Source: Lepidodermella squamata (lineage: Eukaryota > Animalia > Gastrotricha). Taken from it: a stretch of 64,000 bases of DNA. The position numbers were made by a program, and so were the translations under genes. The stretch is taken from the NCBI GenBank assembly GCA_047495785.1, contig JBLDXI010000013.1, positions 744,001 through 808,000 on the forward strand. Reading direction: 5' to 3'. Of the stretch, positions 1 to 64,000 are shown piece by piece. The notes beneath the pieces were generated by a model. It was not told the DNA's origin. It searched no databases and saw only the letters and a program-made list of their open reading frames with translations. Each line of letters begins with the position of its first letter. Position 1 is the stretch's first letter.

Positions 1-2070
1 GTAACCAAACTCAGGAAATACAACAGGCACTTCGTCCGGGTTGACTTTCCGACAATCGACCTTACCCTGCGCCAATTTTTCGCGCCACTCGTCACCAATA
101 TCACAAGAGAAGTCGTCATCAGCCAGAATAGTTGCACCGTAACGCTCATTCGTAAGAGCGTGAAATTTTTCGACCTGAACGTTTTTCGCGTCGGCCTCTA
201 CTTTTGTTGCTGCAGCTGTAGCTTTCTCCAGAGCTTTCGCGAACATTTGCACAGCAACATCCGGAAAGCTGGCGCTCTTTGCCAGCAAAAGCTTCACGTG
301 ATCTTCGGCCTTTTGTAAAAACTGCATCGTCAAACCGTCAACTTTTTGCTGATCAATTATATCATAGACCAGCTTCAGATTTTGAATGTTACTGCCGAAG
401 TGTTTGCCAGTTGTTTGGGTGCTCTTCGAAAGTGTTTCAATGACGAACTTCAGTGAATCTTTGTACGAACGCATTTGCTGAAGTTTCTCGCGCAGTTCCG
501 ACTCGCTTGCGACAGCACTCGGCGCGCTAATTGTTACATTGGGCGGTGGTGCTGCAGTTGAAACTGTTTTCGCCGGTGGTTCCTTATTTTCGGCTACAGT
601 TTCCACCGGTTTCGTTATAATCTGCTTAATCGGGACATCTTTCACTTCAGGAGCAGGAGTTGGTATCGCCGGAATTGTAACAACTTGCTGTACCGAGCCA
701 ATAGGGCTGATTGATGAATTTGATTCGGACACGCCTCGTTTCGAAGAGGCGACACTAGCAGGTGCCACAGAAGATGGCTTTGCAGAAATGGAAGGGGATG
801 GCGTTGGCAGAATTGGAGGTTCAACAGACATCGGCTGTAGCTTGACATTAGGAACTACAGCCGTAGTCTGCTGTTGTCCGATGATAATCGACCGAACTGG
901 TATTTGATGTTCAGGTGGCGTAGAGGGCACCTTTGCCGGCAAATGTGGTAGCGGGTTGGCTGGCGGAGGCGCCGCGAGGTATTCGATAAGGGTCGTCGGT
1001 TCGCGCATCATCGCACCCGTTGGCCTATTACTGGGGGCTGTTACATTCGGAGCAGCTGAGCGTTCGTACGGCGTCCGTGCTCGAATTGCAGGCATCGCTG
1101 CTTTCTGCTCGTGATGCCTTTGAACTTGGGAGTAGCCGCTTGACTGCTGCTGCTGTTGCTGCTGCTGCTGAGGTTGATTCATAGCTCGAGCAGGCTGCGG
1201 GTCATACGACGGTCCTGTTCTCATGCCGCCGCCCAACGGGTAGGCATTGGGCGCGGCTTGCTGCTGCTGTCGTGCACCACCCGCCATTTGACCTCCAGGA
1301 ACTACTCGCTGCTGCGCCGGTATTATTTGAGGTGGATTGGTTGCATACGAGCTTGGATAAGATTGCTGGGGATGAATGGGAGGGGCTGGAGGGGGAGGAG
1401 CCGGTTGGGCGTACTCATTCGTATTTTGGTACTGGTAGTAACCACTCGACATATTGCCATTATTCGGGAGGATTCTAGGCGTTGGCGGAACCATGTTGTT
1501 GGCCCAAGGTTCTTGCACGGACCCAGCCATGCTTGAGCTACCAATATCTTGCCTGCCTTGAATATTCGAATAGCTCAAATGCTGAGTTGCCTGTGGCTGC
1601 TGCTGCTGTGGTGGTTGTGCAGGGTAAGGCCGAGAAGCCATTGCAGTAGGCCTAATTTGAGGCTGATTTACCATCGGCTGATTCATCTGTTGCCACTGTT
1701 GGCTGACTGGGGGACCAGGATTAGGCGCCCATGTTTGATGCTGTTGAGGTTGGGGTTGAGCTACAGGAGGAGGCAAGTCAATGTAAATAGGCTGCCGATT
1801 ACTAGGATATTGGTGTTGTTGTTGCTGTTGATACTGATCGGCCTGTTGTTGCAAGTTTTGAATATAAGCCTCAATTTTCTGCTGATACTGAGCCGCCCAT
1901 GTTGAGCTTCTGTAGAATTCGGCTTCAATGGCGGCCGCACTTCGACCGTCGTGATTTAGATGCGGCGCGTTCCTGAAAACCTCCTGAATCCGGCGTATGA
2001 CCGTCTCCCGAAAAGGCGCGGACACATGAGGAGGCGCGCCGGGATTGTTGTTGTACTGGTGATGAGCCAT
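1..2070 (-). CDS. MED15: Mediator subunit MED15 (ARC105)-like, 3' end outside window
   Basis: Minus frame from ATG 2070, open in all stretches I translated and running off the window edge (so absent from the ORF track). The N-terminus SAPFRETVIRRIQEVFRNA...RSAAAIEAEFYRSSTWAAQYQQKIEAYIQNL has the MED15 KIX pattern. A long Q/P-rich tract follows, then ELREKLQQMRSYKDSLKFVIETL...NIQNLKLVYDII...LTMQFLQKAEDHVKLL, resembling the MED15 central helical domain. Recognised by eye; no search run. Confidence 0.7.
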   Translation of the reverse strand, partial: MAHHQYNNNPGAPPHVSAPFRETVIRRIQEVFRNAPHLNHDGRSAAAIEAEFYRSSTWAAQYQQKIEAYIQNLQQQADQYQQQQQHQYPSNRQPIYIDLPPPVAQPQPQQHQTWAPNPGPPVSQQWQQMNQPMVNQPQIRPTAMASRPYPAQPPQQQQPQATQHLSYSNIQGRQDIGSSSMAGSVQEPWANNMVPPTPRILPNNGNMSSGYYQYQNTNEYAQPAPPPPAPPIHPQQSYPSSYATNPPQIIPAQQRVVPGGQMAGGARQQQQAAPNAYPLGGGMRTGPSYDPQPARAMNQPQQQQQQQQQSSGYSQVQRHHEQKAAMPAIRARTPYERSAAPNVTAPSNRPTGAMMREPTTLIEYLAAPPPANPLPHLPAKVPSTPPEHQIPVRSIIIGQQQTTAVVPNVKLQPMSVEPPILPTPSPSISAKPSSVAPASVASSKRGVSESNSSISPIGSVQQVVTIPAIPTPAPEVKDVPIKQIITKPVETVAENKEPPAKTVSTAAPPPNVTISAPSAVASESELREKLQQMRSYKDSLKFVIETLSKSTQTTGKHFGSNIQNLKLVYDIIDQQKVDGLTMQFLQKAEDHVKLLLAKSASFPDVAVQMFAKALEKATAAATKVEADAKNVQVEKFHALTNERYGATILADDDFSCDIGDEWREKLAQGKVDCRKVNPDEVPVVFPEFGY

Positions 2071-3934
2071 ATTGCTGCTGCAAGCCGTGAGAGAGTAATT
2101 CACCTGCAACGGCACTCCATCATATGAGAGTCAAAAGCTGATAATAAATACAATGTATTAAAACTAGTGGGAACAATTCTACATTATTACAATGTTATTT
2201 TTTTACATAAATAATAGTAATACAACCAGGTATATAAAAGCTATGAAAAAACTGGCGTGTCTATTGTTGCTGCGGAGAGGCAGGCAAAAAACGGCATAGC
2301 TCTCCTACAACAACCATGAACCGCCTATTAGTGTAACTGGCTGCTGCTGCTGCTGAAGATGTGTAGATCGGCACCCGTGGGCTTGTTGGCCTGTAAACCC
2401 ACGTTTCCTTCTTATCCATGCATGCGATACCAGTAAGAGGCCTTATCTTATCACGTGGGAGCCAGGGCCCTGGGCGTTGACTCAGCGCATATTATGAAAG
2501 CGGCATTTTTCAGCTGCGGCCGCCATTGCTACTACTACTGCTGCCTTTTATCACGCTTCCCACCGTGGTCATTCATCTTTAGCTGTAAAAAAAATAAACG
2601 ACAAGATGGTGGTCGCACAAACATGGCTTTTATTCATTTTCGCATATTGCTAAGAAATTCATAGTTTTCTTATACACAGGTCGTGTATTTTTTCAGAATC
2701 CGCCGTATTGAAGAACACGCCAATTCACGGATTTTAAAAAGAAGAAACTCAACGAGAAAAGTGTTACACAGTAAATCATAAGTAATTACTCGAAACGTAA
2801 AAGACAGTAAATAATTGTTATTGATTGATCAAAGCATCGCGTTAACTCAATCATCATTATCATCGTCAAACACAGCATATTTTTTTTTGAGTCAGTCGTC
2901 AATACCATGCGAAATTATAAGGTGGGCATTTGAAACAACTTTGCGTGGCCAGTAACTCAATCATTCCTATCGAGTGAATGTCTACCGCTACAACAAGTGT
3001 TACTCATTTTGCTTAAGAACGGGTTGGTGATGGCAGACGTAACAAATATAAAGATTTTTTCTTGCTTTTATACAGGTTATAGCTATCGAAGAAGGTTGCA
3101 TCAGCAAGAGTGTAAATATAATCAACATTTTCACAAATTATTATTATTATTAGTAGTAACAATAATTTTGATAATAATAATTGTTAATAAATTTTGACAA
3201 CATAACAACATTAGCTTCTCTTTTATATTACACGTATAATCATTTTTTTCCAGCATTCTCAAACTTTTTTTCAAATGATTTTCCAATTTCATGCCGCGCA
3301 TTCATTCGATAACGTGATGTTTTATTTCTCTCCCGAAAAATAGTGTTATTGCCGAGTCTAGTAGTTTTGAGGCGGGATGAGCTGAGACTTTGATTCAAAT
3401 TTTGAAACGTAAAACAACCTCCGAACAGCATGTCAAATCAAGAATGATGTTTTGCGATAAAACAGGACGGTGGAGCAATTTTTGAAATTTTGTATCCCAC
3501 AAGCGCGAGAGATCAAACAATTGTTTCGCTTTTCTAAGTATCCGACACAGACACGCACACGCACATGAAGAAAAAAAGAGCGGAAAACGCGTGTATTTTA
3601 CAGCAATTTAATGGAATGAGGAAAGCAATTGTTGTCCGTGTTGTTTCATAATCTTCGTAAACAGAAGTTAAAAAAACACCGATGAATGAGCCAGTAAATT
3701 TGTTCTGCAAAAACGTTTGGGCACTTGATAGGTTGCAAGATCTTCACTATAATTATGCAGCAAAACATTTTGAGCGAAAAAACGTCAAGCACCTCAAACT
3801 CCACTACGAAGTTTTAGGTAATTATCGTCATCTTGTTATTATGGAAGAATTTTCAGGGAGGTTCTCGTAATATACTGGAAGTATTCGGGCAAGATGAATA
3901 AATTTTGCCTTGTTTTATCATTTTTTGAAGCAGT

Positions 3935-6900
3935 CTACCGCCCAACTTTAGGCGCAGATCTATCATTTATTGTCGTCTTGCGAAGTTGCTGCCTCCTGGA
4001 CTGCAGCGCGGCCAGCAGCTGGTTGTTGCCCTGTGAAGAGCCGGGTGACGACGGCGAGGCAGGCCTCGAGTCGCTGTTACTCGCCACATTCTCATTATTC
4101 GCGACATTTTGTTGTTGCCGTAAATTCGGTGATGAAGCCACCTTTTGCTGCGGCGGCGGGGCTGGTGGTAGGCAGGCGGCCGATGCCGACTGGTGCACGA
4201 TTTGGGGCGGGCTTTGATGACTAGATGGAGGTTGGGGGATGTTATTAGGCACACAGCCGGCTTGTATGTTGTCGTGTACGGTCGCCAGAGATGGCACTGC
4301 TGGTCTCGTTTGTTGGGCGCTGTTACGCTGCGCCACGGCCAGGTTGAGTTGCTGCTGGAAATTCAACTGGGCGGGCGGGTTCGGAGGCGGTTTCTGGGAT
4401 TTCGGTGAGTTCGGTTTCACCGCCGCGCGTTGTTGGCCGTTGTTCAGCTGGGCAGCACCCAGGGCGTGTTCTACCACAGCGGCGACATTCGTGCTCGCCA
4501 ATTGCGGCGGCCGTTTCTGCTGCTGACCGGGTGCGGGAGGCGGTGGCGGGTGGTTGGCTCGATTTACGACAACGCCAGCTTGTTGATAGATGAGTTGCTG
4601 TTGTTGTTGTTGCTGCTGCTGCTGAGGCGGCGGGGCTGGCCGGCCATTAGGGTGCAGCATCGACAGCGTTTCTGATGAGCCGCGTCGAGTCGGCGGAGTC
4701 GGTTTCACTCCGCCGTTGCTACTCGGCGCTCGTCTGATCGTTCCCGTATTATCGAATCCTGGTTGCCGGGTTTGTTGCATTGGTACAGATGCATAGATCA
4801 TTCCATCTAAAATAAAAAAATTGAAAATGTAGAAAATATCGAAAAAATTGAATTCCTAAATTCTCCCCATATTTTACGGTGGACGATTCAAAGATTTTGA
4901 GACCGCTCAACACAGACTTTGGAGCTTTCAGAGAAATTTGAAGTTACCAAGCTTTTCAATTTGACTCGGAAGTTCTAATTGAGAATGTTATTTTCCAATT
5001 TTTGCCACCAATTAAATTCCTAAAATTATTGATCCATTGTTTGACTTAGTCAACACAATTTTTCGTAGACTCGTATTTTCTAGTCAGAAGATCCCAACAT
5101 TTTCCACTAAAACTACCCCAACAATACCCAAAACGATAAAAAAGCAAGTTTTTCTCACCTGAAGTTTGAAAGAATTGTGGCGGCTGTTGGCCATTGAGCT
5201 CCGTAACCGTCGACTCAAGCTGTCGTATCGCTAGCGTCAAACTTTGATCGTCACAAATTGCCGATTGTGTTCTCACTTGCTGATGCGATGCATAGGTAGG
5301 CTGAGGGGTTCTAGTCCGGTGTTGGTGATGGCCGTTACCGATGGGCTGCAGCTCCAGGTAATGGTCATTACTACTCGACGAGGCTGATCTTTGCCTGCGA
5401 CTCGGAGGTTGTTGTTGTTGTTGCTGCTGTTGTTGTTGATATTGTAACTGTTGAAGGTATTGCTGTTGCGAAAAGCCCGATGCCGATGAAATACTGCCGC
5501 CACTAACGGACCCGCCGCACATCGCCGCCGAAGCCGCAATCATTTGCAGCTCATTGGCGTTGGCATAAATAGGCGCGTAGTCACTACTCAGCGATATCGA
5601 ATCCGACCCATTGATCGAGCCGTTGCCGTTTCCGTTGACTGAAACCGAATGTGTAGGTTGGTCGAGGGCGTTTAGCCTGATCGGGATACGAGGCGGTGGT
5701 ACCGGTTTTGAAAGCCGAAGAAGGGTTGTGCCATTCACGTCAGCCGCAGTTCCATACAACTGCTCCTCGCCATTAGGTTGCTCGAACATTGTCTGAAGAA
5801 AACCCCGAGTTTTACAAGGTAAAAAATCAGAATTCAGAACGCTCACCTGTGAAAGAGGGTGTCTTTGCTGGGCGCTGTGATACGCCTGAGAGATGGTATG
5901 GGGCCGCATTGTCGACGAGCCGTTCATCATCATCATTTGCTGATGAGACGATTTCGACTGAAGGACAATGCCAGGTTCCGACTCGGGCGATCCGCCCGAT
6001 GCCGACTCGCCCGCAGTGGTCGCACTGTACATCATCGCCGCGCTCGTATGAGCGTAATGTTCCGCCTGAGACATGAAACCAGAATCGTAAGAGCCGCCTA
6101 TCGTCGTCGCCGCAACACTTGCCATCCGCGCCGAGCCGCTCAGCACTTCGGACAACTTTCTCTGAATTTTACTCCGCGAGGTTGTGCCCATGCCTGAAAT
6201 TACGCCTTGTTGAATAGCGTGTTGGCCATTGCCGCCGTTAGTCTGGCCATTCGCGTTGCTTTCCACGTCACTATCACCGCCGTTCGAAACCGCGTCGTCG
6301 TCATCGATCGAGCAAAGACTTGAGCTTTTCCGGCTTAACGAACCGCCGTCACTGCCGACCGCATCGTCGATGTGCCCTGCTGCAACTTTGGTCCGCAAAA
6401 CCTCCCAGACTCGCACTTGGTGGCCCTGGAGGTCGCGAATCGCCTGCTCGGAGGATTCTGGCAGGTTCTCTGGGTCGACGGCCTGACTAGACAAGAGGTC
6501 AAGGATTTCGCGCACGTTGTTCCGCTCATCGAGAATCGCAACTTCTTCCTCCATCATGGGCTTGAGGCACGCGATGAAATAGCAATATCGAGCTCGTTCT
6601 TCACGCAACGCGACTCGAAGAGCCGACCGCTGAAGAGTTTCCAACACAGCGTATCGATCACTCAGTTCTTGGAATAATTGGTCCAGTTGGTACTGTGCAT
6701 CCATGTTTCCTTAATGAAAACCAACAGTTAGGCATGATCGAAAAGCAAAACGATTTTTTCATTTTCATCATTAATTAAGGTGGACCAATAATTTTTCCCA
6801 TTTTTTAGATCTACTATCAAATACCGCAATAGGCTTTTTTATTTCAAGCGCATTAATGCTCATGTTAATTAATCATTGTCAGCTTTTTTGGTACTAAAAC

Positions 6901-9900
6901 GGTCTGACCTGTCAGTTAATGTGGCTAGCCATTTGATTACCAGGAGATTAATGCCAGTTCATATCCGTGTAAAAAGCTGACGCAGTGACCTTATGCACCA
7001 GAGTATTTTTACTCGGGTGCGAATATGCTAATGATTTATTATTTTCGAATCATTCGATATTACGCAGAATTTGTTGTTGTTTTTTGTTATTATTTTTCCG
7101 ATCCCTGAAAACCGCAACGGCATTCATTCATTCATTGATCGCGGTAGGCAGTATTTTTCCCATCAGCGGCGAGCTTCAAATACGGCTACAAGTTTATTGC
7201 AACAACTGCCAGCGATAATAAATCAATGTTTACACCTGTCACACCTGGCCGTAAACACACCGCAGCAGCAGCAGCAGCAGAAACAAATTGCAAATTGGAA
7301 CGCGAGCCTCATAAAATCCTCGGACAGGGCTCGAGGCACGTACCGGCGAGCATAAACGCGAAAGGGCGGCATGAGAATGCAAATTTAAATGCGCGGAAGG
7401 AAGCCACTGACAAAGGAAATATTGTTTTATTATTATGACTGTCCTACGTTCATTCATTCACTCGTTCAACAAACGAGAGCAGTAGTAGTCGTCGTAGTAT
7501 AAAGCTGTAAGGCTTATCCGCTAAATGGCGACAAATGCAGCCTTTACCTGTCTGCCAATAAAACGCAGCTGATACAACGACGTTGGTGGAGATGTTTTGG
7601 CGCACGCGCCGATCGCAGCCGCTAAGAAGAGAGGCGTCCGATGGGGCGCACGAGCGTGCTCGCCTGCCAAGGTACGAGCGCAATAAAATCGCAATAAAAC
7701 GGGATAAGAGCCGCGACGACGACGACCGCGCAAATGGATTTGGTCGTAGGAATAATAATAATACTATTAAGATGTATCTTCGTCATCACAGGCGAGCGCT
7801 GACTCAACAGGCGTCGCCGTTTCGCCACATTCGCCCGCCTGTGGCTGCCTAGGGACTGACGTGTTCACGAGGCCGTCGCCGCCGCCGCCGCCGCCTTTCT
7901 TTTTCAAGCGCGCCGAAGCACGGAGGATTAAAGGTTGGAACACAATTGGCCACGCACGCACACGTCAAGAGCGCCACTTGGCCCGGCAAATAACTCGGCG
8001 CCGATGTAATAAAAAGTAGCAGCGCAAAACAATAAACAAAAACAAGGCTACTTTCCCAGCCGGCGCGCTCATCCCCTCTCGGCCGTCTTATTATTATATT
8101 ACGCATTATGAATAGACAAAGAAGAAAGAAACAAAAAAAATGCATATTTTCCCGACGAGTAGTACCTTTCTTCGCCTTCTTCTGGGCTTTCAGTGCTTCG
8201 TTCGTAAGCCGCTTCAAGTCCTGCCGGGCACGTTTTATCTCTCGCGTGTGATCTTTATCGATAGCGAATGCGACTCGCCGCCAATCTTCCGCGCTGCTCT
8301 GCATCGGATTGATAAAATGATCTTGCATTTTGCTATAAAAATAATTATGAAAATTTTTCATCATTTCCTTTTTTATCATCAAGTACTTTGAGAGCTCGCG
8401 AAGTCTCTGCTCGAGCGTTCTGTGGCGTAGACATAGCCGAGTGAGAGAAGATCCAATTTCCCGGGTAGCACCTGTAATAACAGAAGATAAACAAATCCGG
8501 CATTAGTAATGAGCTCAAGTGGTTCGAGTTGTTTAAACGCCAATTATCATCAATCATCACAGGGTCAATTAAGCCTCAGCAGTCAGTCAGTCGGCCGGCC
8601 AATTAGGCCGTAAACAAGTAAAACGAACCGGCTTAACACGGCACCTTGCCAACAAACAACAAACGCGCTGACGAGAACCACCCGGCGAGAATGCACCCGG
8701 CATTTCCTTGTTATATAGCAAATACGTACACGCAAGAGATAACGCACGGTGTGATGAATGACCCGGGCTTGCAAAAACCTACAGCCGCCGGATTCACTGA
8801 ACGTATGCAGCAGCTATTAGCGAGATACCGACAAGAAATACCGATCCATCAACTGGGGTTCGCGAGCAGCAAACAACGCAGATATTTACACCCGACTTGC
8901 AGCGATTTCGCTACTTCCCATTCAATCGCATCATTGGCGCGGCTTGATAAGAAGAATCTCACGTAGGTGTATAGGCAAGACTGCAGCTGCCAGGCCGGTA
9001 TATCCGGCGGCGGCCGCCGAACCACCTGGACGAGCAGTATTTTACGAGCTCGTGCGTAAATTCGCTGTTTTTATTGCCAGCGGTGATTACATACGCTTGT
9101 TTATCGCCGCCACGCCGCAACATGTCAAATCATCGACTGTAGAGTCTAGATTATCCGCGTCATTATCGCCAATGCATTTTTTCGCGTTCTTCTCCAAATA
9201 TAATAATTATCACGCCGGTGAATTCCGAAGCTGAGCAAACAGCGGGTGTGAATTTTTCGGCTCAATTGGCCGGGGATTAGCGGCGGCTATGCACTGCCTC
9301 GTGATGATGATGGTCGCAGGTGTTTGTTTAATTCACTGGTGCGACAGGCCGAAAAATAACAACAATAACAGCAATTTACAATTTTCCCACATGGCCGCTG
9401 CACCGGCCAACGAGTCATGAACGAACGAGGGTGGCAACAACCGCAAATAAAAAAGCCGGAAATCTTTTCGTTTTCAAATAATCGATTCCGCTGAGCCAGC
9501 GACGACGACGACTTAAAGTATGAATGGTAATGAAATAAAACAACAACAACAACAACAACAACGAGGACGGCCGCAAATAATCGCGTAGGAAACGCTCTGT
9601 GTATGTGTTATGAAATTGCCTGGAGAGGCTCGTCTCACAACAAAACTGAAGCGCTCTCCGGGATGGAAACGCAAACAAAACACGTTTAGCAGTAGACGAG
9701 TGGCTACTGCTGCTGCTGCTGGTTACTACTACTCGTAGTCTTCCTCCGCCTCCTCGTAGGAGTAACTAGCGCAAAACACGTGTTTCACTACTACACAGTT
9801 GCTATTATTATTCATTCATTCATTTTCGTTTATTGCGCGCCCGATTTGGCTCATCGCTACGCGTTTATAACAACAACAATTGTTCGGCACAGTGAACGAG

Positions 9901-12098
9901 CGCCAGTGATTGTGACGTGAATTCGCAATTAGGGCTTCATCGCCCACAATCAATATTTTATAAAGTGTTCGGCTGCGCTTTCGCTCACGGCACAGGCACA
10001 TGAACGCCGTTAAATATGCAAGGTCAGACCAGGCCAGGCAGCTGCAGACCGATACGAGTGCATAACACGCAAATTTCGGTGCCAACTCGCCCTCTTGCGC
10101 AACCGAAGCCTCAAAGCGAAGTTACGCAACGCCATATGCGATCGACAAGAGAGAAAGGAAGCTCCCGAGCCACAGGCACGCAAGTTTATCGATATAAGCA
10201 AAACATTTGACCGGAAGTTCCCTAATGCACCACGTCGTCTCACAAGACTTCATGATCTTGTTTGTTGTTGCGCGGCGCGTCGGCTTATTATCGCCTTATC
10301 AGAAAATTCCAGCTGGTGCGAATGATGCGCGTTGGCGCTTCCACAATGGCGATGATGATTAATATAATTGACATTAATTCCGCCAGCGCGCGCGCCCGCG
10401 ATCATCGGCATTTGTTTACTTATCACTACCCTGGTTAGGGGCGGTACAAAAAAACAACAATCAATGATGGCCGCACCATTATTCAAAGCAACAAATTGAG
10501 CCGACTACACTAATAAAAGAGAGCTGATGTCATCGTAACGAACCGCGACTTTTGTCCGACACTGCCATGTCCTGACATGGCCAATTTCTTCTCCCGAGAG
10601 GCAGCAGCACTAGCTCTCGCATTGTGCAAAGTTGTTTATCCGGTACTACTACACAGGGACAAGTGGCCGCATGTTGCCGTTGCTACAAGACGCGATTGTT
10701 ATTATTATTATTATTGCTATCATATCGGTAAACATGAAGACGAAACTTCGTTATCACAAGATAGCAGCAGACCAAGCCGATATCTGACACGAACATTAAA
10801 TTTCAGCGTTATATACCACTACAGCAGCACTAGCGAAGGCTCAAGTCAGCGTAATACGACCAGACGCATCTCGATCGATGACTAGACACTAACTCGAACG
10901 AAAATCGATGAATGACCTCGCTGGCAAGTTTACTCACACGAGTTCATACAATTCCCTCGACGACTCGGCACAGCCAAGGAAATGTCAACGTTAATTTTGC
11001 TCACCGGTTTTTAGCGAAACTAAACACAAACCTTTTGTATTTGTTGCCATATCAGCTATCTTTTGTAGCGCGTCCAAAAAGCCAGACAAAGCCGAACACG
11101 AATTTCTAGAAATGAAAACAACAACATTATTGATGAAAATTGCGCTATTACACGGGTCTTTCAAAATGGCATCTAGCTTTTTAGCAGCGCCTCTCTATCT
11201 ACACTCAGCCCAACACCTCGTAAACGTCAACAAAGATAATAAAAAGAATAATAGAATGGTGTTGGAAAATAAAAACGCGAGCTAAATGATAATGAAAACA
11301 AATCGCATCTTACTTGACGGCTGACTGGAGCTTAGACGCTTTGTTCAAGAGGTCTTCCCAGGCGCCATTCGAGTTCTGAAAACAAAAATGAACCCAATTG
11401 TTAAAATGCTTTAATATAATGTCACACATTTGTTCTCCTTCGTTTCATTAACTCAACGTCTTAGAAATCTGATACGTAAGCAGTACATGATGAGCATAAA
11501 ATATTTCAAAATCTTGCTTAACTGCATGAAAGTATTGATTGCAAACAATGAGGTTAAAAATGGTTGGCTTATTTACTATTAAGGCCAAACAAAATTAATA
11601 TGGAGAGTAATCGCATTGCCGGCCTAATCCTCACTTCTCGACTTTTTTGAGGCAGCTCGTAAACAACCATCGTTCGATTAGAAAAGCATCAAGTAATGTA
11701 TGCAAAATTATTGGATCTCTGCTTAACACGCTATCGAGAAATTGGAAAGTATATAGGGGCAGCGCATACTCGAGAATTTTCTTCAACACATACAGCAGCG
11801 AAAGGGATTTTTTAACACCTCTAGCCTAACCATTATTTTTCCAGAAGAAAGCAAATAACTTTGTGAACATATGTGAGCAGTACGCACAAACAAACTAATA
11901 GTTTGTTCTTTAGCTATTGCACAGCTGTCATGGCCAATGCTGGCCGCAGATAAAGATTAAACGTCAATGATACGTGAAGGCTAACGCCAATCACAAACAT
12001 TATATTATTCGAAAAATTACCTTCAGTTCGGTGATAACAGAAGAGAAAACGGTGCCAAGAAGATGGTAGTCTCGCTCGAGACCAGCTTCTATGACCAT
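3935..12098 (-). CDS. MTSS1: MTSS1/MIM I-BAR (IMD) and WH2 actin-regulatory protein, 8 exons, ~944 aa
   Basis: Exons 12021-12098, 11314-11375, 11032-11105, 8387-8471, 8166-8332, 5847-6709, 5159-5792, 3935-4806 have GT-AG boundaries and join in frame. IMD motifs WEDLLNKASKLQS, FLDALQKIADMATNTKGATREIGSSLTRLCLRHR, DKDHTREIKRARQ, ALREERARYCYFI; C-terminal WH2 LLAALQSRRQQLRKTTINDRSAP. Confidence 0.93.
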
Positions 12099-14351
12099 TG
12101 CTTTTGCGGATTAACGGATAATCAGCAAATAGTCGAGATTTCAATGTTAATATCCTCGGATTTCATGAAATTCAAATAAAATGATCTAAATATGAATTCC
12201 GTAATTGTAATCAAATTGAGCGAGAAATCATTAAGGCGGAATTCTAGCTCTGCCGAACGGCATGTTGCCCGGACAACTTAGGTCGAAGAACAATTCAAAT
12301 GATAAAGATCAAAGGCTCAGCAGTTATCTGTGCTTTCTCTCCGCTGAGCGGTGTTTTTCTAGCGGTCTAAGGAGGCACTGCTAGTTTCGGTTAATCCAGT
12401 GATAACCTCACTAACATCTTATCTCTCCCATGAGCCAAGGCCCCTCCAGTGAATTACCCGCGATTGCAGAACATCTCATTAAATAGAAGACAAGAGCAGG
12501 AGCATCGTAGCCTTACAGCGGATAACAGGATTCTCTAAATAAATCTGGAATAAGTATCACGGCAGGTTGACATCGCTAACGGATAATTTATAAAACATAC
12601 AAAAACGAATTTATTCTCTAGAACTAAGAAACAAAGAAAACCATAAAAAGGCTCGTCTGATTTTCAAACCGAATTCATAAGCAAGAGATGTAACATCACC
12701 CTATTCGCATATTCTAGGACAAAAATATTCCTTGCTGCCTGTTCGCGTTTCAATGTACAGTGAAATTTGGCGGTTCTCAATTCTCACGGTAATCCTAACA
12801 GACGTCCACTACTACACAATCCAGTTAGTAAAACAAGTTACAGGCAACAATCTTCGCCTTAGCAGCTGAAGTCGACAATCGAAGATATGAATAAAAACGA
12901 GGGTTGCTGATTTCAAACAGCCTTTGATATTCTATAAGCCATATAAAATGAGCATCAAGCCATCAAACTTGAAAGTTAACCAAATTGTACGATTAAGTTT
13001 GGAATACTGTATTGAAGGGAAAATGGAAAATGTAAGGGGAAAAGTATCCTAGGAATAAGAAATGAGAGATAAAATGAGAATTGGCATGGTGCAAATTAAT
13101 CCGAACCACGAAGATTAATATAGAGACATCGCCATAGTGTCTGACAGCGAAACAGCCATCAGCCAAAAAACATCTGCTTACCGCCAGCCTACGCTGAACA
13201 CACGAAACCGGCAGATTTTCGTCGAAGGCGGCGATTTTCAAAAAATTCCCGAAAAGCTGATTAAATATATAATCAATAAAATGTTAATATTTCAGTACAA
13301 ATATATAAAATATTCATTATTTTTATGACGCTTCTCAATCTAAATTTATTTCTTTGCCGTGGTAATTCTAAATCTGAGGAATTTTGGCCGACGCGATTCG
13401 CAACCGTGGACCTTGCTCATGCTTTTTCTACTTCAACGCATGTCCTGGTCAAAAAGTGGCACAAGAAATATTTGTCCTTTCTATTTATGTATGTTCAGCC
13501 CCATTTTGGGTGGTATCAAAAGGTAAGGCTTGATAGAGGATTGACATTATTTTAATGAGGAAGGGTCCATTGACCAGGGAAAGGGGAAAGACGGTTTTCG
13601 GGCGTTGATTTCATTCTGGCCGACCGGTTTCCTGATGTATTGCTCCACTAGTGCCACTAGTCTTGAACCAAAATCAATGAGCTGTAAGTGAAAGTTTTTC
13701 GCCATCTTCGCGTTCGGTTGCCTTCACGTCTTCGTCGTCTCTATTTTCTTTCCTTATACCACTTCGAAAGCGAGCGTACGTGAAAGTTGCGTCGACTCTC
13801 TTCTTCGGATCCGTCGACACCCGATGAACTAGAGCCCATTTCGTCGCGTTATCCTCGTCCGCGTCGATGTCATTTGTCGAAGTGCTGCAGATGATCTTAT
13901 ATAATCCGCACCGCGCGAAGGAGCTTCTTCTTTTCGATTTACGCTTGGATTTCGTGCTGTCGGACTGTATGAGCGAATCAATTCTGATACAACACGCCAA
14001 CCATTGATCAAATGCAGTCAATAATATTCAGTTTATTCTCCCACAGACTCATCTGCTGTCACAAGGTTGATTTTTCCCAGCTGCGCGAAAGCTCGCCCTT
14101 AATGACATCTGAACGCTCTTGAGGGGGCCATTCCTGCTCAATCGGCTACTATTAGTTCAACAAGTGCATTGCCCTGGTAGGTATCTTGAACATCAAACAC
14201 TTAATCTCAACTCATAATCTGCTCTGCAAATTTGTCACACAACGATTTACCCGCAAAAATAATTCGATTCAAACATTCCACGCACTCTGGAGATCAATGC
14301 AGGTTTTATTTCCAATGCAATATATGAAATCTTAACACGCAGCTTCCGCTT

Positions 14352-17300
14352 CTAAACGTATGTAAATTGAATACAATTAACCACGTTCTTATCAGGATCT
14401 TTGCCCGCTTTCGATGGAGATGCAGATCTTCTTAAATTTCTCGCATGGAGACTGGGAGACGGAGCGCTACCATTCTTTTTGAGCCAAACTTTAGGTGTTG
14501 CATTTGACGAGGAGTGGCGTATAAAATTGGGTATTATTGCCGCTGAATCGACTGGAGAAACTACGGTATCGTCCATGGAGTAGTCATCACACATTGGCTT
14601 GAAGGCTCCATTCTCCAAGTGGCAACCATTTGGTACAGTCGCAACAGTTGCGTTTCGAACACCATTGCCAATATCTTTTCTCAGTACACCAGGAGACCCA
14701 TTAGTTACGTAGCCAACATCAGGCAAAGATTCCTCGCCGCGGACATGAATCAACGTGGGTCGGTTGACGGTTTTGAACAGAGGAGACACGTCACCGTTGC
14801 GATAAACTGGCTTATGTTCGCTGCCACTGCTTACATCATCAGCCGCTCGAGATGAGTGCGTTGAATTCAAAGTATTCGTTCCTGAGTTCGGCGATTTGCA
14901 TGAGGATTCAGAACGGCTTTTCGAGGGTGTAGCCATGCCATTCAGGTCAAGATGCACATCTACGGTGTTGGCTAAAATGCCATTCAGTGGTATAAAAGGT
15001 TCATGCGCTTCAAATGCCATTGACTTTGATTTCTCAGCCGTACAAACAGAAGCGTCAGCAGGAAGAGACAACGCTTGCTGACTATTAGGTGCGCCAATCT
15101 GCATCGATTTAGCGCGGTTAACTTCGTCTCGAAGGCTGTCAATCTGCTCCTGGAGTTTACTGAGCTGAGGCAATAACGTTTGCTCTTCTTCGTTGATGGG
15201 CTTTTTGTCTTTCAATGAACTCTTCAGAGCAGACGGTCGTTCCTTAGCTTCGTTCGCTTTGGCTTCCGGAGTATCCAGTGGAGACGACGAGTTGTTGAAA
15301 CTGCTGTTATACGGGATTGGCTGAACAGGCAATGTCGTACTTGGATCGCCATCGCAACTCGGCAAATCGGCCGTGCCACTGCTCAGTTGCCTGGCTACAG
15401 AGCGTTTGTTTTGCGAGAAGCCCGTGGGCGCCGTCATGCTTGTTTTCGAAGCTAGAGCTGGCACAAAGCGGCGAGGCTTGTGGGATTCACGAGTTTCTCC
15501 TGCTTTCATAGATCGGACAAGATGGTACACTTTGCTTGCAAACAAAAAAGCGATTGTTCCAGTAACGGTCAGTTGTGTGTGTATAAACACGAGTATATAA
15601 AAAAGGTTAGGATTTCCGCTACTGTGTAGGAAGAACCTGAGCCGAATTCAAAACGTTAGCAATGATAAAAAATAAACTGGCAAGAAATATTTACATGCTG
15701 ATATTGAAAAATATCGAAAGAATAGTTTCGTTGTAAATGGCCCAACTGATGAATCTACTTTCGTTGAACTCTGATGGTGTTTTGTGGGTCAAAATTGATA
15801 GCCAAATTCCCCAAAGAAGAAACAGCAGTTTGCCTGAGGATGAAACAACGTTGTGAAGCTATAAGTCAAGCTCATGAAATGAACTTACATCCTGCAACGC
15901 TGAAATCCCACGCGTCAAAGCTACACGCGTAAGTTTTCATGCCACTTGAGTGCCTGACCATTTCGACATCGGGCCGTCCAATGATTGTTCGCAATGTGCA
16001 AAATGCAACGAAAGCCGACACTACCAAGCCTATTCGTTTCAGCAGCATCATATCAGTGATTTTAACGTTCCGATGCTTAGTCGGACGGAAAACGACGGCG
16101 ATTCTAGGAAATAAAATTCAAGAGTAATTTCTCGTGCCTACATTTCCGAAGACCTACCTCCATGTCTTGAAAAGAATGGACGCATAAATAACGGCAAAGC
16201 CGATTTCTCGTGGCCAAAATTGCAGCGTGCACAGAACTGGGGAAGGTTCGAAAAAGTGAACGATCATAGGAGTGTAGGACAGCATGGCCCCGCCGAGTAT
16301 GATTTGCAAAAGTAAAGGACTAGCAGCTTTGATCGCTTTGAAGTCTTGAAACATCCGGACGAAAATGGACCATCCAATGACAGAAAGCATGATAACACCC
16401 GTTATCGATATCAGAATTATTCTCAGAACCCAGCTGATTGGAAAAAGGCATGGCCTGGGAAATTCGATGAAAAAAATTAGTAAGGAAATCGTCACAAAAA
16501 AACCACGCGAAATTGTCATTTTGTCCTGATGAATCAACTATAAGCGCTTTCCGAAATTCCGAAATATTTCCTCTCTGTCATGTGCAAATGGCTCTGGATT
16601 GTGTCATGGGAAGAGGTATCACAAGGAAGTAGGTGCTGGTGCTAAGTAAAGTCGTTAACCGGTCCTCAATTAATAATGCGAAGGTCTCCAAGGCAAATTT
16701 AAATTATATAAAATAATTATTATAGGAAAATTCGATTGAACCAATGGAAATGAAAACCAAAGCCTCAGTACAATAGAGATACATAATCGAAGAATTTTTT
16801 AAATAAAACCAAGCAGTCTCCAACTTAATTAATTAAAACAATATCTTACAGTGAACTTACCATTGCAAAGTGGAGAAATGAAAAACAGTCATGAATTGCA
16901 TTAAATTTGTGCTCAGTGAATTTCATTCATCAAATGCGTGATCAACTCTCCGTTAGGTACAAAACAAACAATAGCGATTTTTTTTAATCGAATCTCACCT
17001 TCCATCCTCGCAGGTGTCACAACCTGGCGCGCAAGGCTGACAGTCGAAGCCATTTTCGTATAAATTGAGCTGCCCATCCTGCATTTTATCAAACTCCTCT
17101 TCGACCTGCGTTCCGTTATAAAAGTAAGTCCGTGCAGATTCGTCGAATTGCCGCCTCGCTGAGGCGGGACTATAAAATCCTGGCTTGCAGTAACATCTGT
17201 AAGATCCACGTTGGAATCCAAGGCCTGCTATTGGAGAGCACTAAACAGAAAACGATCCTGAATAAGTAAACACGACTTATTTTGAGGATACTCACCACTG

Positions 17301-18568
17301 TCGATGGGCGGCATTTGTGGGTGTCTGCGAACACGTTAACTTCTCCTGAGAATTTATCCTTATCACTTGAGCACTGATTTATGTCTACTTGCATCAGATC
17401 AATGTCAATACCACTCGTTCCTCTGCAAGAAAAAACCGGAAGTAGCAAGCATTTCCACGCTTCAAAAGTTCTTACTTGAAAGCATAACTCCGTTGCAGCC
17501 GGTCGTAGCCGAAAAATGGAACTGTGTAGGTGATCATCCAAATGTTCCCACCGCCACAATCGTAGTAAGGCAACGACCAATGACCGTCTTCGTAGTTGAC
17601 GACTAGCGTACTGTAGGTTTTGTTGACGTCATCGTTGGGCAAGAAAAAACTGACCACAGCTGGAAAAACGAAAATAATGTTGGTTAGAATGTCCTTCGAA
17701 CCTCAAAATTGAGGTCAAATTCAATTATTCTTTCTTTATATGAATTTTTTAATATTTTATCTGCCATCCATCAGCTTTTGGTGGCTGCGAGCCTTATTAT
17801 TTTCTTTCCGTAATCTCGCCAAACTAGACTAGTGCAAAAGCTCTCGGCTAGGCTATAAAATCTTTAGACGTTTCATAACAGACGACTGCGCTAATTTAAG
17901 TATTAATCCCAGGATAGTCGTCCCAAATTTCAGGTCAAAGAAATCGATTTTCTCGACCAAGTGAGAGCGGATAAATAAAAAAACTTACATTCTTTACGAG
18001 ATCGAGTATTATTAATTATGCGAAGGCCAATTCTCCTGATTTCATGGAACCATTCGTGTTCTGTGGTCAGCTCATTTTCGTAATGATGCGTTTTGGCGAG
18101 ATCTTTCACTATAATAGTGCCATCTTTCTTGTTGCGAAAAGCATAAGGACAGAAAATTCCGAACGATTTGAACTGGTTAAAGTCGTAGCAGTTGCCAGCA
18201 GCGAATATGTCATCATCGCTCTCGACCAGGTTGGAAACCAACCAGTAGAGCACGGATTCTCGGTACAGATAATCAGGGTTGTACTTCCACAAATAAGTCA
18301 GCAGATTAGCCCGGGTGACGGCGATCATAGCTTGGCGCTTGAATCGCTCACGGGCCAAGCCTTGTACGACGCCCGGGCCGAGATTTTCCATACTGCAGTT
18401 GTCCGGTTTCGTTGCGGACATGCGGCGAAGGAAGGAATCGATGTCTGACTGCTGGCGGTTGGTGAAACTGTTGGTTCCATCTCCGCAGAAGCACAATTGT
18501 AAGATCGCTAGAATTAGGCACACTCCAAGCTGCGTTGCTAAACTTCTACGCCGGCTAGTTACGAGCAT
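14352..18568 (-). CDS. GPR158/GPR179-like class C orphan GPCR, 8 exons, ~1022 aa
   Basis: Exons 17989-18568, 17476-17659, 17296-17422, 16999-17240, 16158-16454, 15889-16103, 15695-15833, 14352-15636 join in frame. Signal peptide; GHWSLPYYDCGGGNIWMITYTVPFFG; DINQC; EGF-like GLGFQRGSYRCYCKPGFY; CAPGCDTC; 7TM_3 motifs IKAASPLLL, REIGFAVIYASILFKTWR, PSEFNESRFISWAIYNE; C-terminal TYV. Confidence 0.9.
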
Positions 18569-20275
18569 TCGCGTAACTTGTCATTGAAGATTCGGATGTT
18601 AAGTTTCGCGAGCGCTGTAAGATGAATGCTGACGAGGCGCGCCGTTGCGTTGTGTTTGTCCACCGTTAATATTTAACGCGCGATGGTTTGTCTTTTATAA
18701 ATATTCGTCGACTAGAGCAATAAAAATTTATTAAAAGCCTATAAGATAGGAATGCGCAAAAATGATAATGAAATCTTGCTGCTGAAACAATGTTGCGTAA
18801 ATGGTAATAACAAAGCAAAAATAATAACAACAAAACAACAAATCGATAACAGGGCGCCTGCAAATGGCGCGGGTGACGCTGATGGGAAAAACGGAGTTCT
18901 GATGATGTCGGCTCGTTGACAAGATTTGAGATATTATGCAACTTGCTGTTGCACCAGATAAAATAACATACGACGTATCATAATTATACTATATGAATGC
19001 GCATCGGAATATGATATTAGCGAGGATCTGGTTTTATTAAAAAAAAATTACGCGCGGGTGTTGTCAATTTTCTTAAAGAACTGCATAATCTCTAGGCAGG
19101 TATAGCTGTCAAGATTTTTATAATGAGCTTACTATATTTTTTACAACTATTTCTACATACCATTGCGTGCTTGGTGTCGCAGTTGTAATACGCAATGACT
19201 CGTATAGTATTTAGCCGTTTGAGTCTATTCAGTAGGGACATTCGGAACTACGTTTTTTATAATAAAAATGATATGTGTTGGAGCCGCGTAACAGAATAAA
19301 ATTTTGACAGCATCGTGAATGAAAACACGGTGATACAAATTTGACAGAGATAGTTGAAAGCAGACGGCATTCGATTAGAATTATTACACGGCATAGCATC
19401 ACATTGACCTAAGGAATAGGAAAATTATGGAGAAATTAGCGGCTAATTATTAGCCAGCGATACTTACCTGCTGGACTGAGGCAGAAAGGAGGTCACAAAT
19501 ATCGATGAATATAAATTATGTTTGATGCTGCGATTAGTAGGTATCAATAATTTTTTGCGCGCTTCCTACTGTGATGGAGCGCTGATTTCCAACTTAGCAG
19601 TCGTTGTTGTGTAGCGTAAATAAGGCGCGCCAGGTCGGTCGGGGCGGAACACTATTTATGCCGATGTAATTTACTACGCAAATGTGCGAAAGTATCCAGG
19701 TAGTATATTAGCAATACCTTATATTAGGTCTAGTGGCGCCCCGCATCTTAGACGAGAAAGTATTCCGCAATATGAAAGAGGTGAGAAAATAACAATAACA
19801 CTACGGAGACGATTAAAATATTCGAAAGCCGCATGAAAGTTATAATCACCTTTCACGAAATCACTTCTGCCCTTTATTATAAGGCGATTATACTAGCCTA
19901 TAGTGCCAGGACAACATGCATTAATTTACTTCTGAATAAAAGTAAATAACAACAGCTTAGCGAGGTAAATGAGAAAATATTTTAACTGTTAATATCATTT
20001 CCCTGGGCAACAATATTTTCGAAAATTGTTTATGCAAATTAAATTGTTGAGCGATAACTATTACACAGTGCGCATACTTATATAAATAATAATAATAATC
20101 CACACTGTTGAGCGCGTTTAGGCAGTAGCGTTTGTGTAGCTACTACAGACATCAACGCGCAGGAATTGATTTCGGCTACATTCGCTGCATGCGCGAAGAG
20201 GCGTTTGCCTCTTTTTACGGCGGGGATGATCACAGTTACGATCCGGATTTTTTAATTCTGCTAATCAGAACGATA

Positions 20276-20722
20276 ATGTGTGAATGTATAGATATTCGAT
20301 ACAACAAGCATTCTTGTTTTTCACATTACGGTAAAAAATGACGCCCCACGTTTTCATCCTGCGGGAGAAATTCTCGAAATTAAAAGTTAGACGGAAATAG
20401 CCGAAGAAGACTGGTCAAACGTCTGGCGCACTTTCTTCGTACCTATGATGATTTGCGTCGGGATTTTTTTCACCCGAGGGGATTTGTTCAAATGAAAGCA
20501 AAAAGTAATTACAAAGATTGTCGCGCAGTGCAAGTGCTCAAAGAATATCGGGAAAGGAATTTTGCGCTGAAATTAGACGCTGCGCGTAGGAACTTAATCC
20601 CACCGGATGACCTTGAAAATATTGTTCAAAAGAAAAGGCTTCCTCCTGTGTTGAATCCCATCCCCCAGCCAGACTCCTGGTATTTCGAAGCCGGAGAAGA
20701 AAGAAGAGGTACCAATTGGTGA
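20276..20722 (+). CDS. Putative 2-exon orphan protein, ~128 aa
   Basis: Exon 20276-20330, a 60-nt GT-AG intron and exon 20391-20722 join in frame (MCECIDIRYNKHSCFSHYDGNSRRRLVKRLAHFLRTYDDLRRDFFHPRG...). No recognisable domain. Confidence 0.4.
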
Positions 20723-23700
20723 TGACATACTGTTTATAGGGTGTTGCATTCAAATTGGAAGGAACCTGGTAGTCTAGACAGGATTTTATTCGCGCACCCA
20801 CTAGAAAAAAATATAGCGGCCGACGGAAGTAACGAAAACCAGGCGTGATATAATTTAAGAGAGATCATAACAAAAAACTGGGAGTTTGGCAGATAGGCTT
20901 GCCAAAGTTTCTAGCTTAGCGTCCTAATTTACGTTGAAAGTACTTTCTCGCTGATTGTGTTTGGCGCGAACATTTAAGCAGGATATGTTGTAGGAGGCGG
21001 CGACGAAATGTGATGCAGAAAGCAGCAACATCATCATCCGCATCGCAGCATACTGACGCTGTTGGGCGAGGTGTGCGCTTAGAAAGATGCGCGATGACAT
21101 ACGTATGTTTATTTCGCGCAAAGTGCCGCGCGCGCTGGCTTCAGCTACCTGTTCGCGATGCCAGCGGTTGTTTATTACCTTTCCGCGAAAAGCCATCATC
21201 GCATGTCAGCTTAATTAACAGCGATAATATTTACTTACCTACCATTCCTTGCTATATAGAAGCTGATTAAGGTACCTACTTATCACTAGCTCAATGTTTT
21301 ACATTAGATGCTAAAACAGCAAAATAAAGAATATAAAAGAGTCTTAATATATGACTTGAACTTGGAAAAACAGGAAGCTCGTACAGGAAACGCATCGACC
21401 GAACGATTTTTTTTAACAGCGCCCGGTGCGATCGAATTGAATCAATGCTTTCTGGCGCACAAAAATCCGCAGACAATTAATTCAAGAGAGAATTTCCGTC
21501 TTAAATTTGAGATTGCGAGCGCACCTTGCACATTTTAATTTCACGCTCACTGCGCATGTCGTGGCAGAAACAAGAACAGTCAGCTTTTTATTGAAACACG
21601 AGATGATAGACGCTCATGCAATAAGGACTTGTGAATCAGACGTGGAACAGGCGTCTGGCGAACACGCGCGTCGAATTATTGCGAGCGATGCAAAATGATG
21701 ATTTCCGGATTTAGGGCATCACAACACTTGATGGCAACACGCAGTACCAACGGCCCAAACGAACGCGCGCCTTGATAGTTTCCATTTAGCAATAAAAACT
21801 GTCTATTCTTATTAAAAGTATAGTTGAAAGTTGTTGCATCGTTCCGAGGCCTAAATAAACAGAGCAATTAATAGATCATCTATACCAATATAGGCGCGTG
21901 TTGCCTATTTGGATGTATCGCATTGTTATTGCGCGCTGGCCTGGACATATGTTTCGCACATGAGTGAAGTTCTCTAATAAACACAAGACGCAGGGGTTAC
22001 TGCAATACTGTTCAGCAAAATTTGATGATCAAATCATCATCGCCATTACGTTATTTGTCATACAGCATCATCAACAGCGTCAACACACACACGCGCGCGG
22101 CTTGAAATGAGATTTTTGATAATGAAGATAATGAAGAACTATTGGTTGCCTACTCTCTATATGCGCGCTCTCGGCGCCTTAAGAACTCGATTAGCAATAA
22201 TGGTAATGGCATTATGTCGCTCATTTTGTCGTCGACAACGACGGCTGCCGACGACAGATCATGCCGACGCTGGCCACAGCGACGGGCATTGGGGACTCGC
22301 TTGAAATTAATAATCGCAAAATGGGGCAGGATTCTAGATAAAAACAGCAAATTTGACAATTTCTGTAATGAAAAATGAATGTAAGAAGGTTGCGCGAAAA
22401 ACTCCCTAGCTACATATATCAAAATTGCGCAAAATATATCATCAAAAAAGACACATCAACGGAACTAATAATATGTATATGGGTCGTTTTTTGTATATAA
22501 ATCACCGCTGTATACGCAGCGCCGTAAAAAAAAGATGCGCACTTTTATTTGCGCGGACGAATATTATGATATTGTAATGGAAACGTTTTGTCACTGGGAT
22601 TGAAAACGATCAATTGACGATGTGGGCCACCACCTGGGAATCGACCGCACCCCGTTGCCAGATAAAAGTAAAAAAAGCGTGATTTTTTTATACAATCCAT
22701 ATCGGCACATTGTCATCGACCTGCCGCCTTTCCCATAAATCATTAATATAACTAAAATAAAATCGTTGGAAAGTCGAAAAAGTGGAGCTGATATTGCCAG
22801 ATCTAGATTAATCAGCCAAATATTTGAACTCTATTCGGGGTGACTTTTTTATTCCCATGCACGTCTGTGCATGATAAATCTAAGTATATCGATTTTTTCT
22901 TCGGATTGAAGTTCTTCGCAAATCCCTCGATGACATATGATGCTAAAAAACCGATCTACCTATGGGAATAATAGGTGAGCACCCTAATTTGGAATTCTCA
23001 AGTATACTGTGCTGAATAAGGTAAAAAAAACTTCGCAGCAATGAATTGCACTGCGTTTTTTCATACGTAAGTAGAAGCCTTATGAAAGCGCAGATGGGAA
23101 AACAGCAGAGTGCCGCTAACAATTATTAGAAAATTGGTTTATTTGTAATTAAAAGCCGCAAACAGCAGTTTCCTCAACTTTAAGATAAACTGCTGCTTTC
23201 ATACTATGTCGCCATATGCGTATCATCGGTGCCGAAAGTTGCGCGAAAATAGTAATAAGAATCTTCCAAAAACAATAACTCGTAGATAAATAAAAAAATT
23301 ATGACATGCACGCACGAGCGGCGGAGCGTAGACGGAGCACACGAAAATTAAGTGCGGATATACTTTTACTAGATCTTGTCATTAAAATTGCCATGTATAT
23401 AAAACAGCGGCGTCACCAATTTTTCTGTTTTGAGCGCGTTTGAAACTACTGCCCAGTGTCCCTTCAGCGAGGCCTTTGTTTCGTGAAGCGAAAGAGTAAC
23501 ATATGATAAGATTATAATACGCGCTAGAATAAACTTGTTGAGTCAAAAGTTGTCGAGGCTTCACCTACAGACTATATTTCATTGGCAAAGAATGAGGAAT
23601 AAGTTACAGCTAAGTGCCGGAACTCATTTTCCGCGCTGGAAATAATAAGGAAGAGACGTAAGTATAACGAAGTCACATGGTTACATTGATGCATTTGCCA

Positions 23701-23997
23701 AGCGCTGCATTGATTTCGCTGCAGATGACAGCTCGTTTTTTGCAATTCGATTTTGAGAGAAATGTCTCTTTTTACATTTGAATGCGATGTTTTCGGAAAA
23801 AACGTACGTGCTTCAGGTATGAGGTCAGTGATGCATGAAAATATGAAATCAAATATATTAAACACTGGTCTCGGAGAACGCGCGCATGTGCGTAATCATG
23901 TTTTTTTTATTTCATGAAAAAATGATTGCCAAAATTTATAAATATCAGTACGAGAGAATGCTAAGCCACTCGTAATAGACACAGTGTGTCGGCGTAC

Positions 23998-24035
23998 TTA
24001 TTGTATCGTATTATTGTATCGTATTATTGTATCGT
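23998..24035. repeat. Short tandem repeat, 13-bp unit TTATTGTATCGTA x ~3
   Basis: Directly visible, immediately downstream of the SP1 stop codon. Confidence 0.85.
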
Positions 24036-24037
24036 CA

Positions 24038-25429
24038 TCAGCCCAAGGCGGCGATAGGCTCATAACGGGAAAATTGGCGCATGGTCTGATCGATCCAAGG
24101 ACGCGCAATGCAAACCTGTTATTTTTAACACATCAAAACGTGTGAAAAAAATCGCAGTCTACAAGACAGAAAAAACACGCGCATATATACGTACATTGGA
24201 ATATGCGGAGTAAGAATCAGGCCGACCGCAGCTGGGTGGGTGCGAGCTGATGCCAGCAAGAACATACCGCCCGCTATCAACGCACATCAGTGGCGAGCCG
24301 ATATCATTCTATAAAGGACAAGGTTTGTTTTTCAAGAATTAATTATTAAAAGAAGAAAGTAATGAGCTTCTCATCAATTTCTTACGTTGCATAAATCAAT
24401 ACCGCCCTGAGGATAGCCAGCGCATATGTGATCTCGGCTAAAGTTGAACATTGCCAGATTGGCGGAGGCGAATGCCAAGTGGCAGTTTCTAGCCGAAACC
24501 AGCGGAACGTAGGCCTTGCGAAGGTAAAACGGCGCCTCCTCTTCGACGCCAGGTTGCGTTGAACCCCAACCGGCAATTTCCAATCTGCGCTGCTCTTCAT
24601 TCGTGCACGGCGATTCACAGGCAGAACTTGGCAAGCAAATCGGCTGAGCCACGTAATTGGAAAAATCAAAGGTAACTGTTCCAAAATAATGGTATTCATC
24701 AAGCCGGTTATTGTCAGCGAAATACCTGGAAGCTTCAACAAGCCGAAATTGTACGCATTTGTCGCTGAATTGAACATCGGATGAATGTGAACGTCAGAGT
24801 AGCTTATTGAGAATTTATTAGTCCTGTTTCCGTTGAATACTGATTCCACGGAAAGGGCAGTATTTTCTGCTACCGTGACCACTATATTGCCCTGGTAGGG
24901 GCCAGATTGGAGGCAAGATGCCGGCGTCAAGATCCATTGAGTGTCAATGATTGAACCTGTGCAAAAATACTTTCCCCTTGAACTAGAATCAAACAGAACC
25001 CGGACCATCCAAGGATATTCATCCTATATTACGAAGGATTATCAAAAATGAGGGACTTTGAGTCGCGGTTAATTACGATCTTAGCCAAATCGCCTCCCAC
25101 TAGGTTGCTGCGAAAAAACTGGGTGTTTCGATTACCAAGCGGAAGTCCAGGATTATAGTATTTCTAGTGCAAACAAGTTAAATTTTTTATATATTCTATC
25201 AGCAAAATCGATATCTAACGGTGTGGCCGCATTCAGGTTGAGTTGGATTCAACGCTGCTGGGGTATAGGCGACATTTTTTATATAGCTGACAGTCGGCTC
25301 TGTCTCTTGAACGTAAGCGACCGGTCGCGGGGTAGTAGCACCTGATTGCCAGCCGTTGAAAGACGAGCATGCTAGTGAACAAATCGGCCACGATATAAGC
25401 AACAGCCAATCAATGAGAAATCGAACCAT
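24038..25429 (-). CDS. SP1: S1A serine protease homologue, catalytically dead
   Basis: Spliced model. Signal peptide ending SLA|CSS; CGHTKYY; SN|LVGG; TPASC (His57 lost), YNFGLLKL (Asp102 to Asn), CNNDIGSPL (Ser195 to Ile). Confidence 0.85.
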
Positions 25430-25561
25430 GTCAAAAATTAAGAAGAAATCCTTGCGCACGTTTATTATAAAGGGAAATTGCCCAAGGCCTAGCAGTTTTT
25501 ATTTCACTTTGTCGGAATCAAAATAGCGGAGTAGAAATATTTTTAGGATTTATTGTCATAA

Positions 25562-27311
25562 TTAACCGGTCGAGCCAACAACAGCCCCGCTTATTTGCGT
25601 TATCCAGCTTGTGACTTGGCACACTTTTGAGTAAATGCCGGGATAGCCGTTTTTCCCACAGCCTGAAAAACAGCGACAATTATTACCGGTTGGAATTGTC
25701 CAGAAATTTTGTTCACTCACCATAACTGTAGGAAGCTATTCCACAGACTTTGTAATATCCGTTCTCCATCGACATCAATGGGCTTCCTTTATAAGTAAAA
25801 ATTGTTTAAAAAACGCCTTCAATTATGTTTTATCAGCTTTCATACCTAAATCACCAGCACAAATTCCGACTTTCGACAAAAAAGATCAAGAGTGAAATTA
25901 AAAAATCTCAGAGTTTTTAAGGCTATACCTCCACCGCCTGACTGACCGCTGCACATCATGTTGTCCTATTGTTGGCAAAATAAAAATTATGGATACATTA
26001 AGGATACGCCACCTACCGTTAAATAGATTAAACCACCCAATAAATAAGTTAGGCGGCACGTCGAAGCGTCGATTACTTGGATGTAAGCACGTTGAAGAAT
26101 GTTTGATGTCGTTGAATTCCCTACGAACCGAAATCAGAGCTACCCCCTTTTTTGTTAATTTTTGTTCACCTACCATCCCTATTAAAATATTAGTAATTTC
26201 TAGTCTTTTAACGAAATTGAAATTAAACTCACTGAGTTGATCCCCAGCCTGAGAAAGAATTTAAATACAAGAGAATTATGCCATGACAGAGAATACAAAT
26301 CTGAGTTGAGAGTTGACTTACCTGCTGTGTACACGTACGAATTGGCTGTACAGCCATCGGAACAGGAAGTCGGCAAACAGATCTTCTGTACCGTCCAATC
26401 AGAGACAAATGAAACATTGGCTGAATATTTACAATTCTAAAAATTGGGTTCGATTATTGGAAGAATGGGACTTACATTGCAGCTGGATAAGGGCGAAATC
26501 GTAGTCCTTGGTAGATGCTGAATTTAAAATGTTTATACTAAAGTATATTCCTTGCCAGCTTCAACAAAATTACCTGAATAGGAAGGATGGAAGACGATGC
26601 GGGACGAGGTTAGTGTGAATTCTCCCGTATCCTTAACCGAAGCGTCATGGTCAGCAAAATAAACGGTAACCGTTGTCCTATATTTCGAATGAAAATTTAT
26701 CAGAATTGAGCAACCATTTTCAAATAGGCTCACGTTGTGTTTTTTGCACTAGCTACACAGGTAGCTGCCGTTAAAATCCATCCGGTTTCAACGATGGCTC
26801 CAGCGCACAAGCCATAAGTGTTGTCAGAAAGCAGGACGAGAAGCCTGACCAGCCTGTAACACTAAATAGATTCCTGGAGTTCGGGGAAAAAGCGCAGCTT
26901 ACCAGGGGTACATATTTTGATCAGCACTGATGCCACCTTAAATGAAAATTGTCAAATTCGAAATCGAAAATCTTAAACTTGAATGTTCTTACCCACAATA
27001 CCACCGGGATTCTCTTGCGTGTTCTTGTAGTACTTGGAATGCCCACATTTCGCTGTTGCTACGGCGGGCGGGGCAGGTGTCACTGATGGAGTAATTATTT
27101 TAGTAAGATACGGAACAATTAAGGTGAATAAATGAATACCCGATTGCGCCGGTGTAACCCCCGATGACGCTGTAAATATGTACCAAAAAATTAGCAGATG
27201 TTGTGGTTAACTATAATAAAAATTACTTGGAGGAGCGACTACCGCGCAGGAATCGATGACCTCGATTTCATAGACCGCAATGGCAATAAGGCAAAACAGA
27301 AATAACTTCAT
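25562..27311 (-). CDS. SP2: S1A serine protease homologue, catalytically dead
   Basis: Multi-exon. IDS|CAV; CGHSKYY; PGG|IVGG; TAATC (His lost), DYDFALIQL, CAGDLGSPL (Ser195 to Leu). Confidence 0.85.
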
Positions 27312-27694
27312 TCTTTCTAAATTATATTACGATTCTGTAGCGTGAGAAGGTTTATTGTTTCCGAAGTTTCGATGACGGAAGTCTAGCATCTCAGTTGATC
27401 TTCTCTATATTTAAAACCGTAGACTTTGGTTACGTATTACGTGAGAACCATTTTTGTTGGCATTGTAGCTGTGAACAATAGCTTCTCGAACGTACTTTCT
27501 CGCGTGGGAATGGGTGTTTTATATAGCAACCAACTTATTTGTTTGCTTTATTTTCCCAACTTATGATTCATGCCATTTCATCATCATGCGAATGATTTTA
27601 TTTCATACCACATTTCCTCAAAGTATTGATATAAAATGAACATGATTGAATAGAAAAATAAACGTCAACTTGAGATACTCGGCAATCAAAATCA

Positions 27695-29062
27695 CTAATA
27701 CTTCGCGACAGCATCTGAAATCCATGAGATAACCTTACAAACACGGCTGAAATTAGACCAAGTTCATTGCGTGATTGATTGCAGCAGTTTTTAACAAACT
27801 TACGCGTAAACTCCGTAAAATCCAATCCTCGCGCAGCCCATACCAAATGAAGTCACTCCGCATAGCTTGTAGTAACCGTTTTCAGCTACAACCAACGGCC
27901 CACCTTGAAAAGGGTACTCTATAGCGAGGCCATAAATATATAAACAAAAATTACCTGAGTCACCGAGGCAAGTATCCACTCCGCCGTTAGGATAGCCCGC
28001 GCATATCATGCGATCTGTGATTTTCGACCCAGCCCCTGATAAGTAGTTGCTCGCACAAGTTGTTTGATCTATAATGTTAACATAGGCCTTCTGCTGGTAT
28101 CTAGAGGCTGAATTGCTTGCTAAAAGTACACCATGATAGAATCCTAAATTAAAATTCAGATTCCAGCTTTACATTCACTCGTTGTTCCCCAGCCACTGAT
28201 GTAAGCGATCGTCCCAGCTGCGCAACCGTCGTTGCAAGACGAAGGCAGACAAACAGCTTGTACGGCCCAGCTAGATGTCAACGAAACCGCACCTGTTACG
28301 GACTTTCATTATAGCCTTGCATAACTTGACAAACTTGAAAACTTACTTGCAAGCTTGAGTAAAGCAAAGTCGTAATCATTTGTGCTTGAGGAATACGATT
28401 CGTGGATTACAATCCTCAAAACTCCTAACGAGTATTCGCCGGTATCAGATGCCGATTTGTCCCAATCACCGAAAATCGCCGTAATGTAGCTTGCGTTAAA
28501 CGCTGCCCTAAAAATATTACGACAATTTGTAAAATGAATACGTATTAAATTTTAAAACTAACTTGGCACAATGCGCTGCAGTTAGAAGCCAGCTGAAACA
28601 TAGAAAAACTCGATAGTTTTGATATTCATGATCTAAAACTAGTCGGCAAACTTGGCATTAATCAAAGTCGCCCCGCAAAGATCGCTGGTCCCATCTCCGA
28701 GGCTTATCTTTAGTCGAACGAGCCAGGGGTATTCATTCGGGGCCGCTGTTATGCCTCCAACAATTCCCGATGCGGCTTGACCTGGGTTCGAATTTGAGCT
28801 TGAATAATAGTACTTATTATGACCGCACGTGTTTGACGTTGTAGCTGCCTGGAATAAAGGTATATATATCGAAATTTTCGATTGATTTTAAATTTACAGG
28901 AACGCTTGGTAGCTGACTTTGAGGCGGGGAGTCACCTCCGGGTGTTTTGCTGAATGGCGAACTTGTTGACGACGACGAAGCTGTTATGCATGCCAGCAAT
29001 ATCTGCAGCTGCGATTCAGTCGCCAACAGGAAGACCAGCAACAACTTTTTAACAGCCAACAT
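27695..29062 (-). CDS. SP3: trypsin-like serine protease, intact triad
   Basis: LLA|CIT; ASG|IVGG; [27 protein letters not shown] (Asp189). Confidence 0.92.
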
Positions 29063-29601
29063 ACAAGCTATACGTATGCAAGTTTAAAACAGTGTTTCGC
29101 GTTATGGTTAAGGATCACTATACGCGGCAGCCTACAGAGGATTTTGTGTACTAGTATAAGCAAACAGTATGAAGCGTGGGCAGCGACGACAAAAAATGGA
29201 TTTTTGAACACGCCGGTACATGAGATCGGCTGTCTTGTTAAGGTGGTATCATCCGTTGACAGTTATAGGCCATGTTTGTCTTTTTCTCAGCGCCACTAAG
29301 GAATATAACGCTGTGCTAAGTTAGCGAGTGTTGAAAAAACCTCACCACCGCCCCACACTTCGTGCACATTATTTCGCGTATATCGACGACGGTCTGTGGT
29401 GTGGTGTATAACTACGTTACGCTTACCAGTGTAATTGATTGTGCGTTCAGGAACATTTTTTTCAACAGTCGTGTTCCTGCGTAGGTATTCCTATGAAAAC
29501 ATGCCTATTTTGGCCTTGAAAGTCTCCTCTCACGTTCCATTTTTAGTAATAGGTAAATTTCATTTTCAGTTATTGACATTGAACAATCGAGAATCACTGT
29601 T

Positions 29602-30752
29602 CTATACGGCATTAGTTTTTATCCAACTAGATACTGAACAAATTCTTGAGTAAACGCCAGGATAGTTAGATCTAGCGCAGCCGTTGCCGAAACTCACAAT
29701 GCCGCATAATTGGTAGTAACCATTGACAGCAGTCATAAGTGGCCCGCCTGAATCACCTTGGCACGTGTCTACACCGCCACTTTTCCAACCTTGGTGGGAA
29801 CAAATTGAATCTCGAAATTCGGTGAAATTCAAACTATTATACCTGCGCACATCATTCGATCGGTTATTTTCTCGCCAACAATAGCATAGCTATTCGCACA
29901 GGTAGCGGTATCCATTAGGTAGACACTGGCGTGTTGCATTACATAGGGCTCCAAGCTGTCGCCCTCTGCAACTAATCCCCACCCTGCGATGTAGGCAACC
30001 GAGCCAGCGTTGCACCCATCGGAGCAGTCAGCGGGTAGACAAATCTTTTGCGTGGTCCAACTTGTAAAATTTAATGGACCTGTTTGAATGAATTTGGGAC
30101 AAAAATAATTAGGGAGTATAAAAATCACTCTCTAATTTTAGCAGCGCGAAGTCATAGTCGGAGGTATCAGAGTTATAGTTTTCGTGAATAACGATTTTTG
30201 ATACTTTCTTCGTGTACTGCCCTGCATCGTCTGCATTTCGATTGTAATCAGCCATAGTTGCTGTTACTGAACTAAAATTTCGCAAGATTTGATTGCAGAG
30301 CTTCAAGATGCAACTCACATGACCTGCCTGAAATAAGGGTTATGCGTCCATAATTATGAAATCAAGAAGGAATTTTACTTGACGCAATGTGCCGCTGTAA
30401 TCAACCATGATTCGCTAATTATTGACGAACCACAGGAGGCAATACCAGTTGAAAATGTCAGGGTCAGTCTTGCGAGCCTAAGGAATTCGGAATTAAGCCC
30501 AAAATTAAGCTTTCAGCGTGCAAACCAAGGATATTGATTGGTTAAGGTGTCCTCCCCACCTACAACGCCAGTCCCAGGATTATTGGTCAAGTAGTAATAT
30601 TTGGTATGGCCGCATTGACTCCCGAGGGCTGGGGGTAAGGCTGGCATGGCTATGGAGCCGGCTTTTCGAGTCTCTGGAACACTTTTACTACAACTACGAG
30701 CATATCGGCACAACAATGCCAGCAAGAAAACCGATACTAAGATTGTTCGCAT
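29602..30752 (-). CDS. SP4: trypsin-like serine protease, intact triad, 6 exons
   Basis: Exons 30526-30752, 30379-30477, 30319-30327, 30129-30271, 29853-30079, 29602-29789. ARS|CSK; GTG|VVGG; [27 protein letters not shown]. Confidence 0.93.
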
Positions 30753-31093
30753 TTCAGCTGATTGATCGGTGCTTGTTGCAAAAGAAGGCTGTTAAGGCGA
30801 TATGTGTTCATGAATTACAAAAGTTAATATACGCCTTCTTACTACAACTACGACACGAAATTTACGTAACGTGAAACAGCTTATAGCGCCAAATTATTGC
30901 CATTTTATTAAGTATTCATCCATTTTTTGCATACAATAATTCTTGTAGTTTTTCACACAACGTGTGCTGTCGAACGTGCTAGTTCAAAACATGGCGCAGA
31001 AGCAGTGTAAAGACAGATTTATAGCGTGGAAGACCGGAAAACGTGATTTTCCACCACGTGGAAATTAGGCGAATTTCATTGGCACGACACCTT

Positions 31094-32291
31094 TCAAGAT
31101 GTTGCTGAAGTTGATTTTATCCAGTCTAGCACGGAGCAAACTCTGCCATACACCCCCGGGAAGTGATACTTGGCACAGCCGAAGCCAAAGCTGGTAACGC
31201 CACACAGCGTTGCGAAGCCACTGGTCATCGTTACCAGCGGCCCACCTGAATCTCCTGAGCAAGCGTCTACGCCGCCATTGTTCCAACCTTAGTTGGAAAA
31301 TTAGATTCAAGAACTTGAAATTCGATAGCGACTAACCTGCGCATAGCATTCGATCAGTTATTTGTTGACCTACTGGGCCATAAGACTTGGAGCAATCGAA
31401 CGTATCCCGCAAGTAAACGTAGGTGTGCTGTAGCATCTGTGGCGATACTGTGCCTCCGGCCTGGACAACGCCCCAACCTGCTATGTATGCAACTGAACCT
31501 GCGCTGCACCCGGTTGAGCAGTCTGGCGGCAAACAAACTTTCTGGATTTTCCAGTCAGAGAAATTCAAGGAATCTTGTTGATAAAGAGAAATCCATGTTT
31601 TCAAATGTTTTTCGAAAATATGTTATACTTGAAAACTTGATTAGAGCAAAATCATAGTCTGAGGTTGCCAAGTTGAAGCTTGGATGAACAATAATTTTGG
31701 AAATATTAAGGTTGATTTCTGTGCCTTCGATTTGCAATCGATCGTGATCGCCAGCAATTGCTGAAACAGAGCTTTTTTGATCAGAGTTCATCCAGGAATA
31801 TCTTGCTGAAAGCTGAATGCTTACTTTGCATCCCTAGTTCAAGAAAAACCATTTTATATTAACTTTTATTGAACATTTGCGGTAAAACCTACTGAACGCA
31901 ATGAGCAGCAGTTATAAGCCATGAATCACTTATGATTGACGCTCCGCAAGTGCTTTGTCCCGCGGCATACGATAATTCGAGCCTTACAATCCTATAATTC
32001 CAAAAAAGTCATAGGTACCTAGATAAACGCATTAGGTTACCATGGATATTGATTTGGTAGAGCGTTCTCGCCGCCTATGATACCAACTCCTGGCTTGTTA
32101 CTCGAGTAGTAATACTTACTGTGCCCGCATGTCGAGGCAATAGCTGGAGGAAGGGCGGGCATGGCGATGCTGCCGGCTTGCCTTGTAACAGGCAAAGTCG
32201 ACGAGCATGCTAGGACTTTAAAAATTTCAGCCAAGGCGAGCACCAGCTCTATAGCAGTTGGGTACAACAGCTTTCTCTTTAGAACATTCAT
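31094..32291 (-). CDS. SP5: trypsin-like serine protease, intact triad
   Basis: VLA|CSS; GVG|IIGG; [27 protein letters not shown]. Shares [12 protein letters not shown] with SP4, suggesting a closer duplicate pair. Start codon choice inferred. Confidence 0.9.
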
Positions 32292-32388
32292 CACAATAAA
32301 AACATGTTCGCCGTGAACTGAAGCAACCTCAGTGTGAAGGAGTGGGAAAATGCTCAACATAAACATTTTTATTTCCGAAAACGTCGTA

Positions 32389-33608
32389 TTAAAAAGTGTT
32401 GCTTTTGATCCAGTCTACCACAGCACAAACACGTGAATATACGCCAGGATAGCCAGCTCGGGCACAGCCTACGCCGAAACTCACGACGCCGCAAATTTTG
32501 TAGAACCCATCTTCGACGACCATGAGAGGTCCGCCTGAATCTCCTGAGCATGTATCCTGGCCGCCGGCAGCTACGCCTAAAATAAGACATTGAAAAAGCA
32601 ATAAATTGGATTTACTTTCAAAAACCTGCACAAGTCATCCTATCCGTGATGGTCGACACAGAATAAGCGGCCCTGCAAACAGCTTGGCTGTAAATGTTTA
32701 CTATATTTGACTGCATTATTTTCGGTAAAACGGAGGATTCATTCAACAGGCCCCAACCGGCAATGTAAGCGTACTGACCTGAAACGGAAAGAATGATGAT
32801 TCCGTTCCACATTACAATTAACTAACCCGCTCCGCAGCCATCAGAGCAAGAACTTGGCAAACAAATTTTTTGGGCGCTCCAACTGCTGAAACTTAAAGCG
32901 GCTGTTAAAAAGAAAAAACGCGATGCCCAAGATTGACAATGTTGAGCTTCATCATACCGTCTAGCCTAAGTAGAGCAAAGTCGTAATCTTGCGTGCTCGA
33001 GTTGTAGGAGGTATGCTTGACTATGACAGACACTTTTCGAGTATATTCACCGGCATCAGTAGCCGTCTGGTCGTAGTCGGCGATGTAAACTGTAATTCCT
33101 CTTCAATTTTTTTATCCGATGACTGAGCTTGGAAGTCGAGAAAAACTTACGAGGCAAGCATTCCACTTTAAAAATGATGATTTTTACGAATTAATACAGA
33201 TTAATTATGACTTACTTGATGCAATGAGCTGCGGTTAGGACCCAGTATTCACCAATAATACTTCCCCCACATAAGCTCGTTGAAGATCCCGACGAAATTG
33301 AAAGACGAACCAGCCTAATTTTCAGAAAGTTAGGACGATGCGAAAGTTGTCCGAGAGTTTCACTCAAACCAAGGGTATTGATTAGGCCTAGCATTTTCTC
33401 CACCAACTATTCCATAACCAGGTAAATCTGCCGCAAAGTAATACCTGGTATGGCCACAATTGGAAACTATAGCTTGAGGCGGTGTCGGTGTTGATATGCT
33501 GCCGCTTATTCTAGTCAGAGATGACGAGGATGTACACGCCCAGTTTCTGTCGAAAAACACCGCTAGTATCAGTGTTAATTTCAACAGAAACCTTGATAGT
33601 AGATGCAT
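32389..33608 (-). CDS. SP6: trypsin-like serine protease, intact triad
   Basis: NWA|CTS; GYG|IVGG; [27 protein letters not shown]. Confidence 0.92.
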
Positions 33609-33973
33609 TTATAGAATGATTCCGATGTTCATTCTAAAACTATAAAGTACAGCTTTAATTACGCCTTACACGTAGGAAAAAGCCAGCGTGTTCTACAGTT
33701 TCGTAAAACTATAGCAACAAGACGCAGCTTTTTGTGAAGGGATTTTAATACAGCATTACAGTGTTAAAGGTGTAAAAAATGTACATCAAAAGGTGGCACA
33801 TTATACCTGTATAATATGTTCGCCTGTACTCAAAATCCTGCCCTCGTTGGCTGCGTCAAATAGAGACATAAAATTAAACGAATTGGGAACAATTTTAACC
33901 ATAAAAACTTTATTTTCTCATTAAAAACTGATTGATCACGCAAAATTGGTGCTTCTATGATCATCTATATAAT

Positions 33974-35452
33974 TTAAAGACCAGTCGTGCTCTTGATCCA
34001 CTCTCTGACTGTGCAAACTCTCGACTGGGAAATGCAACAACAAAAGTCAACTTTTCAGCAGAAATTTAAATAGCTTACGTATACGCCGTAGTAGCTCGAA
34101 CGACCACAACCAGAGCCGTAACTCGTAACTCCGCAAAGCTTGTAGTACCCATCTTGGACGACCATTAAAGGTCCACCGGAGTCACCTTGACAAGTGTCGT
34201 AGCCACCTCCCAGCGTTCCTATTTGCCGAAATGAGTTATAATTCTGTGATTATTTCGATATTTTTGGACTCACCAGCGCAGGTCTGGCGATCCGTGAATG
34301 AAGATCCATATTGAGACACGCATATGTCCCGAGGTACTATTTGCACCCAGGTTTGCTGTAGCCACCTGCTTCCTGATTTCGCAGTTTCAGCCGTTAAACC
34401 CCAACCGGCTATTTCAGCGTAAGTATATTGGCCACAGCCATCGTCGCAGGATGACGGCAAACATATCTTCTGGGTTAACCAATCGCTGGAAAAATCCAAT
34501 TTCGCTATAACATGTCATTTTTGATAGAAAAAGCTATTTAAACAATGAAAATATTGGATTACTTGATGTTTTTAAGAGGGTAAAATCGTAATCTTGACGC
34601 GTTTGATCGTAATTCGGATGAATTGTGAACGCTGACATTTTAACGGTATATTCGCCAGAATCTGTTGTAGTTTGATCCCAGTCCCCGAATACTCCGGTAA
34701 TCGAGCTATTTGTTAGGAATTATTAATTTAATTATAAAAGGTTCCATCCAATTGTTACCCAGCATCTGTGACGCCTCTGTTAAAAATGGTTTCCTTTAAG
34801 TTATGTTTTATCAATATCGCAAATAAACTCACTGCATGCAGTGCGCTGCTGTCAGCAAGTAGCTTTAAGATAAAAAAGATGAATAAAAGTGAAAACATGG
34901 CTTGGTTAACTTACTTTTCGCTAATGATTGTCGCTCCGCAAAGGTAGAGAGTAGAGCCGACTGTTATTTTCAGCCTAACCAGCCTAAAAAAATATTGTAA
35001 AATTCTCTACTTTGATGTTCCATGCTGGCTGAAACCAACCATGGATATCTGAAAATTTGATATTTTCAAACATATAATGACTGCAATTTTAAAGATGATT
35101 TTTACTGATTTTGTGTTGCATTTTTTCCACCAACTACGCCAGCTGAACCGGGCTTGTTGTAGGCGTAATAGTTCTTGCTATGGCCGCAGCTAGAATTTTG
35201 AGGCTTTATCGTTGTCAATGTCGCGTTTCTGTCAACAGCAGGCATTGTTGCGAGAACTTTCGTCGTAGTTGACTGGCCAGGGGCTGTTGTTGCTGTTGGC
35301 GATGAGCCTTGTGAGGGCGACGACCCAGCTGGGCTTGCAGGCGGCTTGTTATTATCGTCAACGCCTCTCGAAAAGCATGCATTAACCGAGGGCAGTGACA
35401 CCAGGACAAGTCCAATCAATAAAGCGCTGCATTTTTGGGGTATCATAACCAT
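33974..35452 (-). CDS. SP7: trypsin-like serine protease, intact triad
   Basis: VNA|CFS; S/T/P-rich stalk; SAG|VVGG; [26 protein letters not shown]. Confidence 0.9.
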
Positions 35453-35867
35453 CAATATAAATTGGATTTTAAAAGTTTCACAGGAGAGAGATATTTCTGC
35501 TATTTCTTGATCCTGTTCTTCGTGCTTGCGTTATTTGCTTATCAGAAAAAACTCGCTGAAAGTGAAACGTAAAATATTTTACGTTATAGTTACCCATGTG
35601 GGAAATGAAAAAATGTTTAACACCCTACTTAATTTAATGGAAGAAACGTCACGACAAACGTGCGTGCGTAAAAAAAGCGGAATTTCATCCCGCTTATATT
35701 GACATGTATGAATTGGATGTCTGAAGTCCAAAGTTCTAGAGTTCTAGCAAGCTGGTATACCTTGGTAAAATTTTAGTGGCAAAGTAAAGCTGCACCGATT
35801 TTAACGCAATTCATCTTCATCAACGTCAATCAGCGACGACAATTTTTCAGGAGCCAGCGTTGAAATA

Positions 35868-36674
35868 CCGTCATTCGGGGCTATCGCGGGATACGGGGCT
35901 ATTCGGTAAAAAGTTTGTTCAATTAGTAGATTGAGGTTTACTCCAAAACTATAAAGTCAAAGTCGACAAGTTTTTGCAGGGAGCTACCTCGATAGATGAC
36001 ACTTATTCTATCAAAAGTATGAGTTCAAAGAGTAAACGGTTCTGAAGCTGCAGGCTCACCTTTCAGGTGTAAGTTTAACTCAAGAAAACCCATGTGTTGC
36101 ATTGAATTACCTGGACCGGAATAGATCAGGCTCTGGACCAAATGAGCTGGGTTGTTGTTATGTTTCTCGGTAAATTACCCAGACTTTGAATTTAAGATGC
36201 TTGATAAACTTGTAATTAAGCTTTAAGCTTTATCGGGGAAAGGCTGATATTGCATTTGGCAATGACTATTAAAAATTAATTGATTTACTGCGAATTAAGG
36301 AAAAACTGTCTAATTAAAAGCCAACTATTTGCATGGCATAAGTTTGTTTGCATAAAAACGGCGGTTATTTTGCTGTAGAAAAAAATAATTTAGGCGAAAA
36401 AAGCTAAAAAACGAACCCTTGTGGAATCGAACCGCTGACCTTTTAATGATCTCGCCATAGACAACTGTGATAAAAAACCTTCCTTGCTTATTTACTAATA
36501 TTAAGATGTCTATATATGTGTAAATAATAGCCCCACACCTGTCCGAATAGCCCCATCCGTGGGGCTATTCGGAATACGGGTGCCATTCGAATCAGGACCC
36601 TTGGAAACGTGTAAAAAAAGCGAAAAAACCAGGGGGTCATTTTTTGACGCATACCAAATAGCCCCAAATGACGG
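35868..36674. mobile_element. Non-autonomous DNA transposon (MITE), Tc1/mariner-pogo/Tc2-type ends, 807 bp
   Basis: Terminal inverted repeats CCGTCATT(C/T)GGGGCTAT starting at 35868 and ending at 36674, flanked by TA on both sides (35866-35867, 36675-36676). Internal copies of GGGGCTATTCGG in both orientations. No transposase ORF. Confidence 0.8.
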
Positions 36675-36876
36675 TAAGTTTTACTGGTGAAAATATGTAA
36701 CAATGATTTTTCAGAACTTTACACGAGGTAGAGATGTGGTATTTCGGGCATAAAATAGGCATAGCGAATCATAGAGCGTAGAGCAAGTTAAGAATGGTTC
36801 AGACCCCGAACTCATGTCTCGTATTAGATTTATAAAAGCTTCTGGAGGTACGCTAATGAGCTGACGTTGAGGTATT

Positions 36877-38561
36877 TTACGCGACTGGTGCATTAAAATT
36901 GATCCAATCGATGACGGAGCAGACCTGTTAAATTGGAGAATACATCAGGCCATTGGCGATCAGTGGACATTTCAATGGTTTCATACCCGCGAGTAAACTC
37001 CGTAATAACCTGCGCGTCCGCAACCGTTGCCAAAGCTGGTAACGCCGCAAATTTTGTAGAATCCATCTTCGACGGTCATCAGGGGACCTCCGGCATCTCC
37101 AGTGCAAGTGTCAACACCTAAAGTTAATAACTGTCAATAGCTGATATCTAAAACGTTTCATCGCTACTTACCACCGCCGCTGTAGCCTAAAATGAGAAGT
37201 GAACAAATTTTGAACAACTTTTCAACAGAAATAATGAGCTCATTCTTACCTGCGCAGATCATACGATCGCTGATTTGAGAAAGCGAAGATGCATACTGTT
37301 TAGTACAGTCATCTTTATCAGCGATCTTGACGTAAGCTGTCTGCATGAATTGCACAGCAGTAGAGTTGGCTGGGAACGAAAAAAAAAAGATTATAGCGTA
37401 GGGATGGCTGGGGTGAATAAGTACCCTCGGAAGTTGCTCCCCAGCCCGCAATGTATGCGATTTTGCTGACGCCACATGATGCGGCGCAAGTCACTGCTGT
37501 TGGCAGGCAGATTGCCTGCACCTTCCAAGAAGAGCCGGTATCAGTTAGCACGAGAGCCGCTATCAAAAACTCAGCATTAATAACTGCTATTTTCAATGTA
37601 ACGCGACATACTTGACAAAGTGAGAATAGCGAAATCGTAGTCGTTGTTGATGGCACTGAATCAATGTATCTCAATTATTGATGGCAAACAGAAGTTATTA
37701 ACCAACTTGTAGCTTGGATGGACGAGGATAGACGCGATGGCGACTTGATATTCCCCACTGTCAGTATTAGCTGAGTCCCAGTCAGCGAAAATGGCAGTAA
37801 TATCACTTGAACGTCAAACACATTATAGCTCTCGCGCAGGTTGAATAATAAAGTTATTACGTGATGGAATTGGCATATCTGAATTAAAATTAGATGGGTG
37901 ATTATAGCAATGCAGCGATTTAAAATATGTAAGAAAACCTACTTGGCGCATCTTGCTGACGTTAGAAGAAATCTATTATGATCATTAATGCCAACTGATT
38001 AATATGAGATGAAGCTGAAGTTGTTATGCTTACCGTTTTTGGATGATAGAGGCGGAGCAAGTTCGAATAATCGTCCCATTGAGAATTCTCAGACGAACAA
38101 TCCTGTTTATTATTCTCATGTTGCTTGGAACGCGAAGCGTAACTGCATCTTACTTACCAAGGGTACCTGTTTTATTTAGACGAATGAAACGATCTAGGTT
38201 AATAAATACGTTTATAGCGACTTACTGGTTCGGCAAAGCGGTAGTACCGCCGACAATCGTCGCTGATCCCGGATTGTTACCGCCGTTGTAATAAACTGTG
38301 TTCCCACAAGCCTGTTTTACAGCGGTTGGTGAAGCTGGCGTTAGCAGCTGATTAGGAGGTTTGGAAGTAGTAGTAGTAGTGGTTGTAGTTGTGGTCGTTC
38401 TATAAAAAATCCATCTATAATAGTTCTCGGAAAGCTAGTTAGGGAAAATTTTACGTCCTCACTGTCGTTGTCGTGCTGGGAGGGTCCGGCTGGCAAGAGC
38501 GAGCCATTTGAGCGAAAAGGCCCAAACCCAGAATCAGTAAAGCCACCCGATTATTCGTCAT
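36877..38561 (-). CDS. SP8: S1A serine protease homologue, catalytically dead, ~13 exons
   Basis: ARS|CQP; Thr-rich stalk; SAT|IVGG; TSARC (His57 to Arg), [20 protein letters not shown] (Ser195 to Ala). Confidence 0.87.
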
Positions 38562-39102
38562 CACCTTAGATAATTATATACCTAAAATTGAAACAGTTTT
38601 AACTTTGAAAATTAAGAAATTGAAAATAACGAGAATAAAAGCTGTTGATGAACACGAGTGGCCATCGTGGGTATCGAGCTGTTGTTTTGCGGCAAGCGCA
38701 CAGCGATGAGCTACACAAACACTGTAAGCAAAGCTTTCGAACCGCCGATGACCATATAATAATTAGCCGTTAGTGCAGGTGAATCCGAGTAAAACTTTGT
38801 TTTCGTCAAATTTTTCACGCGATATAACGTCTATTGTTGACAAACTTAATGCCTTAATTACATTCAAACCAAAATCCTATGCGCTCTAGAGAGCCGGCTT
38901 AATCGCAAAAGATATAGACTTACTAAGCTAATGAGTCTTAATCAACAAGCGAATCTTTAATTTTTATTGCTTCAAGGTATGAAAATTGATAAGATCAAAG
39001 TTCGGTCTTCAACTCGAGTAGGGGTAAACAGACGCCGAGATAATGGTGATGAGTAGAAAGTGACTTGAACTTGATACTCGGTGTCTTAAGCAATTAAACG
39101 CG

Positions 39103-40655
39103 TCATCGCCATCCATCGGCCTCTAAGACACTTTTTATCCATGGCAACATTGAGCATATCTGTAACAGGCAAGTTAATCAAGTGCAACGAAGGCTATCAA
39201 ACTAAATACCCTAGTGTAGACTCCGAATACTCCTAAAGGGGAAACAAAATTCACAAGCACTCATCGCGAGATGAAGAAAGTTTTAGGGATAACAAACCTG
39301 CTTTTCCTATAAAAAATAGCAAATATTAATAGAACTTAGAAATATAGGTATTTCCTTACCGCATCCATCGCCGAAAGATGTCACGCCACACAAGTGGAAA
39401 TAGCCATTTTCCGCTGTCATCAATGGGCCGCCTTAAAACCAAATGCTCTATAATGCCAATTTAAAAAATGACTCATGCTTCTCTCACCTGAGTCGCCAAA
39501 ACAAGTGTCAATGCCTCCATTATTCTCGCCAGCACATATCTATTAGAAGACCCTATCAACATCGAGTCGAAAACAGAGCAAACAAACCATGTTGTCCGTA
39601 ATTTGCTGGGCCAAAGGTTCGAACGCCTTGCGGCAATAATCGCGCGCGGTTATTGGCACATAGGCTTTCTGTAGTAGTTTCGACGCTTTCAGCTCGTCAC
39701 TGCTCCTCGCGCCCCAGCCAGCTATGGTGGCGACTCCTCGATCACCGCAACCGTCATTGCACGACGAAGGTAAACAAATCGGCTGCACCGAAGACAAAGA
39801 ATCTTCATCGTCCAGTTGTTTCAGCAAGTTTTCTATTGCGGAAAGGAAAGTTTCAATCGGAAGGAGATTAACTTATTCGGCTCAAACTTTCAACAACAAG
39901 AATAGCGATATCGAATTCATTTGTGGCGGACGAGTAATTCGGGTGCAGCAGGATGCTCACAACAGGAACGACCCACTTGTAATAACCAGCCTTGACCTTT
40001 TCCCCGAGGTCATGCTCGCCAACGACTGCTAACACATTGCTATTAGAGGATAAAAAAGTTAGGATTTTTCCAACATATCAGATGCAAGTTCGAAGTACTT
40101 TGGCGACGCTAAGACATCGATGACACAATGGGCTGCTGTAATCATGTGCTTTTCGGAAAGAATGTTGGCGCTGCAAAGCTGAGTTAGATTGGTAGCAGGA
40201 TGGGTGATTTGGAGCCGAACCTTTCAAGCAAAAAATGTCAGAAATTCTCTTGTATTGACGAACTATGCTGTCAGTATTACAAGCCAAGGAAATTCGTTGG
40301 GAAGAGCTGTTACCCCTCCGACGATGGATGATGGCTCGTTGTCCCCAGAATGACGGTAGTATCGGCTGTGGCCACATTTCGAAGCTTTAACCGGTGCTAT
40401 GCCATTGTTTTTTCTTTGATTCAGGTCTTCTCGCTCCACGTTTGATAACGGGTTTCTCCCCAAGGGCGGTCGATGCTTGTTTTTGTAAGGATCGCCGTAA
40501 GGTCTCTTAAAGTTTCCGAAGCCCTGGCTGCATGCCATAGCTGTCTCTACGGCAATCGCGGAGATAAGGAGCACAATTAGCCCACATCGGGTACATCCAT
40601 TTCCCCGTGCGCTCTGCTTTTTTACCGCAAAACTGTTTATCAAATTAATCAACAT
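39103..40655 (-). CDS. SP9: trypsin-like serine protease, intact triad
   Basis: AMA|CSQ; basic stalk; CGHSRYY; PSS|IVGG; TAAHC, FDIAILV, GIDTCFGDSGGPL; 9-nt micro-exon at 39298-39306. Confidence 0.88.
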
Positions 40656-41017
40656 CAGCTACAATTTAGTATACTACAAAAAGTTGCTTTCTTTGTGTTT
40701 CACTTAACCCTGCTCATGATGCACACGGGAAGTTTTATTGTTTATTCGCAAAAAACGACTCGCTGTTTGTTGTGCTCGTCACTATATATGCTATACGACA
40801 TGCGACGTGTGAGAGCTTCCTTTCGTACCGATGGCCGGCACTCGAGGAAATTAAGCTATAAGCACCAACTCATGAATGACGACAATCCAGCTGCAGTTCA
40901 CGCAAAAACAAAGATAATGCTATAGGTATACGCAATCCTCGCCAAGCTCTTTCTTTGAGCTTTTCGAAATAGTTTCATCAGTGCATACAGATGAATGACA
41001 GTTTGAGGCGGTCGCCT

Positions 41018-42667
41018 CTAGGTTTGAATATTTCTCCTGATGAAATTCACGAGCACTTCATTCGCGTTCTGCCCGCATAGCGGAGTGAATGTGCTGTAAA
41101 ACTGAGATCTTGGGCAATTCTGAGAAGAAAAATGATTAAAATGAAGTCTTGAGGTGAAATTCCCATCTCCTTTACCTGAGCAAAAAGTGTGATGGCAACT
41201 AGCTCGTAACTTCCATCACTCCTTAGACAAACTAGGGGGCTGAAATTACAGAAAATATTAGCGCTTGGATTCGATTCGGACACTGATACCTTCCTGTGTC
41301 ACCTTGGCAAAGCGGAGTTTTGGTCGTTCCGGCGCACATCATGGTATCAGCCACCTTTTGAAAGGCTATTTCGTTGATTCTATTCGGGCTCGGCGGGGTC
41401 GCTTTACACGTTTCCAAATCAATAGGTGTTTGCTCGATCTGAAAAGAAAAAAAAACATATATCAGCCGATAATTTTAGTGGAAAACGCAGCTGCACCTTT
41501 TGCAAATTCTGCTTAGGCTGGGATGCATCGGAGTCTGCAATTTGAAATTTTTTGCCTCCTTCTACATGGATTTAATGCTATTTTACCAAGAGATCGACCC
41601 CATCCAGAGACAAATAGCCTCGCTGTAGTGTTAAGGTTGTTGTAACAGCTATTTCACAAGTTTAAATTATAGATGAATTAAAAACACCGAAGCCAACCTG
41701 GACGAACAGCTCTCCGGAAGACAAATTGGCTGCAGCCTCCAATCTGTGAAGCCGCCGACTATCGGATCTGAAATCGAAAGTTAAAAACAATCATGGTCGA
41801 GACCTAAAATATCCCTCTCACTTCTCATTCTTAACATTGCGATATCGTACAGGTAGGTTGAAGGAACGTATTGAGGATGAAGCAGGATATCTGTCGATAC
41901 AATATCAGTAGTTCGAAATGCTTCACCTCCATCTCGTTTGCTCAATCCTAGATAGGCTGTCATCGTAGCTCTAATTAGCAATCAATAGCATGAAGCCTAC
42001 ATGTAAAATTCAAAAAATCTACCCGGGTACGTTTTTCACTTTGTTGGCACATGATGCTGTTGTAACAATCCATCCTTAGTAAAACAAATAGGTTCAAATG
42101 GACTTTCGAATTTGATATTAAACTTACGGTCACTAACCACAATTCCAGAACATTCTTGGGTATCAAGAGTCTGGGTGTTGGTAATCGATAGTAGAACCTG
42201 TTAGAAATAAGGCTTAATTTCCCGAGCGAAGTTGGTCGAACTAAGAAATCCTTACATGCCAAGGGAACTCTCGATCAGCTGCATCATTTGAGATCTATAA
42301 ATTTGAAGAACAAATTGAACATTGATAATCTAAAATGCATATAGACAAACGGGATCTGGGAGTCCACCGCTGTAGTAGATATTTTGTCCACAAAATCGAC
42401 CGGGTAAGATGGTGGGGCCGAATGTGGATGTTGTTCCAGAGGTTTGAAAGGCGCCTCCGAATCTTTAATTTGTTAAAAATATATTAATAAAGGTAACGAA
42501 TTACGAATTTAGCATTACGATTGGCCTTGTGACAGGTCGTAGTTATCATAGTCATCAGCATCACGAAACATCTCCCATTCGGGAGGCTGGCGACTCGGCG
42601 GAACACAGGCTAACTGAATTTGAAGTTGCCATGCCAAAGCTAATGTCAACACGATGACGATTTTCAT
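41018..42667 (-). CDS. SP10: divergent S1A serine protease homologue, catalytically dead
   Basis: QLA|CVPPSRQPPEW; CGQNIYY; no IVGG; TTASC (His lost), YDIAMLRM, CQGDTGSPLVC (Ser195 to Thr). Confidence 0.82.
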
Positions 42668-42971
42668 TTTTCGCAATGGAAAATGGAAAATATTAGGAAG
42701 AAGCCAAGGCCCTTTACAAGAGCGTATTTCAAGACATAACGTCGTCGCGGTGTTAGAGCGGTAAATTCCACGGCTTCACTAACTAGCCGCTGTTTTACAA
42801 TTTTTTCCCGAAACAGTGCGATTCAGAATTACAGGTGTTAAATTTGAAACAAATTTTTATTACTCAGAACGTGTTTTATTACGCGATTGTGTGAAGATGT
42901 GTCAGGCGTCCTCCGAGCAAACATTATCAGTATCAGTTTTTTTCTGGCGCCAAAATACAAATAGAAACATG

Positions 42972-44469
42972 TTAGATGTTACGTGCTCGTTGAATTGTAC
43001 TTTGTATCCAGGACAATACACCGGAGTTACAAACCCTGCTAAACAAACCAACACGATGATTCATTGGCGATTTCGCACAGCTCTGTTTGGCGGTTATGAA
43101 TTAAATAAAAAATTCATAAATTTTAATTTATTTACCTTCTCAAAAAGCTTCGGTACTGCTAAGCCGACTAGTTCGTGTCTGGCCTTGGTTAGACAGGTCA
43201 AAGGAGCTCCACTGTAAAAAAATACCAAGAAAATGCCGATCATCGATGTAAAAACGTTATGATTTTACCTAAACGTGGAACATAAACTCGGCATGTCATC
43301 GAGATCATTATTTTTCGAATTCAGATCCACCCCAGCGCAGAGATGGGATGAGCAGTCGTCAGATATTGAATAGCAAGATTCGGCCGGAAAAATTCTCAAA
43401 TTCCTCTTAATGGGAAATTCATAAACGTGAGTATGATACAGTAATCGATCGCTAAAATTCTTTACAATTTGAAGAATCTCGCTTGATCTGCCGTGGCCCA
43501 CTTGTCTGTAGTACCCAGATAATAGAGTTGCCCCGGATTCATCTATGCAGCTTCAAACAGCATTTCCCAAAACATTCGTTTAAAAGAATTTACCTATGCG
43601 TGCAGTTCTCGGGCAAGCAGACCGGCTGAACTCGCCAGTCTTCTGTAAAGTCTAATTTTGCTATAAAAGAAATTTAGAAATTTAGTATCGTAGGTATAGT
43701 CTGGACCTTTTTTCATAAAAAATTACAGCTCATTTTAAGCAATGCGAAATCGCCATTGTTTTCGAGGTGGAGCTCAATTTGCGAGATTTTTCGATACAGC
43801 TGATTTGACATTACTTTGCGGTCGAATTCGCCCAGGATTATGGTTACAGCGCTATTGATAGTTGATCATAAATTCATTCTGGATACAATCGAAACGAAAA
43901 ATACTTCAAATTCCCGTTAGCGAGGTTTGCACATGTTGCTGTAGTGAGGATCCACTGACTGTAAAGCAAACCCGTAGGTACATTGTTTTGGGGCAAGAAA
44001 AATGTACTTACTCATTGATGACAGCTCCAGCACATTCCTCATTCTGAGGATAATCTTGAATGAGGACCGTCGCATGCCACGGGGCTTGACCTTCGAGAGC
44101 ATCTGGGTATGGCTGGTGGCTGGTTCCGACCTTGTAGTACTGGTTAATTCCACACCCGGATCCGGGGACAAACCGCGGAAAGTAGGGGGTTATCAAAAGT
44201 GGAGTTGTTTGTCGGGTAGTTGATGTCTTCGAAGAAAACCTGCCACTTGCGAGCAAGCTATTCAATATTTCCAACGTGAAACATCACAAGTCTTCACTTA
44301 TATAAACCTACAATTCCTGAGATAAATTAGCCCTTATCTGGCCATCAGGGTCTGCTGTATCATCGATATCGTCGACAAATAGCTGCCACGGGGAAGGCTG
44401 TCTTGCCGGTGATAAGCAGCCATCGCAAGTTAAAGTGAATGCAATCAGCAAAAATATAAAAGGTGACAT
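42972..44469 (-). CDS. SP11: divergent S1A serine protease homologue, catalytically dead
   Basis: CDG|CLSPARQPSPW; CGINQYY; no IVGG; TTATC (His lost), GDFALLKM, CSTFSGAPLTC (Gly193/Asp194 lost). Confidence 0.8.
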
Positions 44470-44680
44470 GATAGTTTACAAGTTGATAAATATCTCATAC
44501 ACACTCTCAAAACGCGCGAATTTAATTGTTTTCGGATGTTCGGATTAATTAATTTTTATTATAAAAAAATATCGTCCCGCAACAAACAGCAAAAAAACAT
44601 GTTTTCACCTTGAATTTCTTTGTAATAAATTCGTAATGACTGAATATTTGTAGTCATGGGTCATCGGGATTTTTTGACGA

Positions 44681-46124
44681 TCAAACAGCTGTTGCTTTGA
44701 TCCAGTTAACAAATGAGCAAACCTGGAGCAAAAAAACATAAGAAAAAATGAGATTGACTCCTTGACATGGGATAACTTACCCTCGTGTAAACCCCATAAT
44801 AGCGAGCAAGGCCGCATCCCTGAGGAAAAGAAGTTTTTCAAACTCCCGGATGTATGGAATTTTGTGTTTCACCTGTCCGAAAGAAGTCACGCCACCGAGC
44901 TCGTAGAATCCTTTTGTATTACAAACCAGAGGTCCGCCAGAATCACCCTAGTTAGTTGAAAGGGAAAGGTGCTTTTGGCTTGCATCACTACCTTCTCTAT
45001 ATATTACCCTGCACGAGTCGACCTTGCCTTCCTCGAAGCCAGCGCAAATCATTCTTACAGTTGAATGAAGAATTTATGGTGGATTATAATTATTATAGAT
45101 GCGTTTGAAATATACCTATCACTGATCTGAGTGTTTACGTAGCTATAGCTGTTGGCGCATTGAGTATTCGTCACAATGGGGACCCAAGCTTTTTGGAGTA
45201 TGTTTGCCCCGTTGGAAGCGCCTGTAAATAGCCTAGAGATACAGGGAACCAAAAAAACGTTTCACTTACTGTTTGAAGTGGTGCCCCACCCTGAAATCCA
45301 AGCTACAAAAAGAGAGGGAGAATACCAGGCTGAAAGCTGAAAGCTGATTTTCGATTTTAAAATTACCAGGAGCGCCGCTTTGACAAGCACTAGCGGAGCA
45401 TGAATCCGGCAGGCAGATCGGCTGAATTGCGCCAGTGTAAGACACTCGACCTTATTTTTTCGGAAATCAACAATGCTACCTGAAATTTAGTAACCATCAG
45501 TCCTACTTGATGCCTGAATCAAGGCTATGTCGTAATCGTTAGGATTCGGACCGGATGCATTGTAATACGGGTAGACAACTATCTGTGACGCGCTCACGGT
45601 ATTTTCAGTCGAATCCACCACGCTTCTGTCGTGATCACCGTAGACAATAACAACGGATCTATATCGCAATAAATTAGTTAAATAAAATCAAAGGGATAGT
45701 TAATTGTGCTACACAGACCCAGATCCGCCGGCCGCAGATTTGGCACAATGCGCTGCTGTAACAATCTAAAAATGCATTAATTATGGAACTCGAATCGGGA
45801 GAAATCGGGATGAATAACCCATCGATTGTTAACAACGGCACCTCCGCACAGGTATGTTTCCGAACCGCTGACAATTCTCAGCCGAACTTGCCACGGGAAT
45901 TCGTTCCTCTTGGCGTCTACACCTCCAACAATGCTGGAAATCTCGCCAGTGTTGTAGTAAATTGAATGGCCACATGTAGAAACACTTGGCGACGGAGCGG
46001 CTGGAACATTACTCGACTGGGACGACGGTACTGATGGGCTTGAAGATGAACTACTTGTACTGCAAGCTATCGAAAGATCGAAAAATGTCAAAGTTGCCAC
46101 GAAAAGGACAAAAATTTGCCGCAT
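44681..46124 (-). CDS. SP12: trypsin-like serine protease, intact triad
   Basis: SIA|CST; Ser/Pro stalk; CGHSIYY; ISS|IVGG; [28 protein letters not shown]. Confidence 0.92.
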
Positions 46125-46814
46125 TTTTCTGTTTTGTCAAACTGACGTTTTCGTTTTGGACCTGGAAATGCGATGTGGACAAGGTAGCGTTAGTACATTC
46201 GTTACAGCAAACACGCGTTTTTTCTATCTCACGCGTGACCTTGACCTAAAACTGGTGGAAAAAACGCACGAACTCGACCGTTGTTAACTTTTATTTCATT
46301 TTTTGAGATTTACCTTCGAAACACATCGCATAGCAACGCTTAAATATCGTAACGTAGTAATATTATATTATCTCTCGCAGTATTGTTTACTCTTGATTAT
46401 TCATACATTATATTCGCAAGTTTCGCTCTGTTTGCTGAGATAAAACTCGCGAATTACAAATAACAAACGGATTGTCGAAATGAGATTGAATTTTAGAGTG
46501 AAGTTTCTTTTCGCAAATCAATTTTTTTTCATTTTTAGGTACAAATACGACTAAATACCTTGTGTTTCAATTTGAGCGCCCGATAAAACATCGTAAGAGT
46601 AGCAATGGAGAAGTAACACAAACGAGACCAGCTTCGTTCGAATAAACATATACGTGCAGAAAAGTAAAAACTGAGCAATAATTCCAATCCACATTACATA
46701 AGCGCGATTGATATCTACAAATAAACATTTTTTCAAAAAAATGATTCTCTTTCTCGTAAAGGTATGGCGCTTGAATCCGGGCTTTAAAAAAGCAGGAATT
46801 GTTCACGAGTTGTT

Positions 46815-49800
46815 CTACACGGCGCTGACGCATTGCGGTAGTTGCTTCGGCGACCAGGCGCCATTCGCGCAGTTGATTACCGCATTCGAGCTGTTGCCGC
46901 TGAACTTGAAGCCGGGCAGGCACGTGTAGCGGACACTGTCGCCCTCGCAGCCGTACTTGCGCCGGTAGGACAGTTCAGCCATTGAGTTGTCGACCTGGGG
47001 CGTCTGGCCGCAGCTGGTTTCACGCGAGCAATCCGCCTCGGCTTCGCTCTCCTCCTTCAAACTCAACAGCGTCGTAGTTTCAGCCGACGTCGATTTCGAC
47101 CGGTCGACTACGCCTCGAATCGTCAGAGCTTGATCGTCGACTAGCGCAGGCTTGCTGCGGCTCAAATTAGCGGCAACCCGGGCTCGGGGTTGCATCTTCG
47201 GCTTCACCCTCAGTTCAACGACTTGATCAGAAGGAGAAGCAGCGGGTGGCGGGTCAGTCACAATCTGCGGACTTCGGACGCAAACCAAGGACGGCGGCGA
47301 CCATTGTCGAGCCGGAATGTCGCACTTCGACACTCCTTCGCCGCTGACCTGCAGGAAGCCAGGGTAACAGCGGTAAGACGCCTCCTCCGCCTTAACATCA
47401 CTTGTAAAAGCATGTGGCAATTGAGGCGGAGAGCCGCATGGCGACCTGGCGTAATCGATCGACCCACCTACCGGACCACTCGGTAACTTCTGGTTGTTTC
47501 TTCCCCACGAATACTCGTTCACCCAAATGTTGTAGAGAGGTGAGTTCGGCGGCGGCGGTGCTAACGGACCACCTCGGTTCGTCTTATTGAAATACCGACC
47601 TTGCTGGTTGCTCCAAAGTGGTAGCGCTGGGCCTGCCGCGTCGCTCGAAACCGGCGAAGCACTAGTCGCTATTGCGTCGTTATTGTTCTGAGATAGTTTC
47701 CGATTTCGAGACCACACAGGCAGCTGAGTCGATGTGGCGTAGTTATTCGACGGCGTTTCGATCATAGCCAGCCATTCGTCAACGTTGTTGCGATGAGGCT
47801 GAGCCCCGCGAGGCATCGGCGTCGTAGAAGGCGAGGCTGGTCTGGCGGTCCATGGATCGAACGTTTCTTCTTTCGGCTTCTCTTGCGGGGGCGCCCACGA
47901 TGTTGTCGGCACCCATTGCGTAGGAGCCGCGGTGGTTGTTGTCGTACTCGTCGTCAAATCCTCGCCTAATTTGAACTGAATCGGGCGCTTCGACGTCGCT
48001 TCAGCCTGGACTTTGTTGCTATTGGCAACAATTGCGCTGTCCAACGTGATTTTGCCCCAATTAGCGGCCCGAGGGTTCGGTGATTGAGATGGTTTTGCTT
48101 GCAGAAGTGGAATCGGGTCTGGGATAGGTGCGATAACGGCTTGAAGGTCATAAAGCCTGTGAACTTTGACCCCACGAGCAGCTTCAAGACCGTCGTGCAC
48201 CCCGTCATGCCCTGGCGCTAATTCACTGGCGCCGACGAAGAAGCTGAAACAAGTATCCATCGGCTTGCTCTCATCATGCATGGCAACTCCTGATACACTG
48301 GCATCCAGGTAGGGCACGACACCTGGTCTGGAAGGATCGCGATAGTAGACGCCTAAGAAGTCGCCCTGTTTAACAGAAATCGCTTGCATTGGGCGGAAGG
48401 TGTGCTTCTCGCGCGATGTTGCCATAACTTCGCTTTTCCCGACCTGACTGAAAATTCCTGGCTCGCTTTCGCGCCACACGGACAGGTAAGCTGTCGTGTG
48501 GTCGGACAGGGCGCTGCGGAACCGCCATTCGACCAGCAAGCCGTTGCAGCGAATTCGCAACTCCGGGCACACGTTGGCCCAACCGCCGGGTTCCCGCAGA
48601 ACCTGGTGCAGGTCGTTGCCGGTGAGGCACTCATTCGACGAGTGTTGCGGCGCCATAGCAGCCTGTTTTCCAGCCGACCTACCCACAATGCTTTGAACCT
48701 GGTTGCTAGTCGTTTGAGTCTGGGAGAAATTCGGCAGATTCAAGCCTTGAAGAAGATTCGCGACTGGATCACCTCCAGCCTGGCTAGCTGGGGATTGTGG
48801 CAACCACCAGAATGGCTGGTTTGGCGGCTGTTGAGCGACCTTAGCGGCAGGGTTCCACGGGTTCATGGGTGCTACAGTCTGAGGGAAAGGCAACTGCTGC
48901 TGAATTGGCGACTGAAGCTGCTGTTGGTTGAGCGGTAACGACGCGAACGGACTCGGCGATTGTTCCATTGCTGATTTTTGGTTCTGGTTTTGGCCCCAGA
49001 TGAAAAACCAAGGCGGAATCGTAGGACCTGCGCCGACACCCTGCAGAACTGAAGGGGATCCAGTTGAGTTGGCGGCTGCTGGCGCTGAGGATGACCATGG
49101 CTGCTGCGGTGGCAGTGGTGGGATGCCGTTGGGTGGCTGAGTTTGTTGTAGCTGGGGTGGCAATAGGTTGTTAGCTAGAGGCATGCTTCCGCTTTGTAGG
49201 GTAGGCGGGGTGACACCTGGGCGCCGGTTAGCCGCTGAATAAACGCCATTGCCGACGAGCCATGGCGGTTTGGTCAAGCCGGCTGGCCACCAGTCAGGTG
49301 TCGGTAGGATCTGAGGAGCTGCTGTTACAACAGGGAGAGCTGAAAATTAAGAATAAAATTAAACATTTATTAAGGATAATTTGTAGAACTCACGGGGCAG
49401 CTTCGAAAGATCGCCCGGGGGTGCGTTGTGGGCACTCTTGATCTCCTGATGAGCCGTAGCAGTTTGGCCCCACATGCCAGTGGGCATGGCCGGGAACTGG
49501 AATGGTAACTGCTGATTGACGGCTGGCGGCGGCTGTCCCATCAACCCACTAGGGCCATACAACGATGGCTGGGAATTGCCCTGTCCAGACTCTGATCGCT
49601 GTTGTTGGTCAGCTCCATTTGGTTGATTCTGCAGGTATTTCTGCAGTTGATTCGAGATCCAACCAGACGAAAGAGGCGTCGGAGGGGTAGGTCCACGGCC
49701 TGGTAGCCAAGACCCAGGCATGGTCCAGTAGTTCCACCAGTCTTTCGTCGTCCACCATAGGTACCAGTTAGGCTGGGTCGTAGCGCCGGGGAACCAGATT

Positions 49801-51176
49801 GGGAACTCCCCACGGCTTTGTGTTTGATATCTCGGCCCAGGTGTCGTCATGTGTTGGAAAAATTGCTGTTGATATTGCGATGGAACTTGGGCCTGTTGAG
49901 GGCTCGATTGCTGTTGCTGTTCGGCTATTTTCAGGTTATTTGGCATCGGCTGCTGAGTCTGCCGGCTCGGGCCACGGCTCGGCTGCTGTTGCTGCTGCTG
50001 TTGCTGCTGCTGCTGTTGTTGCTGTTGTTGTTGTTGCTGCTGGCTCGGCTTCCACCAGCCATATGGTCCTGGGGTTGTCGCAAAGGGATGCACCCAATTA
50101 GGAGGAATCCAGGCCGTAGTCGGCTTGTTAAACGCATCCGATGGCAACCACACATTCTGCGCAATAGAATTCGACGGCGACTGCTTGTACCAAGGAGGGA
50201 GCATCGGAAACCCGGGAGGCGATGCCGGGGTCTTCTGAGTCGCCGGCTGGGTCATTGTCGCCTGCGATATCGGCCTGGTCGACTGCGGTTTCGACGAAGT
50301 CGGTTGCTGCGAGGACGACGTAGGCGGCTCCTTAATTTTCGTCGCAGGCGGCAAAGCCCTAACTGCCGCGATCTCTGCCTCTGACGGCGTGTTTACAATC
50401 ATTTGCCCGAAATCTTCATAGCCGCAGTTGCTCAACTGCCCGGAATGAGTGATCGAGAACGCTTTCTTGCCCAATTCATACGTCAAATTTGAGACGCGAT
50501 GACCGCATAAATTATGAATTGTCGCAGTTGTCGCGTGAAGGAATGCGTTTAATTGGTCGCAACCTGGCGCCAACGTGGATCCACTCATTATTAGACGGCC
50601 CTTTTCCAACAAATCTCCGTAGCCGCCGTGATTGGCCAAAGCATTTCGGATGCAGACTCGCTGGCTATCGAGTGCGTCAAAGTCGTTGCAGATAAGCGTT
50701 ACGACCTCGAAGGATGCTCCCATTTGCGAGGGCGACATGTGCGCCAGCGCCTGGGTGTTGAGGCCGACCATTGACCCGGCGCCGCCGCGTAGTAGAGCCT
50801 GCAGGTCAAAGCAGTTCCACCAACGACCGCCGAAGCAGTCGTTGAATTTCTTGTAACTCGCACATGTCTGGCGAAGTTGCGTCGATTTCGATGCCATCGT
50901 TCGTTCGTCAGCTTTGATAAGCATAAATAGGGCGTCGGGATTGAAGAGGTCGGACGCCTGGTCGAATTTCATGTCGGATAAATGAGGTAAGCACTGAAGC
51001 GAGGGCGGACAGCCGGCTTTGTTCGAGGTTAGTGAGTTTAAATTCAGCTGAGCGCCCGCGAGGCATGACGATGTGATGAAGAGAAAGAGCGATGGTAATA
51101 AGGATGATGATGATGAAGGTAACGACGGGTCGAAGAAAAATAAATTTCTCAAACTGCGCTTTGATCGCCGACCCAT
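46815..51176 (-). CDS. Large secreted Q/P/W-rich protein with Cys-rich N-terminal domain, central beta domain and two Sushi/CCP domains, ~1435 aa
   Basis: Exons 49394-51176 and 46815-49339 join in frame across a 54-nt GT-AG intron. Hydrophobic leader; polyQ; CCP patterns CGSPPQLPHA...YRCYPGF...C...WSPPSLVC and CGQTPQVDNS...VRYTCLPGF...CANGAWSPKQLPQC; no TM segment seen. Confidence 0.85.
49980..50042 (-). repeat. CAG/CAA trinucleotide tract encoding a ~21-residue polyQ
   Basis: Directly visible. Shorter polyQ tracts also occur at ~1144-1170, ~4595-4624 and ~5409-5440. Confidence 0.9.
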
Positions 51177-53151
51177 TGGCGGCTAAATGAACGTCGCAAC
51201 GCAGATATAAATATTTTTATAAACACTATCCTTTAAAAATTCAATAAATTCAAGAGATAAGAGATCAGGAAAGTCGATTTTTAAGCCTTCCGCCAACTCA
51301 ATAAAGTGTAGAGGTTTGGAAAGGGCTCAAAAATCAGCGGATAAATAAGTAAACATGATCGGCGTTAGGTGCGAATTCCAGCGACGCGTCTTTTTTGACG
51401 CGTGTATCCAGGGTGAAGAAGATAAATAGAAGCAAAGCCGAGGTTGATAGTAATAATGTGCACATCATGTAAACAATCGTAAACGTAGGTAATAAATAAG
51501 GCGGAAAGAAATGGCGTTGAGTGTTGCTTCGGTAATTTGAAAAAGAGAAAAAGTACAATTCAGCGTGTTTATTGTACACAAACGCGCCGGCCGGCCGGGC
51601 TATCATCGTCGGCGACCTGGAAGGCTTCAAGTCGCGCCATCGCCATTTGCGCCGCCGTCAACTCGCAACAAAGCAAAGTGGTCCGTCGCGCCAGGCCGAG
51701 GTGCGACGAACGAATTCCTGGTACAAGCTTCGCGCAGGAAACCTAACGCTGCCTTTAGCACTCGGGTCGCAGCGCGTCGATGGCACGATCTGAAACGATG
51801 AAATAAACGATGATGGCCGTCTTTATATTACTGTAGGGCAATATTATTATTATTAACGTGGTGCCAGGTCGTAGCGAGGCTGTTTTTATTGAACGACGAT
51901 TACGCCTGACTTATTACCAGCACGTGCAATTACCAGTCGTACGGATGAAACACAGGCCGTTCATCGCCGATTGTTGTTTACCCGGGCGGCCGGGCGGGCA
52001 GTCGGAGCCGTGCGTTCAGCCCACCCGCCACAACAAACAGCCGGTGTGCCTTGCGCGCTGCTCTGTATTTGCCGTTCGAGCTGCCATCTTATCGGCGTAT
52101 CGAGGCATGCAGCCGCGAGGCCGGACTCTGCCGCGCCCATCAGCCTTCCGATGAAGCGTCGCCGCCGTCAACATACCCGCCGGTCGTAACCTAACGGGGT
52201 GACACCACTGTAGATGATGTAATAGTACGATGAGCGGCAGCTACACATAAACAACAACCGCATCTCACTGCGGCTCATCATCGACAGCAGTTCGGGGCCG
52301 CGCGCGGGGACAAACAGCGAACCGGCCGGCGCGCCAAGATCACCGCTGTTGACTCAAACCGCACGGCGCATCGAGACCGGGCGCCGCCGGCTTTGTCTCA
52401 CGTCTCTTTCTTCCCTGCTCTTCCTTCATCAGGCACCATATACCACCCACCCACGGCTGACAGCAGCTACGATACCAACGACAATTGACCCTCTGTCACC
52501 AGTCACCATCAGTCTTTGTTGTTGGTATTATTATTATGTATTTATCAAGCCAGAATTAGAGTGATAATGTCACAAAAACTATGCCTACTCTGTTTTTGTC
52601 ATCAAGCTGGTTGTTAACCACCTTATAAAATCCTCCGTCAAAAACTGTCATACATTGGCAGCTCGACAGCAACTCTTGGCTCGAGAAAAATGACGCTAGA
52701 AGATAATCAAGTGAGAGATAATAATGTTTGCATTAGTCAAGTAAAAAACGAGGCAACATTAGATGAATAGGGAATATAATACCTGTTGATACTGTATTCT
52801 TTCTCAATGTCCCTTGATTCTGGGTAAGAATCTTCAACCTGTGATACAGAACAGAAGAGCATAAAGCCCGACTAACATTCATGAGCATTCATTCCATTTT
52901 ATTAAATTCGATGCCTAAAATCACCAACAATAATCAAATAAAAATAAGCGAAGACAATGCGTAGTCAATCTCACGAGAATCGGGATTCCAACCGGGCCTC
53001 CACATTCGAAAAACGAAAAAAAATCATCAATGAAGAGGCCCGATAATTCTGAATTTTGACTCTGATCAGGTTGCGCATACTTCACAGGTAAAATCGTGAT
53101 TACGTTTTGATGTATAAAATTAAAGGAAGAGATTTTTAAACACTCGGTTTT

Positions 53152-54754
53152 TCATCGAATTTTTACGACTGTCACGCGAAGTTGTGGATTCGGGTCAGCA
53201 GTAGCGGCGTCACCAGCCGTCGACGCGTTTGTTTCGCCTGCGTCAGTCGACGCACCATCAGCAGCAGTTTTCGCATCGTAAGTCACCTCGCTCGGAGCCG
53301 GAGCTTCAGTGTTATTAAGCAAGGAATCACCTATCGATAAACTTGAGGCGTCAGCATCAGGCCGTTCGCGCGACAAAGGATGCGCTGTATGAGACATTAT
53401 TTTATCGCCATGGCCTAGCCGCATGCGATTGATATCTGCTGTTGAGATGGATCGAATAGCAATCGCCGTGCTTATCCGACTGCCAAGGGGAGTGTTATTC
53501 ATAGGGTTGTAAGTTTGCGGAAAATTCCACGGCTTTCTACGCACGGCTGACGCTACGGGCGGCGGCGTGACGGTCGGTTGCATTCCCAACGTAAAATTCA
53601 GCATTATGTTAGGAAGGGTTCGACTTTGTTGGAATGTTGGCTGGGATTCGACGTTACATGGCGCTTGCGAGCTTTGCTGAGACGCAGCCATATCTTTTCT
53701 ACCCACACTCGTCACGCTTCGTTGAAGTAAGGGTGATGGTGGGTTATTGACGTGGTGGTGGGGGTGTTCCGCGTGCGAGTTCGGGCAAAACGCGCAAGAT
53801 TTGGCTGTTACTTTTAGCGACGCATGACCGGATCGTAGGCGATTAGAGCCGCTGTGAATAGGATGCCGACGAGGGAAGAAGGAAGCGGTGTGAATTTGCG
53901 GGAAAGCAGCTGCCGGTTCCATTGTATTGTAAGCCGCCACAACCTCTAGAGGGTAACTTAAAGCCGCAACGGATGGGCCAGGGCTTGGGGTAGGAGCTCC
54001 GCTGAAAGCTCGATCTCGCCGGGGTGAACTGCTCGGATGGTTTGCTGGAAGTACGAGCGCTTCATGCGAGTTTAGTACAGCACTTGGTGGTTGATGAAGC
54101 GAAATCAATGAAACGGCTGGGGAGGGTCGAGGTTGCGCGTCCTCTTTCGAAGTCAACACTTTTTTCTTAACGCCAACTATTTCACTGCCGATTACCGTGA
54201 TTTGCCGTTCAAGTTCGTCGTGCTGCTGACTTGTTGCGGTGTTTTTCCTCTGAAAAAATTGTAAAATACGTAATGACTAGTGGCATTCTAGTAACCCATT
54301 TTCGTTTAGTACGAACACCGAGGGTCGCGAAAATCGAAATTAAATTTCTACAAGCGTTTTCTAATGAACTCAAGTTACCTGTTTAAGACGTTTCGCAGGC
54401 TTCAGAATTGATCTCACATTATTTGTCTGTTCAATCAAAACAACAGCTCACCTGTTTTATCCGCTGCTGCGCTCGCTCTGTCTCACTGACGTGATAAAGA
54501 AATCGATTCGCCAAATCGCTGGTCATGAGTAATTTCTTGGAGAATAATTTCAGCGTCGACGCTGGGGGTATGACCATTTGTTGAGGCATATTCAGTTGAT
54601 TCAATTGGAAGTGCCGGCTATTCAGATACTGATCGGCATTGTTGAAACTGTTACTAGCGGCCGCACTTGCCAACCCCGTATGAGCGGTGTTCTGCGGCCG
54701 AACAGCGGGATACGCCAGTTTGCTTGATATTTGAGGCTGAAAATCGATGCTCAT
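53152..54754 (-). CDS. Uncharacterised, mostly disordered S/P/A-rich protein (~466 aa)
   Basis: Exon 54452-54754 (phase-0 donor) splices in frame to exon 53152-54249. A possible extra 48-nt exon lies at 54379-54426. Short coiled-coil-like segment near the junction; no family recognised. Confidence 0.65.
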
Positions 54755-55769
54755 GTTCTTGCTATTACACGCCTATACTTGAATAAGCGAATAAAGCGCA
54801 AGTCTTTAAGTCTGCGTTAAAAATTCATGACCGCAGCGGCTATTGTTTTACAGCATATAATGGATCCGTGGCGCGGGCTAATTGAGCATAGCAAAAAACA
54901 TGCGAGCGGAAACGGCTGCTATAAGGCGACGGAAAAATTCGATTGCCAAATTATGAGTGGGGCGAGCTCTTCACGGAAGCTTAATGATCGCCAGAGATTA
55001 AAAAAATGGCGCACTATATAAGAGACAGTGCACCTGAAGGTCTAGAAATAGCGTTTATACGGAAAATTGCCTTGCCTTTACGTGTCGCTGATTTTTTGCA
55101 GCTTAGCAACGGTGAACTCGCAATTCAGCGTCAATGGCCGTGTTTATCTTGAACGAATGCAGGCCTTTGACAATTTCAGCGAATAGATAAAGAGGACACT
55201 TTACACTTTGCGGCTGCAAAAAAACCTCCAGAAAATCTGGTTAAATGGTTGCCCACTAAATTTCTGAGTCAAAAAAATAACAACGGCCGTAGGTTATTAC
55301 AATATTTTGTAGTTTTATTGATCAGTCGCATTTTTTATCGTCACCAGTAGGTGTCTTTCTTCAATAAATTGATAGCTATATTATGCTCATTTTCACCATC
55401 AGCAGTAAATAAGATGAGGCCTATATCGTGAAAATTTGTAATGAATGACACTCAATCGAAACAGGCTTCACAGGTTGACTATGCATGGCTATGACAATAT
55501 TTCAATTCTAAATAGAATAAAGCTGGCATTTATATCAGGGCACATGTCTGTTTTTTCATAATTGAACACAACGCGTAGACTTCGCACCGATATAGGAACG
55601 GACATACAACATCAGGAATGGCGTTATAAACTAAAACAAAATAAACTTATACTGCTCAGACCATGAAAAATATGAGCGCGAGATTTCAACCATATCTCCA
55701 TATTGCAGCAATTCTAGTCACGATGCTAGTTGTTATTATATGTACAAGATGTGTAAAAACGCGTCTTCA

Positions 55770-58304
55770 TCACCGCTGAACAGCTAGCCCGACATTTTCC
55801 GGCGGTATCGAGAAAAACACGAGCAAAAATAGGGCGATCGCGATGATGACGGTTAAATTGATAGCCAGCGCGTACCGAGTCGACGGCTTTTGTTTGATGG
55901 CCTCGACGAGGCGCGCCACGTGTTTCTGCACCGCATCGTGCCGCAACTTCTGCTGCCGTAGGCGCGTATCGCCTATCAAATTCGACAGACTACTCGCCGC
56001 TTTACCGGACGAGCCGTCGACGAATGCCGGCTGGGCGGGTTCAGCTTCGTCGAGCGAGAACCCGCAAAACCACCCGGCGATGAGTTTAAGCCACGCCAGA
56101 GCCAACTGAGCCGGCCGCTTCCTCTCGCCATTCGCGTCCCGCGTCGACGGGGCGCCGATGCGCTGGCAACAAGTCGGGCTTTCGATGTCTTGATCACTCG
56201 TCAGCGGCTCAACTACGACGCCCTGCTCGAGTTCGGCCGCGTTCTTCTCACTGAACTGGCCATTTGTGACAACGGCGACCATTTCATGCGAGTCGCCGAT
56301 TTCTGACATTTTGCTCTTCTCATCTTCGGTCTTTACTAGAGCGTCCTCTTCCGGTTCTTTTGGCAATTCATCCGGGCGAATTGTGGCGTCGAATCGCCGC
56401 CAGAAAACCGTGCGAATCGTCCGCCAATCTTCGAGAGGTTTCGTCAGCAAACTGATGACAACCATAACGACAACGGTTTGAGTGAACAGAATCAACGCAA
56501 AGTACATGTAGTGCACCTTGCTGACGAGGAATGGCCTCGTGTCGATTTCGCCACACTCAGGCGACGGGTAGGCGAAATCTAAAATCATTCGAATGCCACC
56601 GGTAACTAAACCAGCCATCAACGACCAGAAAGCACCCTGAAAATATGGAAATTAAAAAAAAATTGGTCCACCTTAAACAATTCACCTTCTCATTAGCCCG
56701 CGGCCATAAGATGGCTGTGATGAAAATTGCGGCAATAGGCGGTGTTAAATAGGCTGAAATAGCTTGAATGTAAATGAAGAGCTGCCCGCCTTGCGTGCTC
56801 TGAACAACCGGAATCCACAGAATTGAGCAAGCAGTCATTACAACGACAAACAACCGGCCGACAATCATCTGCTCGCGATTCGACGGCTTCTTCCTGAACA
56901 GCGGGTACACGTCCATGGTGAATAGCGACGAGGCGCTGTTGAAAATTGAGGTTAAATCGGTGATTAAGGCGGCTAGCATGACGGCGACCATCAGCCCGCG
57001 AAGGCCTGTTGGCATCAAGTTCATGATGAGCTTCGGATAGGCCAGGTTCGAACAACCGGCCCGGTTACCGCAGACCTGTTCGCAGACCTCAGGAACAGCG
57101 CACGCGATTTCATCCGGGTACAACACTCGGCTGATCATGCCCGGCATTACCATCATAAAAAGGGGTAGGATCTTCAAATAGCCGGCGAATAGCGTACCGC
57201 CCTGCGCGTGGGATAGACTTTTCGCAGCGAGGGCGCGTTGAACTATAACCTGGTCAGCGCACCAGTACCAAATTGAGGCAGTTGACTGGCCGAGGATGAA
57301 ACCAGGCCATGGCATGTCCGAGTCAACAGCGTCTCGCATGAGAACGAGCGAATCTTCTCTCGGCACGCCGCACGTCGAGTTGACGGGCATTTCACTCGGC
57401 CTAACCTCCATGTACCGCTCGTATAACTGGCCAATACCGCCTACTTCGACAAAGGCGTATACCATGAGCGTCAAACCACCCGTGCACATGAGGAAAGCTT
57501 GAATTGTGTCGGTGTAGATAACGGCTGCCAATCCACCGGTGATCGTGCAGAACGCCGTTAGGCCGATTAGTAACGAGATAGATGGCACAAGGTCCCAGTG
57601 AAGGGCGGTTTTAATGAAAAGTGAGCCAGAGTACAAGTTGACGGACATTTTTGTTAAAATATAAATTGCTAGAGACAGCAATGACAGGTAGACCAGAATG
57701 CGCCGCCCGCCAAACCGCTTCTGTATATACTCGGGTAGGGTAAACACCCCGGATGACAAGTAGACGGGCAGAAAAACCCATCCCAAAATTTGAAGCATGA
57801 TCAGCGCCTAAAATTACGAAAAATTAGAAATAATTGCTGGCAACCAACTAAGAAAAACTCGATTTATTTCGAACGTTAAGAATAAATAAAATTCCTTTTT
57901 TTATTTTTTTTTAATTTAAAAATTCAGTTAAATTTAAATTTAAATTTTTTTGACTTGAAATGTGTTATTATTTAAAATTAATTTGTTGTGCTTACATTGA
58001 GCTCGAACGCTCCTACTCCGATGCCGGCGGCCGCACCTGAGCCGGCCAGGCCGATAAAATGTTCCGAGCCGATGTTGCTCGCGAATAAAGATGCGCCGAT
58101 CGGAATGAATGTGATGAAACGGCCGGCGAGGAAATATCCGGCTGTTGTGTCGCGTTTTGAGGCGAACATGGCGAAGATGCCAGTCGCGACCACTGCGACA
58201 AAGTACAGCGTGAGAACGGCAATGTCGATGCCGTTGAACACGACGGCAGCAGCGGATGACGTGGCATTTGTCGTAGTGTAGGCCACAGTTGTAGAGACGC
58301 TCAT
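55770..58304 (-). CDS. SLC5 sodium:solute symporter, SGLT/SMIT subfamily (copy A), 3 exons, ~765 aa
   Basis: Exons 57996-58304, 56686-57807, 55770-56636. Motifs [70 protein letters not shown]. Confidence 0.95.
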
Positions 58305-59033
58305 TGCCTCGAAAAGGCAGGGCGGTACTATTCAAACGAACTTCGAGTCGCCGAAGAAGATTAATTAGAGACAAATTTTCATTTTATGATTTGTAAATCC
58401 TATGCAAAGGCAAGCAGGGACAAAATAATAACAGAAAGCAAGCAACTCAAGGTATACTCATTCAACGATGATTCATCGTGACGATGAATCAAAAGCAGCG
58501 CTCGTAGTATGTCAACAATGAATCGATGAATCATCACCACTCATTGATTAATGATCGAGCACAGGCACTATTCAATTCGAATATAGAATAACTTACCAAC
58601 GAAAAACGGTTACTATTTTCAAATTAGAACGCCCGAAGAAGCATTAAGAAAAGACTCTTAACAAAAAAGAGAAAATCGACCTATTTCTGACACAATTGTC
58701 GCGTTTTGCACTAAAATAATAATAAATTACTTAAATAAGAAAAAATTAAATAAATGTTGAATAACATGCATGCAATTCACATGACAACGGCCTATACCCC
58801 AAACAAACGGAATATTTCAGCTGTTCGACACATGTGTTTTGGCGAATGGATGCATGTATTCAGTGCAGCGCGGCAAAATAATCGACAAAGCGCTATGAAG
58901 CGTTACCATCCTAACGGCATTTTATTCAACGGTGTGTATTTCACACTCGAATTCATATTCAAAAACTACGCTCTATGTTAAGTTCCCAGCTAGTTTATTC
59001 GTCTCTTTGACCAAATATATCTACCACTAGATT

Positions 59034-61125
59034 CTAAATGTCTAGGTAGGAATTTAAGGGGGTGAGAGAAAAGTAGATGAGAAGAAAAATCATTGATGCG
59101 ATCAGTAGAGCTAAATTGATATCAAGGATTTTCTTTGCCAAATAATCCTGCCGAATCAGGCTAACCAAATGGCTAATATGCGATTCCACAGATTCAATCG
59201 GCAACTTCTTATTTACAACTGGTAAATCACTCGATTTTTCGATAGAAAAGCCACAAAACCAACTCGCTAATTTCATTAATGTAGTAACCAGCCATCCGTG
59301 AACCTTTTCCGGCTCAGCTAGAACCGGCTGATTAGCAATAGGAGCCGATGTATCAGGGAGTTCATCTTTGCGAATGGTGAGCTCAAATCGACGCCAAAAA
59401 ACTGTGCGAATTAGCCGCCAATCTTCAAGAGGCGGTGTTAGCAAGCTGACGACAGCCATGACAATTATTGTCTGAGCGAATAAAATAAACGAGAAGTACA
59501 TGTAGTGGACCTTCCTAATGATGGCTGGTCTATTATCGCTTTCGCCACATTCGGGTGCTGGATAGCTGAAGTCAAGAATCATGCGAATAACACCAGTAAC
59601 AATGCCGGCCATCAAAGACCAGAAAGCGCCCTATATCAAAACGTAATATCTCATTAATAGAATGTGGAGCCATTAAGTTTTCAACCTTTTCATTAGCACG
59701 AGACCATAACGCGCCGGTAAGGAAGATAGCAGCAATAGGAGGGGTCAAATAAGCGGAAATAGCTTGAATGTAGATGAATAACTGCCCACCCTGGGTACTT
59801 TGAACGACAGGAATCCACAATATTGAGCAAACTATCATCAAAACAACGAAAAGCCGTCCGACTATCATCTGCTCGCGCTCAGGCGGATTTCTCCTAAACA
59901 ATGTGTAAATATCAAGGGTGAACAGCGACGATGCGCTGTTGAATATCGAAGTTAGATCAGTTATCAAAGCAGCTAACATGACTGCAACCATCACCCGCGC
60001 AAACCCACCGGCATTAGCTCCATTATGAGCTTCGGATATGCTAGGTTCGAGCAGCCAACTCGATTTCCGCAAACCTCTTCGCAAATTTCAGGCAGTGCGC
60101 AGCCGATCTCGTCAGGGTACAAGATTCGGCTGATCATACCCGGCATGACTATCATGAAGAGGGGCAGAATCTTGAGGTAACCAGCAAATAGCGTACCACC
60201 CTGAGCGTGGGAGAGGTTTTTGGCTCCCAGCGCGCGTTGAACCATGACTTGGTCCGTACACCAGTACCAAATAGATACGAAAGTGTTGCCGATAACAAAG
60301 CCTAGCCACGGTAGGTCTGAATCGAATGCATCTCGTAAAAGTAACAGTGAATCTTCGCGAGGCAGCCCGCAAGTTATATTCAGGGGCAAGTTAGATGGCC
60401 TCGACTCCATGTAAAGGCGATACACTTCGCCGATTCCACCGACTTTGTCGAAGGAAAATATCATAAGGATCAAGCCACCTAGGCACATCAAGAATGCTTG
60501 AACTGTATCCGTGTAAACAACAGCAGCCAAACCACCAGTGATCGTGCAAAATGCGGTAAGGCCAATAATTAGGGATAGCGCAGGAGCCAAATCCCAGTGT
60601 AAGGCGGTTTTGATGAAAAGTGAGCCCGAGTACAAATTTACGGACATTTTGGTTAAAATATATAGGGCAAGGGATAAACAAGACAGGTAAGTCGAAATCC
60701 TACGACCGCCGAATCGCTTTTGCAGATATTGAGGGGCGGTGTAGACTCCGGATGACAAATAAACCGGCAGCAAGATCCAACCAAGAATTTGAAGCATAAC
60801 GAGGGCCTTCATTAATCAAATTATAATGGGTAGGTTAAGTGAATAGGATTACATTTAGCTCGAAAGCGCCAACGCTAAGCCCAGCAGCGGCTCCTGACCC
60901 GGCCAGGCCAATAAAATGCTCCGAGCCAATATTGCTCGCGAAGAGAGATGCGCCAATAGGAATGAACGTAATGAACCGGCCGGCTAAAAAGTAACCAGCT
61001 GCAGTGTCGCGCCTGGACGTATACATCGCGTAGACACTTGTCGCCGCAACAGCGATGAAATAAATCGCAACAACCGCTATGTCGAGCGCCTCGAAGCCGG
61101 GCGTGCCTCTCAGAGTCTCACCCAT
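59034..61125 (-). pseudogene. SLC5 SGLT/SMIT-like copy B with a single 1-nt frameshift (pseudogene or assembly error)
   Basis: Exons 60853-61125, 59686-60806, 59034-59630 have the same intron positions as copy A. At ~59994 the sequence reads cgc ggg tga tgg where copy A has cgc ggg ctg atg, giving a premature stop; homology resumes in the shifted frame. Confidence 0.75.
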
Positions 61126-61383
61126 CAATTATTGAGGAGCTTACAAAAAACCTGTAGTTACGCACTGGACCGGAAACCCCTATAGAAACCCGTATGGGAA
61201 AAACCAGGACTCTCTAATAATATCATCGCATTTCATTTAAAACAATTACAGGTGGAGCGTGCTACCTGGTAGCGATGCGCTTTTAAAAACTACTGCAAGC
61301 TTGCGTTTCCAGGGCCTGGATTGAAATAGTAGTTGCATGAAAAATCACTTGTTTCAATAATCAGAGAAAATGGGTATTTTCAG

Positions 61384-64000
61384 CTAATGTCCGCCTTTCA
61401 AATTTTGAGCCGTATACAACGCGTAGTACAAACCGCGTTTTGCAATCAGTTCCTCGTGCCGGCCTTCCTCGGCGATGCGGCCTTTGTCGAAGACCAAAAT
61501 CTTATCGGCGTGTTGGATAGTCGCCAGGCGGTGAGCAACGATCAAACAAGTCCTGCCTTCCCGCGCCTGGTCAATGTCTTCCTGGACCAGTTTTTCGTTA
61601 GTCGTATCTAGAGCAGAAGTAGCCTCGTCACAGAGCAGTAGGCGCGGGTTTCTTGCCAAGGCTCGGGCGATCGCAATTCGCTGTTTCTGGCCACCAGACA
61701 GCTGATTCCCTCGATCGCCGACTGTTGTCGCGAATCCCTCGCGAAGATTGTCGACGAAAGCAACGCTGTGCTGAGTACGGCGTCTGATCAAGCCCTCCGG
61801 CACCTCGCCGTCTATCTCCTCCTCTTCAACGGTTCCGTATAGAATGTTCTCCCAAATCGTTCCTTCGAATAGAGCGGGCTCTTGAGAAATCAAACCAATT
61901 TTCGACCGTAGAGATCTGATATTTATGGCAGTTAGCGGCTTTCCGTCAATGAAAATTTGACCGGCAGTGGGTTCGTAGAAACGCTCGAGCAACTGAAGGG
62001 AAGTTGATTTACCACAGCCGCTAGGGCCTACTAGAGCAATAGTTTGGCCTGTGTGTGCTTTGAAAGAGAGCCCTCTCAAGATTGGAATCTCAGGTCGGTT
62101 CGGATATTGGAATCGCACATCGCGAAATTCGATGTTACCAAAGAATTCCATCAACTTATCACCCTCAGACGTTGCCCAGTCTACCGCAGGTTTCAAGTTG
62201 ATGAGTTCGAAAATTTTACCAGCCGCGACTCGGGCACGACCCATATCGGGCACATAGGCAGCCATGCGACCTGCGGCTAGACCACCCGTAGTTGCCATGT
62301 TGTAGATTCGGAACAAGAGGACGAATTCTAGATCTCCCGAATCGACCAAGGTGCTTCCGAAGCCGAAGACGAGGGCCCATGACCAAAACAGCATACCGTT
62401 GGCAAATCCCATAGCAGCGGCTATTATTGCGGCTTTCCTCGTCGCTTTCTTCACGTTTTCTTCAAAGGTATCATTGAAAAATTCGAGGAAGTAGGGATGC
62501 TGGCCGAGCGAGACTACTGTTCGCATATTTCCTATTGCCTCAGTACTGGCCTGAGAAACTTGTTTGAGCGCCTTATTGTCCTTCTTAGCTGATCCCATGT
62601 TAACGCGAACGGCAAACATGCTCGCGAGGATGAAGACGGGAATGACAGCAAAAGCCGCTAGCGTGACGTCCCACCTTAAAGTGAGGCCATACACAAAAGC
62701 AGTGCCAATGTTAGCGCCCAGATTAAGAATGACTCCAATACGAGAGCCTGAGGCACCCTGAACGGCTGTGGTATCTGTTGCCAACGTGGCAGATAGCGAA
62801 CCCGGTTGGTTTTCCGGTCTGTCGAACCACGAAATATCTTGGCGTAACATCGATGCAAATGACCATTTGCGTAAACGGGCGGTTAGTTTTTCGCCAGATA
62901 TGCCGAAAAACGCAAATTGCGTTGAGAAAGACACAAGCAGAATCAATCCGACTATCAGCTGAGCCAACGTGTTGCGCTGGCTCTCCTCCTCTCTCGCACC
63001 TTGATCGGTCTCGGAAAAGGTGCCAACTTGGTTACTGATAATGGTCGACTGCAACGGGTAGACCAGGCCGGCAACAATAGCAGCCAAAGACCCGAACAAG
63101 ATGAAATACCACTCCTTCGAGTTCCACTTCAGCACCACCCAGAGAGGAGCCGGTTTCGTCTTTTCTTCCTATTTAACGACAAAATACGATAAAAAGTGAA
63201 CAGGTCGATTGCTGCCAACTTACGCCCTCTTCTTCTGTATTTTCGCTTTCTTCTCCAACAGTATCCGCGGAGATGACACTGGAGCGCCGAGCTTCAACCT
63301 TGCCACCCAAGCTTTTCCGGCTGGTAACTGTCGAAGTCCTCTTACGTTGCGATCCCAGTCGCCTAAATTAATTACCATAGAAGATAAAACTTGTTCAATT
63401 TCTTCTTTTTTTCTTTACTTTAACATGGCCTCGGGACTGTCTTCGTCCTGATCGCCTTCGTCATCCGAATCTTTTTTGCCTTCGCTCATCAGCTGAGCGG
63501 CGGCCAGCGCGTAGTAGGCACCTTTTTCGCCCCTGGAAATAAGGTCAGTATGAGTACCAGCCTCGACAATTTCGCCGTCACGCATCACCAGGATGAGATC
63601 GGCATTCTTGATCGTCGACAAGCGATGCGCAATGACAATCGTTGTACGACCCTGCGACGCATTATCGAGTGCCTGCTGCACAACGCGCTCGCTGTGAGTA
63701 TCCAACGCACTGGTCGCCTCGTCTAGCAGCAGAATTCGCGGGTTCTTTATGATACCGCGCGCAATGGCGATACGCTGCTTTTGCCCTCCTGAAAGTTGAG
63801 CCCCTCTATCACCAACAAATGTATCGTATTTCTGGACATTAGAGCAAAAAATGTAGAAAATCAGGCCAGATAAGAAAATAAGCAGCTTACATCTGGTAAC
63901 AGGCTGATAAAGCCATGGGCGTTCGCCAGTTTCGCTGCTGCGATTATTTCTTCCATAGTCGCGCCCGGTTTGCCCATGCGAATGTTTTCGGCAATCGAAC
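61384..64000 (-). CDS. ABCB1: ABCB1/MDR-type full ABC transporter (P-glycoprotein), 5' part outside window
   Basis: Exons >63891-64000, 63419-63832, 63224-63362, 61384-63168. End of NBD1 ([24 protein letters not shown]), charged linker, TMD2 (GEKLTARLR...LRQDISWFD), NBD2 ([28 protein letters not shown]). The symbol is a subfamily assignment, not proven orthology. Confidence 0.93.

What the first reader, a model, noticed from the sequence alone, without database searches (positions are those of the whole stretch)
24038..46124. Twelve tandem proteases all start their mature chain with a Cys: candidate Hedgehog/Spitz-style lipid-anchored protease system
Seen: in 12/12 paralogues, otherwise unalignable N-termini have a hydrophobic leader ending in a small residue followed by Cys (SLA|C, IDS|C, LLA|C, ARS|C, VLA|C, NWA|C, VNA|C, ARS|C, AMA|C, QLA|C, CDG|C, SIA|C). 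A variable, mostly S/T/P-rich stalk follows, then a CG..(Y)Y motif. Mature SP4 has 13 Cys; 12 can be paired (1-122, 42-58, ~128-232, ~131-210, 168-182, 191-220), leaving the N-terminal one free. Known: an N-terminal Cys exposed by signal peptidase is the substrate for HHAT/Rasp palmitoylation in Hedgehog and Spitz, and the Cys1-Cys122 bond keeps the pro-chain attached after activation. Inference: these are surface- or mucus-tethered proteases held on a mucin-like stalk by an N-palmitoyl anchor (or by inter-chain disulfides), an anchoring mode I do not know for S1A proteases. The Cys is also kept in the dead copies.
Basis: partly seen in the sequence, partly recalled or inferred. Interest (0 to 1): 0.88.

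Follow-up and report, generated by a model that had tools for sequence, protein, structure and literature searches.

The report
Tandem proteases with free N-terminal cysteine
Twelve neighbouring trypsin-like protease genes of an unidentified invertebrate, and their relatives in other species, all place one extra unpaired cysteine right where the signal peptide should be cut; it looks like a conserved attachment point at the tip of a flexible stalk, but its chemistry (disulfide cross-link or lipid) is unknown.

Summary
I built spliced models for 12 minus-strand S1A genes (24038-46124). All are intact ORFs; 7 have an intact catalytic triad and 5 are catalytically dead. Each has a Met, a short hydrophobic leader, A/S/G at -1 and then Cys. 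Ten more N-termini from related metagenome contigs show the same pattern, so the Cys is present in 22 of 22. The (-3,-1) signal-peptidase rule fits the site directly before the Cys in 20 of 22 sequences, and fits no other register in more than 10 of 22. Catalytic domains are only 25-57% identical, and the leaders and stalks do not align, so the Cys is under selection. Eleven of 12 mature chains have 13 Cys. Twelve of these sit in six conserved positions that match S1A disulfides, so the N-terminal Cys is left over. AlphaFold2 predicts the first ~76 residues of a relative as disordered. The Hedgehog-style palmitoylation idea is not supported by the one determinant I could test: only 7 of 22 have a basic residue in the first seven positions. 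The bacterial lipobox is also not met. My best reading is a covalent tether through the N-terminal Cys, most likely an intermolecular disulfide, with lipidation as a minority alternative. This needs experiments.

The parts
44681..46124 (-). g1: S1A protease, triad HDS, 311 aa, 10 exons; leader MRQIFVLFVATLTFFDLSIA|C; +1 Cys codon 46062-46064
42972..44469 (-). g2: dead S1A paralogue (His57->T, no GDSGG), 344 aa; leader ...FTLTCDG|C; +1 Cys codon 44416-44418; intron in stalk 44311-44258
41018..42667 (-). g3: dead S1A paralogue (His->S, Ser195->T), 332 aa; leader ...WQLQIQLA|C (rival site ALA|W 8 aa upstream); +1 Cys codon 42605-42607
39103..40655 (-). g4: S1A protease, triad HDS, 360 aa; long leader (41 aa) ...AVETAMA|C; +1 Cys codon 40530-40532; charged stalk
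36877..38561 (-). g5: dead S1A paralogue (His->R, Ser195->A), 326 aa; leader ...FAQMARS|C; +1 Cys codon 38493-38495; poly-Thr stalk with intron 38454-38400
33974..35452 (-). g6: S1A protease, triad HDS, 339 aa; leader ...SLPSVNA|C; +1 Cys codon 35375-35377
32389..33608 (-). g7: S1A protease, triad HDS, 298 aa; leader ...FFDRNWA|C; +1 Cys codon 33534-33536
31094..32291 (-). g8: S1A protease, triad HDS, 307 aa; leader ...AEIFKVLA|C; +1 Cys codon 32205-32207
27695..29062 (-). g10: S1A protease, triad HDS, 323 aa; leader ...SQLQILLA|C; +1 Cys codon 28988-28990; orthologue-like relative P0118 (VAS|C)
25562..27311 (-). g11: dead S1A paralogue (His->T, Ser195->L), 337 aa (stalk model uncertain); leader ...YEIEVIDS|C; +1 Cys codon 27246-27248
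24038..25429 (-). g12: dead S1A paralogue (His->S, Asp102->N, Ser195->I), 350 aa; leader ...SWPICSLA|C; +1 Cys codon 25367-25369

Best explanation
This is a taxon-restricted subfamily of secreted trypsin-like (S1A) proteases and pseudoproteases. The signal peptide is cut immediately before an invariant extra Cys. That Cys then sits, with a free alpha-amine and thiol, at the tip of a disordered 25-70-residue stalk. The stalk stays tied to the catalytic domain by the chymotrypsinogen-type Cys(CG motif)-Cys122 disulfide. Shown: the conserved junction, the odd Cys count and the predicted disorder. Inferred: the unpaired Cys is a covalent tether point. I think the most likely chemistry is an intermolecular disulfide. 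That would give homo- or hetero-dimers among the paralogues, dead copies included, or a cross-link to a Cys-bearing mucus or matrix partner. The result would be proteases held or multimerised on flexible stalks.
For: The Cys is invariant in 22/22 N-termini: 12 window paralogues and 10 relatives from at least two other genomes. Residue -1 is A/S/G/C in 22/22, and the (-3,-1) rule is satisfied in this register in 20/22 against at most 10/22 elsewhere. The paralogues are old (25-57% identity) and their leaders and stalks do not align. In the g1 and g10 orthologue pairs, only the Cys is shared around the junction. The mature chain has 13 Cys in 11/12 copies. Twelve of these fall in conserved columns that match Cys1-122, 42-58, 128-232, 132-201/210, 168-182 and 191-220. 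The stalk contains no other Cys. AlphaFold2 on relative P0077 gives pLDDT below 50 for residues 4-76 and a confident protease domain. There is no Pfam domain in the N-terminal part. The feature is family-specific: the few other plausible secreted proteins in the window and loci start with Q or E, not C. The dead copies keep the Cys, so its role does not depend on catalysis. From general knowledge: unpaired Cys in secretory proteins usually signals disulfide-linked assembly, and N-terminal Cys plus stalk plus globular head is the design of collectins, ficolins, adiponectin and resistin.
Against: No partner is identified. The conserved syntenic neighbour has an even, conserved Cys count of 14. 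Known N-terminal oligomerisation cysteines are not held strictly at +1. The strict +1 position here points to chemistry that needs the free N-terminus, which favours lipidation or another 1,2-aminothiol reaction. Cleavage was judged with a rule, not with SignalP or data, and g3, g8, g10 and g11 have plausible earlier sites. The gene models lack RNA support.
Confidence: 0.4

Rival explanations
1. The exposed N-terminal Cys is N-palmitoylated by an HHAT/Rasp-type acyltransferase, as in Hedgehog and Spitz. This would give a lipid-anchored protease on a stalk.
For: The Cys is held exactly at the predicted +1 position in 22/22 sequences, even though insertions and deletions are frequent elsewhere in the stalk. 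Hhat needs a free N-terminal Cys (PMC8061759). Residue 2 is never Lys, which that review reports as not tolerated at this position. The stalk plus retaining disulfide resembles anchored proteases. There is no C-terminal TM or GPI-like tail in the models.
Against: The review states that an N-terminal Cys alone is not sufficient and that a basic residue is required within the first seven residues. Only 7/22 sequences have one, and nothing downstream of the Cys is conserved. None of the 84 human non-Hedgehog proteins with Cys at +1 has been shown to be an Hhat substrate. The presence of HHAT in this unidentified animal could not be checked. A literature search found no precedent for S1A proteases.
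Confidence: 0.2
2. The Cys has no tethering role. It could pair inside the chain, for example taking Cys122 or the CG-motif Cys as partner and leaving a different Cys free. Or it could be a conserved P1' or folding feature, or a relic of a chymotrypsinogen-like ancestor whose chain began with Cys1.
For: Chymotrypsinogen itself starts with Cys1 directly after its signal peptide (general knowledge). Relative P0113 has the signal peptide followed almost directly by CGRNYY, with no stalk. The disulfide map here is inferred by alignment only.
Against: An odd count of 13 means that one Cys is unpaired whatever the pairing. A relic would not survive in 22 lineages whose surrounding residues are saturated with change. 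AlphaFold2 places the segment in a disordered region away from the domain.
Confidence: 0.15
3. The leader is not cleaved before the Cys. It could be cleaved at an earlier site, or it could be an uncleaved signal anchor. The Cys would then lie several residues inside the mature chain or next to a membrane helix.
For: My crude scan finds equal or better (-3,-1) sites upstream in g3 (ALA|W), g11 (AIA|V), g8 and g10, and 2 residues downstream (ACS|) in g1, g4, g8 and g12.
Against: Only the register before the Cys works across the family (20/22), and residue -1 is small in 22/22. There would be no reason for that if cleavage were elsewhere. The hydrophobic cores are 10-13 residues long, which is too short for a membrane anchor.
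Confidence: 0.1
4. A bacterial-type lipoprotein signal (lipobox, with diacylglyceryl-Cys).
For: There is a superficial resemblance: hydrophobic leader, small residue, then Cys (for example LLA|C, VAS|C).
Against: The lipobox [LVI][ASTVI][GAS]C is matched by only 1 of the 22 junctions (VAS|C). The genes are eukaryotic, with spliceosomal introns, and sit among metazoan genes. Lgt/LspA are not known in animals (general knowledge).
Confidence: 0.01

Closest known systems
Hedgehog / Spitz N-terminal palmitoylation by HHAT (Rasp)
   Same: A Cys is exposed as residue +1 by signal peptidase, and the position is strictly conserved.
   Different: There is no conserved downstream motif. The basic residue required within the first seven is absent in 15/22. 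The cargo is a protease on a stalk, not a signalling ligand. The enzyme's presence is unknown.
Chymotrypsinogen-type Cys1-Cys122 propeptide tether (S1A)
   Same: The fold is the same. A Cys 15-25 residues before IVGG (the CG..YY motif) and Cys122 are both invariant, so the pro-segment should stay attached after activation.
   Different: In chymotrypsinogen that Cys is itself residue +1. Here a second, extra Cys occupies +1, and a 25-70 aa stalk separates the two.
Type II transmembrane serine proteases and polyserases (hepsin, TMPRSS2/9, matriptase)
   Same: The stem region is linked to the catalytic domain by the Cys-Cys122 disulfide. The closest solved catalytic domains include TMPRSS2/6/11D, plasma kallikrein and factor XI. 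Relatives in contig L006 are true polyserases, and L010/P0078 carry SRCR domains.
   Different: There is no transmembrane helix. The leader looks like a cleavable signal peptide, and the only candidate anchor is a single Cys.
N-terminal Cys cross-linked oligomers (collectins, ficolins, adiponectin, resistin)
   Same: An unpaired Cys near the mature N-terminus, then an extended non-globular stalk, then a globular C-terminal head. This design is used for interchain disulfides (general knowledge).
   Different: Those cysteines lie a few to about 20 residues from the N-terminus, not strictly at +1. The head domains are lectin-like or C1q-like, not proteases.
Bacterial lipoproteins
   Same: A hydrophobic leader, a small residue, then an invariant Cys at +1.
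   Different: The lipobox consensus is not met, and these are eukaryotic intron-containing genes.

Membership tests
S1A (chymotrypsin-fold) serine proteases, Pfam PF00089 | Trypsin domain detectable by profile | tested here: met
   PF00089 at E=6.6e-51 for relative P0077 and 3.7e-29 for P0043; g1 exon 1 at 7.4e-07. Best PDB hits are plasma kallikrein, FXI and TMPRSS catalytic domains at E~1e-43.
S1A (chymotrypsin-fold) serine proteases, Pfam PF00089 | Catalytic triad His57/Asp102/Ser195 | tested here: met
   Intact in g1, g4 and g6-g10, all with Asp189. Broken in g2, g3, g5, g11 and g12, which are pseudoproteases.
Chymotrypsinogen-type two-chain zymogens | Propeptide Cys and Cys122 both present | tested here: met
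   Alignment columns 151 (CG motif) and 311 (ICLP) hold Cys in 14/14 sequences. The bond itself is inferred by homology.
Chymotrypsinogen-type two-chain zymogens | Activation cleavage after a basic P1 before IVGG | tested here: not met
   P1 is G, S or T in all 7 intact copies.
HHAT/Rasp substrates | Cys at +1 after signal-peptide cleavage, with a free N-terminus | tested here: inconclusive
   The rule-based register fits 20/22 and residue -1 is small in 22/22. No SignalP run and no protein data.
HHAT/Rasp substrates | Basic residue within the first seven mature residues (PMC8061759) | tested here: not met
   7/22 overall and 4/12 in the window.
HHAT/Rasp substrates | Residue 2 not Lys | tested here: met
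   Residue 2 is S, F, P, N, L, V, Q, T, I, A or G, and never K.
HHAT/Rasp substrates | Amide-linked palmitate present; HHAT encoded by the organism | not testable with these tools
   Only a 64-kb window and metagenome contigs are available, and the organism is unidentified.
Bacterial lipoproteins | Lipobox [LVI][ASTVI][GAS]C | tested here: not met
   Only VAS|C (P0118) fits among the 22 junctions.
Type II transmembrane serine proteases | N-terminal transmembrane signal anchor | tested here: not met
   Hydrophobic cores are 10-13 residues long and are followed by a (-3,-1) site.
CLIP-domain proteases | CLIP domain N-terminal to the protease | tested here: not met
   No Pfam hit in the N-terminal exons, and only one Cys before the CG motif.
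Disulfide-linked oligomers via N-terminal Cys | Interchain disulfide through the unpaired Cys | not testable with these tools
   Supported only indirectly by the odd Cys count.

The most novel reading that the evidence does not exclude
These proteases and pseudoproteases would be the first enzymes, and the first non-signalling proteins, found to be N-acylated on a signal-peptidase-exposed Cys by an HHAT-type MBOAT. That would give a lipid-anchored, stalk-mounted S1A protease system whose substrate rules are looser than those of mammalian Hhat.
Probability: 0.15. Interest if true: 0.85.

Novelty: new variant of a known kind. Interest (0 to 1): 0.55.

Why it matters
S1A proteases are known to be fixed in place by transmembrane stems, GPI anchors or accessory domains. 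A conserved single free Cys at the very N-terminus of a stalk would be a different and very economical way to fix or multimerise them. If the Cys is lipidated, the substrate range of Hedgehog acyltransferases would widen beyond morphogens and EGF ligands. If it forms disulfides, the active and dead paralogues may assemble into mixed, covalently linked protease complexes. That would give a function to the five pseudoproteases kept in the array. Either way, the family offers 22 natural sequence variants around an invariant +1 Cys for testing what that position does.

Tried and rejected
1. Searching the protein database with the only long stop-free piece (g12, 213 aa) found nothing.
2. A family-profile search was swamped by generic two-domain S1A proteins and gave no named close relatives.
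3. I tried to name the organism with a conserved SLC5 ORF. The best labelled hits are only 62-66% identical and are spread over cnidarians, annelids, echinoderms and arthropods. Unlabelled ENA metagenome proteins reach 73-79%. The taxon stays unknown, beyond being a metazoan that is not close to any annotated genome.
4. Two family-specific degenerate DNA patterns (CLPxxCxDGC..GWG and CGHxxYY..YPW) found no match in the JGI metagenome contigs.
5. Literature searches for the sample accessions and for S1A proteases with an N-terminal Cys or palmitate returned nothing relevant.
6. von Heijne's 1986 weight matrix could not be retrieved. Cleavage was therefore judged with a simple (-3,-1) rule based on remembered preferences, not with SignalP.
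7. I checked whether the conserved syntenic neighbour could be an odd-Cys partner. It has 14 Cys in both species, so there is no support.
8. A general habit of Cys at +1 in this genome is rejected: among SP-like ORFs in the window and loci, only family members show it.
9. My first spliced alignments over-split the unalignable stalks. The stalk introns were redone by enumerating GT..AG pairs and taking those of canonical 49-57 nt length.
Full report
**What is in the window.** The region is eukaryotic. ORFs are short and broken, and S1A hallmark motifs (TAAHC, GDSGGP) recur on the minus strand about every 1.5-2 kb. Stop-free segments showed 12 Met-initiated hydrophobic leaders, each followed by Cys.

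I wrote a protein-to-genome spliced aligner and seeded it with a hand-built model of g9. I used it on each gene, enumerated GT..AG pairs for the introns that lie in the unalignable stalks, and fixed g1 by hand. All 12 models are complete ORFs without internal stops. Introns are GT-AG and mostly 48-62 nt. Each gene has its own stop codon and its own Met plus leader, so in this genome they are 12 separate genes and not one polyprotein.

**Observation check.** The junctions are SIA|C, CDG|C, QLA|C, AMA|C, ARS|C, VNA|C, NWA|C, VLA|C, ARS|C, LLA|C, IDS|C and SLA|C for g1 to g12.

An alignment of the 12 models with two full-length relatives shows 13 Cys-bearing positions:
- the N-terminal Cys (14/14);
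- the CG-motif Cys (14/14);
- Cys42 and Cys58 (14/14 each), Cys122 and Cys128 (14/14 each);
- a Cys about four residues later, in SCSDGC (13/14, plus one shifted by a column);
- Cys168 (13/14), Cys182 (14/14), Cys191 (12/14), Cys220 (14/14) and Cys232 (13/14);
- one Cys that sits either near position 201 (4 sequences) or near 210 (10 sequences), never both.

This gives six pairs by homology with chymotrypsin and trypsin, plus one extra Cys. Eleven of 12 paralogues have exactly 13 Cys after the leader. g3 has 12 in a model that is uncertain there. The stalk between the two N-terminal cysteines contains no Cys.

Seven copies keep His57/Asp102/Ser195 and Asp189, and five are dead (g2, g3, g5, g11, g12). 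All keep the Cys. Stalks are 25-69 residues long with S+T+P of 18-76%. 'Mostly S/T/P-rich' therefore holds for about half of them, and g2-g4 are charged.

**Is it more than shared ancestry?** The catalytic domains are 25-57% identical (median 42%), so the duplications are old. Both Cys codons are used.

A profile search of 1.84 billion representative proteins with the family-specific exon (ICLPxxCxDGC...GWG) found relatives only in ENA metagenome assemblies. I fetched their contigs. These gave ten more N-termini: AFA|C, AKC|C, TLG|C, IWS|C, VAS|C, VNA|C, SLS|C, CSS|C, AQC|C and SWG|C. They come from contigs of about 38% and about 43% GC, so from at least two other genomes.

Contigs L007-L009 are syntenic with the window. 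Two large secreted proteins (46% and 58% identical) are followed by the g1 orthologue. P0118 looks like the g10 orthologue because it shares the stalk motif [13 protein letters not shown]. In both orthologue pairs the leaders differ completely except for the small residue and the Cys.

Anchoring all 22 sequences on the Cys gives these counts:
- Cys is present in 22/22.
- Residue -1 is A, S, G or C in 22/22.
- Residue -3 is an allowed residue in 20/22.
- Residue -2 is variable and often bulky.
- The (-3,-1) rule is met in this register in 20/22, against 2-10/22 at every other offset from -8 to +8.

That is the textbook signature of a signal-peptidase site immediately before the Cys. It also argues against the alternative sites that my crude per-gene scan found in g3, g8, g10, g11 and elsewhere. 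Among SP-like ORFs in the window and loci, only family members have this junction. The few other credible secreted proteins start with Q or E.

**Structure.** AlphaFold2 on relative P0077 (321 aa), using an alignment that includes window exons, gives a confident protease domain. Residues 4-76 have pLDDT below 50. This stretch covers the leader, the +1 Cys, the stalk and the CG motif. Pfam finds only the Trypsin domain, with nothing in the N-terminal exons. The closest solved catalytic domains are plasma kallikrein, factor XI and TMPRSS proteases.

**Mechanism.** Three things are shown: a conserved cleavage-site/Cys junction, an odd number of cysteines, and a disordered stalk that should remain attached to the protease through the CG-Cys/Cys122 pair. 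What the free Cys does is inference.

*HHAT idea.* The Hhat review (PMC8061759) makes four relevant points:
- Residue 2 may not be Lys.
- A basic residue must lie within the first seven residues.
- None of the other human proteins predicted to start with Cys (87 in total, including the three Hedgehogs) is a known substrate.

Here residue 2 is never Lys. However, only 7/22 sequences (4/12 in the window) have K or R in the first seven, and no position after the Cys is conserved. The one testable determinant is therefore not met. The enzyme of an unknown invertebrate may have other rules, and Rasp and Hhat already differ.

*Lipobox.* It is matched by 1 of 22 junctions, and the genes are plainly eukaryotic, so I reject it.

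*Disulfide tether.* An unpaired Cys in a secreted protein most often means disulfide-linked assembly. The layout of N-terminal Cys, stalk and globular head is that of collectins, ficolins, adiponectin and resistin (general knowledge). I therefore rank an intermolecular disulfide first, either as dimers or heteromers of paralogues or as a link to a matrix partner.

The main argument against this ranking is the strict +1 position, which those precedents do not show. It points to chemistry that needs the free N-terminal aminothiol, namely acylation, or simply a more reactive low-pKa thiol. I give the disulfide tether 0.4, palmitoylation 0.2, no tethering role 0.15 and cleavage elsewhere 0.1. The remainder is unassigned.

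**What it is closest to, and novelty.** It is a member of the S1A family: the domain, the triad in 7/12 copies and the canonical disulfides are all present. It works like a stem-tethered protease (TTSP-like logic) but without a membrane helix. It does not meet the tested criterion for HHAT substrates and is not a bacterial lipoprotein.

I found no description of S1A proteases with a conserved free +1 Cys. The family seems restricted to an unidentified metazoan lineage. The best labelled hits to a conserved SLC5 gene are only 62-66% identical across many phyla, and there were no matches in JGI metagenomes. I class it as a new variant of a known kind.

**Limits.** The models for g2, g3, g11 and g12 are the least certain in the protease domain, and the start codons of g4 and g8 are chosen by context.

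Noticed in passing
window, activation sites of g1, g4, g6-g10 (e.g. g8 around 32070-32060, g9 around 30560-30550): All seven catalytically intact copies have Asp189 (a trypsin-like pocket) but G, S or T at P1 of the activation site (PGVG|IIGG, EPSS|IVGG, GSAT|IVGG). They cannot activate themselves or each other in the usual way, and the convertase is unknown. The relatives share this trait (GAG|IVGG and similar).
   Followed up: partly
window g1-g12; alignment columns 408/418: The partner of the family-specific extra Cys in SCSDGC sits near position 201 in g1, g2, g3 and g12, and near position 210 in the other eight paralogues and in P0043/P0077. It is never at both. This looks like a disulfide partner that has moved.
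   Followed up: partly
L006:34-5091: In a related metagenome contig the same protease type is a polyserase. Single ORFs run from the C-terminus of one protease domain through a Thr-rich stalk into the next CGH..IVGG. One gene there still begins with a signal peptide and VNA|C.
   Followed up: partly
L010:580-2548; P0078/P0156: Some relatives carry SRCR domains upstream of the same CGH..YY/IVGG protease. An ORF just upstream in L010 also reads signal peptide then HIDA|C, but I did not establish whether it belongs to the same gene.
   Followed up: no
window 46818-51176 (minus strand) and L007:4902-9114: Two large secreted S/T/P/Q-rich proteins, one with a Sushi domain, lie directly upstream of g1. 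They are conserved in sequence (46% and 58% identity) and in synteny in the related contigs. The Sushi-bearing protein directly upstream of g1 has 14 Cys in both species. In L007 only one further weak Trypsin fragment follows the g1 orthologue within the ~6 kb held, so the array there may be much shorter than 12.
   Followed up: partly
window g7-g9 stalks (about 33500-33460, 32180-32135, 30670-30620) and g10 (about 28950-28900): The stalks are not pure filler. The motif [11 protein letters not shown]-like is shared by g7-g9 and a relative in L004, and [13 protein letters not shown] is shared by g10 and P0118.
   Followed up: no
window 24726-25023 (g12); 39488-39431 (g4); 27955-27903 (g10): Intron positions vary among the paralogues. 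g12 has lost the intron between the His and Asp exons, and g4 and g10 have an intron inside the GDSGGP codons. Some relatives (P0043, P0077) are entirely intronless.
   Followed up: no
window 35452-36877: There is a 1.4-kb stretch without a recognisable gene between the g5 stop and the g6 start. It is much longer than the other intergenic spacers (98-542 nt).
   Followed up: no
window 56557-57798, 59991-60812, 61384-63138 (minus strand): Two tandem sodium:solute symporter (SLC5-like) ORFs and an ABC half-transporter ORF lie here. A protein with an IMD domain is at 5046-6704.
   Followed up: partly

Follow-up and report, generated by a model that had tools for sequence, protein, structure and literature searches.

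KLK4, an S1A protease specific for Arg, has a propeptide with Gln as its last residue and is activated in vitro by MMP20 and thermolysin (PMC4082239). Beta-tryptase is matured by dipeptidyl peptidase I (DPPI) and by cathepsins L and B (PMC7957558), and for granzymes A and K and other DPPI-activated immune proteases, some of which are tryptic, the activator is a cysteine exopeptidase (PMC10707025). The principle of a non-tryptic activator is already known from KLK4 (PMC4082239) and mast-cell tryptase (PMC7957558), and a specialist would not be very surprised by it.

The window analysed here is a stretch of 64,000 nucleotides from the gastrotrich Lepidodermella squamata, and it carries an array of trypsin-like zymogen genes in which the residue before the activation bond (P1) is non-basic. 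As a trypsin-type enzyme with a non-basic P1, KLK4 is an exact precedent and follows the same logic as the earlier note on this DNA, which had proposed that these zymogens can activate neither themselves nor each other at this bond and need a different activator. However, vertebrate KLK4 is one gene and its propeptide is short, whereas the array is a tandem family with a long, stalked pro-region, a putative Cys tether and a P1 that is mostly Gly, and the two, at most ~35% identical, are not orthologous. Mast-cell beta-tryptase is similar to the array in that it is an Asp189 enzyme with Gly directly before IVGG and a non-tryptic maturation, and a tryptase-like match with ...G/IVGG (P0029; the slash marks the activation bond) was found by our search. 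Tryptase has Arg at P3 for its first autocatalytic cut, after which only a dipeptide is left to remove; in the array copies, P3 is G, S, A, P or I and never basic, and the segment contains Pro. Granzymes differ further, because their propeptide is a dipeptide that directly follows the signal peptide, while the pro-regions of the array are 42-80 residues long.

Gene array and gene models

A six-frame motif scan, tblastn and spliced protein-to-genome alignments located ten tandem S1A genes (trypsin fold, PF00089) and two degenerate remnants at 24.2-46.1 kb on the minus strand (Table 1). The PF00089 profile matched exons of g30 with E values of 5e-16 and 2e-09, and relatives outside the array also matched PF00089. 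Single exons and database relatives served as queries in the searches, and the joined spliced proteins of the array entered the local alignments and the tree. In the RNA contigs (run X1), we found the predicted GT-AG junctions of g28 (7/7 introns), of g33 (6) and of parts of g30 and g32. The RNA of g30 has extra letters at the joint 30271/30378, and its connection from exon 1 to exon 2 is a loose end. The models of g27, g35, g38, g40 and g46 were based on alignment alone.

The host genome is rich in short introns and 9-15-nt micro-exons, which makes gene models error-prone. In g27, the IVGG codons are interrupted by an intron. We also considered the introns as recent repeated elements and rejected this, as mutual similarity was absent among 74 introns.

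Table 1 Protease genes and remnants of the array, with the codon of the P1 residue (same strand as the gene)
Feature	Positions	Strand	P1 codon positions	P1 codon	Description	Basis
g46 (SP12)	44681..46124	-	45933-45935	AGC Ser	Active S1A protease; 10 exons modelled; P1 before IVGG; Asp189	Alignment; RNA joints: none listed
Remnant	44008..44274	-			N-terminal remnant of a further copy, degenerate; CG-x-N-Q-Y-Y motif, without IVGG	ORF translation
g42	41328..42194	-			Probable pseudogene; degenerate, with the His57 and Ser195 regions missing or changed	tblastn and alignment
g40 (SP9)	39103..40655	-	40326-40328	TCC Ser	Active; 9 exons including a 9-nt micro-exon; Asp189	
g38 (SP8)	36877..38546	-	38258-38260	ACG Thr	Dead: His57Arg, Ser195Ala; propeptide motif retained	
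g35 (SP7)	33974..35455	-	35138-35140	GGC Gly	Active; P1 before VVGG; Asp189	
g33 (SP6)	32389..33608	-	33411-33413	GGA Gly	Active; 7 exons including a 15-nt micro-exon (33151-33165); Asp189	RNA joints and unbroken RNA contig
g32 (SP5)	31094..32366	-	32082-32084	GGT Gly	Active; P1 before IIGG; Asp189	RNA joint 31573/31629
g30 (SP4)	29602..30752	-	30567-30569	GGC Gly	Active; 6 exons including a 9-nt micro-exon (30319-30327); P1 before VVGG; Asp189	
g28 (SP3)	27695..29062	-	28765-28767	GGA Gly	Active; 8 exons; Asp189	All 7 introns in RNA
g27 (SP2)	25562..27116	-	27000-27002	GGT Gly	Dead: His57Thr, Ser195Leu, Gly189; 13 exons modelled	
g25 (SP1)	24159..25136	-	25104-25106	AAC Asn	Dead, divergent; P1 before LVGG	

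Catalytic domain and specificity pocket

The His57/Asp102/Ser195 triad is intact in g28, g30, g32, g33, g35, g40 and g46, which we call the active copies, and is lost in g25, g27 and g38. The earlier note had assigned Asp189 to all seven active members, and the sequences bear this out and add Gly216 and Gly226 in 7/7; trypsin-type (Arg/Lys) specificity is predicted from these three pocket residues alone. All active copies (7/7) also retain Asp194 in G-D-S-G-G and a domain start of the form (I/V)(V/I)GG, suggesting that an exact cut before Ile/Val16 should be needed for their activity.

For a structural view, a relative, P0062 (residues 112-376), was modelled with AF2 in place of the proteins of the window. 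The model (pLDDT 89) has the two-barrel trypsin fold and is similar to the solved structures of matriptase, enteropeptidase, TMPRSS2 and trypsin, all of them trypsin-specificity enzymes, with a TM score of ~0.9 and 34-37% identity. The activation loop of this relative is flexible as modelled, with a pLDDT below 50.

The P1 residue in the array and in its relatives

In the ten array genes, from g25 to g46, (I/V/L)(V/I)GG is preceded by N, G, G, G, G, G, G, T, S and S, exactly as the earlier note had read it, and Arg or Lys is found at P1 in 0/10 copies. Set against the domains outside the family (below), the non-basic P1 of the array is more than chance. As the ten copies are paralogues, it was inherited as a single trait and does not count as ten separate events. 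Every P1 codon in the array except the TCC Ser of g40 is one nucleotide step away from Arg or Lys. The neighbouring P2 residue is variable (T, V, Y, A, S, G, I), and Pro occurs at P4 more often than at P3, the position that MMPs prefer, which counts against an MMP as activator. The P' residues are set by the fold itself and are therefore uninformative on the activator.

Outside the family, R/K stands at P1 in 104/161 retrieved Asp189/Ser195 domains and also in nearly all animal multi-domain matches. Non-basic P1 residues (N, L, E, F, M, T) together with Asp189 were seen in 57/161 of these non-family domains, almost all of them single-domain proteins of ~260 aa, and the sources of several call them bacterial serine proteases. 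Secreted bacterial trypsins of the Bdellovibrio type share Asp189 and a non-basic P1 with the array, and the Streptomyces griseus trypsin is of the same kind. However, the bacterial trypsins have neither a Cys-tethered propeptide nor CGHxxYY, are 38-43% identical to the array proteins and form a separate cluster in the tree.

Among the database matches, the CGHxxYY propeptide was found only in environmental relatives. The gene family, previously undescribed, is best read as a lineage-restricted clade of secreted S1A zymogens. P1 is G, S, N or Q in P0001, P0008, P0013/P0054, P0014, P0019, P0021, P0030, P0043, P0050, P0062, P0064, P0078 and P0092. The residue is the same within orthologue pairs (Gly in g28/P0001, Ser in g40/P0014), and an Asn/Gly difference at P1 was seen inside one 90%-identity cluster. 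The earlier statement that P1 is never Arg or Lys thus stands for the array (0/10) but not for the family, because 2 of ~16 relatives have a basic P1 (P0063 Arg, P0065 Lys), both nested among Gly-P1 members in the tree. These two show that the P1 constraint is not absolute and that tryptic activation is not closed to every member of the family; as basic revertants, they form a natural experiment on the ease with which the switch is re-wired.

A scan of JGI metagenomes with the N-terminal profile returned unrelated R/IIGG proteases alone and no further family members, and a word search with P0001 at 1e-25, too strict a threshold, returned only the query. Our literature search for gastrotrich serine proteases and for IVGG zymogens with a non-basic P1 found nothing relevant.

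Propeptide and putative tether

The array proteins consist of a signal peptide, a Cys, a Ser/Thr/Pro-rich stalk, an activation segment and the catalytic domain starting with I/V-V-G-G. Judged by eye, the N-termini resemble cleavable signal peptides, after which comes an S/T/P-rich stretch, and the conserved Cys lies directly after the predicted signal cleavage site. The activation segment reads C-G-H-(S/T)-x-Y-Y ... (N)-P-G-x-G, and its Cys is located 14-21 residues before P1, with a mode of 16. A Cys122 equivalent is present in every copy, and the Cys of the ICLP motif aligns with Cys122 of matriptase. The full array proteins contain 13 Cys residues, and relatives without the N-terminal Cys, such as P0063, contain 12, which would allow six pairs and is consistent with the proposed pairing.

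The CGH(S/T)xYY motif had been suggested to be a docking site for the activator. We found no support for docking; the motif Cys and Cys122 fit a tether instead. The most likely interpretation is that the motif Cys is the pro-region Cys that pairs with Cys122, which would make a propeptide tether of the chymotrypsinogen/TTSP type. Among solved structures, TTSPs (matriptase, enteropeptidase, TMPRSS2) and chymotrypsinogen come closest in sequence and fold, and they likewise have a pro-region Cys ~12-16 residues before the activation bond together with Cys122, a pair that in their case holds on to the catalytic domain after the cut. They differ from the array in that their P1 is R/K and many of them auto-activate. 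In addition, TTSPs are anchored in the membrane by their N-terminus and carry stem domains, whereas the array proteins appear to lose a signal peptide and then to begin with a Cys, followed by a low-complexity stalk. The signal-anchor and stem domains of TTSPs (SEA, LDLa, SRCR, CUB) were absent from the array N-termini, and exon 1 gave no Pfam match. One relative, P0092, carries an SRCR domain.

Probable activation by a non-tryptic protease

We consider it probable that the array encodes secreted, tethered S1A zymogens that require a non-tryptic activator, most likely a metalloprotease. With a trypsin-type pocket and Gly, Ser, Thr or Asn at P1, self-activation or cross-activation at the activation bond is not expected, and the need for a non-tryptic activator is a reasonable prediction. 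The earlier claim that the zymogens cannot activate themselves is too strong, as Limulus factor C, although of trypsin specificity, cleaves itself at a Phe-Ile bond. Firing would then depend on an endoprotease of different specificity. By the classical route, this enzyme would cut exactly before Ile/Val16, and the new N-terminus would insert against Asp194. The pro-region would remain attached after cleavage through the pairing of the activation-segment Cys with Cys122, as in chymotrypsin and the TTSPs.

The Asn/Gly swap at P1 and the variability of P2 fit a P1'-driven enzyme better than a P2-driven enzyme of the papain type. Such an activator would choose its site mainly by the hydrophobic P1' residue and would accept a small P1, which points most readily to an MMP, an astacin or a thermolysin-like metalloprotease, in line with the action of MMP20 and thermolysin on KLK4; a metalloprotease as the class is a reasonable guess, not a finding. 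An active paralogue whose pocket takes small residues could have served as an activator from within the array, but we rejected this candidate, since 7/7 active copies have Asp189, Gly216 and Gly226. No activator gene was found nearby: the ten largest flanking ORFs of the window match IMD, Sushi, a sodium:solute symporter, an ABC transporter or nothing, and there is no metalloprotease or cysteine protease among them. The physiological role of the family is probably digestive or surface proteolysis.

If the requirement for a non-tryptic activator holds, the making of these trypsin-type enzymes would be separated from their firing, with a protease of another class in control of the switch, and this arrangement would guard a large tandem family against runaway self-activation. 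It would also show the KLK4/tryptase principle at work in nature across a whole family and beyond vertebrates, in a phylum whose proteolysis is unstudied. For annotation, the "trypsin-like" genes of this array cannot be assumed to form self-activating cascades.

Alternative interpretations

Limulus factor C, a large mosaic pattern-recognition protease triggered by LPS, is a trypsin-specificity zymogen that cleaves itself at a Phe-Ile bond, and insect modular serine proteases show non-canonical self-activation of a similar kind. One interpretation of the array is that the latent activity of the zymogen cleaves the Gly/Ser-Ile bond, in the same molecule or in a neighbour, when the protein is concentrated or bound to a surface or ligand. 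The conserved pro-region features (the post-signal Cys, the stalk, and the H and YY by the tether Cys) could mediate clustering, and the activation loop is predicted to be flexible. However, Gly at P1 gives the Asp189 pocket nothing, recognition domains (CCP, LDLa, clip) are absent, and the array proteins have no pattern-recognition mosaic comparable with that of factor C, so that self-activation of this kind appears unlikely.

A more elaborate scheme, which we regard as quite unlikely, is that the array is a trypsin-insulated set with a dedicated convertase that reads C-G-H-x-x-Y-Y ... P-G-x-G/IVGG. The enzymes would be anchored by the tether disulfide, a glycosylated stalk and the unpaired N-terminal Cys, which might carry a lipid, as in Hedgehog-type N-palmitoylation, or form a disulfide with a partner at the surface or in mucus. 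The Arg/Lys-P1 members among the relatives would then serve as entry points through which active members could fire a second tier, making up a private two-tier cascade.

Multi-step trimming, in which the flexible segment is first cut at another point, such as after the frequent K/R of C-G-H-S-K/R, and exopeptidases then work back to Ile16, seems improbable to us. K/R does occupy the fifth position of the motif in 6/9 array copies, but it is missing in g46, g38 and several relatives, and where present it lies 10-16 residues (most often 11) upstream of P1. The conserved Pro-Gly between this K/R and P1 should block DPPI, P3 is never basic, unlike in tryptase, and the pro-region is long. The precedents for trimming are the beta-tryptase model, in which an autocatalytic cut is followed by DPPI (PMC7957558), and the activation of KLK4 by DPPI in vitro (PMC4082239).

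It is more doubtful still that there is no activation by cleavage, or that the family is drifting and lost its basic P1 once classical activation had ceased to matter, through single-chain activity, non-catalytic roles or decay. In favour of this reading, three of the ten copies are dead and there are two further degenerate remnants. Yet seven copies retain the triad, Asp194 and the IVGG N-terminus, transcription and splicing were seen in RNA contigs (g28, g33 and parts of g30 and g32), divergent relatives have kept the same features, and P1 is limited to small polar residues and is not random.

The earlier note had also named an unrecognised exon that would place R/K before IVGG, and such a missed exon or splice site, although invited by the abundant short introns and 9-15-nt micro-exons, is scarcely credible, being excluded by the RNA contigs and the intron-poor orthologue. 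The pro-Cys, P1 and IVGG lie on one exon in g28 (28727-28847) and g33 (33369-33558), where the RNA contigs cross propeptide, P1 and IVGG without a break, and in g30, g33, g35, g40 and g46 a single ORF runs from the start codon to IVGG. In P0001, the intron-poor orthologue of g28 on metagenome contig L001, the signal peptide, the propeptide, Gly/IVGG, His57 and Asp102 are all encoded in one ORF that runs from Met to past Asp102.

The protease array and its gene models

A six-frame scan for protease motifs and a tblastn search with a hand-built model located trypsin-fold genes that lie head to tail in an array on the minus strand, between ~46.1 and 24.2 kb of the window, whose DNA is of the animal type with very short introns; single exons of the array match Pfam PF00089. 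Models for the ten genes (g25, g27, g28, g30, g32, g33, g35, g38, g40 and g46, named by window position) were made with our own spliced protein-to-genome aligner, which was run on each copy and exactly reproduced the hand model, and were then amended from RNA evidence and by manual inspection. For g27, g35, g38, g40 and g46 the models are based on alignment and splice consensus only.

The residue before the activation-site (I/V/L)(V/I)GG (P1), read from the spliced models, is Asn, six times Gly, Thr, Ser and Ser from g25 to g46, the same series as in an earlier note on this DNA. His57, Asp102, Asp194 and Ser195 are all kept in g28, g30, g32, g33, g35, g40 and g46, and these seven also carry Gly216, Gly226 and, as had been noted, Asp189. 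By sequence, g38, g27 and g25 are catalytically dead.

Features in and around the array
Feature	Window position	Strand	Remark
RNA contig unbroken over pro-region Cys, P1 and IVGG, g28	28727-28847
RNA contig unbroken over pro-region Cys, P1 and IVGG, g33	33369-33558
Micro-exons, 9-15 nt	30319-30327, 31825-31833, 33151-33165, 39298-39306		just past the His57 exon
First coding exons with post-signal Cys	30680-30752 (example)		g28, g30, g32, g33, g35, g40, g46
Degenerate protease copy or remnant	41328-42194	minus	between g40 and g46
N-terminal protease remnant	44008-44274	minus	between g40 and g46; C-G-x-N-Q-Y-Y motif, lacks IVGG
Large ORF with Sushi/CCP repeat at its end	46818-49277	minus	directly upstream of array
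Two tandem sodium:solute symporter genes and ABC transporter half	56560-57798, 59994-60812, 61387-63138	minus	flanking genes

Transcripts across the activation site

Contigs from the RNA-derived run X1 jump the predicted introns, with ends CT..AC on the plus strand and thus GT..AG on the gene strand, and support all seven introns of g28, six of g33, and junctions in g30 and g32. A loose end at the g30 3' end resembles what we take to be a cDNA-synthesis adaptor. The earlier note had considered that a hidden exon might place Arg or Lys before IVGG. This scenario is excluded, and a gene-model artefact as the source of the non-basic P1 is highly improbable, because RNA contigs of g28 and g33 span this region unbroken, the stretch from start codon to IVGG is a single ORF in g30, g33, g35, g40 and g46, and P0001, the g28 orthologue on metagenome contig L001, has its signal peptide, propeptide, Gly before IVGG, His57 and Asp102 within one ORF.

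The micro-exons of g30 and g33 (9 and 15 nt), a kind of exon that alignment-based models overlook, came to light through the RNA and are backed by extra letters at its joints. Ahead of the 7-nt 5' UTR of the g28 transcript (29063-29069), one RNA contig has a further 25 letters that are non-genomic, beside an AG. This 25-mer was not found anywhere in the window; possible sources are a trans-spliced leader, a distant 5' exon and a chimeric contig.

Relatives and the age of the non-basic P1

The RNA-verified exon containing the propeptide and domain start served as query in an exhaustive HMMER search, in which the C-G-H-x-x-Y-Y propeptide was found only in unnamed ENA metagenome-assembly proteins; five more relatives came from a word search that started from one such protein. 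The next-best matches beyond this family were generic trypsins of at most 46% identity. P1 is Gly in nine relatives (P0001, P0008, P0019, P0030, P0050, P0062, P0064, P0078 and P0092), Asn or Gly in P0013/P0054, which share one 90% cluster, Ser in P0014 and P0021, and Gln in P0043. It is basic in P0063 (Arg) and P0065 (Lys), so that the claim that P1 is never Arg or Lys holds for the array but not for the wider family. A quick maximum-likelihood tree joins P0063 and P0065 as sisters (SH-aLRT 89) within a clade (96) of Gly/Gln-P1 members and places basic-P1 outgroups apart; with the tree rooted at midpoint only, their basic P1 is likely a reversal. P1 is the same within the orthologue pairs g28/P0001 (Gly) and g40/P0014 (Ser). 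On L001 there are three orthologues in tandem: one is dead by sequence, and the other two are active, with Asp189 and with Asn or Gly at P1. Judged from these sequences, the non-basic P1 is therefore an old and shared trait, but not an absolute one.

Outside the family, 104 of the 161 domains with Asp189 and Ser195 retrieved in this analysis have Arg or Lys at P1. The other 57 have Asn, Leu, Glu, Phe, Met and others; most are single-domain proteins of ~260 aa, several source-named as Bdellovibrio-type bacterial proteases. Since almost all animal multi-domain matches with a C-G...R-IVGG segment are basic at P1, the retrieved sequences indicate that Asp189 with a non-basic P1 is unusual among tethered-type animal proteases but common in nature overall.

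In P0008 and P0062 the final exon of a protease domain continues, stop-free and through a Thr-rich linker, into the C-G-H segment followed by another complete protease domain; either these proteins have two domains (polyserase-like) or the gene calls have read through. The sister subfamily of P0092 and P0050 has C-G-(V/L)-N-K-Y-N-N ... G-A-G before (I/V)VGG, with P1 Gly, and one member has an SRCR domain.

The pro-region as a predicted tether

All full-length copies begin with a hydrophobic signal-like stretch, and in each a Cys directly follows the predicted signal cleavage site, placed by eye; the same Cys is present in P0001, P0013, P0014, P0019, P0043 and P0050. An S/T/P-rich stretch of 20-60 residues separates it from the conserved segment, whose Cys lies 14-21 residues (mode 16) before P1. 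Every copy has an equivalent of Cys122, which aligns with matriptase Cys122. P0063, which lacks the N-terminal part, has 12 Cys, consistent with six pairs; by position these would be 42-58, 168-182, 191-220, 128-232, one extra and pro-Cys-122. The conserved CGH(S/T)xYY, previously proposed as a docking motif, is thus most simply read, from the pro-Cys spacing, the Cys122 equivalent and the Cys count, as a predicted propeptide tether like that of chymotrypsinogen and TTSPs. The seven active window proteins have 13 Cys each, an odd number, so that the N-terminal Cys is probably without a partner and could carry a lipid or a cross-link. The AF2 model of P0062:112-376 (pLDDT 89) drops to <50 immediately ahead of IVGG and has ~60 in the C-G-H part; compared with matriptase, enteropeptidase, trypsin and TMPRSS2 it gives TM ~0.9.

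Activation

The active copies are intact, with transcription seen, and combine a small non-basic P1 with Asp194, a tryptic pocket and the N-terminus of classical activation. Their predicted specificity is for Arg or Lys; they would be unable to fire themselves or each other at the P1 bond and would need another endoprotease. Because P1 is tolerant (G/S/T/N/Q, including the Asn/Gly difference within one 90% cluster) and P2 variable, this activator may select its site by the hydrophobic P1' residue, for which reason we favour a metalloprotease. A papain-type cathepsin is less favoured, as it wants a hydrophobic P2, and so is dipeptidyl peptidase I (DPPI), which is expected to be stopped by the long segment with its Pro. 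Non-canonical self-cleavage of the zymogens seems unlikely, and a first cut elsewhere followed by trimming to IVGG somewhat more so; that the family is not activated at all, or is decaying, is less probable still.

An exact functional precedent is KLK4, which prefers Arg at P1 of its substrates, has Gln as last propeptide residue and is activated in vitro by MMP20, thermolysin and DPPI (PMC4082239); by analogy, the array family may work like KLK4. In beta-tryptase an autocatalytic cut precedes the action of DPPI, and cathepsins L and B offer another route to maturation (PMC7957558); granzymes are activated by DPPI (PMC10707025). The array family is a member of S1A but not a kallikrein, tryptase or TTSP. 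The principle of a non-basic P1 is already textbook for specialists; new are the family itself, with its own propeptide motif and no named relative in the databases searched, and a Gly/Ser P1 that is fixed throughout the family.

Introns

The seven RNA-confirmed introns of g28 (27695-29062) compare with one in its metagenome orthologue (L001:10031-10982), and the 12 modelled introns of g27 (25562-27116) with two (L001:11465-12415). Array paralogues have 3 to 12 introns each. The 74 array introns are 47-77 nt long (median 55) and no sequence similarity was found among them, which argues that they are not recent repeated elements. Between DNA contigs of run X2 (2024) and the window at 27660-33650 there is a divergence of several per cent, including small indels that are mostly intronic; the contigs likely represent a second haplotype, a strain or a close species.
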